Source: Epithemia pelagica (Eukaryota > Protista > Bacillariophyta). From it: a DNA stretch of 64,000 nt. The stretch covers positions 434,001 through 498,000 of the forward strand of contig OX337233.1 in assembly GCA_946965045.2 (NCBI GenBank), given 5' to 3'. The position numbers and the translations under genes were made by a program. Every line of letters starts with the position of its first letter. The stretch's first letter is position 1. Shown here piece after piece: positions 1 to 64,000 of this stretch. The notes under the pieces are model-generated. The model saw nothing but the letters and a program-made list of their open reading frames with translations. It had not been told where the DNA came from and searched no databases.

Positions 1-50
1 GGCCACGATTGTTTCGCCACAACAAGCGTCACCCAAAAGACGGCAACGTC

Positions 51-2528
51 ATGAACAAGAAGCGAAACGACGACAAGAACCACAACGAGCAACGAGACGA
101 GGACCATCACCGACAAGACCAGGACGACGACCAAGACCGGACCATGGAAGGCCCCCTAGAAGAAGACGAGGAAGATCCGGATACTAGTCTCTTGGTTTCC
201 TTTTGGGACTTGCACACGGACGATGAAGAAGAGGATGACGATACGGACGCCTTTCAGCCATTGGAGGAGACGGAAGACCATCTGGCGTCCCACATGCCCA
301 GTCCTACACTCTTGTTGTTGGACTGGTTGGAACAATTATGGTCGTCGTCCAGTGACACAAATCATGCCCAAGGAACCAAGGATCCAGAAGAACCAGAACA
401 ACGACAAGGTCCGGACGATTCCCACGAAACTAGGACCGTGGAGGACGTCCACACACAAGCAGAAACTGACCGAGACGAATCCGATGACCACCAGCAAAAG
501 AACAAGCACAAGGGGACCAAACGATTTCGTCTATCGACCTTGCGGTTGTTGCTGATGTTGCGAGGTCGTCGTCGTCACCGCAGTCAGGCCCCTCTGTCAG
601 CCACGCCACCAACAGAGGCATCTCCCACAACAACAACACGAGCAACCAAAACCACAATGGCCGCATCGCCTTCCTCCCCACAACGACCCAGGGCCTCGGC
701 GATTCGCACCTCGGCGATTTGCAGCAGTGGAGCAGTAGGCTCTTCTTCTTCTTCTTCCCCCTCCAGTCAGAAGCACCAGGTTCGATTTCAAATGGACACC
801 AACATCAACAAGAACAAGGATCCATTCGCGTCGAGTCCATCCTTCCACCCCACCAATAAGGAGACTTCTAGTAACACGAACGACAACGACAAGAAGGTCG
901 ACCCGAACCAGAGCCAACCAGAGCCGACAAGAACAATGACGACGCCCAGTCCCCCAGTAGACCCTAACACCGTCCCGGACACGAACGACACCCCCATTCC
1001 GAACGACTTACCACGCTCCAGTTCTACTACTCGGAACCGGAAACACGCGCCAACTCCCACCACCACCACACCAACCAAAACAGCAACTAGAACCACAACA
1101 AACACAACCACTGCCACACGTTCACAACAACCAGGCACTGCCGCAGCAATCCTGATGGTCGATCCTCGTCCCCCCGTTTCATGCATTTCCATTCCTCAAC
1201 CAGCAGTCGAACTCCAACAACAACAAGGACAAGCAGAACCTTCTTCTTCTCCTCCTCGTCGTCGTCGTTCCGTGTTGGGCGGCACCGATAAGGCTGGTAA
1301 CCGAACCAATGACATGCACCAAGAGGCGCAACAACAAGCACCACCACCACAAGACGACGCCAACGACGACGAACCACAAGTACTACCACAAGATTCCTTA
1401 CCAGACCACCAAGAATCGCCGTACAAGAATGACAAGGACGAAACCATGAACCACAAACCAATAATGAAACAGGATGATGGTTGGTGTCGTCGTCGTCGTG
1501 GAGGAGGAGTCGGTGTCGTCTGGAACAAGCTGTTGGGACTCCTCCAAGCACATACCACCACCAGCAACAAGACCGGGCTGCGACAACCACAGGACGATTC
1601 GGTTCCGGATGATGACGACGATGACGAGGACGAAAGTGAAAGTGAGAGTGAAAGTGAACTTCCCGTCATTGAAATCCCCTCGGGACCTCACACGTCCTAC
1701 TGTAGCAGTCTCAGTAGTTCCCAAGGCCTGTCCTCCACCTCCTCCAGCACGAATAGCAGTAGTACCAGTAGCAGTACCAGCAGTACCACCCGGAGCAACA
1801 CGACGACCAGTCCAGAGGAGGAGGAATCCCAGGATCCATCCGAGTCGCACCACAAGTTTTTGGCAAAGGAGACCCACGACCAGCCGCACGTGCTGCCAAC
1901 CAAAGACGATAAGGAAAACGACGAGGCTGGCATGGTTCCTCCTTATCATCCCCTGTGGTCCATCTATCCCTTGGCGACATCGTGCGACACCCACAAGGCA
2001 TTGGACCAATCGACAGCGACCCAAGATTCGGAAACGGCCTTGTTATTGCCCTCCTCGTCCTCCTCGTTTTCCTTTTCCACGTGGCAGGACCACCCCCAAA
2101 CAATCACCAACCATCGCCACCACAGTCGCAGTCGCAGCAACAACGACAACCACACGCTGCCAGACCTGGAGAATGTCCCCACGAAACGCACCAAGCCCCT
2201 GAAAGCCGCCGCACCCGTTCCCGATCCAACGACGACAACGACTCGTTCCATGGCGTTGGATACCGTCTCGACCCCGTGGTTGCCAACGACGACCAATACC
2301 AATTGGGATGCCCTCTTGTCCCATGTCCTAAATGAGCTTTGTCAGGACGACGATGGATGCGATGAATCGACCGTCTTGGGGGCCGCGCCACCTCCTCGGC
2401 CCCTGCGAGAAAATTGGAATACCAAGGCAACCAGTATCATGGCGACAACGACCACCACAACAACAACCAGTTCGTTGCATACCGATCATGCCACCTCCTG
2501 GCGACTCTCCAGCATGTCTCGAATCTAG
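51..2528 (+). CDS. Array gene A1: low-complexity disordered protein (D/E/T/S/Q-rich), ~825 aa; may start upstream of the window
   Basis: Long open frame with no stop from the window edge; first ATG at 51; short aromatic patches (LLLDWLEQLW, NWDALLSHVL) like those in other array genes; no recognisable domain. Confidence 0.75.
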   Translation: MNKKRNDDKNHNEQRDEDHHRQDQDDDQDRTMEGPLEEDEEDPDTSLLVSFWDLHTDDEEEDDDTDAFQPLEETEDHLASHMPSPTLLLLDWLEQLWSSSSDTNHAQGTKDPEEPEQRQGPDDSHETRTVEDVHTQAETDRDESDDHQQKNKHKGTKRFRLSTLRLLLMLRGRRRHRSQAPLSATPPTEASPTTTTRATKTTMAASPSSPQRPRASAIRTSAICSSGAVGSSSSSSPSSQKHQVRFQMDTNINKNKDPFASSPSFHPTNKETSSNTNDNDKKVDPNQSQPEPTRTMTTPSPPVDPNTVPDTNDTPIPNDLPRSSSTTRNRKHAPTPTTTTPTKTATRTTTNTTTATRSQQPGTAAAILMVDPRPPVSCISIPQPAVELQQQQGQAEPSSSPPRRRRSVLGGTDKAGNRTNDMHQEAQQQAPPPQDDANDDEPQVLPQDSLPDHQESPYKNDKDETMNHKPIMKQDDGWCRRRRGGGVGVVWNKLLGLLQAHTTTSNKTGLRQPQDDSVPDDDDDDEDESESESESELPVIEIPSGPHTSYCSSLSSSQGLSSTSSSTNSSSTSSSTSSTTRSNTTTSPEEEESQDPSESHHKFLAKETHDQPHVLPTKDDKENDEAGMVPPYHPLWSIYPLATSCDTHKALDQSTATQDSETALLLPSSSSSFSFSTWQDHPQTITNHRHHSRSRSNNDNHTLPDLENVPTKRTKPLKAAAPVPDPTTTTTRSMALDTVSTPWLPTTTNTNWDALLSHVLNELCQDDDGCDESTVLGAAPPPRPLRENWNTKATSIMATTTTTTTTSSLHTDHATSWRLSSMSRI

Positions 2529-3116
2529 GCTACTCCTAGCTAGAGGTAGACGCAGTATACTATATAATCTATAACACCGTCACAACCCATGTGGAGGAAG
2601 GAATCGCCAAGGTAGACGTTTCACTTGGGATTGGAATACTCCAATCTCTCCTCGGGGCCAACTACCTAGGAGTAGACACTTTTTCTCATTCGTAATAATA
2701 GTACGCCTAGCTCATTCTTGGAGTCAGATCACGTATTGCCTGCCACGCGCATAAGAGCGACTCATTGCTCGTGTGCGCGCACGCCGAGAATCTCTTGGAC
2801 GCAGTTTTCGAGATTCGTCACAAAAAATATACAAGAGAGGTGCACACAGCCAAGGATCCATGGTGCACCGCGCACCCCTGGACATGCTCCCCCATATCCC
2901 TGTGGCAGCATGGAGCAGCTCGCGATAAGTCCTCTGGAGTATAGCCCTCGGTCCGAGAAAACAATTTTGTCAAGAGAGGCATGTCAACCAAAGACCGAAA
3001 TGTGCCTGTCGCAACGTTCGAGCAAGTTCGAGAATATCTCCAAACGACATATATTCGATAGTACTCAACTATATCGACCATCGCATCCAGAGTTCCTACC
3101 ATTGCGATACAGGAAC

Positions 3117-4115
3117 ATGGTGGTCCAAGCCGAGTCCTGGAATTGTTGGATGCCAGAGGAGGAACAACAAGAACAACCATCGGTGCGTGCCAGAGTCGAT
3201 TCTCTCTTGCAATCTCTGGAGGATCCACCCAAGACGTCCAAACGACCAGGACAACAACGAGTCCAATCCCTTTTGCAGTCGCTGGAAGATCCACCCAAAC
3301 GCTCCCCACGACAACAAGAACAACGCCGACACCATCAAGATCATCATCACCAAGATTCCACCACCCCACGGCCACGACAATGGCAATCCCGTCGTCCCCG
3401 CGAGTCATCATCGAGTCCGGGCCAGCCGGTGCCTGCCCGAAGAGCATCGGCCTCGACTACGACAAGTGGTAGTACTACTACGAGTAGTAGTACTGCGACG
3501 CCCGTGTCGATTCGACGAAGTCGAGCCACGGTTCAGAAGAATGCGACACCGGAACCCTCCAGCCCACATTCCGTCATTCCAACATGGTCGATTAAGCAAT
3601 TTTATCGAACCGGCACTCGACGAAACAGCAACCACAGCCAAAACAGCAACAACAAGTCCCCACCCAAACAAAAACCTCCAGCCGTGGCCCTGCCAGAGGA
3701 GAAAGACGACGATCCACTCAATGACTACGAAGACGACGAAGACGATGATGACGAAACGCGTCACGAAAGACGCGAAGAAGAACACGATCCTGAATTGGAC
3801 GACGACAGTCGTGTCACCATGGTTCGGCGCGTGTCCATGTCTTCTCAAGTCTCTCTTTCCGTGACGTCCACATCGGCCCAGTCCACAGCCGCCTATTCCC
3901 TGGGCAATACCACCATGACCACGGCCCTGCCGCCCCAGTACTTTTATTCTTCGTATTATCATCCCTATTATTATTCGGATGCAATTCAGGATCCAGCCAC
4001 CACCAGCAACAGTGGCTATGGCGTCCTCATGGATTGCCTGTTGGAACAAAGTCTCTTGGTCTGTCACGAAATGGGACAAGATGTCATGGGTACGGCGCGG
4101 CCCATTCGATGGTAA
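3117..4115 (+). CDS. Array gene A2: disordered protein with a duplicated RVxSLLQSLEDPPK motif
   Basis: ORF 2718-4115; composition becomes array-like after ATG 3117 (aacATGg); C-terminal GYGVLMDCLLEQ resembles the array motif. Start uncertain. Confidence 0.65.
   Translation: MVVQAESWNCWMPEEEQQEQPSVRARVDSLLQSLEDPPKTSKRPGQQRVQSLLQSLEDPPKRSPRQQEQRRHHQDHHHQDSTTPRPRQWQSRRPRESSSSPGQPVPARRASASTTTSGSTTTSSSTATPVSIRRSRATVQKNATPEPSSPHSVIPTWSIKQFYRTGTRRNSNHSQNSNNKSPPKQKPPAVALPEEKDDDPLNDYEDDEDDDDETRHERREEEHDPELDDDSRVTMVRRVSMSSQVSLSVTSTSAQSTAAYSLGNTTMTTALPPQYFYSSYYHPYYYSDAIQDPATTSNSGYGVLMDCLLEQSLLVCHEMGQDVMGTARPIRW
3192..3299 (+). repeat. Two in-frame copies of a 14-codon motif, 66-nt period
   Basis: agagtcgattctctcttgcaatctctggaggatccacccaag at 3192 vs cgagtccaatcccttttgcagtcgctggaagatccacccaaa at 3258. 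Confidence 0.85.
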
Positions 4116-4550
4116 CTCAACACAAACACTAAACGCAAAACTCAAAACACACTCTGTGCTTTGGTGGATCCCACCAAGAGTTGTCCGACACGTGACTCCC
4201 AATCATGGACAACAACACATTCGATTGGGAACGTTTTTCTCCTGTTTCTCTACAATTCCACCACAACAACAAGAAGAGTAACTCTACAATATATTTATCT
4301 AGGATATATGGTAGAAAACTCGCATCGTTTCCAAACCTTTTCCACACACTGTCCCACGAGGAGAGGGCTCCTCATTCTCTTCAGTTTTCATTCCGCTCGC
4401 AGTGAGAGTCGTTCTACATTTGTGTAAATCACCCAATGTGTGGGTAGAATTGGTCCAGAATACGTGGGAGAGAAAGAGAAGGTTGTCACTGTTGCTTTTG
4501 GGGGAAATGCAGAGGGGGGAGAGAGAGGGTTCTTCCTGTTGTGGTCTGGT

Positions 4551-4895
4551 GGAGGGGTGCGCCGCCACCAGAAGGCCATTGTCCAAGGTGCGCCGCCATG
4601 TGTGGGGGATGCGCCACACCGAATGAAGTAGACTGTATCAGGAGCGTGTCGGAGAGGGGGAAAGAGAGAGAGTTCTTTTTGGTCTCTATAGGATGATGGA
4701 GGAGGTGCGCCACAAGGCCATTGTCCCAGGTGCGCCATGGGGGCAGTGGGGGATGCGCCTTACCGAGAGCTACGACACTTTACAGATTGGTCTCTATAAT
4801 GGAGGCGGTGCGCCACAAGGCCATTGTCCCAGGTGCGCCATGTAGAGAGTGGGGGATGCGCCACACGGAGAGGTACGACACTTTACACATTGGTG
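4551..4895 (+). repeat. Three ~100-bp tandem units, each carrying two GGTGCGCC and one GATGCGCC, upstream of A3
   Basis: Units start at ~4551, 4701 and 4801 and share ggtgcgcc..aaggccattgtcc.aggtgcgcc..gtgggggatgcgcc; units 2 and 3 also share tacgacactttaca.attggt. Confidence 0.85.
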
Positions 4896-5090
4896 ATTGA
4901 GGAACAAATAGATTCTTGGAACCTTTGAAAGTGAACCGTTTCAGGGATCTACGGGACGCATTTCAAATCCAACACAAGAACACATGAAATAGTACGGAAA
5001 AAAGGCAGATGGTACCAGAATGCATAACGCAAGGCAAAGCAGCCCATCGATTGAAACGAACAAACACCTGGATAGACTGGATTCCATACC

Positions 5091-6359
5091 ATGAATACAA
5101 CGTACCGGACCAATCGTTCCAATCAACGACTTGGAGGAGGAACCGTAACCCGGGATAGCATTTTGGTACAAGGCCAAAAGCAACGACGACGACAGCGACA
5201 TAGTACTCTCAAGGCATCTTCCACCTCTTCTTGCAGTTCCTGCCCCGAAGATCCCGTCCTCGTGTATCCCAAGGGACAACCACAAGCCGGAGGACAGACT
5301 CGAGACGATGGCATTGTCATGTCGTCTCTTGTTTCGGAATCGCCAGGGTGTCATTCGTTTCTATCTCCCAGAGTACCCGAACAACCACCATCGTTGTCGG
5401 GCGTTGGGACCAAGAAACAGTCTCTGTATCGACGATACAATTGTTTGGCACCCCGGACCAGATGCGCGGGACCATTACTGAATGGTCCTCTTACCGGCAT
5501 GGAGGATGAGGAATACTCCACGGCGAGCAGTCTTGGCAAGATCAACAACAACAAGGGAATTGCGATTGACAAGGACGACAAGACCAAGATCATCAACAAC
5601 ACCAGTCCAAACTCCAATACGTATTGTACACCCGGCATGTCTTCCTTTCTGTTTCCGACCAATGACGAGAATGAAACCCAAAACTCCCACAAGACCTTAT
5701 CCAAGCGACGTTACACACTCCAAAAAAGTCTCTCGAATCGATCGTCCTCCAAGTCCTTGTTGTCATTGTCATCACCACAAACTCCTGTCACCAACAACAC
5801 GAACAAGACTCGCAGCTTTCCCGACACCTTTTTTCACACTCCCCAAGACGAATTTGGATTTCCCACCACGACGACTACGACAAATCCCGACCAGGAATCG
5901 CCGCCGTCCACTACGACTTCTACTTCGACTACGACTACTAGCACAACCATGTCTGACGATGAGCCAACCCTTCGCATCTTTCCCGCCGTCAGTCCCTGGG
6001 TGACATCCTCCCCGACGTCCTCCTCCACCAAGTTGTCGAATACGCTGCCCAAAAACAAGACGACGACGACGACAAGTCCCCTCCAAAACTCTCCGAAGAA
6101 GCAGCAGGACCACAAAAAGACAAAATCTCCATCATCTTCCACGTCTCGTCATTCCTGCTGGTCCTCGTCTGGCAACACCACGGTTTGTTCCAATGACTCA
6201 TCATCGCATTCGGACGATGCCTTTACCGAACTTGTGACGGCCGCACGGTCGCCCCATCGTGGTGCCTATTCTTCGTATATGATGATGGATCAGTGGTTTT
6301 ATCCCGACCAAGATGACGATTCGGCCGTGTCCGAGTTTTTTGGTTCCAACTATTTTTAA
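5091..6359 (+). CDS. Array gene A3: S/T-rich disordered protein, 422 aa
   Basis: ORF with accATG; C-terminus DDAFTEL...MMMDQWFY...DDDSAVSEFFG carries all three array motifs. Confidence 0.75.
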   Translation: MNTTYRTNRSNQRLGGGTVTRDSILVQGQKQRRRQRHSTLKASSTSSCSSCPEDPVLVYPKGQPQAGGQTRDDGIVMSSLVSESPGCHSFLSPRVPEQPPSLSGVGTKKQSLYRRYNCLAPRTRCAGPLLNGPLTGMEDEEYSTASSLGKINNNKGIAIDKDDKTKIINNTSPNSNTYCTPGMSSFLFPTNDENETQNSHKTLSKRRYTLQKSLSNRSSSKSLLSLSSPQTPVTNNTNKTRSFPDTFFHTPQDEFGFPTTTTTTNPDQESPPSTTTSTSTTTTSTTMSDDEPTLRIFPAVSPWVTSSPTSSSTKLSNTLPKNKTTTTTSPLQNSPKKQQDHKKTKSPSSSTSRHSCWSSSGNTTVCSNDSSSHSDDAFTELVTAARSPHRGAYSSYMMMDQWFYPDQDDDSAVSEFFGSNYF

Positions 6360-6777
6360 TCCTACTACATGTACCTCTCCTATATAGGTAGTCCACTCGT
6401 GTTGGATCCATTTCGCACACAGGATACCCACGTTGCGGTTCCAAAGAATGAGGTCGTGCCCGTCACAACCTCGTGCTTGTAGTAGCTAGGTCGTACCAAA
6501 GAATGGATTCCCAAACTCTAGTTTTTGGACCATGCGGCTCCAAGGTGTGATAACCTTCCAGCCGATTTCTACGAGACTAGAGACAAACACACATACATGA
6601 ATGGCCGTATAGAGTTCCATACGAGAAAAAAGGCTGTTCTCGTCGTTGCTCCACGTTCCCCATTTGCAAATTACCGTTTTACGTTTGTCCACAAAGTACA
6701 ATGGAATGAATTCGAGTAGACCCGTTCCGAACTGTATCGCCATGGTGTTCTAGTATTGTCGATCTACCTTGAGCGAC

Positions 6778-9773
6778 TCGTTTGTTCCTCTCTCCGTGCT
6801 CTATTCCATGGTTCTAGATCCAAATCGTAGTCTAGAGGAGTACTAGAAAAATAGTCCTAGATAGCTACTCTCTCTCTAGCTAGCGGTTGGCGAACATTTC
6901 AGTGTACAATAATATATTGGATCTCGCAGTGTTCCTATAATATTGTAGTACGATATCCCCCATTTGGGGGTTCTTGGGAACCTTGGGTAGACCGCCCGTC
7001 GGGCATGTGTTTCCTATCTCGCACGCTCTCAAAATGAGAAACACGATGCCATGGCGCAGCTCACGGTGCGCCAACGCAACAGTAGTGGATTCGCTCCATC
7101 CCAATAATTGCCATACTACCGTTCCAAAGTAAAGCAGGGAGAAATGGACGGTCGTTACTTACACCGGACATGGTTCAACCGAAGGCGCGATGATAATAAT
7201 AACATATTTACACTCTACATGTGCGTACTACTACGAGAACCGGTACCCACCCTCGTATTCCGGGAATGACTAGACAGTATGGTGCGACACAACATCATGA
7301 GGTTCACGAACGGCCAACCCTAACGGCGAGACTGTACGTTGATTCCTCCACCAGTTGGGCCGTTGACACTTTTAGTTTTGGTTTCTGGGAATATTTCGCA
7401 GGCACTGCGTTCTCTCGCTCTCGGTGCTCCAGTGCAACAATCCTCCTCCTTTTTTTGCGCGGTGTGCACACAGTGTTGTTGTTTCCAAAAAGAACCATCA
7501 TCCTCCACAGCAAGAGAGAGCCGAACCAAGACACGATCGAACCGAACGGGGGAGGGACAAGGAGGAGGAACAAGGCACTGCCTGTCATTGAGTGTTGTCA
7601 TGAATACTAGTAGTATTTCACAGACGAGGAACCGGAATGCCATGGCGTCGTCCAGGATTGCCCATTCCTCCAAACAAACCACGACGAGGACGAATTCAAT
7701 GTTCAAATCCTCCAAGGGACGTTCCACTTCTCCTTCCAAAGCAACAACAGCGCGGCAAAAGTTACCACCCAAGTCGCAGCAACACAAGAAAAAGCAACAG
7801 CAACCGTCTCCCTCCAAATCCAGAGGCACAACGACAAGCAGTCCTCCGCGACGAACAACCAATCGCCCACCGGCTCGCTCCGTCGTGGGTCGAAGCATCA
7901 GTAGTACACGAAATCAACGACCCACCAGTCCCGCGGCTCGTCGTCGATCACAACCCCCGAAATCGAATGGGGCCCGCATGATCCAAGACGACAAGTCCAC
8001 TGGCCGAAACGAGTTGTTTCATCATCATCATCATCATCCTTCCACAACACACCACAGTCGTTCCACCCGGTCCACGTTCGCCAAACAACAACAACGCCCG
8101 CCTCTGATGGCTGCCCCCGCCCTGTGGTCCTCCGACAAGGATGACGTGTCGTGGAGTAGCTCTCATGTCGATGCCAGTCCGGTACAAGTGCCTTCTTCCT
8201 CCTGGTCATCCTGGTTGGGTGTCGGCTATTTGACACGATCAACGTCCTTGTCCGCGTCCTCCGAAGCACCGTCGTTTGTTCCTCTGAGGCGTCCATTCCA
8301 TGGTTCTAGATCCAAAATCGTAGTCTAGAGGAGTACTAGAAAAATATTCGCCTAGGAAGCTACTCTCTAGCTAGCGGTTGGCGAACATTTCAGTGTACAA
8401 TAATATATTGGATATCGCAGTGTTCCTATAATATTGTAGTACGATATCCCCCATTTTGGGGGTCTTGGGAACCTTCGGTAGCGCGCCCGTCGGGCATGTG
8501 TTTCCTAACTCGCACGCTCTCAAAATGAGAAACCCGACGCCATGGCGCAGCTCACGGTGCGCCAACGCAACAGTAGTGGATTCGCTCCATCCCAATAATT
8601 GCCATACTACCGTTCCAAAGTAAAGCAGGGAGAAGTGGACGGTCGTTACTTACACCGGACATGGTTCAACCGAAGGCGCGATGATAATAACATATATACA
8701 CTTTACGTGTGCGTACTACTACTACGAGAACCGGTACCCACCCTCGTATTCCGGGAATGGCTTGACAGTATGGTGCGACACAACATTATGAGGTTCACGA
8801 ACGACCTCTCTTTGGCGAGACTGTACCTCCACCAGTTGGTCCGTTGACACTTTTTTGGGTTTCGGTTTTTTTCGCAGGCAGGTGGGCCGGTGCTCCGTGC
8901 AACAATCCTCCTCCTTTTTTTGCGCACAGTGCACACAGTTGTTGTTGTTGTTTCCAAAAAGAACCATCATCCTCCACAGCAAGAGAGAGCCGAACCAAGA
9001 CACGATCGAACCGAACGGGGGAGGGACAAGGAGGAGGAACAAGGCACTGCCTGTCATTGAGTGTTGTCATGAATACTAGTAGCATTTCGCATAGAAGGAA
9101 CCGGAATGCCACTGCGTCGTCATCAAGGATTGGTAAAGCGCAACAAACCACACCAACGACGACGAGGACGAATGGTTCCATGTTCAAATCCTCCAAGGTT
9201 CGTTCCACCTCTCCTTCCAAAGCAACAACAACAACGACAACACGACCAAAGTTACCACCCAAGTCGCAGCAAACCAAGAAAAAGCAACAACAGCAATCGT
9301 CTTCATCCAAATCAAGAGGCACCACATCAATGATGACAACCAGTCCTCCTCCGCAGCGACGAACCAATCGACCACCGGCCCGCTCCGTCGTGGGTCGAAG
9401 CATCAGTAGTACACGAAACCAACGACCCACCAGTCCCGCGGCTCGTCGTCGACCACAACAACAACCCCCGAAATCGAATGGGGCCCGCATGATCCAAGAC
9501 GACAAGTCCACTGCCAGAAACGACTCGTTTCATCAAACAACCACACAAAACAGCCGTTCCACCCGGTCCTCGTCGATAAAGCAACCCTCGTCTTCGACTC
9601 CCCCAACAGCTGCCGCCCTGTGGTCCTCCGACCAGGATGACGTGTCGTGGAGTAGCTCTCATGTCGATGCCAGTCCGGTACAAGTGTCTTCTTCCTCTTG
9701 GTCATCCTGGTTCGGTGTCAGTTCTTGGACACGATCCCCGTCCTGGTCCGCGTCGTCGGAAGCACCGTCGTTT
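6778..9773 (+). repeat. Tandem duplication of a ~1.5-kb unit (promoter plus 5' part of gene A4)
   Basis: 6778-8271 aligns with 8272-9767; TCGTTT is present at 6778, at the junction 8272 and at 9768. Confidence 0.92.
7600..8328 (+). CDS. Array gene A4a: 3'-truncated paralog of A4b (242 aa)
   Basis: gtcATG at 7600; MNTSSIS...SEAPSF aligns with the N-terminus of 9069-11525, then runs into the duplicated promoter and stops. Confidence 0.65.
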   Translation: MNTSSISQTRNRNAMASSRIAHSSKQTTTRTNSMFKSSKGRSTSPSKATTARQKLPPKSQQHKKKQQQPSPSKSRGTTTSSPPRRTTNRPPARSVVGRSISSTRNQRPTSPAARRRSQPPKSNGARMIQDDKSTGRNELFHHHHHHPSTTHHSRSTRSTFAKQQQRPPLMAAPALWSSDKDDVSWSSSHVDASPVQVPSSSWSSWLGVGYLTRSTSLSASSEAPSFVPLRRPFHGSRSKIVV

Positions 9774-11525
9774 CCTCCCACGCCACCAAAAGAAAAAGAA
9801 GAAACAGAGCACGAACACAAAGAAGCCGACACCATTGCTGCCGTGGCACCATCCCCATTGTCGTCGTCGTCGTATTCGTTTTGGCCATGGTCCACCACCA
9901 GCTCTACTAGTCCACTAGACAAGGAAAAGGACGACGACAAAACCCAGAAACCGAATCTGAATGCCGAGGACAAGGACCAGAACAAGGACAAGGACACAAC
10001 GACGGGAGCCACTCCACCAGTGGAAACGGATGCATCCGTGTCGTGCGAAACGGAGCAGGCCACGAGTACCAACAGTCTGTGGCTATCCTCGTTCTTTTCC
10101 ACACCCACGACACGTGACGAAACCACCACGGACCAGGGCTCCACCAAAAAGGACCACCAAGACCCGAATACGAACAAGAACGACGACAACGACACGAATC
10201 AAAAGGACCCGGCCAATAATGAGAAGATGGCACCAACCCAAGTCGAGGCGTTGTCGTCGTCCTCTTTTCCGAATACCGACGACAAGAGCAAGACTTTGGG
10301 AGGCTTGTTTTCCTCCTGGTTTTCCGGAAAGAAGCGTGCCGTAGAAGAAACGTCCGCGCACAAGACTGACTCCCAACACAACGACAAGAACGACGTGGAG
10401 GACGCACCCGTTCCACCCGTGGCTTCCTTATCGTCGTCGTCGTCTTCCTCCTCCTCCTCCTCGGAGTCTGCTTCTCTTTCGGATTCCAACAACAAGGATG
10501 TGAACAAAACAGGATTCACGACACCTGATCGGGACTTGTTGTCGGTCCACCATGAGTCACCACCACAGGATGATACTGTGGTTGTAAAGCTACCCATTGT
10601 CGTCCCGGATCGGTACCAACCCTTGGACGACACCAATCACCAAGAGGACACGGAGAAGCAGCTGGAAAGGCCAACCAAGCAAAACGAGGAACCGGAGAAC
10701 TCGCCGTCCACCACCAATCCTCGTACAATGATGGCCCGAGTCCAAGACGACACGAATCTGGCAGAGCCGCCGCCGCCGCCTGGTGCATCCAAACAACAAG
10801 AGCAGCACCACCGAGGGGAACATGCCACCAAAACGAGACTGACACGATTCCTTGTTGCCTCGTCCCAGTCGTCGAATGGAGGCGGCGACGATTCCGTCAC
10901 GACCGACAGGAACGATTCCTCCACCTGCTATACGGGCGAAGCTTCCGATGCCTTTACCACCCTACCCGGAGAAGAAGACTGTGGTACCATGGACAATTTA
11001 ATGGAATATTGGTTGGAAGGAGTCTATGGAGGAGGAGGAAAAGGACAAGAAACTCCAACACCACGACAAGACCGTCCCCGTGAAACGCTAGAAGAATATG
11101 AGGAGTATGATGGTGAATCCACTGCTTCCAGTCGTTTCGAACAACATTCCGTGGTAACCCAGGATATGGTCTTGTCGGCCTTTGTGGGAGGCGAAGACTC
11201 ATTGTGGCAGGGCACCATTTCTGGTGGTAATGGTGGAACGACTCGTGATCGTCATCGGGCCCTTGCCCCCAACATGCGTTCCGTGCCAATCCAAGAACAG
11301 GACCATGATGATGACGACGACGACGAGGAACCACAAGAAAAGGATCCTGAAGATGCTGACAAACAAGAAACAGCATTGACGACCAACAACAACAATCCCA
11401 ACACTACTGCTCCATGTGTAGCGTCGTCATCCTTGCCCATTCGGGACACTGGAAACAAGAGCAAAAGTTCCAAACTGCTGCAAACGCCCATGCCCTTTCA
11501 AAAAACCACCTCAACGGCATGGTAG
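9069..11525 (+). CDS. Array gene A4b: disordered protein, ~818 aa
   Basis: gtcATG at 9069 inside ORF 8844-11525; contains SDAFTTL, MDNLMEYWLEGVYGG and MVLSAFVGG. Confidence 0.8.
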   Translation: MNTSSISHRRNRNATASSSRIGKAQQTTPTTTRTNGSMFKSSKVRSTSPSKATTTTTTRPKLPPKSQQTKKKQQQQSSSSKSRGTTSMMTTSPPPQRRTNRPPARSVVGRSISSTRNQRPTSPAARRRPQQQPPKSNGARMIQDDKSTARNDSFHQTTTQNSRSTRSSSIKQPSSSTPPTAAALWSSDQDDVSWSSSHVDASPVQVSSSSWSSWFGVSSWTRSPSWSASSEAPSFPPTPPKEKEETEHEHKEADTIAAVAPSPLSSSSYSFWPWSTTSSTSPLDKEKDDDKTQKPNLNAEDKDQNKDKDTTTGATPPVETDASVSCETEQATSTNSLWLSSFFSTPTTRDETTTDQGSTKKDHQDPNTNKNDDNDTNQKDPANNEKMAPTQVEALSSSSFPNTDDKSKTLGGLFSSWFSGKKRAVEETSAHKTDSQHNDKNDVEDAPVPPVASLSSSSSSSSSSSESASLSDSNNKDVNKTGFTTPDRDLLSVHHESPPQDDTVVVKLPIVVPDRYQPLDDTNHQEDTEKQLERPTKQNEEPENSPSTTNPRTMMARVQDDTNLAEPPPPPGASKQQEQHHRGEHATKTRLTRFLVASSQSSNGGGDDSVTTDRNDSSTCYTGEASDAFTTLPGEEDCGTMDNLMEYWLEGVYGGGGKGQETPTPRQDRPRETLEEYEEYDGESTASSRFEQHSVVTQDMVLSAFVGGEDSLWQGTISGGNGGTTRDRHRALAPNMRSVPIQEQDHDDDDDDEEPQEKDPEDADKQETALTTNNNNPNTTAPCVASSSLPIRDTGNKSKSSKLLQTPMPFQKTTSTAW

Positions 11526-12685
11526 GTAGAGCCTTTCTGTTTGCCGACACCAAACAAAACCAAAAAGAATGTTTGGGATGACGCGAGCCTCTGCGAAACC
11601 AAACACCAAGAAACCAGAGGATGCGAGAGTCCGACTAGGTAGTATACGAACCGTCACACGGTGCTGGGGTTGGATATCTTCTAGTAGTACATAGTATACA
11701 TGTGTATGGATTTCTAGAGTAGGTACAAGTTCATGGTCAGAGGCACATCCTGGGCCAGTCACCCATTGAGGAAGTGTCCGTTTCGTATAGCCATCATCGC
11801 ACTCGATGGTCAATGTCACTGGAACGCCCAAGCACACAACATGTTCGTTTGCCGTTCTCATCATCCTGTCGATGGTATATAGTGTAATGGGTGACACCAC
11901 GTCAGATATTGGACCATTTCCAGAGCCCCTCGTTTTTGTTGTCACGGTGGCTGCTCATGTGGCAGTCACGATTGTTGTTTGCTAGAAAAAGTCCCAAAAC
12001 GGGGGTGCAAATTGTCCTTTCCTTTCCAGAACAGATTGGTGTCGTATCGCCTTTGGATACCAAGCCAAGAAGCATTGGCAGAACCAATCACACCATGATG
12101 AGCTGCAGAGAGATATACTTTTGACTCTCTAGAGCATTCTCTGCTAGAGGGTTGGATCCATACCTCTAACTTAGGGTGTGTCAGTGGCGGAGTCACGCAT
12201 TAGCGACCTAGGTAGACCTGTTGTTGCAGAATTTCTCATCCACGCCAAAGGCGTCGAGTTGCCCGCGTGGGAAGATGGCTCTAGCTCGCGAGAGGTGGCG
12301 CGACCAAGCTAGGGATAGCTAGGAGTACAACTGCCTCTCTAGCTAGGGTATACCAGAGACCGAGGGAGGGATTCGGTGCGCCATGGGTACAGGAAAACTC
12401 CTTTTGCGGTTCTATATATGGCAAGATTCGATCGCAAATTTCTCGTTGCAACGGAATTGGTGGACCAGAGAGCGGAACCTTTGGCGCACCTACACAAAGC
12501 TGTTATGTGGTTCAAGCACACGGTTGTTGGTGTCTCATTTTTGTTTGCCCTCACACACAAAAGAGTCCGGTACCACCAAAAAATTCAGCTATCTACCTAC
12601 AAGAACCCTTCCTCTTCTTGATTGACAGTTTCCACTGTTCTGGAAGCGCATAATATTGCAACGAGTCCAAAACACAGTAGAAACT

Positions 12686-14010
12686 ATGGAACGGTCCACC
12701 CTGTCTTCGTCCTCCCAGAAGAACCGTGCCAACACGTTGCCATCCATCCTCAAGCAATCCTCGCTTTCATCATTTCAGTTTCTGGTGTGTCCAAACTGGA
12801 ACACCACCACGATAAAGACTACGACAAGTCTGTTCCCCTCCAACCACCAGAAGTACCAGCCACACTGGACCAGCATCCAACGATTGACCAAGAGGAAACT
12901 GACAAGAACCACAACCATCCTGCGCATCAGCAGGAGGACCACAAAACCAGGACGGTGGGACGACGGCCCGTACGATTTTAGTCACGGCGTGGGTCCTCCC
13001 CAAAGAAGGTACTAGCCCGCGATGACACGGAGAACGACCCTGGTACTCGAGCACCGGCAACAAGTGTCCGACATTCCTTGTTCTTGTTTCGTGGCAACAA
13101 GAACAAGCAACAGACCAAGCAGCCAACCAAGCAACAGACCACCAACGACGAGAAGACGATGAAGCACACGGAGGAATTGGCGTCTGCACCAACCACCAAG
13201 AAGGACGACGACGACAAGACTGGCGCACCCGACACCACCACCACCACGAGCGCGGTGACAACGACCGACAACCCCAAGAAGACCAACCTTGTCACCAACA
13301 CCAATAAGATCACGAAACAGGACAAACGGATCCGATTCCTCTTGCCGCCAATCGACAACGACGACAAGAAGAATGACGATACGGTCGAAACGGACGTACC
13401 AGAGAATGGTTCCACCGGTTCTTCGAGCGGGGAAACGGATCAAGTTTCGGATGCCTTTACATCCTTGTCGTCGGGTGGACAAGGAGGGAAAGGTGGCAGT
13501 ACCATGGACCATTTGATGGGATATTGGTTGGAAGGTGTCTATGGTGGCTGGGACCGGCGGCCGGCCCAGTCCAAGTCCAGGGAGGAGCAGGATCCGGCGG
13601 AGGGAAGGAATCCGAGTCCAGAACCGAATCCGACAAGTCCTTCTTTGGATGAGGATCAAGATGATTCGGTGGGCAGTGATGTTGCCACGGTCGATGACAT
13701 GTCCGTCTTGTCCGCCTTTTTGGGTGGCGGCGAACACGCCTTGTGGAAACAACTGACCGGTCTTGGTGGTACTACTACTAGTAGTAGTACTCAACAAAGT
13801 CCAGACGAGGAGGCTCGTCGTCGTCGGGCTCTCCTCGTGGCCAACTTTTCGAAGAGCTCGTCGGTACCAATTCCAAAAGAAACAGACGAGGACAACAACA
13901 AGGAGGATGAACTGGAGCGTGGCATCAGCCAGGAAGAGGATCCCGCCGACCGCGGCACCAGCACCAGCACCGAGGAAGACACCCAGACGACGACGGACCC
14001 GTCGTCGTAA
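12686..14010 (+). pseudogene. Array gene A5: disrupted (probable frameshift ~12770-12790 and in-frame TAG 12979-12981); intact 3' ORF 13078-14010
   Basis: ORFs 12622-12981 and 13078-14010 are in one frame, separated only by TAG (VRF*SRRGSSPKK); the 3' part has SDAFTSL, MDHLMGYWLEGVYGG and DMSVLSAFLGG, very close to A4b. Confidence 0.65.
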
Positions 14011-14833
14011 CTGCCACGATACGAAATAACAGGCATGTGTGCACATACATAAACCAACCCAACACAGCACAAGAGCGCTCTACAGAACCATCACAACCAC
14101 ATCAAGATTGTAACTTTGGATCGAGTTTCGTGTAGATCGTTCTCTAGATACTATGTTCTTTTTCCATCCAACCCAAACAGATTCAGTTTTGTGGAACTAG
14201 CTAGAGAGTGGATTGCCCCCGTTTCTCTCGTTCCAAGCGAAGAACCATGTCAAGAGGGATGGTCTGATATCCATTGCCCTAGAATCTACCGGTATAGGAC
14301 GAGGCAGGAGGAAATTCGTCGTTGGCTTTGTTGTGTCAGCTGTGGTTGGAGATGAGAGAGAGAGCAGTCGCATGGTGTGCGACCATGCGAGCGAGTGGCG
14401 CGATATGTGCGACTGACTGAATTCTCTCCGTTGGGTCCGTGGAGAAACATACTAGGTAGACTATTATGGATCCACAATCCGCACCACACTGTTGGTTGGC
14501 TGGCAACAAACACAGGGTTCAACTGCCTTCCCCATTCCATGAGGTGCGTCAAGGTGCGCAATGTATAATAAACCCCTTTGGTCCTTGTTTATGGATCGAC
14601 CGAACGCATCTCTTTGGTACCACATGCTATTTCCCCCCAAGACTCGAAGGTCCAACGTTTATTTTGCTAGTAGACTCACCGGTTTGCCACTTCCATCCAA
14701 ATTGTCGTCGTCTCATTTTTTCCATGACCATCACTCATTTGGCGGTGCAGGAATCCACGAAATACGCCACTGACGACGAGAACGACAACGACAAAAAACG
14801 ACGCAACCCCCCTTCTCCAGTAGTCTGAGTACC

Positions 14834-15958
14834 ATGATTTCCGCCTTGACTCGAAGCCGGTCCTACACCGTATCCTCCTCCTCCAGCCGCACCAAACATG
14901 ACCCTGCTGTTGCTGGTTCTACCTCTGATTCTTCAGGTTCCAACCGGTCCGACCAATCTCCATCAGGGAACGACGGTGAACCAGCCTCTAGTACTACCAT
15001 GAAGAAGAAGAAGAAGAATGCAGTGCCGCAGTGCTGGCCCTCCAACCACAAGCACACGTCGGCGGACGAGGAGGATCCAACCACGACGCAGTCGGAACCT
15101 GGTGGTGGTACCAATGCTTTGTATCCCATTCGACGATCACGCGCACGGCTCTTGCCATCCATTGTGTGTGGCAAGAACAAAAACACCAACAACAACACGA
15201 CGACAAGGAACATGCAGAGAGACCAAGGATCCTCCGAGCCACACCACCAAGACAAGGACGAGCAGGACAATCTCAGTCTTCCCAGTCAAGTTTGTCCCTC
15301 CATGTCCTCGACCGTGACATCCTCCCTGTCCCTATCCGATGCCTCCTTGACCACATGTTCCTCCTCCTCGTCCTCTTCAGCCTTTTCCGAAGATTTGCAA
15401 GATTTGGTTCACGAATCCATGTTGCTGACCTACGACCAGGACGACGACGACGACGATCAGGACGATGTCGAAAGTGTCTCCTTGTTCGACTATCACAATG
15501 ACTTGTACCAATGGTTGACGCCCGCTGTGCGACGGCCCAACAAGCACAACAACAACAAGACGACGACAAATCATTATTCGGCCAATGACACGACGGAACC
15601 TTCTCCTCCACGCCCCAACAAGCACCACACCAAGAGCAACAACCAAAAGCTCTACCGGATTATTCAAAGCCAATATTCCGTGGATTCTCAAACGACTTAT
15701 GGGACGCCCACTACTGGTACAAGTCGTCGGTGGCAAGTCGTGACGCCCCATGGCATGCGCGTCTTGGATGATCATGACGACCATGACGAAGACGATGACG
15801 ACGAAAACAGCAAGGCCTTTTCGGAACGGGCGCAACCGTCGGGTCTGGAATTGCTCCTCGATTATTGGGTCGAAGGCATTTACAATAGTGGAAACTCCTC
15901 CAACTCAACGACACGAGACACGGACCATGACTCGTTGGCCGGTGCCACCTTTCACTAA
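14834..15958 (+). CDS. Array gene A6: disordered protein, 374 aa
   Basis: accATG; contains SKAFS...GLELLLDYWVEGIY...DHDSLAG. Confidence 0.78.
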   Translation: MISALTRSRSYTVSSSSSRTKHDPAVAGSTSDSSGSNRSDQSPSGNDGEPASSTTMKKKKKNAVPQCWPSNHKHTSADEEDPTTTQSEPGGGTNALYPIRRSRARLLPSIVCGKNKNTNNNTTTRNMQRDQGSSEPHHQDKDEQDNLSLPSQVCPSMSSTVTSSLSLSDASLTTCSSSSSSSAFSEDLQDLVHESMLLTYDQDDDDDDQDDVESVSLFDYHNDLYQWLTPAVRRPNKHNNNKTTTNHYSANDTTEPSPPRPNKHHTKSNNQKLYRIIQSQYSVDSQTTYGTPTTGTSRRWQVVTPHGMRVLDDHDDHDEDDDDENSKAFSERAQPSGLELLLDYWVEGIYNSGNSSNSTTRDTDHDSLAGATFH

Positions 15959-16279
15959 AACCAAGGAGAGAAGAAGGACTCTCTCTCTCTCTATTCGTAC
16001 ATTCGGAGTATTCTTGTTGGACGCGCCATGAATGGATTGTTTTACTACTGCTGCCACCACGAGGGTTTGTGTTGTGTTTCGTATGAATAATTTCTATATA
16101 TATACTCTCTACGTATAATAGATGGACTGTATGATACGGGCCTCGTTTCCACAACGCTTGGTTGGGTCATCGGTAGGTACGACGACCTGTTGTTCACTGC
16201 AATGTAGATAGTGAGAAGTGAGAAGACTTTGTCGTCCGGCGCACCTGAGAGTTCGTCGCGCGCTTGCGCGCTCGCGATA

Positions 16280-16307
16280 TTTCAGCGACCAAGATCGGTC
16301 GCTGAAA
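16280..16307. other. Perfect 11-bp inverted repeat (hairpin) in intergenic DNA
   Basis: TTTCAGCGACC-aagatc-GGTCGCTGAAA. Confidence 0.7.
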
Positions 16308-16746
16308 ATACGTTTGGAAAATACACCCCCCAAAAACTAGACGGGGCTCTGCCGCGTTTGTCACCATGGCGCATCCGTTGCACTGTCCGGTAGTGAGCGG
16401 TTGTGCGGCGCTTGTCGTTTATCCCTCCTAAGTAACTTGTTGGAAAACGGCTCTCCGGAAGCAAGTCTATAATTGAGTGGTGTACGTTGACACGGAACCA
16501 GACAATTCTCCAACCTCCAACGGCCCATTCTCCTTTTCTCTCTCGGGGTGTGTGTGTGTGTGCGTAGTTTGTGGTTGTGGTGGTTGATTCGTTTGTTTCT
16601 ACCACCAACAACGCAACAACAACTACTATTACAACATGATCTAGAACAACAACAGCCAGCACAACAACAAGAACAGCACGCAGTGATCCAGTCCAAGTGC
16701 ACCAACAATACTCCTGAACTCGTTGGTGTCTGAAGCAACAAAATCA

Positions 16747-18618
16747 ATGATGAGTTCCTCTCCACCGCAACAACAATCACCACCCGCACCATCCGAATCC
16801 ACAACGCACCATCCCGGCAACAGCACCTCTTTTTCCTCCTCCTTGTCGCAACCACAACTCCCGCACAACAAGGTTTCGTCCAAATCACGATTCTCTCGAC
16901 GACTGTTGCGACGACGTGACCGCAATCTGAATGGCAATGATACGGATAACGATACCGTGCAATCGGAAAGTACGACAAACACCTTTCGGAGCGAACGATT
17001 TCACGCCTTGTTTCAAAAGCCCTTGGCACGCATCACTTTGGGGCGACAACCACAACCACCAGGTGCTCCGTCACCGCCGCTGCCCTCACAACCACAAGCA
17101 CTCCAAGATGCAGACAATAAGGAGACGCTTGTCGCAACAGAGGCGAATCAACAACTTTCGTGGACGAGTTTGCCAAAGGACGACAAGAATGACCATGATG
17201 ATGACAATGTGTCTCATTCCTCTTCGGTCCACTTGTCGTCCAGTTCGTCGTCCTCATCTTTAGTCACTGCCTGTTCCTCGGCCGCCTCGTCGTCACGGCG
17301 TCCAACTCGTACGCTCGAGGATGTGGATGAAGATTCCGAACATGGTGGACCCGACTTGTCCTCTGTCTTGGCCCATGTCTTTGGAGTGGATCTCTTGACC
17401 CAGTATTGGGTCGAAGCCATTTATCCCAACAACCATAGTACGACGACTGCTACGACTACGAATACCAATTCCAACAACACAAACCAGAAGCAAGACGAGG
17501 AACCATCACCAATTCGCAATCCAGACGACGACGAGGACGACAAGGCCGACCACCCCCAACCCACAACGACCACCACTACGAATACTACTACTTCCATGGA
17601 CGAAGACAGGGGACATTTGGAAACGCCAGCCATCACCACGGACCAACCCACAAAGGAGGAGGAAGAAGAACCATCCTCCCACCAAATGAACGACGACGAC
17701 AAGAACAACGACAACCGCCACAGACAAGATCACGACGGCAAGCAAGTAGCCAAACGAGTCGTACGGCAGGCACTCATGACAACCACAACAACAACAACAA
17801 CAGCGACAAAACAACCGACACCCAAACCAGATACATCATTCACCGGATCAACCTTGACCACAACTACGACATCGGTTGCAACAAGAACTTCACACAAGTA
17901 CCCACCAGCGGAAGCGTCTTCTTCGTTCCGGTCACCACTCCAATGGTCGCGACCACAACAAACAGAAACGCGACAACCGTCCTCCACCTCAAATCAACCA
18001 GGACAACCACCACAACGGCCTCAAGAACCACAACGACAACGACAACACACTGCCCGTCATTCACTGTCGACATTCCACAACAACAAGAACAAGAACAGGA
18101 ACAACAAGCAGTATATCAATCCTTCAAAAGAAGATCGACGACAAAAAGAAGATCGACGACAAAAAGAACAACGACAAGAAGAAGAGCGGCGACGACAAAA
18201 AGAACAACGACAAGAAGACGAACGGCGACAGGACGTGGATCCCGAACCCCCCGAACCGGATCCAGAACTCGAGGAGAATGACGCCACAAGCAAAGGCAAA
18301 CAGAAAAAGACCTTTCGACCTTTACGATTCTTGCGTCGTTGGAAAGAGCAACACCACCAACGAGGCCGTCACAACGACTCGGAGGACGACGACGATGAAG
18401 AAGAATCCAACGACCCCCAAGACTCCTCCTCCCAAGAGGAAACCGCACCCGCACCACTCCCACCGGCTGGCCGTACTCCCAGTCACTTGCCAAAACGGAG
18501 TCGATCCCGCTCCTCCGTGATTTTGTTACACGAACAGGAGGACGATTCCAACCAGGACGATCCCGTCGACAAGTTTTATGAGGATTCGTACAGCTACACC
18601 TCGTTTTCCTTGTGGTAA
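16747..18618 (+). CDS. Array gene A7: disordered protein, ~623 aa, with E/R/Q charged repeats
   Basis: ATG 16747 in ORF 16723-18618; PDLSSVLAHVFGVDLLTQYWVEAIY motif; (EDRRQK)/(EQRQE) repeats at ~18130-18230. Confidence 0.78.
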   Translation: MMSSSPPQQQSPPAPSESTTHHPGNSTSFSSSLSQPQLPHNKVSSKSRFSRRLLRRRDRNLNGNDTDNDTVQSESTTNTFRSERFHALFQKPLARITLGRQPQPPGAPSPPLPSQPQALQDADNKETLVATEANQQLSWTSLPKDDKNDHDDDNVSHSSSVHLSSSSSSSSLVTACSSAASSSRRPTRTLEDVDEDSEHGGPDLSSVLAHVFGVDLLTQYWVEAIYPNNHSTTTATTTNTNSNNTNQKQDEEPSPIRNPDDDEDDKADHPQPTTTTTTNTTTSMDEDRGHLETPAITTDQPTKEEEEEPSSHQMNDDDKNNDNRHRQDHDGKQVAKRVVRQALMTTTTTTTTATKQPTPKPDTSFTGSTLTTTTTSVATRTSHKYPPAEASSSFRSPLQWSRPQQTETRQPSSTSNQPGQPPQRPQEPQRQRQHTARHSLSTFHNNKNKNRNNKQYINPSKEDRRQKEDRRQKEQRQEEERRRQKEQRQEDERRQDVDPEPPEPDPELEENDATSKGKQKKTFRPLRFLRRWKEQHHQRGRHNDSEDDDDEEESNDPQDSSSQEETAPAPLPPAGRTPSHLPKRSRSRSSVILLHEQEDDSNQDDPVDKFYEDSYSYTSFSLW

Positions 18619-19287
18619 CCAATGGCGTGTGCTGGGAGACAATGGGTGTGTCCACGTTGGACACACACACACGTCCCACACGTAATAGCATCACACACAA
18701 TAGCCTCCAACTTGGATCAAGGTTCCACCTATTACGAATACAAGTATACAAGTATACAAGTTTAAATTATTTGTATTTTAAAAGGATTGGTCAAGAGATA
18801 TGCGTGTCAGAGTGGTGTTGCCTTTTCCGTTCTCTCTCTCTGGAGGAGATGGCAGTTGAAAATTCGATGGTGCTCATGGCCTCGTCATGACCCACACCGG
18901 TATATTATGTTTCGTTGCCACGTTTCTATCCCAACGCCCAACGGCAACTCACAACGGTTCTCTCATCGTTGTTCTTGTCTGTATGCGACTGGTTACGTGC
19001 GACCAGGATTGCTGTTCGGCGACCGGAGCGTTTTACTGGAGATTCAGACGCACGAGTGCGACAGAACCGGGCTGGCGTTTCTGTGCGACTGCCAAAAAAG
19101 TCCGACCAACCGAAGTTTACGTGTTTGCGAGAACCGAGGCAACGTTCCTTCCATTCTTGCAACGCATTCCTTTGGCAGAGAAAAGCAAGAGGATTCGGAG
19201 AGGTGTGTGTCTTGTTCGACGGTCTTTGGGATATCGGCTTCCACTTGAGGGAGGAGCCACTCCATAATAATAGGAAGGAACCATCAC

Positions 19288-21279
19288 GTGCCTACTCAAG
19301 CCAACGACGACAACGAGCCGTCCCAGGACGATGCACCCGCATCCAATGAGGATAATAACAATGAAGACGACGATCGTTTGTCTGTGATTTGCAGTGTCGA
19401 AGGAGTACCAACCAGCCAGGCGCACTCGGCGCTCGAGGATCCGCAAGAACCCACGGCAGAAGCAAACAACAAGAACAAGAAAAACAACACCAAGGCCGAC
19501 TACCAGGACACCAAGACGCACTAGCATGAAACCAATGACTCGTTGAATGGAACCAAACTGGAAAGAGTACCGGACCACATCCCAAAGGCTGACAAAGCTC
19601 CTTCCACACCAAGCCTCCGAGAAGAAGGCAATCCGAAACAGACAAACAAGACCCAACAGGAAACGAATGCCACGACGACGACGACAAGAGCAGACAGCCC
19701 CAAGGAAGAAACGACTACTACTCCCAAGAGAAGCATTTTGATCTTTAGCAACAAAAAGAAGAACAAGAAGAACAAGAAGAACAAGAACAAACCGACCGAG
19801 AAGGATCCCATTCTTGCTCAAGAAGGCGTAGGACTGGTACCACCACCATCCGAATAAGAACCCGCACCATCCAGCCACAGCACGCATACCAGACACACCA
19901 AGACGACCAAAGCCAGCAAGAAATCCAAATCCCAAAAGACTCGCCGAGCCAAATTGAGCTCCACCATGAATGACTTTTTTGGCAAGGAAGAAGACGATGT
20001 CGTGGCTCACTTTTTTACTCGCTCGTACTATGACAAGCAAGAACAGAAACAAGAACAAGAACGACAGAAACAGCTCGAGCTGGAGCGGCTGTTCAAGACG
20101 GCCCCACCACCCGCGCCGACTCAATTCCACTACGATTATGACGATGACATGACCGTCATGACCAACGATCAACTATCCGTCTTGTACCACCAACAAAAGC
20201 AACAACAGCAGCAACAATCACCCGACCAACCCGACCGTGTCATGGCTCGCATCGATGCGGAAATGCAAAAGCGGGGACTCATTTTACCGCCGCACTTGGT
20301 GCCACCATCAGTATCACCAGACTCCACCACGACAAACCCAGCGGCCAACAAGACAACGACAACAACGATGCAACCACAAGGTCGGGACCTGATTTTACCA
20401 CCCCATTTAAATGGTCACAAGATGAAACAACAGAACCACAACCAAGAAACGACAACGACAACGACGACGACCGCAACAACAAGGACCATTCATCCCAAGG
20501 AACTGGTGCCCCAACTGTCTTCCCAAGAACTTGTGTGGAAGGAACTTTCGACGCGTTTTGCACCCACCGATGACCCCAAGAATCCGCAGCCGAAAACGGT
20601 GCATCCCCAAACCGTGGCCCGTGCCGAATGGTGGAAGGACCATATTTCGGAACCCGTCGAGGCGGCCACGGCTCCGGCCCAAGAGTGGTTGCAGGAACAC
20701 GTTTCTAGTCCCGTCCAAGAGGCGGCGGCTCCGGCCCACGAATGGCTGCAGGAACACGTGGCCAGTTCGGTCGAAGAGGCGGCGGCGTCCCTGCGTCCCA
20801 CCCATCCGGCGGCCACTGGATCGTGGAAGGACATGTCTCGTCACATGGGAGCGTCCCTGTCTCGCCTCACGTCGTGGATGACATGGTCGACGCTGGGGAC
20901 CAAACCCTTTCGCCACCAGCACGACCAAAACCCCAACCATCACAAGGCCCCGCACCATCCAGAAACCATGGAGGAGGAGGATGGTTCCGAGGTGACATCC
21001 TTGTGTTCTCGAACCATTTTGTCGTCCGATGAAGAGCACAAAGAGAAGAAGCACAAGAACAAGAAGGACAAGACGAACAAGAACAAGAAGGAGGACAAGG
21101 ACACTGAGAATGACAGTCAAGACGAGACCAAGAACAATGAGAATGACAGTCAAGACGAGACTCCAGGCCTGCTGGATCTGTTGCACAATGACAATGATTC
21201 CGTCATGTCCGCCTTTTTGGGACCCCAACTCATGAAATCCTTGGACAAACTCGGCGAACAAGCCACGCTGCGTTTGTAA
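19288..21279 (+). pseudogene. Array gene A8: one reading frame interrupted by TAG (19522) and TAA (19855); intact 3' ORF from ATG 19966 (437 aa)
   Basis: ORFs 19288-19524, 19543-19857 and 19954-21279 are in the same frame with only single stops between them and uniform composition; C-terminal DNDSVMSAFLG motif. Confidence 0.65.
20626..20796 (+). repeat. Three 57-nt (19-aa) coding repeats EW(W/L)xxH(I/V)xxxVxxAxA
   Basis: Units at 20626, 20683 and 20740: EWWKDHISEPVEAATAPAQ / EWLQEHVSSPVQEAAAPAH / EWLQEHVASSVEEAAASLR. Confidence 0.88.
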
Positions 21280-22547
21280 CCCATCCATTGTCTGTTTTTG
21301 TGTGCGCATGTGTACCGAGCAAGAACCAGACACACTGGTTTGGATTCTCCCAATAGTGAAACGACCAAAGAAGAAGAATGACAAATGACACTCCAATGAC
21401 AAGATAACAACGACAAGAATGCAGAAAATAGAAATGGCCATGGCAACAACCAACAAGAATCGATCCTCTAGCGCTCCCATTATTACTGTTTTTATGGCAC
21501 TCCCCCTGTCTCTAGAGAATAGCTATACTACGTAGGAGTCCCCAAAACCATAAACGTTTCGTTTGGCTGTCCGCTGCAGCTCGAGAATCGAGTTTGGTTC
21601 ACCGAGACAACGTCTGTGCCTACCGATAGTAGGTAGGGAGGCACTATAGAGTCCACTTTCGAGCTCTAGAGTAGGTTAAGGTATAGGTGGAGAGCGTTGG
21701 ATAGAAACGTTTGGGGTGGAGAAATTATGTGTCCGATACCCTCCAACAAAAATGACACATGACACTGAATAACGACAATGACACTCTAGAGCAGCAACGA
21801 CCATGACCACAAACCCCAAACAAGCAATCCTAGTGCTCCTCCTATTTTGACGACTCTCCCCTCTCCTACTAGATAGCTTTTATTGGAATCGATCGTATTC
21901 TACGTTTCTCTCTCTGCAGAGCTATAAAACGATCGCCACGTTCCACCACAGATACGCCGAGACAACGTCTCCTCCTCTCGGTATCTAGAATAATAGGTGG
22001 GCACGATTCTCTATAGATTTACGGTAGTAAAGATGTATATTCCTCTTGCTAGTAGGAGTAGATAGCAGACGGCACACGGAGCGTTGGAATACAAATGTTT
22101 GGGACGTTGCCAACATTCTCCAGAGCTACCGCCTCCAACCACGCAACGCCGCACGACGAGACAGCGAGCCGAAACAAACAGAAACCAAAAAATTCCATGG
22201 TACCCATCACACAACGCATGCTTTTTCTGGACCCAAACACGAAATTTTGTGCGAGAACGGGAGTTGGATGTATCGTCGGGCGCGCACAAGTTGGACCGTT
22301 TCCATATAAAACAATAATATGGGAACACTCGCAGAGAGAACGACGAGTCGTGCAGTCGCACTGGAATCACAGAACCGACTCTTGTTTGCTGTGGGTTTTG
22401 AGGTGCGTTTGTCTCCTCCTCTAGCTATGGATCCATTCCCGTCTAAAGAACCCATCGATTCGATTGGTATCGAGAAGTTCCCAACACAGAGAAAGAGTCC
22501 ACTTCCTCCTATATATACAACGCTGTCATTGATTCCAAAAAGACAAC

Positions 22548-24707
22548 ATGTCATCTCCTTCTCCAATGGTCCAAATTTCCGTCGTGACGCGGTCGAGTCA
22601 TGGAGAAACCATGGATCCAGTGGTCATGACAACGACTGTGTTGGATTGGACGGGGTACCCCAGCGATGAAGATACGGGCAAGACACCACGGTATGCTCCC
22701 AATCCTAATAATGACATTGGTGACGTGATCCAACGGAATTGGTCGCCACCACACGGTTCGTTGGCCACACAACCACAAACCCACGACGAACGCTTTCCAG
22801 TGGACGAAAATGACAACGACGAAGAAGCACAAGAAGAGGAATTCCCCTTGGATGAACAGGACAAGGACGACGACGACGACGCTACGGATTCCTTTTTGCT
22901 TGTTGGTAAGGAGGAGCAACAGGACTGGACCCAATTGGAGGAAACCATTCGGAAACGAACCCGTCAGCGCCACTACGAAACGTTTCCACCACTCTACCAG
23001 GAACAAGAACCAGAACCAGAACCATGGAACAATCCTGGTTCACCACCATCACTTGACAACACTAGTCTCGTGCCCTATTCGTCGTCCTATAATCGTGGTG
23101 CTGCTGCTGCTTCTGCTTTTTCGGTTTGGGCTCCCACCTTTCTATCGGTCGATATCGTACCGTTGTTGCCAACCACTGATTTGGCATTGGATGACACGGA
23201 CCGTGTGGAGGAGGAAGAGGACCAGCCATCACTTCTCCTACAAGGTCCGTGTTCGTCCCTAGAACCAGAACCATTCGGTACCGGGACCCAACGGCCAACT
23301 GCTCAAACTGGAGCCGAATCGGCTCCGGTTTCCTCCTCCACAACCATGTCGTTGGTGCCGGTGGATCCTTGCGCTCCTCGACCCTACTATTCTTACTACG
23401 ACGACTTGTCCAAGAATGCGGCTGCTTCTAGCAGCCGCGTGGTAGTGCCAGCGGCTCCTCCTCCTCTTCCTCCTCCTTCTATTATTCGTGAGGTGGTTCC
23501 AGCAAGCGCAGCACCGGCGACCACCATCCGACCCGACTCCTCTTCTTGTTGGGGGGACGACGAACCACAACCGAGTCTGGATCGTTGGCACAAAAACAAC
23601 GACCACGACTCGGCCCCCACCAAGGAACGGAATCCTCCACAAGAAACACAACAACAACAACAACAAGATTGCAATCAGTGGGAACCAGCACGACGACAAG
23701 GACAAGGACAAGGACAACCACAAAAACCAGAACAACAACCAATCCTACGACTCCTACCGCCACCACCGACATGGACTCACCCGCACCGGAAAAAACAAGA
23801 GGAGCAACCATCACCACGAAAGAACCGCTCTCGGCTCCTCTCCAAGGCACAACAGTACTTTGCTCACGACGAGGACCTTTGGACGCACATGGTGCGACAA
23901 TGCGTCAAGAAGCAGACGGAATGGTCCATTCTCCAACACCACCACAGGCAAGAGAACAACCACAACCATCCGACCCCAACGACGACCAACCTGAATCGCA
24001 GGAACCACCACAGACAACAAGAACAAGAACATTTAAACGACGACGACGACAACCACAACAACAACACGAAACACATGCTTCCCGGTCCAAACTGTGACAA
24101 CATGGACAACGACAGGGCAGTGTCAGACGACCCCCAAACGACACCGAGCAGCATGGTGGTTCGGCATTGGGCAGAGCAGAGGTTGGTCCAGCCCCTGGTT
24201 CCGCAGGCTTGGCACCACTCTAATAATACACTGGTTAGTGCCTCGGTCCTGGAGGAAGACGACGACAAGAACAACAACCAGTCTCACCCCAACAAGAACA
24301 TTCCCACGACGACGAAACCCAAGGACGATCATGCGCCACAGAGACATGTTCCGCCCATAGCCGTCACAACAACAAGAAACAACCAACACGACACAGTACA
24401 CAACACTCCTGGTCTTTCCAAAATGTCAACCCCCACCAAAACTATTCCCCAACGAAAAGGAGGGTGGTCGTATTGGGCGTCCTCGTCCTCCGATGCCTCG
24501 TCGACCGTCTGTTCGGAATATTCCTCCACGTCCACTGTTTGTTCCGAAACATCCTCGTCCTCGTCGTCCTCAGTATTGACGGTAGACTCTAGGGCTTCGT
24601 CTCGTACGGACGATGCCTTTTCCGTCTTGGACCAGCAGGGAGAGGACCTGGACGATGGATCTGTCTTGTCCGCCTTTGTGGGGTACGACGAGCCAGTACC
24701 CTCCTAA
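22548..24707 (+). CDS. Array gene A9: disordered protein, 719 aa
   Basis: aacATG with TATATA at ~22510; ends DDAFSVL...DDGSVLSAFVG. Confidence 0.8.
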   Translation: MSSPSPMVQISVVTRSSHGETMDPVVMTTTVLDWTGYPSDEDTGKTPRYAPNPNNDIGDVIQRNWSPPHGSLATQPQTHDERFPVDENDNDEEAQEEEFPLDEQDKDDDDDATDSFLLVGKEEQQDWTQLEETIRKRTRQRHYETFPPLYQEQEPEPEPWNNPGSPPSLDNTSLVPYSSSYNRGAAAASAFSVWAPTFLSVDIVPLLPTTDLALDDTDRVEEEEDQPSLLLQGPCSSLEPEPFGTGTQRPTAQTGAESAPVSSSTTMSLVPVDPCAPRPYYSYYDDLSKNAAASSSRVVVPAAPPPLPPPSIIREVVPASAAPATTIRPDSSSCWGDDEPQPSLDRWHKNNDHDSAPTKERNPPQETQQQQQQDCNQWEPARRQGQGQGQPQKPEQQPILRLLPPPPTWTHPHRKKQEEQPSPRKNRSRLLSKAQQYFAHDEDLWTHMVRQCVKKQTEWSILQHHHRQENNHNHPTPTTTNLNRRNHHRQQEQEHLNDDDDNHNNNTKHMLPGPNCDNMDNDRAVSDDPQTTPSSMVVRHWAEQRLVQPLVPQAWHHSNNTLVSASVLEEDDDKNNNQSHPNKNIPTTTKPKDDHAPQRHVPPIAVTTTRNNQHDTVHNTPGLSKMSTPTKTIPQRKGGWSYWASSSSDASSTVCSEYSSTSTVCSETSSSSSSSVLTVDSRASSRTDDAFSVLDQQGEDLDDGSVLSAFVGYDEPVPS

Positions 24708-25489
24708 TAATTCTAAGATGAAGAAGAAGATCATCCGTTCGGACAGTGCGGCATGGGAAACCAACTAGATAGGCGCACAATACACGTACAGACACGTTTG
24801 CTTTCTTCGAACCAAATAGACGTAGAGGGGAACCTTGGTTGGTTTCCATCATTTCTCCTGTCCGATAGACTCTCGCTGTCCAAGACCACTAAGTAGTTTG
24901 CAAATCGACACCTCTAGAGGAGTACTAAAGAAGCTTTCGCCAACCCGGATATGCTTTCAACACCTAGTGTGGGTAGCGTTTACCAACTTGGGGCACTACC
25001 AAATCTTTTTCCAACGGAGCCATCGTATTAAAGCTGGCACGTAATATACTCGTAATACTCCTAGTCAATTATTATCACAACGCACAAATCCGGCCTGCAA
25101 CGAAAACATTTCGGGCGTGCAGCCTGGATGGAATGCGACCGTTTGCACTCGCGGATCGTGTGGAGCAGTCGCACACGAATGCTCGTAGGACTCGAGACTA
25201 GTTGATGGGTAGCTAGAGAACCGTTGGTATCGACAACAAGAATGGACCACAACGTTCTAGAAAGTGGAATGTCACCATCCTCTGAATCGATGGGACCTTG
25301 ATGGGTCTCCATCCTAAAAACCACCTTTTCCTGTATCTCTCATAAAGGACCTTCCTTTGTGAAATCCATCTTTTGCCGTACCTAGTATCACTTTCTCTCT
25401 CATTCACGTTGTCCAAATTCGGAGACTGTGTTCTTGTTAGAGAACCTCATTTTTCTTGGGACGACAAGACTGCACAATTGCCATTCCTC

Positions 25490-28478
25490 ATGTTTCGCTT
25501 CACTACTCCAACGACGATGACGGTGACAAGCCATGAATCCTCCTTGTCGGAACGGCGCAACGAGCGACCTGTGAAGGAGGACAACATGGCTTCCTTCTTT
25601 TCCACCTTGGTGGTCCACAACAAGTCCGTTCCCGCACCCAAAGAAGAAGAAGAAGAAGAAGAAGAAGTACCGAAAAAAGAGTCGTTGCAGTCACCATCCT
25701 TCTTTTCTTCCACCTGGGGAGTGGACAAGAACAAGCCAGTGCCAACGGCATCCGAAAAAACAAAGCAGAAAGAGTCGTCATCCTTCTTTTCCTCCACTTG
25801 TGGAGTCGACCCCAAGCCACCGCAACAAGAAACGCCACGACCACAAGTCACGTCCGACAAGTCGACAGAATCGAACCATGACGACATGACGTCCTACCTG
25901 TCCACATTGGTCCACCAGCAAGTACCCCAAGCCTATGACAGTTTCACCAAGGCCTCACAAAAGCACTATGACCCCATGGTTCAGGAAAGTCAAGGATTGT
26001 GGAACCACCAAAAGACGAGCACCACCACGAATTCCAACGGAACCAACAAGAACGACGACGACAAGAAGGAAAAGAAGGAGGATCTCATGTCGGTCTTGGC
26101 CAATGTCGAAGGACTCATGGACTATGTGGTGGATCTGACCTTGAATATGGAACAGGGCAAGGCCACCAAAGGCTCTACCCCAACAGCAACTAACCGTAGT
26201 CACGCCAAAAATACCCGCAAGACCAAAAATGGGACATCGCCAACGACCAGCAGTCAAGACCTCTTGTTCCAACTCTACTCCATGTTTCAAGAACGCAAAG
26301 AGTTGTTTGGACAAATCATGTCCATTTATCGGGAAAAGTATCACACCAAGAACAACAACAAGAATGGGGCTGACACCCAGAATCAAGCCATGACGAGGAA
26401 CCGGGATCCCCAAGCCACCACCACTACCACCAAGCGCCAGAAGCAGCAGCCACAATCACCACAGGATCGTGCGGATGCCGCATTGCAACAATTCTTCCAA
26501 GCCCTCGAACAAGAAACGAGTCCCGAGTTTTGGAAAGAGGTTCAGACTCGTACCCTGGAACGGCTTCAAGCGTCGCAACCGTCTTCCCACTCGAAAACCA
26601 AGAACAAGAAAACGACGACAACGACGACGAAAGAACAGAAGGACCTCAAGACCCAAACACCACCAACCATTACGCCCACAAGTAATAGCATTCCGAGTGG
26701 CACCGTAAAACAACCCACGACAGCATCCACGACGGAAACGAACGAAAACAAGAACAACAAGTCAGTCAGCAGTTAGTTCTTCTCATCATCGTCATTATCT
26801 CCACCAGCCGCACCAACGATAACGACGGCGAAAGAAAAGAAGGACCTTAAGAAGACACAAACGCCGTCAAGCAGCATCCCCACGAGTAACAGCATCCCGA
26901 GTGGTACCGTAAAACCCCCAACGATGGCATCCAAGACGGTACCGAACCACAGCAGCAGCAGCAGCAGTAACAACAACAACAACATGTCCGTCAGCAGTTG
27001 GTTCTTCTCGTCAACAACATCATCAGCAACCACAACGACGAAAGAAGAAAAGAAGGACCTCAAGAAGACCCAAACACCACCAACCATTACTCCCACGAGT
27101 AATAGCATCCCGAGTGGCACCGTAAAACAACCCACGATGGAATCCACGACGGAAACGAACCAAAACAAGAACAACAGCAAGATCAACGAGACCAAGTCAT
27201 TATCATCATCTCCACCAGCCGTACCAACGACAACGACAAAAGAAGAAAAGAAGGACCAGAAGACCCAAACACCACCAACCGTTACTCCCACGAGGAATAA
27301 CATCCCGAGTGGTACCGTAAAACAACCCACGACGGCAACGACAACGACAACGAAAACGAACCACACTCACAACAGCAAGATCAACGAGACCAAGTCATTA
27401 TCATCATCTCCACCAGCCGCACCAGCGACAACGACGAAAGAAGAAAAGAAGGACCTCAAGACCCAAACACCACCAACCATTACTCCCACGAGTAATAGCA
27501 TCCCGAGTGGTACCGTAAAACAACCCACGACGGCAACCACGACGAAAACGAACCACACTCACAACAGCAAGATCAACGAGACCAAGTCATCGTCATCTCC
27601 ACCAGCCGTACCAGCGACAACGACGAAAGAAGAAAAGAAGGACCTCAAGACCCAAACACCACCAACCATTACTCCCACGAGTAATAGCATCCCGAGTGGT
27701 ACCGTAAAAACAACCCACGACGGCATCCACGACGAAAACGAACCACACTCACAACAGCAAGATCAACGAGACCAAGTCATCGTCATCTCCACCAGCCGCA
27801 CCAGCGACAACGACGAAAGAAGAAAAGAAGGACCTCAAGACCCAAACACCACCAACCATTTCTCCCACGAGTAATAGCATCCCGAGTGGTACCGTAAAAC
27901 AACCCACGACGGCATCCACGACGAAAACGAACCAAAACAAGATCAACAAGAACAACAAGTCCGTCAGCAGTTGGTTCTTGTGGTCGTCGTCGTCGTCGTC
28001 GTCGTCTTTCACGACCCCAGCACCTGCAGTGCCAACCAAGAACTCCAAGGTTACAGTCGAACCCGCATCTATTATCCACCCAACCAAGACGACGACGACG
28101 ACGACCACCACCACCACCACAAGTCGTGACACCAAGGACTCGACAGAACCAAACGAGAAAACCACCACCAGTACAAATACGCCGTTCTTGAGCTGGTTCT
28201 TTTCCTCTCAGACACCAACCACACCAACCACACCACCATCCACCAGTTCGACAACGACGGGTTCGGAAAACTCCTCCGTCTCGTCGTCGTCGCACGAGTC
28301 AGAGGATAGCGACGATGCCGCCTTTGTGGCGTCCTCTCCCCAACAACAACGATTGCGAATGACGTTGGACGACTATGACGATGAAGACTATGTCTTTGAC
28401 ACCTTTTTTCAAGCGTTTGTTGGAGAACAAGATGAGGCCGTGCCACACTTTTCCTTTCTGGATGATGATACCGAGTAA
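25490..28478 (+). pseudogene. Array gene A10: ~995-codon gene with an internal tandem repeat, broken by TAG (26774) and a +1 A (27706-27710)
   Basis: ORFs 25373-26776 and 26924-27874 share a frame; the TAG sits where sister repeats have TGG (26999, 27972); unit 6 has gtAAAAAc vs gtAAAAc in the others, which shifts the frame into ORF 27978-28478. Confidence 0.75.
26630..27980 (+). repeat. Seven ~190-210-bp coding tandem repeats (KEEKKDLKTQTPPTITPTSNSIPSGTVKQPT...)
   Basis: Units start at 26630, 26831, 27041, 27239, 27437, 27626 and 27816. Confidence 0.92.
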
Positions 28479-28587
28479 ACAAAAACAAACCAGTACGATC
28501 GTTTTTCGTGATATTCAATGAATTAGTTTCAAATACACAATACCTACCTAGTTTCTCCATACTCCTATGTTTCTACGAACCCTTCTT

Positions 28588-28746
28588 TGTCTTATTCGGG
28601 TCGTGGGAACAAAACCCGGATATGGGAAATCTTTGGGGGTTTTACCGTTTACATGGTTACTATTTTGGGGATCCTTACATTAGTGGTTTAGCCCTATAAT
28701 ATCTTTTAATTTGCACGTTGAATAAGGTATCGACTGGAACAAGACA
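28588..28746 (+). repeat. 5' LTR (159 bp)
   Basis: TGTCTTATTCGGG...GGAACAAGACA, matches 34879-35037. Confidence 0.97.
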
Positions 28747-28761
28747 GTTTATCAGACCCAC
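28747..28761 (+). other. Primer-binding site, complementary to a tRNA anticodon arm (half-tRNA type)
   Basis: GTTTATCAGACCCAC immediately follows the LTR; its reverse complement G-TGGGT-CT-GAT-AA-AC fits tRNA positions 26-40. Confidence 0.6.
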
Positions 28762-28802
28762 TGCGGTATTGAGAGGAAGTAAACGAAGTGAACTACAGGA
28801 AT

Positions 28803-30692
28803 ATGGTAACGAATACTAGAGCTACGACGAAGAATCCACCGGAAACAAGCCCCGAAGGGCAAGGAACGGGAACCGCTGTCCCAGCGGGGGGAGCCAGTAC
28901 GGATACGGGTAGTAGAAAGATGCCCGCGAGGAAAACAGGAACGGAACGGAACCCCAGTGGTGGTGGCACTGGTGGAAGTACTGGCGGCTCTAGTAATAGA
29001 GCCGGGAGTTCAAGTAGTGGAACAAGAGGAACAAGAAGCGCGTCGACACGGGGCGAAACCGCTGGAGGTGCACCCGCTGGCGGCGGAGACGGAGGAGACG
29101 GCGGCGCTGGAGGAGGCGGTGGTGGTGGTGGACACGGCGATGATGGCGATGGTGGTGCACCACCTCCCCCGATACCGCACCCGCCTGCAGGACCACCACC
29201 CGCGCTTTCGCAAGTCGGGCTGGTATTGACCGTGTGCGGGGCAAACGCAAACGAAATTCAAGTACTAGAAAACATAGAACGTCTTAATTCGTTACACGCC
29301 TTCGGACGAATGAGTAAGGATGATGTCACGTCCTTAGCTTCAAGGTTGGAGAAACGCCCTGAACCGAACAATATAAGCCTTCCAACAAGCGTCGTAAAGA
29401 ATCTTCAAGGGCTGTGTTTTTGGGCTTCCAAGGCCCGTAGACAGAGGCGTGACATCACTGCTGCCGACTTCGACCAAGTGGTACTCTCGGATGCCCTCGA
29501 CGAGATGGAAATTAAAGCAGAAACTGACAAGGCACCGGAAATTAAGCCCGAAATCCTCAAGGAAGAGATCTGGGAAGATTGGTCTCGCGAATTCCCTACC
29601 TATTTGTCCCACATAATTGGGAAGCAACAAGCCCCACTCGACTATGTAATTAGGCCTGAAATTCAACCTGGACACGTCTTTCAAACTCTCCGAGAGCAAG
29701 AATTGTACACTTACCCTCTGACTGGACCATTCTTTCACGAAGACAACAAGGCAGTGTACCGGTTGCTTAGTGACCGTGTACGCGACCAACCCGCAACGTG
29801 GATTCAACCCTACCAGGCATCCCAGAACGGTCGAGCGGCATGGTTAGCCTTGGTAGCACACTACGATGGCGGCGGCCAGAAAGAGAAACGTATCAACAAG
29901 GCTGAAGCTATCCTTAGTTCCGTATTTTATCATAACGAGAGAGCGTTTAGCTTCGACGCTTATTCTACCAAGCTTCTACGTGCATTCCGCACGCTCGAAG
30001 AGACACCTAATCGACGCTCGAATGCAAATCAGGTCAAGATCTTGCTGGACAACATCCGAATTGCAACGGCCGAGTTTGCCGTCATAAAAAGCACCGTGCG
30101 AAGCAACTACAGGTCTAATTTAGATGACGCCATCGCCTATATCTCGCGTGAAGTCTCGGAACTGTACCCGAATGTCATCGGAGGCAGTGGCACACGTCCG
30201 GGCACTCGGCACCGGTTTATTTCGGAAACACACACGGGCGAACAGTCACCCGCTTCCCGTCCACGGAATTTTGCGGGTCTCCAACAGCACAACGGTATTT
30301 TCACCTTTTACGGCGTTGACGTCACGGACGTCAGCCGCCGATTCACTTCCCAGGAGATGGCCACTCTTGGGCCCGCCGGACAGGCGTACATTCATCAGGA
30401 ACGAGCTCGGCTCCGCAGCTCAGGTGCTCGTGGCGGCCGTGGTGGTGGCCGCGGCCGTGGCTACGGGCGGGGACGTGGTGATTGGGGGCGCGGTTCTGCT
30501 GCCAGTGGACGCGGCATCGGCAATGTCGACGTGAATGAGAATAATGAGCCACCATCGGTCATCACAGACCCGTCTGTCGGCGGAGGTACCAATGGACATG
30601 CCGCTGGTAGTGCGGCGGGAACCGAGAATCCCGGTAGCAACGACCGTGGCAGCACCAACGGACGCAGATTCGGAGCCGGCGCATACGAGTGA
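28803..30692 (+). CDS. gag: Gag, 629 aa
   Basis: ATG 56 nt after the LTR; copia gag-like core (PLDYVIR...DNKAVY...NGRAAWLALVAHYDG); G-rich N-terminus and RGG-rich C-terminus; ends in TGA. Confidence 0.9.
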   Translation: MVTNTRATTKNPPETSPEGQGTGTAVPAGGASTDTGSRKMPARKTGTERNPSGGGTGGSTGGSSNRAGSSSSGTRGTRSASTRGETAGGAPAGGGDGGDGGAGGGGGGGGHGDDGDGGAPPPPIPHPPAGPPPALSQVGLVLTVCGANANEIQVLENIERLNSLHAFGRMSKDDVTSLASRLEKRPEPNNISLPTSVVKNLQGLCFWASKARRQRRDITAADFDQVVLSDALDEMEIKAETDKAPEIKPEILKEEIWEDWSREFPTYLSHIIGKQQAPLDYVIRPEIQPGHVFQTLREQELYTYPLTGPFFHEDNKAVYRLLSDRVRDQPATWIQPYQASQNGRAAWLALVAHYDGGGQKEKRINKAEAILSSVFYHNERAFSFDAYSTKLLRAFRTLEETPNRRSNANQVKILLDNIRIATAEFAVIKSTVRSNYRSNLDDAIAYISREVSELYPNVIGGSGTRPGTRHRFISETHTGEQSPASRPRNFAGLQQHNGIFTFYGVDVTDVSRRFTSQEMATLGPAGQAYIHQERARLRSSGARGGRGGGRGRGYGRGRGDWGRGSAASGRGIGNVDVNENNEPPSVITDPSVGGGTNGHAAGSAAGTENPGSNDRGSTNGRRFGAGAYE

Positions 30693-30742
30693 CGCCAGGC
30701 ATCAGTGGTTACTTGTGGGGCCAGGCGTGAGGTGACCACTGA
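30690..30742 (+). promoter_or_regulatory. Candidate stop-codon readthrough signal: UGA-C, 9-nt spacer, 11-bp stem
   Basis: TGA 30690-30692; TCAGTGGTTAC (30702-30712) pairs with GTGACCACTGA (30732-30742) with one G-U. Confidence 0.6.
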
Positions 30743-33700
30743 CAAGACGGTGGATTGTAGCATAGGAAACATGGGAATCAGCACTGGGAATGGGAATGAT
30801 GTTGCATGCAACGAAATGGATACGATGGCAGACACCTCCTGCGCTGGTGTCAATTGGACACTCATGGAAACAACAGGAATGGAATGCAAGGTTAGTGACT
30901 TTATGGGACAACAGGTAGGAGGTCAATACGTACCGATAGCGACATGTGCCACATGCATCCGAGAGAAAAGTACAGGAGTAGAATACATCTTAATCGGCCA
31001 CCAAATGTTGTGGTTTGGTAGCGCACTAAAGAAGACTCTCTTGAATCAAAATCAAATTCGGTATTGTGGGCATGTGGTTCGCGATGACCCCACAAGGAAG
31101 GAGGACGAAGGATTTGGCATCACGGCCGACGGGTTATATATCCCCTTCGAGATACAGGGGACGACTATTTACTTTGAGTCCCGCGCGCCTACCAAGCATG
31201 AAATTGAGACTTTACCTGCGGTGACTTTGACGCGTCAAGAGTTATGGGACCCAAAAAGTGTGGATTTGAGCTTACACAATCGTAGCCCGCTAGATGATGC
31301 ACGTGAAGAGATCTCACTCGAAATTGGCGCGGTCTCTAGCGCATGCGATCCTGTGGCCGTGGGGCAGCGACTCGACAGTCTCAGATCGGTCGGCGGTCTC
31401 GGCTCGGACCGTCACTCGACCGTTTCACCGGAAAATCTCAGCAAGAAATGGAAGATTGGGTTGGAAACCGCGCGGAAAACCCTCCGCGTCACCACCCAAC
31501 AGGGTATCCGGACAGCTGTCACGCCTATAACGCGACGATATCGTGTTGACAACTTGGCATTGCATCGGAATAGATTGAATAGTCGGTTCTATACGGATAC
31601 GCTTTTCGCTCGGACGACATCACTTTCGGGACACAAATGTGCGCAAGTATTCACGGACGGACAGTACACGGCCGTTTACCCACTCGCTTCCAAGGCACAT
31701 GTCGGCCAGGCATTGGCCCGTTTTATTGATGAAGTTGGGGTTCCGGATGGTCTGACGGCGGATTTGGCCGGCGAGCAAACCGGGGCCGCCACGCAGTTCA
31801 CGAAATTAAGCCGTTTCCATCGAATTGACCTCAAATGGGCCGAAAAGGGCACGAGTAAGCAGAACCATCGTGCCGAGCGAGAGATCGGGCTCCTCAAACA
31901 ACGATGGCATCGCCGCATGGTTGATTGTCGGGTTCCTCGTCGTCTGTGGGATTATGGGTTGGTTCATGAGTCGGGTGTACTTAGTCGCGTCGCCCGGGGA
32001 CATGACAGCCGTAGCGGCATAGAACGACTTACAGGCGAGACACCCGACATCTCGGAGTGGATCGATTTCCAGTTTTTCGATATTGTCTGGTATCATGACA
32101 ACACCAAAGCCGATACGTCGGATGAACATCGTCATCTTGGGTTCTGGCTGGGGATAGCGCATCGAATTGGCAGCGACCTTTGTTATTGGATTCTCACTAA
32201 AGCAGGAAAAGTGTTGGCAAGGACAACCGTGCAACATGTGACGGAGCAGGAACAGGCGGAACCAGCCATCACGGCAAAGATTCAAGAGTTCCGGTTGATT
32301 GTTGAGCAGCGCCTCGACGATACGAATTTTGTGGATTGGGAGAGCAAGGGACCAGGATTTTTGGAGGACGTAGAGGAACCGGTCGAGGACGACACTCAAG
32401 TAAAAGGTGTAATTCCGACGGATGAAGAATACGGGAAGATGATCCAGGAACCGAAGCCAGAAGCGGACGACCTTGGCGAGGAGTATGACAATTACTTGGG
32501 GGCGCAAATCCAGTTAGACGTTGGCGGTGAAACGTTGCTCGGGACGGTAGTGAAGAGGAAGAAAGGGTTAGATGGCAAACCAATCGGAACGAGGCACAAG
32601 AATCCACTCTTTGACAGTAGAGCTTACGATGTGAGTTTCCCTGGAGGTGTCATCCAGGAATACACCGCCAATGTCATTGCAGAGTCGCTGTATTCGCAGC
32701 TGGATGATCAAGGTCGACAGTTCGCAATCATGAGCGAGATCATTGGGCACAGGAAAAACGGGGACGCCGTTGGGAAGGACGACGGTTTCATAGTGTCCAA
32801 GAATGGGAACAAGGTACCAAGAAGAACAACGAAAGGGTGGGAAATTGCGATTGAATGGAAGGATGGGAGTCAGTCATGGATACCGCTTCGGGAAGCAAAG
32901 GACGGATACCCCATAGAGTTAGCAGAATATATAGTCGCACAAGGGTTAGAGCAGGAACCGGCATTCCACTGGTGGGTGCCACGTGTCATGAATCACAAGC
33001 GAAGGATCATAAACAAGGTCGTTGGGAAAAAGAAGAAGCAGAAAAAGTATTGGAAACTGACACACAAGTATGGGGTGCGACTGCCACATTCCGTGGAAGA
33101 GGCGTTACAGTTTGACAAAGAGACGGGGACGACGTTCTGGCGGGACGCGATCGCGAAGGAACTAGGAGTCGTGAAGGTGGCCTGGGAGGCTCGCGACGAT
33201 CTTGTGCTTGCGGAGGTGCGAGCAGGGCGACAGCTAATAGGGTACACGGAAATCAAGTGCCACATGGTTTTCGATGTGAAGATGGATCTGACGAGAAAAG
33301 CCAGATTGGTGGCTGGTGGGCACATGACAGATGCCCCATCAAGTCTTACTTATTCGAGCGTTGTGAGTCGCGATTCAATTCGGATAGCGTTTCTAATCGC
33401 AGCCTTGAATGACCTAGACGTACTGGCTTGTGACATTGGAAATGCCTACCTTAATGCGCCATGTCGCGAGAAGATTTGGTTCCTAGGTGGAGCGGAAGTG
33501 GGTTCAGAGTTTCAAGGGAAGGTGTGCGTGATGACAAGAGCGCTTTACGGGCTAAAATCCTCGGGAGCCAGTTGGCGAGCGACGCTGGTGAGCACTCTCT
33601 ATGACATGGGATATGTTGATACCAAGGCGGATCCATGTGTCCTACGACGGGAACGAAAGCGTGACAATGGGGAACCGTACTATGAGCTGATTTTAGTTTA

Positions 33701-34847
33701 CGTTGATGACATCTTGCTTGTCAGCCACAAGCCTGAACCAGTGTTTGAGGAGATAGACCGCCATTACAAGATAAAGAAAGGGAGTATCGGACCACCGACC
33801 ACGTACCTGGGGGCGCAGGTGTACCAACACAACCTGCCCACAGGGGGAACGGCATGGGGTATGTCCAGCGAGAAGTACGTAAATAACGCGATCAAAGTGG
33901 TGGAGCAATTGTTGCTGGAAGACGGGGACGGAAAACATCTCAAAACAACTGCACGGGTACCAATCGAAACTTCGTACAAGCCCGAGCTTGATACTTCTGA
34001 GGAGCTGGATGATAAGATGAGAGCTCGGTACCAACAGCTGATTGGTGTGTTGAGATGGGCGGTCGAGATTGGCCGCGTGGATATCTACTTGGAAATTTCG
34101 ATCATGTCACAGTATCTAGCAAATCCGCGGAAGGGACATCTTGAAGCTGTGTATTGCGTGTTTTCATTCCTCAAATCTCACCCGAAGCTCAAGATGGTAT
34201 TCGACCCTGTCACAGTGAAGCTAGACGAGAGTTGTTTCGCGCAGACACCGATCGAAGAGTGGAAAGAGTTTTACGGGGACGTAGCGGAAGAAGTACCAGC
34301 AGACATGCCGACACCACTTGGGAATCCGGTGGAAATCACGTGCTTCGTGGACGCAGATCATGCTGGGAATGTCGTCACGCGTCGATCCCACACAGGCATA
34401 TTGGTGTTCTTGCAGAACGCTCCGATCCTTTGGTTCTCAAAACGCCAAAATACCGTGGAAACATCCAGTTTCGGGAGCGAATTCGTGGCGATGAGAATCG
34501 CCAAAGAGTTGATTGTTGGGATGCGGTATAAGTTGCGAATGTTCGGTGTTCCGGTTGTCGGTCCGGCCAATATTCTCTGTGACAATCGAGGCGTTGTCAA
34601 AAATACCAGCATACCTTCATCCATCCTGAGCAAGCGACACAACGCCATCAACTATCATTCGGTCCGTGAAGCGGCAGCCGCAGGAATCGTCAGAGTCGGC
34701 AAGGAAGACACGGAGACCAACATTGCTGACTTGTTTACCAAGATGCTTCCCCAGAGTCGAAGAAATAACTTGATCTCACAGTTCACATATTCATCGGCAT
34801 TTGGGGACCGGGGACCTCCCTCACAACCGCGGGGGACAACAAAGTGA
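30693..34847 (+). CDS. pol: Pol polyprotein (protease, integrase, chromo-like insert, RT, RNase H), in frame with gag
   Basis: EMDTMADTSCAG (PR); YTDTLF...TADLAGE...AEREIG (INT); KARLVAGGH, DIGNAYL, YVDDILL (RT); DADHAG...RRSHTG...SEF (RH); no internal stop. Confidence 0.95.
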   Translation, partial: RQASVVTCGARREVTTDKTVDCSIGNMGISTGNGNDVACNEMDTMADTSCAGVNWTLMETTGMECKVSDFMGQQVGGQYVPIATCATCIREKSTGVEYILIGHQMLWFGSALKKTLLNQNQIRYCGHVVRDDPTRKEDEGFGITADGLYIPFEIQGTTIYFESRAPTKHEIETLPAVTLTRQELWDPKSVDLSLHNRSPLDDAREEISLEIGAVSSACDPVAVGQRLDSLRSVGGLGSDRHSTVSPENLSKKWKIGLETARKTLRVTTQQGIRTAVTPITRRYRVDNLALHRNRLNSRFYTDTLFARTTSLSGHKCAQVFTDGQYTAVYPLASKAHVGQALARFIDEVGVPDGLTADLAGEQTGAATQFTKLSRFHRIDLKWAEKGTSKQNHRAEREIGLLKQRWHRRMVDCRVPRRLWDYGLVHESGVLSRVARGHDSRSGIERLTGETPDISEWIDFQFFDIVWYHDNTKADTSDEHRHLGFWLGIAHRIGSDLCYWILTKAGKVLARTTVQHVTEQEQAEPAITAKIQEFRLIVEQRLDDTNFVDWESKGPGFLEDVEEPVEDDTQVKGVIPTDEEYGKMIQEPKPEADDLGEEYDNYLGAQIQLDVGGETLLGTVVKRKKGLDGKPIGTRHKNPLFDSRAYDVSFPGGVIQEYTANVIAESLYSQLDDQGRQFAIMSEIIGHRKNGDAVGKDDGFIVSKNGNKVPRRTTKGWEIAIEWKDGSQSWIPLREAKDGYPIELAEYIVAQGLEQEPAFHWWVPRVMNHKRRIINKVVGKKKKQKKYWKLTHKYGVRLPHSVEEALQFDKETGTTFWRDAIAKELGVVKVAWEARDDLVLAEVRAGRQLIGYTEIKCHMVFDVKMDLTRKARLVAGGHMTDAPSSLTYSSVVSRDSIRIAFLIAALNDLDVLACDIGNAYLNAPCREKIWFLGGAEVGSEFQGKVCVMTRALYGLKSSGASWRATLVSTLYDMGYVDTKADPCVLRRERKRDNGEPYYELILVYVDDILLVSHKPEPVFEEIDRHYKIKKGSIGPPTTYLGAQVYQHNLPTGGTAWGMSSEKYVNNAIKVVEQLLLEDGDGKHLKTTARVPIETSYKPELDTSEELDDKMRARYQQLIGVLRWAVEIGRVDIYLEISIMSQYLANPRKGHLEAVYCVFSFLKSHPKLKMVFDPVTVKLDESCFAQTPIEEWKEFYGDVAEEVPADMPTPLGNPVEITCFVDADHAGNVVTRRSHTGILVFLQNAPILWFSKRQNTVETSSFGSEFVAMRIAKELIVGMRYKLRMFGVPVVGPANILCDNRGVVKNTSIPSSILSKRHNAINYHSVREAAAAGIVRVGKEDTETNIADLFTKMLPQSRRNNLISQFTYSSAFGDRGPPSQPRGTTK

Positions 34848-34870
34848 ATTCTCGGGGTGAGCTACACTTT

Positions 34871-34878
34871 GCGGGGAC
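34871..34878 (+). other. Short polypurine-tract candidate
   Basis: GCGGGGAC directly before the 3' LTR; shorter than usual. Confidence 0.4.
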
Positions 34879-35037
34879 TGTCTTATTCGGGTCGTGGGAA
34901 CAAAACCCGGATATGGGAAATCTTTGGGGGTTTTACCGTTTACATGGTTACTATTTTGGGGATCCTTACATTAGTGGTTTAGCCCTATAATATCTTTTAA
35001 TTTGCACGTTGAATAAGGTATCGACTGGAACAAGACA
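34879..35037 (+). repeat. 3' LTR (159 bp)
   Basis: Identical by eye to 28588-28746. Confidence 0.97.
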
Positions 35038-35469
35038 TCTTCACACTCCTTCTAGCTAGTAGAGGAGTAGGAGTACCATAGCTAGCCTGCGACGAACCGC
35101 ATCCTCTCGTCGTCGTGACGCCGGCGCGCTCGCAGGAAACATAGTCAGTCGCGTTCCCAAGGAAAACTACCCCGGCGCCAATCGGACACATAGTCTATGA
35201 TTTCCTCGCCCCAACGACCAGTTTCGCGGTCTAGATATCAAGTAGGAGTAGTACTGCGTTGAGACAATGTCATGGCAAACTTTCCGTGGAACGGTCATAC
35301 TTTCCACCATCACCCGAGAGAGAGAGCTCCAACATTGAATACACTATAGTTCGTTTGTTTGGATCTTGCGGTTCCTCTTGAGAGTGGGTGGGTGTTTGGA
35401 GAGAGGCAAGCAACCTTGCGGAACGTGTCGGTATTCCCGCTCTAGTCCATTCTCCGATTCATTCGCAGC

Positions 35470-36855
35470 ATGACCACCACCACCAATAGAAGGATGTTTG
35501 CCATTGAAACGGTCGATACGACGGATCATGCTTCCGTCATTTCCAAATTGACCATGCTCGAAGGCGGCGATGACGATGACGACGACGATGACACGACTGT
35601 GGATGTGTATTATCCACCACGACAACGACACCAAAACGTGATTCAACGATACCAAGCAGCAGCACAACAACCTTTGCCAAAAGGACATGCGGAGGAGGCG
35701 TCCCCACAAGGCCTGTTACAAGCAAAAGAAGACGAAGATCAATCGGAAGAATCCGAGCAAGAATCAGAAGAGTCAGAAGAATTACAAGAATCCCAAGAGG
35801 ACGACAACCATCAAAAGAAGGAGAAGCAGCCAGACCAAGAGCCACGCCAGACTACCACCCTGCGTACCATTCCACGCCGAGGATTGGTTCCAGAGGTGAA
35901 GGAAAAGGATGCCGGGACGGTGAAAACCACGGATTCCTCGCGTTCCTCCAATGATGATAATGACGACGAGGATCATGACGATCAGGAGACCTTTGCCTCC
36001 TTGTTGCCCACCTCCTTGCGTCCTGGACATGGGGCGACTCGTACGGCCACTGCTAGTACGACAAGTGGCACCCACAACAACAACAACAACAAGAACAAGA
36101 AATCCTTGTTGGAGCTCCAAGACGTACAAGACTTGAGCTCCGTCTTGTCCGACTTGATTGGCTATCCCGATTGGATGGACTATTGGTCCGAAGTGTTTTC
36201 GTCTCCTTCATCTTCCTCGAACCACTGGATGACGTACCAACGCAAGTCCCAACGATTGCTTCTCGCGGCACCGCCACCGCCACCATCAGAACCACCACAA
36301 GAACAAGACAAAACGGACCAGAGCCGCCGCAGCAACATCCGCAACAGCCACCCACTACAAATCCAGCGCAGCACGACACCCAACAAGAAGAACACTACCA
36401 TTCAGAACAACAAACATCACCACAACAAGACCAAAGACATTCTCAAGCAGCAGCCATCTCCACAAGAAGAACAGGTCCAACCCGCCAAAGAATCTCGACA
36501 GAGCCATCCGAATGACAAGAGCAAAAACACAAAGAACGGCGACACAAAACCCAGGGCACGACGAAGCAAACAACGGTCCATTTCTACTGCTGCGGCTGGC
36601 AAGAAGCGCCACGCATAGCAAACCACCACCACCGCAAATAAGGCGGCATTGGAATTTGACGACTTTTTTGGACAAGTCGAGGATCCCATTGAACGGTTGA
36701 CACCCTTGTTCTATCAAAAACGCGTCGAATCGCGTCTGGTCGATTCCCAACTCTGTCCCCAAGCCCAAGACCAGATTCTCCATGCCCTCCGACGCTACCA
36801 TCGCAGTCGCAGTCGCAGTCGCAGTCGCAGTCGACGACGAGGATTGTTTGGGTAA
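35470..36855 (+). CDS. Array gene A11: 382-aa ORF plus an in-frame 78-codon tail beyond TAG 36616
   Basis: LSSVLSDLIGYPDWMDYWSEVF motif; after KKRHA* the frame continues QTTTTANKAALEFDDFFGQVED...RSRSRSRSRSRRRGLFG*. Confidence 0.7.
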
Positions 36856-37379
36856 CGACAAACGATCCAACAACAGGACACGACAAGATACAAGCAAACA
36901 AGTAAACATGTCATGAAGATGAGAAGAATGGCATATGGAGAGTACTTTTGTGGAGGAAGAGGAGGAACGGGTTCAGGACCAGAGCGTCCTTGTTGTTGTG
37001 GAACCTTCTCAAACTACCGTAGCTAGAGTTCGAGTCATTGGAATAGTTTACCACCGTGAAACACTCTCTCTAGGTAGCTAGCTAATAGGTAGGTACACAT
37101 CATGTCTTCTTGTTTGGATGACAATCCTCAAAGTTGTGCGACCATGGTGGGTTTCAATCGCATAGTCTCTAGGAACTATCATATATTATAGTATGCGGAA
37201 TATTTGGGGTCCAACTGTCGTATCTGTAATAGAGATAAGGAGAAGGAGGTGCGCCATGGGACGAACACTGCAGTCCTTCGCATGTGTCGCAATCGCACAT
37301 GGATTATACCCTCTCATCAGTTGTGGTATTTTTTGATAAGCAACGTACCATCTTTTTTGTTTTGTTCCATCCGTGATGG

Positions 37380-38184
37380 GTGTGTGTTCGACGAGAAGAA
37401 GAGTGTGTGAGAGTCCGTTGCTCACAAATTTCGAATTCTGTTCACTCAGTCTCTCCCGAACCTCTCTCTTTCGATACCAAACAAGAGAACCGAGTTGGAA
37501 GTGTACTTCACCACAACACCAACATCGTTGAGAGTCAAGAAAGGACACAAGACATTCTCACGAGAGAAGTCGTCTCCCTGCAATGCTCCCAAGACGACGA
37601 CACGACTCCCAAACCCAAGAATCATGATTACCAGTTGTGTCCATCGCCGAGGAACTCACAAGAAACGAACCTGGTTGCCTCCTGGAATACGACGACGTTT
37701 CCGATTTGGAACCACCAAGGATACCAACGACAATAATGACAATAACAAGAACAACACCATGAGTCAATATGATTCGTCTCCTTCTTGTCTCGATTGGGGA
37801 CAACAACACCAACAATCACTACCGCATCGACGCATTCCGTCTCGATTGCGACAACGACATTCCTCGTCCTCGAGAAAAAAGGGAAACGATGGCGATTCGG
37901 CCAATGCCGTGCAAACCATTCTCACATGGGGCAATGGGACCTACGACGGAACGGCCTTGGATGGCGATGATGCCTTTACCAGAATTGCCCATCCCGCGAC
38001 GGGATTGGATGCCCTCATGGCCTGTTGGGTCAATGGTATGTTTGGTCACGGCGGCGGTGGTGGTGGCAGTGACACGGATTATGAAGACAATGAAGATGAT
38101 GATGATACTCTCAAGGATGGCGATTCAGCCATTTCCGCCTTTTTTCGAAGCGACGAAACACGAACCGAATTACCAGCTGCCTAA
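37380..38184 (+). CDS. Array gene A12: short member, probably frameshifted near 37690; motif-bearing core from ATG 37759
   Basis: DDAFTRIAHPATGLDALMACWVNGMFG...DGDSAISAFF in ORF 37495-38184; array-like composition also in the overlapping ORF 37380-37736. Confidence 0.55.
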
Positions 38185-38978
38185 TGGTAGTATCATTCCG
38201 TCCAGTATGGTGATACACAGACACACATACACACACGAACGAACCAAACTGCAAGGCACTGCCAGATGGACATTGGGAGAGCATTCAATGTGCCGAATCC
38301 AATCCAGGATCCCTCCCTTATATAGTATATTTCTAGTACGGATTCAAATCTCATAATCTAAGCGACAGCAACAACAAGGGGGTATCAGGAGGACAACGTG
38401 GTTGGATTCCAACAGTACTTGTATTAGTAGGGACCTCTTGTTGCATGTGTCGGAGTTTATTCTGGCGAGAGCTGTGAATGATATCTCCAGGATAGGCGCT
38501 CCACAGTCAGTGCTAGCTTGGGTAGCACCCAAAGAGTACACATGTCCGATGGCCGGAAGAACACGCTCGGACCGTTTGGACCATGGTGCTCCTCCCACAA
38601 ATTTGGTCTTGGTGGGTTACAATTTGATTTTATACTATTGTACAGTTGGCGCACCGGAACGTTCTTTCTTTGATGTTGGTGTATCGTGTCGCGCCGGACG
38701 AGCCACACACCAGAACCAACGGGTGCGCACTGCACACGACGAGAACAGCTTTTCGGGACGCCGAATGCAGAGTTATGTGTATGCGTCTTGGCGCAACCAA
38801 ACCGTTGAGTGAAAAAGGCGCGGCACCCGTCCAGCCAGAACAAAAGGACGGTGGAGCAGCACACACACATGGAGATTTATCATCATAGGAGTGAACAGTG
38901 GTTGTTTGCTGTCTTTACATAAATTTCATTTGTTTCTCGGTGTCACTCTAGAAGAGAGACTAACCCCTTCTCGTTGTC

Positions 38979-40451
38979 ATGGTGGTCTCCTCTCTCAAAA
39001 AGAAGACTGCAACCAGCAACAACAACAACAATACCAATCGCCAGACTGCCAAGGTCAAGAAACGAGTGCGCATTCAGGTATCATCGGATCAATACGATGA
39101 AAGAAACAAGAAGGACGACGAATACCAAGAAGCGAGGGAACCCACTAATACTTTTACAAATGATCCATTTTCTTCGTCGGAGGATCCTTCCTGGCTGGAT
39201 TACTTTTCTTCCTGGAATTTAGATGCCGTTCTACCGAGGCACGATGAACAACAAGAACATCATCAACCCAATAGAGAAGAAGAACAACGACAAGACCAAG
39301 TCGATGGAACCAACAACAACGACAATGATATACACCAAAGAACAAGAAGAATCCAAGACGATAATGACCAATCCATTCGGGAGCCCATGTCTCTGCCCAG
39401 CTGTCGTCGTCGTCGTCGGAATTCCTTGACGCCTCACTCGACCCCTACTTCTACTACTACGACGACGACTTCTACTACCTCCAATCTTCGGTCCGATATT
39501 CGAAACCCCTTGAAATGCCTCTTGTGCTTTTCGGCCAAACCACCACCACCACAAGACGACAATGACAATGAACCACAACAACCACAATCTCGACCACGAC
39601 GCGTACCCATTTCCAAATCAAACAACAGCAAGAATCAATTGTCTCGCTTGCCATGGCAGGGAGCAGCCGCCGCCAACAAGAACAACAACCACAAGCACAC
39701 GGCCGAGTCGACGACCAGTCTGTTTCGGCGTCGTCCCAGTCTCTCGGACCATTCCATCCCAAACAACAACAAGACCATCAAGACCCAAACCCGCCAGGCG
39801 TCGAGTACCAGTAACAGTACTACCACGTGTAGTAGCAGCAGTACGAGTAGCAGCGGTGTGCGATACACGGATCATGCCACAACCACGACCACAACGACAC
39901 GGCAGGAAGATGATACGCTGTCCTGTTCCTTGGATGATACGGACGATTGGTCCGATGCCTCCCTGACATGGATGCCCTTGTTTGCCAATGACGACGAGGC
40001 CGCCTCGGCGACATCCTTTTCCTTGACCGCGTCTCCGACCTATTATCGGGAACAATATGACTTGTGTTTGCCCCTGGGCTATCGTCGAACCTTGCAACGA
40101 CAACGACAACGGGCAACGACGGACGAAGATGCCACGACTCGAGTCACGACGGATTTTTATAGCAAGCATTGTCTCCTGGTCCATGGTGGTATGGACGACG
40201 ACGAATATGACGATGACTATGACGAATACAATCACGACAATGACAAGGATGAACGAGGTCCCGGCTATTTGTCCTCCATTCTCAGTGACATGATGAGACT
40301 CGACTCGTTGTCCTCCTCTTCGACAAAACGCACGACTCCGGCAACGGCAAGGACCAACATGCAACCACGCCGCAACAGTCTCTTGGCTACTACTACGGAC
40401 CAACGAGATGCCCCATCCAAGGATCCCTCCACACCCTGGGTGACTCTGTAA
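38979..40451 (+). CDS. Array gene A13: disordered protein, 490 aa
   Basis: gtcATG; patches SWLDYFSSW, DDWSDASLTW and GYLSSILSDMM. Confidence 0.78.
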   Translation: MVVSSLKKKTATSNNNNNTNRQTAKVKKRVRIQVSSDQYDERNKKDDEYQEAREPTNTFTNDPFSSSEDPSWLDYFSSWNLDAVLPRHDEQQEHHQPNREEEQRQDQVDGTNNNDNDIHQRTRRIQDDNDQSIREPMSLPSCRRRRRNSLTPHSTPTSTTTTTTSTTSNLRSDIRNPLKCLLCFSAKPPPPQDDNDNEPQQPQSRPRRVPISKSNNSKNQLSRLPWQGAAAANKNNNHKHTAESTTSLFRRRPSLSDHSIPNNNKTIKTQTRQASSTSNSTTTCSSSSTSSSGVRYTDHATTTTTTTRQEDDTLSCSLDDTDDWSDASLTWMPLFANDDEAASATSFSLTASPTYYREQYDLCLPLGYRRTLQRQRQRATTDEDATTRVTTDFYSKHCLLVHGGMDDDEYDDDYDEYNHDNDKDERGPGYLSSILSDMMRLDSLSSSSTKRTTPATARTNMQPRRNSLLATTTDQRDAPSKDPSTPWVTL

Positions 40452-41757
40452 CAACAACAACACAACGGCACAGACAGAGTGTTCTTGTTATGGTTGTTGT
40501 GGAATGCCGAAAGAAGTACAGAGACACAAACATTACGACTACCTACAAGAGATGCCAAGCCATTCGATTCGGAGGCGTTGAACTCCCACGAATGAGTGTG
40601 TGTGTTTGGTTTCGAGCACAAGCAACGGTTTGCGTTCCCGGCTGTTATCTCCTCCTCCCTTTTTTGTGTATATGCTCCCAAATTGTCCAGTAGAGTCGAC
40701 TATTCATAATCTATAAGAAGAATCCTCACGTACGGTCGTATGGCATGATGATAGGTTTAGATCATGGTCGTGTTGGTAGGTGAGTCTACCTAAAAGTACC
40801 GGAGCACATTCATCGTCCGTGGCGGAGATCGAGAGAGTCTGTTGTTCTCTATACTTCCATTACGCACAGTGCTCGAGAGTCGGCATCCTCCAATCCTTGG
40901 AACGAGCACTCCAACTCTATAGCTAGGTAAGGTAGGTGACGGTGCGCCAACCACAAACAAAGGCGCGCACCTCTCGTTCGTGTGTCGAACCGAAAGTGCC
41001 GTTCCCTTTGTCTTCGTTTGCGAATCCGTTTTGGGCATGGATCTCCCATTCTCGTTCCTTTGCTTCTCTAGCCAGAGTATGGGAATTATTCTACTCCTAG
41101 CTAGTTACGAGTAGATAGAGGGTGCCGGCGTGGCTAGTGGGGCTGGTTCCCGGGAGTGGGGGAACATTCCACAAACCTTGCAACCGCTGCAAGTCTCTCG
41201 TGTCTCGTGAGTGTGTACGCGCCAGCCGATCTTCTCGACACTCCCACAATTTCGTGAGTACAAACACTGACCAGAAAGAGGTGCACCATACAACATGGAA
41301 ATTGTGGGCCTGGCGCACTCCATTCGATATCCAGTGAGAGGAGGACCACGGTGCACCTGTTGTGTATCGTATATCCAGTGGAACGTGGAGGATGCGCAGC
41401 GCAAAGTTACTTATCGAGAGGGTGCTCCTTGGGGCCAACTGGCGCTCGTGCCAGATGGAGAACAGACAACAAGTCAAAGAGAGGCTGGTTATGAGAGAAT
41501 ACTGAGAGAATATTTCTCTCTATTCAACGTACCGGTCCACCAAGGTAAGCGTTTTGGGTTTTTTCAAAAAACGATTGGTGGAGGACCTCTCTCTCTCCAT
41601 AATTCCTTAGTGAGCTCCAGTCATAGTTTGATTTGCGTGGTGCTCCATCCGCGCAAGTTTGCCTTTTGGTTTTTTTGGCTTTTTACGAGGCTGCTGCTGC
41701 TACCGTGTGGTTGGCACATTCCCAAACCTTCCAACCAAACAACTACGAAGCAACACC

Positions 41758-43890
41758 ATGATGCTCTTGCGTGAGAATTCCCGATTGGCGGCTACTACGG
41801 CGGCAGTCTCTCGAAGCTTGGTCCGAACGACGAGTCAAGAAGATGGCCTTCTCAGTGATGGCGGTGTCAAACAAGTACCCCAAAAGAAAAAGAAAGATAA
41901 AAAGCATACCAAGAAACAACGACGAGGGATTCGAAACCACCAAGAACCACAAGACACCGACGTGACGGAACTCATTCCCCCCGCACTCAAGTTGCGTCGT
42001 CAACAAAAGCAACAACAACAACAACAACAACAACAAGATGCCATCCAGGCCAAGAATCACGCCACAAAGAAGAAGAAGCGCAAGCAACGTCGTCGTCTGG
42101 GTGGCAAACGACGAGATCCCCCCGCCCAAGGTTCCAAAAACTTTTTGCAAGTCCAACAAGAACAATTGGCCCATTTGGAACGTCAACAACAAGAACAAGC
42201 ACAAGAACAACAACAACAAGACGCCACCCACAAGAAGGAGGCGGAAGGACGATCGGGCTTTTCGATTCAAAACTTTCTCCCTTCGTGGCCGCAGCAGCAA
42301 CCAAAACAACAAGAACCACAACAACAACAAGTACAACAACAACCACAAGCACCACACCAATCCCAGTCCCAATGGTCCGTGGACCGCTGGATGTCCTCCA
42401 TGAATACCGTCTTGACCAAGGCGGCACACAATGTCAGTCACGATACGACACACTTGATGCAGTTGTGGTCCAAACCGAAAAACGAGGACGACGATGATGA
42501 TGAAGAAGAAGACGAGGAGGAGAACGACGAGTTCCATCGCACCTTGCACAAGGCCCCCATTCGAGAAATTGTCATTGGAAGCACCAACGCAGGCGCCCCT
42601 CACACCTCCAAGAGTAACAGTGGGTGGAGATCGAAACGGCTTGGAATGTCCCGGGTCCGGTCTTTTTCACCCTCTCGCCGCTTGAGTCCCATGCGATTGC
42701 GACAATTGTTTCGTCCCTCCTCCAATTCTCCCAAGATGGTCAAGTACCATGCCAACGATCGACCGTCGAATTATCGTGACCGCAGTCCTCGACGTTCCTT
42801 GTCTCGACCACAGCACCAACGACTTCGATCCGTCAGTCCTCCACCTGCCAGACATGGTGGTGGTCGTGGCCGACTTCGATCCGCCAGTCCTCCGCCGGCC
42901 AAACATGGACGTGGTCGACTTCGATCCACCAGTCCACCGCCTGCTCCGCCTCGACGATCGGCCAGTCCCATGCCGGCCAGCCACCACGAACCATCATCGT
43001 TGATGGTGGATACGGAATCCTATGGAGGACATCCCACTACGATTCAGTTTCGACAATGTCGTACCACACCCAATCCCACCACGACTACTACGAGTGCAAA
43101 TGCGGCCGAGAACGACGACCCCCACCACCAAGACGACCAAGCAGAGGCTCCGCCCTTTTACGAATTGAGCCTTCCCTCCTTTTTGGTCTTGCCAACCTCC
43201 CGTGCCAGTCTCATTGAAGGATTGCCCTTTGGGAGTGGCGGTGACAAAAAGAAGGAAGATGAAAACGACAATGACGACGACGGCAACAACCATGGAGACG
43301 AGAAAGAGGAGGACAAGGAAGAGTATGGACGCTTCCATGACGATTACTATCCGGGCTACCACGAAGAAGATGAAGTAGAAATATCCCGATATTCGCCACC
43401 GGGGGACATTTATCCTCGCTACAACAACAAGACTCGTGACCCCACCGTGTCATCGGTGGTGAGCTCCTTGAGTGGCAATTCGGCCGACTACGAATTTTCG
43501 GACGACGAGGAAGAAGAAGATACCAGTGAAACGACATCATCATCATCTTCGTCATCGGATTCCGATTCGTCGGCCACCTCATGTTCGTCCAATTCGACAC
43601 CTCCACCGCCCTTGGATGCCCCCGTCCTCATGACACCGCCCCCTTTACCGGAGGACATGATGAATGCCATGGATCCAGTGACGGGAGATGAGGCACATGC
43701 CAAAACAACCGTGTCGTCGTCGTCGAATCATTGGGATTCCCTCATGGATTGGATGGGTTCCATGTTTAAAAGTGGTGGTAACAAAGCAAACGACTTGACG
43801 ACAACTCTTTCCGAGACATTGTCGTCGTCAGCGAATGACAAGGACAACGACGACGACGACAACAACAACAACAAGACAGAGGATGCCTAG
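41758..43890 (+). CDS. Array gene A14: Q-rich/SP-rich disordered protein, ~710 aa
   Basis: accATG at 41758; poly-Q, RLRSxSPPP repeats and C-terminal HWDSLMDWMGSMF. Confidence 0.78.
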   Translation: MMLLRENSRLAATTAAVSRSLVRTTSQEDGLLSDGGVKQVPQKKKKDKKHTKKQRRGIRNHQEPQDTDVTELIPPALKLRRQQKQQQQQQQQQDAIQAKNHATKKKKRKQRRRLGGKRRDPPAQGSKNFLQVQQEQLAHLERQQQEQAQEQQQQDATHKKEAEGRSGFSIQNFLPSWPQQQPKQQEPQQQQVQQQPQAPHQSQSQWSVDRWMSSMNTVLTKAAHNVSHDTTHLMQLWSKPKNEDDDDDEEEDEEENDEFHRTLHKAPIREIVIGSTNAGAPHTSKSNSGWRSKRLGMSRVRSFSPSRRLSPMRLRQLFRPSSNSPKMVKYHANDRPSNYRDRSPRRSLSRPQHQRLRSVSPPPARHGGGRGRLRSASPPPAKHGRGRLRSTSPPPAPPRRSASPMPASHHEPSSLMVDTESYGGHPTTIQFRQCRTTPNPTTTTTSANAAENDDPHHQDDQAEAPPFYELSLPSFLVLPTSRASLIEGLPFGSGGDKKKEDENDNDDDGNNHGDEKEEDKEEYGRFHDDYYPGYHEEDEVEISRYSPPGDIYPRYNNKTRDPTVSSVVSSLSGNSADYEFSDDEEEEDTSETTSSSSSSSDSDSSATSCSSNSTPPPPLDAPVLMTPPPLPEDMMNAMDPVTGDEAHAKTTVSSSSNHWDSLMDWMGSMFKSGGNKANDLTTTLSETLSSSANDKDNDDDDNNNNKTEDA
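42820..42945 (+). repeat. Three coding repeats RLRS(V/A/T)SPPPA
   Basis: cgacttcgatcc units at 42820, 42871 and 42916. Confidence 0.85.
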
Positions 43891-44264
43891 GGAGGGGCTC
43901 TGCTGTGGTCAGAGAGCTCCGTACACAAGTTTGTGCTGGTGGTGGTGGTGCTTGGATCATTTCTAGATACCGTCCAGATGTACAGGAAGCAAAACGAAAA
44001 AGACACTCCTCAATAATATACATCATGATCCACAACCTCCCTGCTTGAGTTGGTCCTTTGTACCACCCTGAAATTTTTCGGCAGCAGAACCACAGGGAGA
44101 CTGGTTTGGCCTACTTCGTGGGGAATCGATTGGCATTTTGGTTTCATCTCCATCTCTCGGAACAAACAAACAAAAAGAAGTCTTTCGGATATGGATGGGG
44201 GGTTCCAATCATTCTCATTATACTTTGTTACATAATTGTTAGACATGAATTGTTGCTCGTCGTG

Positions 44265-44349
44265 CCAACAAAGGGAATCTACCTAAAGGGAATCTACCTC
44301 TAGGTAGGTAACTTAGTCCACTACCCAATCGCAGTCGGTCGCAGAACAT
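44265..44349 (+). repeat. Left copy of an ~85-bp imperfect direct repeat
   Basis: CCAACAAAGGGAATCTACCT...GTCCACT...CCAATCGCAGTCGGTCGCAGAACAT shared with 48356-48440; contains a 15-nt tandem duplication (44270-44299). Confidence 0.85.
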
Positions 44350-44454
44350 ACTCGACCGACTGCCCGGGCGCCATTTCGACGCGCGGGAACAGCCCTCCGG
44401 TGACAGAGGACCGTCTTTCCGGGCCCTGGAAATGTGGCCTCCCAACCCAACGTA

Positions 44455-44535
44455 GACGTATGGAGGAATCGAACCCTGGACCCTCGGAGAAGAGACCAGA
44501 TTCCGACCACAGACTGCATAAACTAATATGGCAGA
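44455..44535 (-). other. Degenerate tRNA-like sequence (perfect B-box)
   Basis: Minus strand GTGGTCGGAATCTGGTCTCTTCTCCGAGGGTCCAGGGTTCGATTCC; stems pair poorly, so not a canonical tRNA. Confidence 0.3.
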
Positions 44536-45255
44536 GCATTTCCTCTCTCCTTCGCTTACCAGTTGCCGAATCTCTGCAATGTCAGCCTATACCACGCAGG
44601 AATACTCAGTATCATTACGCCTTAATATTTCCACTGTCGGTCTATCCCGTACTGACAATGAAACTAGAGATTTACAAACTACGTAGAGACCTCCCCCCAA
44701 GCATGGGCAAGAAAGTGGTCGCACAAAATAAGGAATCTATATTCTCAAAGGGCGAAACTTGCTGACGAACAGACTGAAAAATCTCACCCCTGCTTGGGAG
44801 TACGGAGAGACCTAGAGGAGTACTCCTACCTAGTAATAGCCTAAATGCCGACCACGAAACCAACTGCATTACCATCCTAGCTATGTCATCTACCACTATC
44901 GAACTCACTCCGAAGATACTCCCACTAAGACACAGAGTAAACGTCGCCGAAAGTGTAAAGAGACGTGTAACGAACGAAGCATTCCCGCCAGAAATTTCAC
45001 TTCATGTTCTATGCGGAGCACCGCGTGGAGTAGCATCGCTTCAAAACTCACAGTTGTCCATTGTCTTCAGTCTTCAGCCTACTAGTACAACGCACAAACT
45101 TGTTGCAAAGAGCTTGATCACCTCGGTTCGTTGCCTCAAGTTGCCTCCTTTCCGAAATTTAGTATACATTGAGTCGCCTCTTGGAATTTCGTCGAACAGA
45201 CAACTTTTACTGTCTTTGAGTCCATTACCTTATATCACCTCAGAGTGTGATTACG

Positions 45256-47720
45256 ATGGACGAACGCATGGACGTGGATCGTGATGCAGCAAGGAACGAC
45301 GACGAGAGCGTTGATACGGCGGGCGCACGTCCTGCTGCAATGACAGTGGAAGAGAATGATAATGGTGACCATGAGAATCATAATGATAATGGCGACGAGA
45401 AAGAGAAAGTTGGCGGGGTCTCCAGTAACGAACCAGGCGGAGGAAAAGCAGGTCTTATCAAGAAATTTCTAGAAAGCGAAGGATGAGGGACGGCTCAAAA
45501 ATGCTAGTCTACTTGAGGGTTTGCTGTGGGTAACGGACGGTCCTGATCCTGACTCTGCAAAAATACAAAATTTGTATGAATCGCTTCGTAGTACAGTCAC
45601 CGTCCAGGACAATGTCGTGGATCGACCAGTGACCATTGGATACAAAATTAAGGACGGCGAGCTATCGCACCGATACGACCTGCAGCTGTTCGCCAAGAAG
45701 GTTATCGAAACGGACAAGTGTTATTATGATGATGTCACCCCTCGTGGACCCAACACTTATGTTGCGCCTTACTTCTGCATGATTCAATCCAGTGGCATGG
45801 GCAAGACAAGACTCTTGTGCGAGTACAGAAACTTGACTCGTTCGGGAAATATCACCCCCAATGACAGTACTCGATGTTACGAAGCAAAGAACATCTTATC
45901 GGGTCCAGTCGAGTGCCGAAAAAGGCATCTTTGACTGCACATTTTCCGTGAGGTTGTCGGAAATGACAAAACAAGAGGACCTGGAGATTTTGCGGAAAAA
46001 GAATGCGGGGTTAATCTATAAATTTCTTGACCATATGGTGAACAAAAAGCTCAAATGGAAGAATGACGACCAGAGCAACACAACCCGCGTCTTGATGTTC
46101 GACGAAGCACATCTTTTGCTTGAAAAGGAATATGAGATGGAGGCGTTTAAATTCCGTTGCATTCGATTGTGGTTGAGGCAAATACGAACAGATATCCGGT
46201 ACGTGGCGGTCTTCACCGGGACTTCTCCTGCTCTTGAAAATTATAAGATTCATTCGGACACGTCGATTACACCGGTGTCGGATTCGCGTCGGATGCAAAG
46301 TCTGCCACGAAAGTTCTATAAAAAAGGCTCGAGGACATTTTCTCCCTTCACTACGTTCACCACGATCGGGTGCCAGCTGCATGTCTGTGGCAATGAAGAC
46401 AACAATTCCCAAACGGAATACGAGAAAGCTGTTGCTTATGGCCGCCCTTTATTCTCCATTATGCAAGCAAACAGTGATCTGGATAGAAAATTGCCCAAGA
46501 TTCTACGTCGTATGGTGCTTCAATCCGAACCGAATGATTGGTTGAAAAATCGACTTTCCTGTTTGAGCGTACTTGGTACCAGGGTTCAAATGGGCAGTAC
46601 CAGCAGAGCCGTGGTCTCGGATCTTGTCGCAAAGGGTTACGCCAATTTAGTGGACCTTACAGACGACGCAGCCAAATTCATTTATCCGACGGATCCAGTC
46701 TGCGCCAGATTGGCAGCCGGAATGATGACATCCGGGTGGAGGCTCGCCGAGTACCGTGGCAAGTGTCCCACCTTTTGGACCTCCAAGGCGAAGGAACTAT
46801 ATTCCAGTGGTTTGTGTCGACCAGAAAAGGGCGATTTTGGTCAAGTTATGGTGGCACTTTACCTACTCTTTTGCGCCGACAAAGTACGAGCACAGGCGGA
46901 TAGTCTTCTCAAGCTCCAATCCATTTCGGTTCCCCTGGGAAGCTGGGCATCGTTTGTCATTCGTGGGGGAAACGACGAAGACGAGACAATGGTCGAGCGT
47001 ACCACTCCGAAAAGGCAGAAACAGAGCTCCTGCCTCCAAAATGAGGGGGCAGATGTTACGATGAAAGCGAATTCTGTCCGTCTAAGCTGTTGGCAGTTTT
47101 GTCGTAACTATCTGCGAGATTATGGGACGAACTGGACGTGTTTTGCCGATCAATCGTTCCTTGGCCATCTTTACAGGTCCGGAACAGGTTTAATTACCTT
47201 TTCTGGCTGTTCACTGATGGATGCAGTTTCGGTCCTTTATAATGTTGGATGTAACCAATACGCTCCTCTTTTCCTATCCATCCAATCCTCGCTGTATGGT
47301 TCGCCTCACGAAGCTCGAAACCTTTGCAGTGACATGGCGAACAAAGCAAAGGAGGGGAACGTTACAAAGGGCCTTTGTCTTGTGGTGGTGTATGGGTCCA
47401 ACGACGCCGGAAGCGACGACGGCGATCTTGAGTTTTCCAAGACCAAGTGTGCCCAAGTAGCCGAGGGGTACCTGGTCCAAGCTGTGGTTCGAATTCCTTT
47501 GAACGACTCGTTCGGTATATCCGATGCACTCGCAAGGTTGACAGAGGATGTGGACGTTTGCGAAGTTCATGCGTCGCACTCCTTTGTCAAGGTTGCACCT
47601 AGGAGCTCGCTGACATGTACTGAATATCTTGGAACACTTTCCAACGAGAGGCCCCAGGCTATGGCTGCCCTCACAGCACTCTCCGAACAGTTGAAGGATT
47701 CCAAGACCAGGTCGTCGTAG
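45256..47720 (+). pseudogene. P-loop NTPase of the APY-x4-QSSGxGK type (as in fungal/oomycete Crinkler-associated NTPases), two frameshifts
   Basis: YVAPYFCMIQSSGMGKTRLL (Walker A) in ORF 45521-45934; VLMFDEAH (Walker B), AVFTGT and EKGDFGQV in ORF 45861-47720; three consecutive frames, each shifted +1 (~45470, ~45890). Confidence 0.7.
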
Positions 47721-48355
47721 TGGAGCATCTCAGCGCAAATCCAGGGACTATGCATACGAGCACGAACGTTCTGCACATATAATACGTTGCAACATAAAGC
47801 TTTGGACGGAGGAGTGCCTCTCTGCGATGTATGGTCAAAGGGGGCGGTGTCCTGCTGGTTCCGATCCCCCTCCTCTCGGATGGCTGCGCGGCAGGTATCC
47901 TTTTCCTTGGATCGTGCTAGTACTATTGACTGGTGTATATTCCTATTTTATGGATCGCGTCAATCTCCGAGTCCCAACAGCGACACCTGTCATCGTGATC
48001 GGTATGGTTCTAGTCTTACTATACTACTCGTCCCACCAATCCTATCGAGTATTGGTTCCCTTTTTGCCGGATGCGCGTCTTGTACGTACGACTACAAACT
48101 ACGAACATGAGCAGCATCTTGGACTCGTCGTATGGTGCTACAACGGCAGGTCGAACAACCAGTCCCACCACCCGAGCTACACGCCGCTCGAAATAGTCCT
48201 CCAAGACGACTCGATGGTGCTGGAACCGATTCGTGTCAATGTTGCCAACCTCGCCGCAAAAGAGGACCAGAGCGCCAAGAGCCTCGCAGAAACCAACTGC
48301 CATGCTTTTACCCAAATAAGGAAACTCGGAATCATTATCCATCGTAGGAGTAGTA

Positions 48356-48440
48356 CCAACAAAGGGAATCTACCTCTACCTACCTAGTTAGGTAGATAAT
48401 TTTGTCCACTCTGCTCCAATCGCAGTCGGTCGCAGAACAT
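48356..48440 (+). repeat. Right copy of the ~85-bp direct repeat
   Basis: Matches 44265-44349. Confidence 0.85.
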
Positions 48441-49032
48441 TGGTGACGGAGGAGGAGTGCGCGTGGGTGCTCCGACCGACCTTCGTCTGGTGCACTCCGA
48501 GGGTCCGCGCACGACATTTTTGTAGCGGGTGTTTAACTGCCAATGCCATATTTCCCATTAAATCTGAAGAAACGAACCTTTAATGAAATGGTCTGTTTAG
48601 ACCGTTGAGCAATCTTGTCCATAGATATTGGGGATAAAGCCCCTCCTAAGTTGCGCACGCCGACCAATCGTTCGTGTCCGTTTCAAGAGCAACAGGTGCT
48701 GTTCGTCTCTGCCGTTCGTTCAAAACCCGAAACTATGGGCTTGCCTCCACATTTTTGGGCATGGCACCTTGCACCCCGTTTTTTTTTGAAAAATAATATT
48801 CGATAAACAAACTGGTCTGGATTCGACTTGTGTCAACACTCATTGCCAGTGTGTGCGTGTGTGTGTGTTGGATTGAAGGTCTTATTGTTGAGGTGATTGT
48901 TCCAAAACAGGGAGAAAACTATATCAGAGAGGGAGTGGACACGATCCTTGTTGGATTCTAGCTTTGACTTTTGGATCTCCGGAACACCTTTATTGTTATC
49001 ATCCGTAACATCATTGTCTGATACTACCAACC

Positions 49033-51108
49033 ATGGTGTGGAAACAAAAGGCCACGACAAAACCCACGACGCTGCTCAACAAGAGTAGCAGCAGTACCCA
49101 CAGCAGTACAGTGACTACGACACTTGTCCAGTCGTCCAAACCCACCGAGTCCAGTGCTGGTGTTCCCACCAAGAAACCACCTCCCAAAACGAAACGGATC
49201 ATGAACAACAACCCCAAGAAGAAGAACCAAAAGACTCCAATCAAGAGTACCAAGTCTCCGCAACCGGTACCAGCCAAGTCATCGACGTCTCTTCGTCGCT
49301 CGAGTACGGAGAAACCTCTTGTATCCACCAAGACGACACCCACCAAGACGCCAACAAAGACGCCAACGGCCACCATTCCAGCGACTCCTCCACAGAACCA
49401 CAACAAGAACAAGAGCGAGTCACTGTCATCTTCCACTAGTCCTACCACCACCACTGTGGCTCCTGCTACCATTGCTACCACTCCCGGGAATGCTACCCCA
49501 GTTACCCCCAACCCTGCAGAACCATTGCAAACGTCCAACTCACAAGACAAACCGGAACCCTACCATCACCTCGAGGTGGAAATTGATGAAGATCCGTACC
49601 ATTCTGCCAAAGAGCAACCACAAGAAGAAACTTCAAGGACTCTCCCAAACACCACCAACAACCATGATGATCCAGTCGTTCGTTCGCCGGAACAAGAACA
49701 CGAAGACCATGTTTCGGTATCCTTATCGTCCTATTATCGTCGTCCCCGTCCCGAACTCACGATCCGATTGGACCGCATCTTGAGTGGTGTCTTGAAACAC
49801 CACCAGGATGACGACGAAGAAGATGATTCCAGTACGTCATCGTATTTTGATTATCATGCCAACATTCGTGCCCCGATTGGATCGGTGGAATTTGTGCCCG
49901 CTGGGCAGAATGTTGTTGTGGATTCCAGAGCCACTCCTAGTAAAAGTCCTACTACGACGAGTCGTCGTGAGACCAAGAAAAAGACCACAGGGGCGGTATC
50001 CAAAACAGGCCAGTCCTCCACCCCCAACAACAAGACGACGACGACGACGACGGATTCCCAAACTCGTTCCAGTCAAACGAGTCGTCGTCGGCGACGACGA
50101 CGACCCCTCCCATCATCGCATCTTCGGTCGTCGCACGACAAGCATGCCATTGTGGTGGTCAATGACATGGTGACCCCCGGACGATCCTCCCGACGCCGTG
50201 GCGGTTTGCGAGCCAGTTTGGGAACCACGTCCAGCAATGACAGTCCCCAATCGTCCTCCAAGCCGGATTTTGCGGCCAATCCGGTTTTGGTCACAAACTC
50301 TTCCACGACAACTCCCCCGAAACGAGTCGCGTCCGATTCCTTTCCTCAACAACACCCACAAGAGAATTCCAAGACGACGACACCTTCCAAATCTGTCGTG
50401 ACGGCACCGGTCAACACGAAGAAGAAGCAACCGAAGCAACCTACCAAACTTCAGACGCCCCTACGAAAAGCAACAACAACAACAACAACAACAACAACGG
50501 CCACAGATACCACAAAACCATCTCCCAAGAAACCCAGCACGACCCTAAAGAAGACGACAACGACGACGGCAATGCCCATCACCACGAATTTCACCACATG
50601 CAGTAGCATCACGGCGTCCGAAGACGGTGACAGTGACACTGATACTCGATCCACATTGTCCTCCACCTCCACTTCGTCCTCCCTCTTGCCGGCGACACCA
50701 CCCACGACGCAACTCGACGATCCAACTTGCACGATAGACCGAACAAAAACCGCCTTGGTCCCAACGACACCATCTCCCACCAAAGACGACGCCTTGTCGT
50801 CATCGTCATCGCCCTTTGCCTCCACCTTTGTGGTGGATCCACAATCGACTGTTTGGGATTTGGTCTGGCATTCGCTCCAATCCCTGTGCTATACACGTTC
50901 CAACAAAAAGAACAAGAAGACCAACAAGGCTTCTTCTTCGTCTTCGTACTTGGATCAATGGTACAGTCCTAACGTTTTGGTCACATCGGACCACCACAAG
51001 GATCCCGCCATGAAAACGACAATGACGACAACGATCCCACCTCAACGCCACGGGAGCACGACGTCCCAGGAGACCCATACCACGATCTTGTGGCAGTGCA
51101 ATGAATAA
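49033..51108 (+). CDS. Array gene A15: T/S/K/P-rich disordered protein, 691 aa
   Basis: accATG; long ORF; patches TVWDLVWHSL and SYLDQWYSP. Confidence 0.78.
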   Translation: MVWKQKATTKPTTLLNKSSSSTHSSTVTTTLVQSSKPTESSAGVPTKKPPPKTKRIMNNNPKKKNQKTPIKSTKSPQPVPAKSSTSLRRSSTEKPLVSTKTTPTKTPTKTPTATIPATPPQNHNKNKSESLSSSTSPTTTTVAPATIATTPGNATPVTPNPAEPLQTSNSQDKPEPYHHLEVEIDEDPYHSAKEQPQEETSRTLPNTTNNHDDPVVRSPEQEHEDHVSVSLSSYYRRPRPELTIRLDRILSGVLKHHQDDDEEDDSSTSSYFDYHANIRAPIGSVEFVPAGQNVVVDSRATPSKSPTTTSRRETKKKTTGAVSKTGQSSTPNNKTTTTTTDSQTRSSQTSRRRRRRRPLPSSHLRSSHDKHAIVVVNDMVTPGRSSRRRGGLRASLGTTSSNDSPQSSSKPDFAANPVLVTNSSTTTPPKRVASDSFPQQHPQENSKTTTPSKSVVTAPVNTKKKQPKQPTKLQTPLRKATTTTTTTTTATDTTKPSPKKPSTTLKKTTTTTAMPITTNFTTCSSITASEDGDSDTDTRSTLSSTSTSSSLLPATPPTTQLDDPTCTIDRTKTALVPTTPSPTKDDALSSSSSPFASTFVVDPQSTVWDLVWHSLQSLCYTRSNKKNKKTNKASSSSSYLDQWYSPNVLVTSDHHKDPAMKTTMTTTIPPQRHGSTTSQETHTTILWQCNE

Positions 51109-51239
51109 TCATAAGAATCATACTGATAATACTAGAGAACGAGAACATGATCGTCTTAATTCTACCACTAGCTAGCTATGGTGAATTGGGACAACAAACT
51201 ACTGTAATACACTCTCGTCGGGGGAGCCACACTTCCGTA

Positions 51240-53503
51240 TTTACGCGCATGCCGAGCTTGCGGCTCCAACATGCGTCCCCATATTTTCCAAAACGCCAAC
51301 CAAGTGGCTGTGGGGGGTGCTCCATGGCGGAGAATCATACAATGGAACTATGACGCACATACATTGTGCTTCCAAAATAGTACCCAAATGACACATCCCA
51401 AAATGAAACTAGCTCATCTGCAAGCGCACTACTTCTTTGTCCAGCAAACGAACCTGATCAGAGAGTTCCGCCACAATCTTCCTTTGTTCAATCATCATAT
51501 CTTCTAGTTTCCTAAATCGCTCTTCGGGGTCATCACAAGCATTAGAAAGTTCACCAGTGGTACGGTCGGACACTGGCAGTCTTTCGTTTCCTCCGGTCAC
51601 CGAACCGGATTCAACCTCAAACTCTGGTTTCAGACCAGCAAGGTTCTTTCATCACCAAGACTGACATTCAAGTCGACAAGCTGCCGTAACTCTTCAATCT
51701 TGCGAGCAATTGGAAGACAACCCGCCAAGTCGTCCATATCCTGTAATTTCCCTTTCAGTTCGTCAATGGTTTCTTGAAGCTCCTCTATAGAGCGAAACTT
51801 GTCTTCGTTATCACGAAGCTATTCCAGTAAAGGCAACATGGGTTTTGCCTCAATGGCCTCTTGGAGCGCCCTGACATTGCTACGATCCGTATTTGCAAGT
51901 TGAATTTTGCTGTTGAGTTTTTCGAGTTCCATGTCGAGCTCAGCACGACACGAATACATGTTCTATATACAAAACAACAACAACACCACCCCAATCGTGG
52001 TAAGAGAACAGTACAACAAACTTTCAAACGAATTTCTCCACTTGGGATATCAACATCGTACCCTGGTGTTTTCCTGCATGTCAATCACTTCGAGCGCCTC
52101 ACAGGTCTCTTCATACCCTCCAATGACAACAATGCAGTCCGACAATGAAACCACACTAGGAGCGTAGCGCGCCACGGTCATGTCCGGTATGTGGAACACC
52201 ACGTTGCGCGTCGTGTCCAATACTTCTACTGACTTGACAGTTTTATCGGTATCACCTCCAGTCACAATCAGACAAGTTCCGACTTTGGCAACAGCATGTT
52301 TTTGCCGAGGAACAGAAAGGACAAGATCCTTGTGGACTTTCCATTTCGATGATGAGGGAAAGATGAAACTCACATCCTCATTGTTCTCGGGAGATGATTT
52401 CATGAATTCCAAGTATTCCACAGACTTGGAAGCCGAATTTCCATTGTACCCACCAGTGACAAAGATGCGACGGCCCACAACCGCCATTCCACACACAAAT
52501 CGAGGAACCGTCATGGAAGGGCCTGCACTAACAATGTGTTGAGTTGGCACTGCGGTATCAATAATATCCGTCGAGGACAAACAAAATCCATTGTTTCCAC
52601 CGACGACCACAATAAATCGGTTGTGTACCGGAGCAGCTTGACATCCGCCTCTGGGAGTGGACAATGTACATTTCAATGTAGTCCAATGCTTATTCTCGTT
52701 GGTAATACATGGAAGAGCAATCCCCTCTATCGAATCCAGACAACGACCATTACAGTATCCTCCCAAGGCGTACACTTAGCCATTACAAACCACTGCTGCA
52801 TGTCCACCACGATTTTGACTCAGATTTGGACCTTTTTCCCACTCCTTTCGGTCCTTGTCGTCCAAATCGAGCAACAAGACCGAATTGGTTGCGCCATTTG
52901 CTGAATTTCCTCCAATGACAACGACTGTGTGCTGTTCGTTTCTCTCGGCGTTTACAACAACCGATGCATGATTATAGCGCCATCCACCCAAAAGCGGTGG
53001 CCATGAGTCGGAGTTCCATTGTGGCATTTCATCGTTGTTCGTGTCAGGAGAGAGAAGATTGGACAACCTCGCTTGTTTTTGCATGGTATTGGCAACACAA
53101 TAAAGCGTGGAGAATAAACAATGTGGATTGTTCAGCTTTGGAGGTTGGGCTAAACACTAAACATGCCAGGTTTTGATGTGAAGCGCTCAACCAAGAAGTC
53201 ACTCCACGAACCGTTGAGCTTCATTGACACACAGTGTTTGTGTATGCACCAACGTTTGGATCCAACATGTCCATTGTCCTAACCTTACGTTGCTGTTGTA
53301 TCTGTATCAACGATCCAAAAGCATCAGGCTGTTGTTGTACTCGGTTCGTGGAGTATTTCCCCGACCTATGCGCGACTCCCTTCCTCAAGTGCGACTTATG
53401 TCCACCAAGAATAGAAACGCGACCGTAGGTTTTACGCGCGCATGCCGAGCTTGTAGGTCTCTCTCATATTTTCCAAAACGTCAACGGTGCGCCGTGGCGG
53501 AGA
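51240..53503 (+). repeat. Imperfect direct repeats (51240-51333 and 53431-53503) bracketing the kelch pseudogene
   Basis: Both contain TTTACGCGC..ATGCCGAGCTTG, CATATTTTCCAAAACGyCAAC and GGTGCkCCrTGGCGGAGA. Confidence 0.8.
51409..53084 (-). pseudogene. Kelch-repeat protein with a C-terminal coiled coil; nonsense-disrupted
   Basis: Kelch blades (VVVIGG, RGGHAAVV, IVVVGG, RIFVTGG, LIVTGG); in-frame TAA 52778-52776 (VCNG*VYALGG); 99-nt GT-AG intron 52061-51963 joins ENTR to NMYSCRAELDMELEKL; second stop TAG at 51821-51819; frameshifted tail. Confidence 0.85.
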
Positions 53504-53870
53504 GTGGAAGTATGGCGCACATACAGGGTGCTTCCGCATACACCGTCTTGGGTGTGCACCGTTTGGCAGTTCGGGTGCGCATGGTGCACACCACACATGT
53601 CCATTCCGCACAACCACCAAGACACTCTAGGAGGCGCAGCGCTCTCGGCCGGCGTGTGTGGACGAGGAGCTCCAGTAGGGTTTGTGGAGCCGCACCGTGC
53701 CGCTCCAAAGAGGTGAGCTGCACGAGTTTGTCGTATATCCAACGAATAGGAGAAACTGGCGATGGTTGGAGCCGCGCAAGGTACCTTTTTCGACGACCAA
53801 AGGATGATCGGGCTGGGCCACATTCTAGTATACTATTCATCCTCCACACCGCCAAACCCAACAAAAGACC

Positions 53871-56800
53871 ATGGAGATGGTACGAATCGACTCTTTGGAT
53901 CAACCACCACCACCTCCACCACCACTACAACAACAGGAACGAGGAGGAGGACCACTGGACCACCAACCACTCCTCCAACAATCACCACCATCACCACAGG
54001 TGCGACATGGTTCCAAACTGCTCACCAAGATGCGAGCCCATCAGCGTCGCAGCAGGCATTCTTTTGTGGAACAGGACTCCGCAAAAGAGGACCTTGGTAT
54101 CCGGACAACAGCAACAACGACAACAACGACACTGAAAAGACGACAAGGCGAATTCGTGTCCAATACGGTCGTCTCTGGCAGACCAACCACAACCACAACA
54201 CCAACTCGGACGATACAACCGCACGATTTGCAGCCCGAGAAAACCGATTGTGAGGAGGAGCAACAACAAGCACAAGAACAACAAGAATCCGAAGAAGATA
54301 CAACAACAACCGCCAGTCAGTTTCACTATTACCAACAAGAACAACTGCAACGACTCGTAGGGTCTTTGTATTCTCCACATGTCTCGGACTTTGTGGACCA
54401 CGGTGCCAGTTTGGAGGAGATGAACAACAACAAGGACCAGAAATCCTGGCACGACAACGACAACGACAAAGCGTCGTCCGAGGAGCAGGAAATTTGGTTG
54501 GACGCAGCACAACCAAAAGAACCAGAACACTTTCATGAATATCCACCAATCGTCTCATCTACCGTTTGGGAGCCCGAGGAGGAGGAGGAGCAACAGGAGC
54601 CCGAACTAGAAGAAGAAGAAGAAGAAGAAGAAGAAGAAGAAGAAGAAGAAGAAGAAGAAGAAGAAGAAGAAGAAGAAGAAGAAGAAGAAGAAGAAGAAGA
54701 AGAAGAAGAAGAAGAAGAGACTGAGATTGTATTCCTACCCGCAACGACCACTCGTCATTCCAGCCAGCATCAAGATACACGACCGAGTATTCGTACGATA
54801 CGAAACGATCCACTCACTGGACACCAGGAAAATCCTGTTTTCGTACAGGACCCAAACGAAAAAGAGCAAGAAGACCAAGAGGAGCATCCAAATCGTCGTT
54901 TGTTGCGACGTCGACAACGTCGTCGACAGCACCGCCACCGTCGTCGTGCCTTGTTTCCCAAGCTGACTGCGACAACCTTTTTGGGTCCCAGTATTTTGGA
55001 TATGACCACGACAAGTGGCAGCAGTGTCCAGGATGATTCGGCCTCATCATCATCGTCGTCATCATCGTCACTCCACGGGAACCGCCGCAAGGATCCAACA
55101 ACTGCCAAGCCGCAGTCACAGGCAACCACCAACCTGGATCCAAGCCAGAACGAGCCCGACGACTCTGTGGATTTGCCGCAAGACGACCTGGAATACAACA
55201 ACAACAAGGAGGAGGACCAGGACAGGTCGTCTCCCATCGTTTCGCACCTCTTGTCGGATTCCTCGTCCTTTTCCAATGCGGAACAAGAGTCGCTTCGGTG
55301 GCCCTTGTTGTGGTCCTCCACGAGCCAAAACAACAAGAACAACCACAAGACACTGCATGTCACGACTACATGTCGTCCTCCGGCGCCCTTTCGTCGACGC
55401 CACAGTGGATCCTCTTCCTCCTCCTCGTTTGGCAAACAACAAGAACACCAAGATTCCTTTTCGTCGAACGGTACTCCTCCTCCCGCATATCGATTCGAAC
55501 CCTTGGATGTAACAGCCGCAGCAGGGTTCGAGAAAAAGAAGGAGAAGAAGAGTCACCAGTCACCATCCACAGAACAACAACCACAAGTGATGGAGAAGGC
55601 ACCCCAAGACGACGCGGCGTCTTTAGACAGTGGGATTCTGGATCTCGACTACCATGTCGATCAACTGACCAAGGACTTGTTGCAACGAATGATCCACGAA
55701 CAACAAGAGGATGACATCACCTCGACCATCTCCACACAAGAAGGGGACCTGAGTAGTACCAGTCCCAATCCCGACAGCTTTTCGTCCCTGGACGACGACG
55801 AGGATGGCTTTGTGTCGGACGACGGCAATTCAAATGACAACAACAACATGGCGCATGACACGAGTCTTGTTGTCCAGTATTGGTTGGATGACATGTTGGG
55901 GGATGACCTTGACAATGATAGTTATTCGGCCATTTCCTCCTTTTTTGCCACGGGAAGTCGTTTCGTGGATGGGTCCTCTCCCCTCAAAACCACGAGGACT
56001 GCAACACATGGAGATGCTGGATTGGAGAAGAATCACAGTGAGGAAAGATCCTCGTTTTCTTTTGAACAGAGAACTGCGGGAAGCAACCAACCAAACGGCA
56101 TGGCTTCGCCTGGTCCAACCGTCTCGGGTCATTCTGACAATAAACAGTCACTGGACGAGACCGAGCCTGCGCCATCTTCGACTGCCACAACCACCATTAC
56201 AACACCACAACAACCCATGTCCTGGCCGGACGACATGACGACCCGTTCCAACATTACGGCCGATGAGCATCTCATGGTTCTTTGTCGCGCTCCATCGTTT
56301 GCTTCTAGTACCTCCAACGAATCGCTTCCACATGAGAAGCCTCAAGTCACCACGGCTCCTCCTCCGTCGTCATCGTCCGTTTCGCCGGCCCAAGATATTC
56401 TTTCGGGACTGACGGCACCCTTGACAACCACACGGTCCCTGTGGACGCAGGACTCGTGGTCCTTGGACGACGACGACGACGATTCCAAGGACGGCGACTC
56501 AGACAAGGAAGAAACGGCCTTTTTGGATCGTTTCATGGATGAAACACATCGCTATCTCAAGGAGTGGAAGGTCACGGCCGCGTCTACCGGTGAAGAGGAC
56601 GATGGACTCCCGACAACCTCTCAAGACGACGACGACGACGACGATTCCATGTCCCTGGACATGAGTGAGAGTGACCGATCCGTCCTGGATTTGGACCACG
56701 CCAAGGCCCTTGTGTCCGATCATTCTTGGTTGCCGGCGCCATCCAATGTATCGTCCTTTTCGTGTACGGACGACGACGACAGTGACAACTCTCTGTACTC

Positions 56801-57218
56801 GGCGGAGGATCAAGTCTCGCCTTCGCCTCCGCCACGCTCACCAGCACCATCCGCCACACAATTCTCGTCCACGACTGTGGATGGTGGTCCTCGTCCACTG
56901 CTTTTCCAGCATTGGAAACAGTACCTGACCAAACACAAGACGACGGTGCCGAAACCAGGACGTTCCAGCCAGAGCATTATTCGAGACATGAACCAGACGC
57001 CAACCAAGCTGGACGAGAAGAAGGATACATTATCGCCAATGGATCGAATTCCTGTTTCGTCACCCATGGCAGCATCCAAAACAATGACAACAACTATTAG
57101 ACAGGAGAGTTTGGTGGCTCGTTCGGTACGTCGTCCATCCCGACTGTTGGGGCGTCGTCGTCGTAGCATTCACACGTTGTACAACAAGGTGGAGGAGGAA
57201 CCATCCTGTGATTGGTAA
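53871..57218 (+). CDS. Array gene A16: acidic disordered protein, 1115 aa, with poly-Glu
   Basis: accATG; LVVQYWLDDMLG...DSYSAISSFF motif. Confidence 0.82.
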   Translation: MEMVRIDSLDQPPPPPPPLQQQERGGGPLDHQPLLQQSPPSPQVRHGSKLLTKMRAHQRRSRHSFVEQDSAKEDLGIRTTATTTTTTLKRRQGEFVSNTVVSGRPTTTTTPTRTIQPHDLQPEKTDCEEEQQQAQEQQESEEDTTTTASQFHYYQQEQLQRLVGSLYSPHVSDFVDHGASLEEMNNNKDQKSWHDNDNDKASSEEQEIWLDAAQPKEPEHFHEYPPIVSSTVWEPEEEEEQQEPELEEEEEEEEEEEEEEEEEEEEEEEEEEEEEEEEEEEEETEIVFLPATTTRHSSQHQDTRPSIRTIRNDPLTGHQENPVFVQDPNEKEQEDQEEHPNRRLLRRRQRRRQHRHRRRALFPKLTATTFLGPSILDMTTTSGSSVQDDSASSSSSSSSSLHGNRRKDPTTAKPQSQATTNLDPSQNEPDDSVDLPQDDLEYNNNKEEDQDRSSPIVSHLLSDSSSFSNAEQESLRWPLLWSSTSQNNKNNHKTLHVTTTCRPPAPFRRRHSGSSSSSSFGKQQEHQDSFSSNGTPPPAYRFEPLDVTAAAGFEKKKEKKSHQSPSTEQQPQVMEKAPQDDAASLDSGILDLDYHVDQLTKDLLQRMIHEQQEDDITSTISTQEGDLSSTSPNPDSFSSLDDDEDGFVSDDGNSNDNNNMAHDTSLVVQYWLDDMLGDDLDNDSYSAISSFFATGSRFVDGSSPLKTTRTATHGDAGLEKNHSEERSSFSFEQRTAGSNQPNGMASPGPTVSGHSDNKQSLDETEPAPSSTATTTITTPQQPMSWPDDMTTRSNITADEHLMVLCRAPSFASSTSNESLPHEKPQVTTAPPPSSSSVSPAQDILSGLTAPLTTTRSLWTQDSWSLDDDDDDSKDGDSDKEETAFLDRFMDETHRYLKEWKVTAASTGEEDDGLPTTSQDDDDDDDSMSLDMSESDRSVLDLDHAKALVSDHSWLPAPSNVSSFSCTDDDDSDNSLYSAEDQVSPSPPPRSPAPSATQFSSTTVDGGPRPLLFQHWKQYLTKHKTTVPKPGRSSQSIIRDMNQTPTKLDEKKDTLSPMDRIPVSSPMAASKTMTTTIRQESLVARSVRRPSRLLGRRRRSIHTLYNKVEEEPSCDW
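54609..54716 (+). repeat. Perfect (GAA)36 microsatellite encoding poly-E
   Basis: 108 uninterrupted nt of GAA. Confidence 0.95.
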
Positions 57219-57822
57219 TATCCTTGCATACAACAGTCCTCCCCTGTTGGTTCCCTTTTCTGTTCCAAAGGATCGATCTCTACGTATACTACACGTCTCC
57301 GTTCGACTCCTCTTGTGGTGTACCACCATGACACACCACTTCTTGTGGGCTGGCATTGTCCTTGTCGGATGGAATGCCCGACACAACCTTGTGTGTGTGT
57401 GTTGTGGGAGCAACGCCTACTATTCCTTTGGTGCTGCTGGAAAGAGAGTCTCATATTTCATAATCACATGTTGTGTTTCTAGAATTTGGTCGATCCCTAT
57501 ACTCTGCTACTAGTAATAGCAGTGAGCAGTTTTGTCCTCTCAGTATAGTACAGAGAGGTTGGTGGTCTAAAGAAGCAGGGGTCGTCTTTTGAAGAGTAGG
57601 AAACTCTCCTAGCTATAGCTCAGGGCAAGCTAGGGATAGCTAGCTAGCTCTGTGTGCGCGCAGGAGGACCACTCGAGAACGCGGGCTTCTCCACTCGGTC
57701 GATCGCTGTTGGCGAGAACATCACAACAATTGGTGAGCAACTGGTCCCTCCAACAGAAGAACCAACACCCTACTACAAGGAACGTCGACAACGACGACAA
57801 GACCCCATCAGCAGCAGCAGTG

Positions 57823-58410
57823 ATGAGAGGAGAGCAGTGGCGTGGTTGGAAACAACGATTCTTTCCCAAACACAACCACAACAACAACAACAACAACAAC
57901 AAGAAAAAGAAAAAGAAGAAGACAGTGGCGCCACAAGAACAGGCATGGGCAGCAACAACAACAACGGCGACTACAACAACGACCACAAGAGACGGGAGTA
58001 CTATCCGCAAGACTGCTTCCGAAACGGAACGAGCCATGGAAAAATTGATTCAAGGTTACGAGAAAACGGTACAAGAGTACAAGAAAGAAACGCATGCCAA
58101 TTCGGAGGAGCTCGTGAACCAGGCGACGGTGCAATTTTTGCAACAAACACACCAAGAGCTTCAAGCCATGGACCATGCCAATGCCAATGACAAAGATGAC
58201 GATTCCGATTCCTTTGCCTCGTCCTTGCTCCGGGGCATGCTTAATTATCTCCAAAACGGCTCCTCGGACGACGACGACGAGAACCCCGAGGCACCCACGA
58301 AAGGCACCACCCAAATGAGTTCCTGTGATCGCTGTCTGTTCTGCGTCTATCTCCTTTGTTTCATGGTGTGCCAACCGTGCATTCCTTGGAGGAGTACTAC
58401 TACTCAGTAG
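57823..58410 (+). CDS. Array gene A17: small protein with a predicted helix and a Cys-rich hydrophobic C-terminus
   Basis: First ATG of ORF 57652-58410; ERAMEKLIQGYEKTVQEYKKE helix; SSLLRGMLNYL patch; tail CDRCLFCVYLLCFMVCQPCIPW. Confidence 0.65.
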   Translation: MRGEQWRGWKQRFFPKHNHNNNNNNNKKKKKKKTVAPQEQAWAATTTTATTTTTTRDGSTIRKTASETERAMEKLIQGYEKTVQEYKKETHANSEELVNQATVQFLQQTHQELQAMDHANANDKDDDSDSFASSLLRGMLNYLQNGSSDDDDENPEAPTKGTTQMSSCDRCLFCVYLLCFMVCQPCIPWRSTTTQ

Positions 58411-58854
58411 TTGGTGCGACGACCGTGGAGACAGGTGAGCAATCCTTTGTTGGTGTACGTAGTTGGTACTTTATAATTCTTGCTCTCCTTTTCTATATCG
58501 ACGAATGGTCTACTAGAGGTAGAGGAGATGAACGGGATGCAGCCTTGCTCTTGTAGCTAGCGTTCGCTATCCTCTAGCTCTACTAGTAGAGCTCTCTACA
58601 GAGTAGCGCTAAATGCGGTAGAGCGAATCTGCTTCCCCAAAGATTCGCGCGTCGTGGAGTCGTGACCATGCAGTGGGGCGCCAAACATTCATCCATCGTA
58701 CACGACTTTGACACAACGCCCCACCGCGACGTGCGTGGGTCCTTAGACGACGACCACAACAACAAAAGCATTCCCTGTTCTCTCCCTTCATCATTGATCT
58801 TTGGTGTTGTCGTACGATCCTCTCTGTATCCAATATCCAATCTCCAATTTGACC

Positions 58855-60339
58855 ATGTTTACGTCCCGTGCTTTGTGTCAATTGACGAGTCGTCGTACTG
58901 CTTCCGTGTGGAAGAACCGTGTGTCGTCGCAAGGCCGTCGTGTCTTTTCGTCGTCGTCCAGCAATGGTGGCAGTGGCGGTGGTGGTATGGTATCGCTCTT
59001 GGGTGTCGGTGCCGTGGCCGGTGTGGGATATTACCTGTACAATGATGTCACACAGCAAACGGCCCAATTGCAAACGGCCTGCAACGACTTGCAAGTCCAA
59101 GTTTCCGGCAAGACCAATTCGGCCTTTGTCTTTATCAAACCGCATGCCTGCAAAGGCTCGTCGCCCGAAAAGGTCCAAGCCGTCGTGGAAGAAACACTTG
59201 CCAAGCATGGCATTCGCATTACCGGCAAGGGCGAAATGGTGGCGGAACAAATTGACGAGCATCAATACATTGATACGCATTACGGGGCCATTGCCAGCAA
59301 GGCCGTCAAATTGCATCCGTCTGAATTGACCGTCCCCGACAAGGGTCAAGCGCAATTTGAACAAGCCTTTGGTGAATCCTGGCAATCGGCCTTGGAACAG
59401 GGCAAGGTGTACAATGCCAAGGAAGCCGCCGCCAAACTCGGTGTCGATGCCGCCGGTCTCAATGACTTGTGGAGCAAATTGCAACGCGGCAAGACGCTCT
59501 TGAAATTTGGCGGAGGCTTTTATTGCGGCAAAATCAAGGATATCTATGTCATGAATGGCTTTTACATGTCCATGCGGTAAGAAGCACAACAAGTGGCGAG
59601 TGTGTGTTTGTGTTGGAGGGGATTTGTGGGACTGGTTCCCGTGACGACATTTGGACGGTCGGTGGGACCTGCTCCGTTGCCTTCTTGTCGTCGTCGTTGT
59701 CGTCGTCGTCTCACACTCCTGACTCGTGTCTTTGGTCGACAGCGCTGCCTATTGCAACCCCGGCGAAAAGATTCAATGGTACACTGTGTAAGTCTACGAC
59801 TCGAAACCAACGTGACTTTGGAAAGCGTATGCGTGCGTCGCTCTCTCATTTGGATTGGTATTTTTTGCGTCATTGTTGTCGTCGTATGGTATGTGTGTCG
59901 TTTTGGTTTGGGAACGAACCACAGTTCCTGGCCGACGGACGCCTTGTCGTGGCAAGACTTTCGTTCCAAGGTCTTGGGTCCGACCAATCCGGCCGAAGCG
60001 CCCAAGGAATCGATTCGTCGGCAAATTTTGGATCATTACAAGGAATTGGGTCTCAAGAGTAAACCAAATACGGGCGACAATGGCGTTCATGCCTCGGCTT
60101 CGCCTCTCGAAGGCTTGGCCGAACGCGTCAATTGGTTGGGCGCGTCGCTCGAACAAGATGCCTTTGGCAAGGGACTCTTGGCGGCCGGTATTAGCAAGGC
60201 GCAAATTCAGGAATGGAGTGGCGATTGTCAAGTCACGGTCGACGGTGAAACGGCCCCGGGCAAAACCATGAGTGTCTTTGATGCCCTCGAAGATTTGGAT
60301 GCCGATGTCTCGTTGGACAAGGTGACCAAAATTCATTAG
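58855..60339 (+). CDS. Nucleoside-diphosphate-kinase-like protein with a mitochondrial-type presequence and TM segment; 3 exons (58855-59576, 59743-59787, 59925-60339)
   Basis: SAFVFIKPHA, FRSKVLGPTNP and GDNGVHASAS motifs; GT-AG introns 59577-59742 (CTGAC branch site) and 59788-59924 give a continuous frame MSMR-AAYCNPGEKIQWYTV-SWPT. Confidence 0.9.
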
Positions 60340-60957
60340 AACTGTGGCAGTCGCCAAACCGGGACGGAATGCTCCGAATGAGGGAGGGGCGTAGTAGAAC
60401 TACCTAGGATACTACTCGGAACGTAAGGTAGGTAGGTAGGTATTTTGTGGTATCCCTCGTTTACCTACCACTCTCGTAGTAGAGAGGCAGGTCCCACTTC
60501 ACTTCCCCCAAACGGTACCACTCTCTCTCTACCTCTACTAGGAGTAGTACTGTTGGACGGTAGGTCGTCCAAGCGCTTGCTACAACAGGACCTCGAACCA
60601 CCAAACTCATCATGGTGCGGGATGGATGATGATTCATCGTTCTCTCTCCTGTCATTGGTTGGTTGGTTGGTTGGTTGGCGTCGTCGCTCCCAACACTAAA
60701 GAGAATCCCACACTCCAAGCTCCACGAATAGCTAGCTACACCACCTCTACGGATATAAAGGACGAGGAAACCAAGGAAAGCTATTCTTATTCTTGTTATT
60801 CTTATAATCGTTACATGTAAAGAGAATAGACTGGACACACTCAGTCACACACAGAGACACGCAAACGATACGAAGGAGTGTCTTGTTTGGTTATGAAACT
60901 TGTGGGGTTTTGTGTTTGTTGGGTAGGAGTGCATAGATGCCTGCGCAGTTCTCTTTC

Positions 60958-61481
60958 TTACGGCGGCGGCACAATGACTTGATCAATGATATGAATCAAT
61001 CCATTATTGGCAAAAATATCCGCTTCAATAATCTCCGCCTGCACCAGGCTCGTGCCCGTTCGTGTGTCCCCATCCACTTCAATAATGAGAGCATCCAAAA
61101 GCAGGTTGTTTCCTTTTCCTATACTTCTGAAACTATCTCCCCTCGCACACTTTCTAGCTGTCGGTTTTCAAGAAACCACTGTCCAACCAAATTGTCTGTG
61201 CCGGCAAGCGGGCTTGTCATTTTGAATTTGTATGGATTGACAGGGGTTTTCCAGGCACAAGTTTTGCGGGTAGACTCGTCTTCTCTGTCGCAGGGAACCC
61301 ACGCTGTTCCTGTGGATCCCTCTTGTCGTCCTCCAGTCCATTGCCACACATGACGCCCCGTAGGAGCGTCCACGGTCGCACCAGCCCAGTAACCTATATG
61401 CTTGTCACAGCGGGTCCCACTGGTTTGCCAGGCCGAATTCTGGACGCACACATGATATACTGTGTAGTGGCTTGTCAACAC
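60958..61481 (-). pseudogene. Fasciclin (FAS1)-domain remnant
   Basis: Minus frame not in the ORF track ends ...QAEIIEADIFANNGLIHIIDQVIVPPP* (FAS1 H2 motif); the upstream frame has GATVDAPT (H1-like) and LESVRGE; frame break near 61120-61140. Confidence 0.6.
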
Positions 61482-61890
61482 TGGACAAGCTTCTGGAATC
61501 GCATGAAACTCCAGTTCCCATAATTGGCTGCGACACGCCGTCTTGTCATTGTCTAATTCCTTGAGTTTGGCTTCTTTCGCCTCTTGCGCGCGCGCATGAG
61601 CGATTGGCCATCCCCCATCTCTGATGTGTATTTCATGTTGGACTCTTCAAGCTCCTTCCGTGCCATGTCCCTGGCAGTGGTGAGATTGCAAATCTTCTCC
61701 TGAAAACCAGCAGCAATCTCCTCGTCCAACTCCTTGCGCGCAGGGCCTCCACCTCTTGGACGTGTTGCAACGCTCTCCTTGGCAAGAAAAATCCGCCTTC
61801 AAGTCTTGCAGCCACATCTCTGTCTTTGAGATTTGGCAGTTGCGGTTGGGAGAGCTTTGGTTTCCACTGTGGAGCGTTGCTTCCATAGCC
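61482..61890 (-). pseudogene. Decayed coiled-coil coding fragment
   Basis: Pieces KELDEEIAAGFQEKICNLTTARDMARKELEESNMK and AQEAKEAKLKELDNDK lie in different frames. Confidence 0.35.
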
Positions 61891-62611
61891 GCGACGGCGC
61901 TGTCGAGATCAAACTAATCATGTGAGACAAACCGTAGTGTGGGCCACTACCTGTTACTGGAAAAAGCCACAGCAGTGAGAACAATGACGGCTATAGTAGA
62001 CAAACGACCGCCGCTCTTCTTGTTCCGTTCCACCTCGCGGCCTGCTGGAAACAACGGAGTTCTTTTTTTGCTTTGTTTTTGGTCGTCACATCCACAACAC
62101 AAAAGCGAAGGCGAGTCCGAAACGAGAAGGGTAAAGGACGGACAGACGGTCTACTCTCCCTGGTGCGCACTTTTGTCGCGCGAAGAAGGGGGCCGTTCCC
62201 ACCTGCCAGCCGACCCAGCAACCGGCCATCCACAAATCCCAAAACAAGGCATATCTTGTTGTCTCACGCACAACGAGAACGTCCCGCTCCACAAAAAGTG
62301 GACAAAGCGTGGTGGAGAGATTTGTTGGCAACTGAGACCAACGACCGGGGTATATCATGTTCGTATTGTACATGATCCATTCCAAATAAGTAGTGCAGAG
62401 AGGAAAGTGAGAGCGAGATCTCCAATCCATGGCATGGAAGTCTTCCACTGTCGGTAGGTATCCAACAAGACTGCCTTGCGATTTTCACCGGATTGCAATC
62501 CCTGCCCATTCGGATGGGGATGATAGTGCGCTCTTGGCCTATTATATTGTCAATGTTCGACGAGGCTCCTGCGTGTCCCATCTCTTCGCTTGACTCAGTG
62601 GAACAAGAGCG

Positions 62612-63514
62612 ATGAGTGTGACGAAGGCACCACAACTCGAAGCGCTCAAATCCATGTCTTTGCCTCCACTTTCGGCTGATGGCAAACCTCAACCTAAGTT
62701 GTCTGCGATCTCTCGTCAATACGATGTTGGAAATAAGGGTTTCCTTTCGGATGCTGAAATGCAGATGAGAGAGATGGATAGCGAAAATCGTGGCTATTTG
62801 ACAAATGCTCAAGTGGCACAAGTGGTTGAACAAACTATGACTATTCGAGAAGCGAATATGACTCTACGAAATTACCTCATTGGATAAGTTGTCACGGTGG
62901 TGATACTGGGGCTTTCCAATTTGGGGACTGCCTTTGCAGCAGCACGACTCACAAAAGATACGTCTGTGGAAGAAAGTTCTGGACGTATGATTGTTCAGGG
63001 AGAATCTTCCAAAACGATTGTTATGCAAGGAGCTGGGAATACATTACATGCCCATGTTTACGCCAGTGATGATAATGCGACTAGCACACTGATATGTGTC
63101 ACCACAAGAGAACTTTCTGCTGCTTATCAGAACAATTGTGATGGAATCACAACCACCCTGTTAATGCAATCTACGGATGGGAATAGACTTTCAGTGGAGC
63201 TAATGGAAATTTCCCGCTCAGGCGCATCACAGAACGAAACGCATGTTGTACTGCAAGGACAGAAAGACAACCGAACTCTCATTTTTGATCTTGAATCAGA
63301 TGCGTGTGATTTCTTGTCTCAGAAGCAATCAACTACTGGAATACGACGAGGACTTGAGAGTCGTTTCGAATCAATAGTTGAAGAAACAGATGTGCACGGG
63401 GTTCATACTTCTCGACACCTGACGTTCCAAGATCAAAGTGGCTCGGTTCGTAGAGCCGAGTCAACGTGGAAGACTGACTCCGCGGGCTACACTGCTGGCA
63501 TTATATATTCATGA
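62612..63514 (+). pseudogene. EF-hand-like + transmembrane protein with an in-frame TAA (62885-62887)
   Basis: YDVGNKGFLSDAE and MDSENRGYLTNAQV are EF-loop-like; ORFs 62612-62887 and 62897-63514 share a frame, and the stop falls inside the TM helix (YLIG*VVTVVILGLSNLGTAFAAA). Confidence 0.65.
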
Positions 63515-63704
63515 TGAAGAAGACAATTTGAATTGGCCCGTGTTAAGATTGTTGTATTTTGAATGCTCCCAAGTCCAACTCTCCTCCTTTCCTTTTTCCA
63601 TGTTTTGTAACATGTAAGAGTCCTCGCAAAACATTTGTTGTTGAACCTAATAATCACCCAGGAAAAATCTGTGACCGAGATCAGAGTTTAGTAGGTTTTG
63701 GTCT

Positions 63705-64000
63705 TCAAAGTAGTTCGTGTGGTAAATCATCAACACCCAATTGAACAAGAGCTTGCCGTTGTGCGTGTTTTACCTGCACTGCTTCCGCACGGCGACCAGA
63801 TGTGATTTGAGAGGTTCCGGCCAAGATTGTCTTGCCATCACTGGAAATTAAACGAAGGTATCCCCAATCACTCTGTTTCAATGGACCCGCCCATCGACGC
63901 ATGGCATCATTATGCTTGTGATCGTACCGGTCCCATGTATTGAAAGCACATGGAACAAAATAGGTTTCCGCTATGCGCTGAATGGCAGGATCACTGAAAA
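63705..64000 (-). CDS. 3' end of a gene entering from beyond the window; thioredoxin-like fold candidate
   Basis: Open frame from the edge: FSDPAIQRIAETYFVPCAFNTW...GYLRLISSDGKTI...*; resembles the C-terminal half of thioredoxin-like domains. Confidence 0.5.
   Translation of the reverse strand, partial: FSDPAIQRIAETYFVPCAFNTWDRYDHKHNDAMRRWAGPLKQSDWGYLRLISSDGKTILAGTSQITSGRRAEAVQVKHAQRQALVQLGVDDLPHELL

Follow-up and report, generated by a model that had tools for sequence, protein, structure and literature searches.

We identified in Epithemia pelagica a tandem family of genes for disordered proteins that is very probably genuine and under selection. Within the window (the whole 64,000-nucleotide stretch of DNA analysed), the array occupies 58 kb and consists of 18 ORFs, all on the + strand and head-to-tail, encoding proteins with a high content of Ser, Thr, Asp, and Pro. 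The original prediction, a family of about 18 genes united by three short motifs (M1, M2, and M3), was largely real but narrower than claimed: nine genes, perhaps eleven, are so united, and thus only about half of the 18. The new finding of the present analysis is a promoter box, GGTGCGCC. As a whole, we lean towards the explanation that the array is a tandem family of disordered proteins with helical contact islands and box-driven co-expression.

Coding status of the array

The array was compared with a second copy of the locus (contig ctg1300l of ERZ21939226), which is collinear and 84-95% identical and contains many indels. Each of the 13 sense frames tested gave a dN/dS between 0.21 and 0.49, and third codon positions took half of the 656 substitutions. 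Purifying selection acts on the sense frames, and the pooled dN/dS of 0.36 represents relaxed constraint. The statement that every long ORF lies on the + strand held for all 18 array genes but not for every frame, since antisense ORFs of up to 355 aa exist; the long antisense ORFs showed dN/dS of 0.6-1.9 and behave as non-coding. The reported kelch and copia (RVT_2) inserts were both real.

It could be argued that the ORFs are not genes but open frames arising from a T- and G-poor strand, with motifs that are chance matches or DNA-level repeats. Indeed, the + strand had a negative GC skew and a positive AT skew throughout, and the minus strand and the other frames also contained overlapping ORFs. 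We consider this reading hardly tenable, because it is contradicted by the sense-frame constraint (against a dN/dS of about 1 antisense), by the excess of third-position substitutions, and by the orthologous ORFs, which were kept intact in the second copy despite its 7-16% divergence and many indels. It is further contradicted by synonymous differences inside the motifs, which mean that conservation acts at the protein level. Furthermore, the motif patterns gave no match in off-frame or minus-strand translations of the array, and coverage by X4, a sequencing run whose kind is not on record, was confined to ORF-bearing segments, yet with a gap at 9496-9694 inside the A4b ORF.

Run X4 covered A4b and A5 and left three spacers empty, and a 1,321-nt X4 contig (12770-14090) spanned A5 collinearly. 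As the kind of this run is not on record, transcription of the array is suggested rather than proven. The genes had been described as intronless; the ORFs are unbroken and this one contig, with the same reservation, is collinear, so that the array genes are apparently without introns.

No Pfam family was found for the 18 array ORFs. By charge-hydropathy all 18 proteins were predicted to be disordered, and the NTPase-like ORF, the copia pol, the kelch ORF, and a neighbouring gene scored as ordered.

Motifs shared by nine genes

The consensus sequences are about [ST]-D-D-A-F-[TS]-x-[LI] for M1, [LM]-D-x-L-M-x-Y-W-[LV]-E-G-[VIM]-[YF]-G for M2, and D-[SM]-[VA]-[LIVM]-S-A-F-[LVF]-G for M3. Each motif string listed in the original prediction was confirmed in the reading frame of the named + strand ORF, and wherever two or three motifs co-occur their order is always M1, M2, M3. 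The proteins are also unalignable in bulk, as had been noted: BLASTP (masked, composition-corrected) connected only A4a with A4b and the pieces of A10, and DNA-level similarity between members was absent except for the recent A4a/A4b duplication.

Scoring matrices were trained on A4b, A5, and A12 alone, and about 140,000 windows, drawn from the array off-frames and from 190 kb elsewhere in the same genome, served as controls. The matrices from these three members detected six others above the controls (shuffles and control windows), which is more than chance. M1 in A3, M2 in A6 and A7, and M3 in A3, A8, and A9 scored above every control window, and leave-one-out HMMs recovered A4b, A5, A12, and A6. 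With the profiles cross-validated, A3, A4b, A5, A6, A7, A8, A9, A12, and A16 hold up as members, and these nine genes are shown to be paralogues. Three of the listed strings, LMDWMGSMF in A14, YLDQWY in A15, and MMDQWFY in A3, were neither the top-scoring site of their own protein nor above chance.

The core members, with all three motifs, are A4b (9069-11522, 818 aa; M1 10938-10967, M2 10989-11033, M3 11160-11195), A5 (13159-14007, 283 aa; M1 13441-13470, M2 13504-13548, M3 13696-13731), and A12 (37624-38181, 186 aa; M1 37960-37989, M2 38005-38049, M3 38119-38154). The leave-one-out HMMs recovered them with E values of 3e-9, 9e-13, and 2.4e-8, respectively; A12 is the smallest and most constrained (dN/dS 0.18-0.21 against the second copy). 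A3 (5091-6356, 422 aa; dN/dS 0.43-0.47) has a compact module at 6189-6356 with M1 (6207-6236, score 24.0) and M3 (6315-6350, score 25.7), the latter stopping 6 residues short of the stop. A9 (22548-24704, 719 aa) carries C-terminal M1 (24603-24632, shuffle p 0.0115) and M3 (24654-24689, score 26.7) without M2, and A8 (19966-21276, 437 aa) carries M3 only (21193-21228, score 27.3), with the stop 16 residues on.

M2 lies close to the C-terminus in A6 (14834-15955, 374 aa; M2 15845-15889, score 42), where a weak M1-like KAFSE precedes it; this gene was recovered with an E value of 4.5e-5. In A7 (16747-18615, 623 aa), DLSSVL replaces M1 ahead of M2 (17386-17430), which scored 34.0 against a control maximum of 28.7, although the leave-one-out HMM was only marginal. 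In A16 (53871-57215, 1,115 aa), M2 (55860-55904, shuffle p 0.0005) is followed in mid-protein by M3 (55920-55955, p 0.012) with 5 residues between.

Two further genes are possible members, matching by eye and by self-trained HMMs only. A10 (25490-28475), with C-terminal M1-like (28305-28334) and M3-like (28395-28430) sites, was missed by the leave-one-out HMM and by peptide searches; the second copy has it as a single ORF of 864 aa, and in the window it is interrupted by a TAG (26774-26776) and a frameshift within 198-bp repeats (27032-27934). A11 (35470-36615, 382 aa) has an M2-like WMDYWSEVF (36163-36207) that is not significant alone (p 0.095), preceded by DLSSVL with the same 11-residue spacing as in A7.

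The matrix and peptide motif searches gave nothing significant in A1 (51-2525, 825 aa; dN/dS 0.35-0.37), where N-terminal DAFQPL and LLLDWLEQLW were marginal (p ~0.06 each), or in A2 (2910-4112, 401 aa), A4a (7600-8325, 242 aa), A13 (38979-40448, 490 aa), and A17 (57823-58407, 195 aa), the last array gene, whose C-terminal tail is hydrophobic and Cys-rich. A4a corresponds to the A4b N-terminus in truncated form; a 1.5-kb tandem duplication (6778-8277/8272-9773) produced it along with its promoter. The remaining array genes are A14 (41758-43887, 710 aa; dN/dS 0.32) and A15 (49033-51105, 691 aa).

When the whole genome (60.5 Mb) was searched for the module, all 11 matches fell inside the window, and single-motif searches agreed. 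Among 1.84 billion representative proteins, only alleles of the same species and one repeat-driven false match were obtained, and the JGI metagenomes gave no module match. The module is restricted to Epithemia pelagica. Since the motifs are confined to one paralogous family, common descent explains their sharing, and accordingly their retention is the sole argument for function. Of 252 island residues, 9 differed between the two locus copies (3.6%), versus 359 of 3,999 elsewhere (9.0%; Fisher p 0.0017). This difference and the cross-validated paralogy bear out the earlier view of an old tandem family whose islands were kept while the remainder diverged.

A single ancestor with the ordered three-island module has very probably been tandemly duplicated again and again. 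Its low-complexity remainder has become unalignable through substitutions and many slippage-type indels, and individual paralogues have dropped one or two islands. The second copy carries loss-of-function alleles of A5 and A8 (in A8 a nonsense allele), and the window one of A10; these alleles and the island losses in several members demonstrate that single members are dispensable.

A promoter box in the array

The box GGTGCGCC was present in 16 copies in the window versus 1.45 expected from shuffles, and in 931 copies in the 60.5-Mb genome, the window being 16-fold denser. All but one of the 16 copies fall between genes, mostly at a distance of 250-820 nt upstream of an ATG. Six are in the A3 promoter (4556-4839, +), partly in a 103-bp x1.9 tandem repeat (4696-4894). 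One lies upstream of A4a (7065-7072, +), with its duplicate upstream of A4b (8556-8563), and two in opposite orientation are on the A5 side (12375-12382, +; 12483-12490, -), with the X4 contig having its 5' end 280-395 nt downstream of them. Single boxes are upstream of A7 (16238-16245, -), A12 (37248-37255, +), A13 (38648-38655, -), A14 (40941-40948, +), and A16 (53486-53493, +), the last with one-mismatch copies at 53512-53521 and 52888-52897; A6 has two one-mismatch boxes (14543-14562). A Myb-type box, YCAACGGAY, was not enriched in the window (2 sites versus 3.4 expected).

As the box is common to many array genes, these are probably switched on together. Through the form GGTGCGCC(A/T), a single transcription factor would act on most array genes, which would then be expressed together. 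The box could instead have been copied passively with promoters during duplication. In the second copy, all 14 comparable intergenic boxes were kept, versus 57% of intergenic 8-mers (p ~4e-4). Box and motifs do not coincide gene by gene: the box occurs without motifs in A13 and A14, whereas A8 and A9 carry motifs but no exact box. On balance, we slightly favour co-regulation of the array genes through the box.

Possible roles of the islands and comparison with known systems

AlphaFold predicted short helices at M2 and M3 only, with the remaining chain unfolded and without a fold; for A12, AF2 gave a pLDDT of 48 and no secondary structure. Each island may be a short amphipathic helix that begins with acidic residues, carries a Gly cap, and forms on binding (MoRF-type), making contact with one common partner or with other islands. 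That the islands contact a shared partner is a reasonable but tentative suggestion. The family would then represent interchangeable adaptors differing in their disordered arms.

The islands might instead serve the proteins themselves, as "stickers" by which family members assemble into a condensate or into homo- or hetero-oligomers, or be the slowest-decaying remnants of the ancestor. The confinement of the motifs to the family, the disordered chains bearing as many as three helices of hydrophobic or aromatic character, and the apparent co-regulation, by which the proteins would be present together, are consistent with this. However, AlphaFold left the three islands unpacked (pTM 0.25), and several members retain one island and are therefore not multivalent, so that we regard it as unlikely.

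The resemblance to ATG8-interacting (LIR/AIM) motifs proposed earlier was confined to M1. The loose LIR core is [W/F/Y]-x-x-[L/I/V] preceded by acidic residues, and M1 in A3, A4b, A5, A9, and A12 fits it as acidic-acidic-A-F-[TS]-x-[LI] in a disordered chain; a canonical ATG8 is encoded in the same genome. On this reading, the proteins would be selective-autophagy adaptors or cargo. Yet such a loose pattern occurs by chance in most proteins, the better conserved M2 and M3 do not fit it, and of the nine supported members, four (A6, A7, A8, and A16) have no M1, which makes this role very improbable. We know of no nameable motif class that M2 or M3 matches.

A nuclear role, with the islands as acidic activation-like or co-factor-binding motifs of regulators, also seems improbable. 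The islands are W/F/Y/L/M clusters adjoining Asp/Glu runs, and a cluster of 5 or more Lys/Arg within 7 residues, a possible nuclear signal, occurred in 11 of the 18 proteins, 7 of which exceeded shuffles (p < 0.05). However, notable basic clusters are missing from the core members A4b, A5, and A12, no known domain, DNA-binding or otherwise, was found in the array proteins, and the likeness is purely compositional.

Among stramenopile effectors, the oomycete RXLR and Crinkler genes are clustered, keep a short motif while the rest of the protein diverges fast, and show presence/absence and loss-of-function polymorphism. The array resembles them in these respects. RXLR and Crinkler proteins are pathogen-borne and have an N-terminal signal peptide and N-terminal motifs, whereas by inspection none of the 18 array proteins has a hydrophobic signal-like start, and the array motifs are mostly C-terminal.

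Short linear motifs and alpha-MoRFs are likewise islands of 8-15 residues within disorder, conserved above their flanks and helical only locally. Classical linear motifs, however, are convergent and occur in unrelated proteins, whereas M1-M3 belong to one paralogous family only.

In the diatom Seminavis robusta, tandem arrays are largely species-specific expansions, mostly unannotated and under weaker constraint than other duplicates, and sexual reproduction induces many species-specific genes (PMC7335047). The Epithemia pelagica array is similar in its species-specific tandem expansion, weaker constraint, and missing annotation. In the expanded tandem families named in Seminavis robusta, domains such as LRR, cyclases, and HSF can be recognised (PMC7335047), whereas the present family is domain-free, fully disordered, and united only by three islands and the box.

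Coding status and allelic variation of the array

The assembly comprises 60.5 Mb in 23 contigs, of which the window is C6:434001-498000. Eighteen long ATG-starting ORFs (A1-A17, with A4a and A4b counted separately) occupy the + strand from 51 to 58410, and the row is broken by three inserts: a copia-type retrotransposon, a Pfam-less ORF and a minus-strand kelch-repeat ORF. The copia element (RVT_2) and the kelch ORF had been named in the original prediction and were borne out, whereas the ORF that it had read as an NTPase (45861-47717) had no Pfam match. On the + strand, GC skew was negative and AT skew positive throughout the window. This is compatible with a single transcription direction, yet raises the odds of chance ORFs; hence, coding status needed testing. 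Several paralogues of FAS1-like type lay in the upstream flank (C6:404001-434000), as did a paralogous pair of low-complexity ORFs (C6:408552-411203 and C6:422060-424495) without the array motifs.

A second copy of the locus, outside the main assembly (ERZ21939226, contig ctg1300l), matched window 757-45484 collinearly; nucleotide identity was 84-95%, and indels were numerous. It may represent the alternative haplotype or come from a sister strain. The copia-type element (28588-35037) has two LTRs of 159 bp that match each other at 100% identity; it is flanked by TCTT on either side and was absent at the matching place of the second copy, indicating a recent, polymorphic insertion. The collinearity stopped at 45484, where the second copy runs on into a long minus-strand ORF without the presumed NTPase ORF; the latter may accordingly belong to an insertion.

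For nearly all array genes, the orthologous ORF stayed open in the second copy. Half of the 656 substitutions in A1-A8 fell at third codon positions, and dN/dS per sense frame was 0.21-0.49 (13 of 13 tested; pooled, 0.36). Several array genes have an antisense ORF of 200-370 aa opposite them, for example at 13015-14079 (-). The long antisense ORFs, including the 355-aa ORF opposite A5, gave dN/dS values of 0.6-1.9, indicating that they are by-products of the skewed composition. The array ORFs are real genes, and the purifying selection on them is relaxed.

Four sequencing runs matched part of the array, none recorded as RNA. Three were DNA-like and covered all 30 bins of 8700-14650. In the fourth (X4), A4b and A5 were covered with UTR-like margins and three spacers were at zero, a pattern that suggests an RNA library, although the record of X4 does not state its type. 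One X4 contig of 1,321 nt (12770-14090) was gap-free and collinear with A5. Within the A4b ORF, X4 coverage was missing at 9496-9694, a part that the three DNA-like runs cover; no joint was reported there, and the gap could be due to an intron, to a pair of transcripts or to contig filtering. These observations suggest unspliced transcription for A4b and A5.

Two genes carry stops in the second copy: a nonsense allele of A5 (CGA to TGA at codon 59, opposite window 13333-13335) and an in-frame TAG in A8 (opposite window ~20870). Loss-of-function alleles therefore segregate in the family. Conversely, the second copy encodes A10 (25490-28475) in one 864-aa ORF, whereas the window copy has a TAG at 26774-26776 and a frameshift, the latter within a 198-bp x4.7 coding repeat (27032-27934). 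This points either to a broken allele or to misassembly of the repeat. Single family members look dispensable.

A motif family within disordered proteins

No Pfam-A family reached the gathering score in the 18 array proteins, the A10 pieces or three antisense ORFs; the two matches obtained in all were sub-threshold and compositional. By charge-hydropathy, all 18 array proteins fell on the disordered side of the boundary, and bulky hydrophobic residues made up 12-24% of them vs 31-38% of four folded controls from the window. No N-terminal hydrophobic signal-like segment was seen in the array proteins by inspection. The view that the proteins are unalignable in bulk held: BLASTP with masking and composition correction joined just A4a with A4b and the A10 pieces with one another. 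A16 encodes a 37-residue poly-Glu tract from a perfect (AGA)x37 run (54608-54718), and the C-terminus of A17 (58318-58407) is Cys-rich, hydrophobic and tail-anchor-like, unlike the remaining array proteins.

The original prediction had described about 18 genes united by three short motifs, here M1 (~DDAF[TS]), M2 (aromatic, ~LMxYWLEGVY) and M3 (~SAF), which together form a module. All of its motif strings were found in frame, ordered M1-M2-M3, and patterns written from them had zero matches in off-frames or on the minus strand. Such patterns are circular; hence, cross-validation was carried out. Leave-one-out HMMs of the aligned module, searched against a six-frame translation of the window and flanks, recovered four members, A4b, A5, A6 and A12 (E-values from 4.5e-5 down to 9e-13); A3 and A7 were marginal, and A8, A9, A10, A11 and A16 were missed. 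A second analysis of this type gave much the same outcome. Ungapped matrices were trained on A4b, A5 and A12 alone and scored on every array protein and 2,000 shuffles of each, and the controls were ~140,000 windows taken from the array off-frames and from 190 kb elsewhere in the genome. Every control was beaten by A3 for M1, by A6 and A7 for M2, and by A3, A8 and A9 for M3. Weaker scores were obtained for A9 in M1 (p 0.0115) and for A16 in M2 (p 0.0005) and M3 (p 0.012), the A16 M3 lying five residues after its M2. The proposed sites LMDWMGSMF in A14, YLDQWY in A15 and MMDQWFY in A3 did not hold, since none was even the top-scoring site of its own protein. Eye-matched sites in A1, A10 (A10a), A11 and A17 were not significant in the matrices or in peptide searches.

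Homology to sequences left out of training was thus found for A4b, A5, A12 and A6 by HMM and for A3, A6, A7, A8, A9 and A16 by matrix, and not for A1, A2, A4a, A13, A14, A15 and A17. The claim of about 18 united genes is narrowed to nine supported members and two possible ones (A10 and A11), with seven genes lacking a demonstrable motif. The family members are all adjacent and co-oriented on the + strand (window 5091-57215). A4a corresponds to the A4b N-terminus in truncated form and derives from a 1.5-kb tandem duplication (6778-9773; 86% identity) that also copied the promoter and its box.

AlphaFold2 on the module alignment gave no fold (mean pLDDT 59.8, pTM 0.25); it predicted a helix at M2 (pLDDT ~74) and a short one at M3, and nothing at M1. 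Whole A12 showed neither a fold nor secondary structure (pLDDT 48), and an ESM Atlas query with A12 gave no lead (best score 0.82, low recognition). The spacing between M2 and M3 varied from ~5 to ~50 residues across members, and the A3 module is 56 residues long. Taken together, the results point to locally helical islands within a disordered chain, rather than to a folded domain.

The motifs were confined to the array. The module HMM had 11 genome-wide matches, each a training sequence from the window, with no copy elsewhere, and genome-wide matches of HMMs of M2 alone and M3 alone also lay only in the window. Seven matches were obtained from 1.84 billion representative proteins; six were this genome's own proteins or second-copy alleles, and the seventh was a repeat-driven false match. 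The A5 module found no relative in JGI metagenomes, and a homologue search with the A5 protein returned alleles of this species alone. Searches with A7 and A14 were blank and uninformative, as they missed even their own 92-96% identical alleles, because low-complexity words crowd the candidate list. A comparable frequency of the motifs in unrelated disordered proteins, which would have spoken against the original prediction, was looked for and was not seen. This confinement indicates that the motifs are shared through descent, not convergence.

Between the two locus copies, 9 of 252 motif residues had changed (3.6%) vs 359 of 3,999 others (9.0%; Fisher p 0.0017). Furthermore, the same motif residues are encoded by differing codons among paralogues, which indicates that the constraint acts on the protein. 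The islands lie in predicted disorder and are more conserved than their flanks, as is expected of short linear motifs or alpha-MoRFs.

A shared promoter box

Screening upstream regions for k-mers gave GTGCGC/GCGCAC, which was extended to the consensus GGTGCGCC(A/T) (GGTGCGCCA(A/T)), including an invariant ACC; its reverse complement is (A/T)TGGCGCACC. The window contained 16 copies of the 8-mer, where shuffling predicts 1.45, and 16 was not reached in any of 100 shuffles. Genome-wide, its 931 copies were barely above the 776 of a reversed control, so that the window is 16-fold enriched. Fifteen of the 16 copies are intergenic, most of them 250-820 nt upstream of an ATG. Exact boxes lie upstream of A3 (six), A4a, A4b, A5 (two), A7, A12, A13, A14 and A16, and one-mismatch boxes upstream of A6 and others. 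The 5' end of the X4 contig lies 280-395 nt downstream of the A5 boxes. Closely paired boxes number six genome-wide, three of them in the A3 promoter and the others at C7:906162, C10:84424 and C16:479363. The 20 kb adjoining the window upstream contained 6 GGTGCGCC boxes.

The box could merely have been inherited along with duplicated promoters. However, all 14 intergenic boxes comparable with the second copy were unchanged, vs 57% of intergenic 8-mers (p ~4e-4), and this conservation argues for use. Co-regulation by one factor is probable. The consensus of E2F-type sites is TTTSSCGC; an E2F-type identity was rejected, since the full TTTGGCGC occurs in the context of one copy only (12481-12490) and the invariant ACC is foreign to the E2F site. 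The Myb-type box YCAACGGAY was not enriched in the spacers (2 vs 3.4 expected), and neither copy lay in a promoter-like cluster. A literature search with the box sequence returned only primers and unrelated matches.

The CTAGCTAG palindromes (CTAGCTA/TAGCTAG) were rejected as an array signal, as they are intergenic everywhere, including outside the array. Their 33 sites in the window (2536-60732) lie solely between genes and continue past the array end. They possibly serve this genome generally as a spacer signal or in a terminator-like role.

Possible function and relation to known families

In the mechanism with the best support, M2 and M3, and perhaps M1, would be selectively kept contact sites that become helical on binding, and the rest of each co-expressed disordered protein would be free-running. 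Our leading guess follows the original prediction in that the M2/M3 contacts would be made with a shared outside partner rather than with each other. LIR/AIM cores have the form [W/F/Y]-x-x-[L/I/V] after acidic or phosphorylatable residues. M1 alone fitted this core, as D-A-F-[TS]-x-[LI] behind S/D/E in A3, A4b, A5, A9 and A12, a pattern of very low specificity; M2 and M3 did not fit. An ATG8 is encoded in the genome; the sole footing for it as a candidate partner would be this match to a very loose core. The islands might instead be acidic activation domains, and basic clusters that are possible nuclear signals occur in 11 of the 18 proteins, core members excepted; the A4b and A5 core modules are not strongly acidic overall, and we give this reading low odds. 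M3 was also considered as an ASAFAP-like plastid signal and rejected, because it is C-terminal and no hydrophobic signal segment precedes it.

A broader and rather unlikely reading is that the array is a self-contained, species-restricted regulon, in which GGTGCGCC(A/T) would be recognized by a single transcription factor that turns on a set of interchangeable disordered adaptors. The M2/M3 helices would then belong to an undescribed type of docking motif through which a single cellular machine is bound, perhaps at one life-cycle stage. Were this true, it would show a motif-partner system and its own cis-element arising and expanding jointly by tandem duplication.

The array is a clean example, within one species, of genes under selection in which three tiny, putatively helix-forming islands and one promoter box are kept. 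Its two peptides, its 8-10-bp box and its minimal member, the 186-aa A12, are handles that bear on the role of orphan disordered families and on the birth of motif-based interaction systems. Even if the function were trivial or redundant, the locus records fast birth-and-death evolution, as seen in its nonsense alleles, truncated duplicate and recent copia insertion.

Genes that are species-specific and of unknown function account for large parts of diatom genomes, many of them in tandem arrays. Species-specific, tandem-driven expansions under weak constraint have been described in diatoms, and many species-specific genes of Seminavis robusta are up during sexual reproduction (PMC7335047). The latter pattern makes sexual reproduction a candidate condition, although it shows nothing for the array itself. 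In all, the array belongs to a known general kind, with a family and a module that had gone undescribed.
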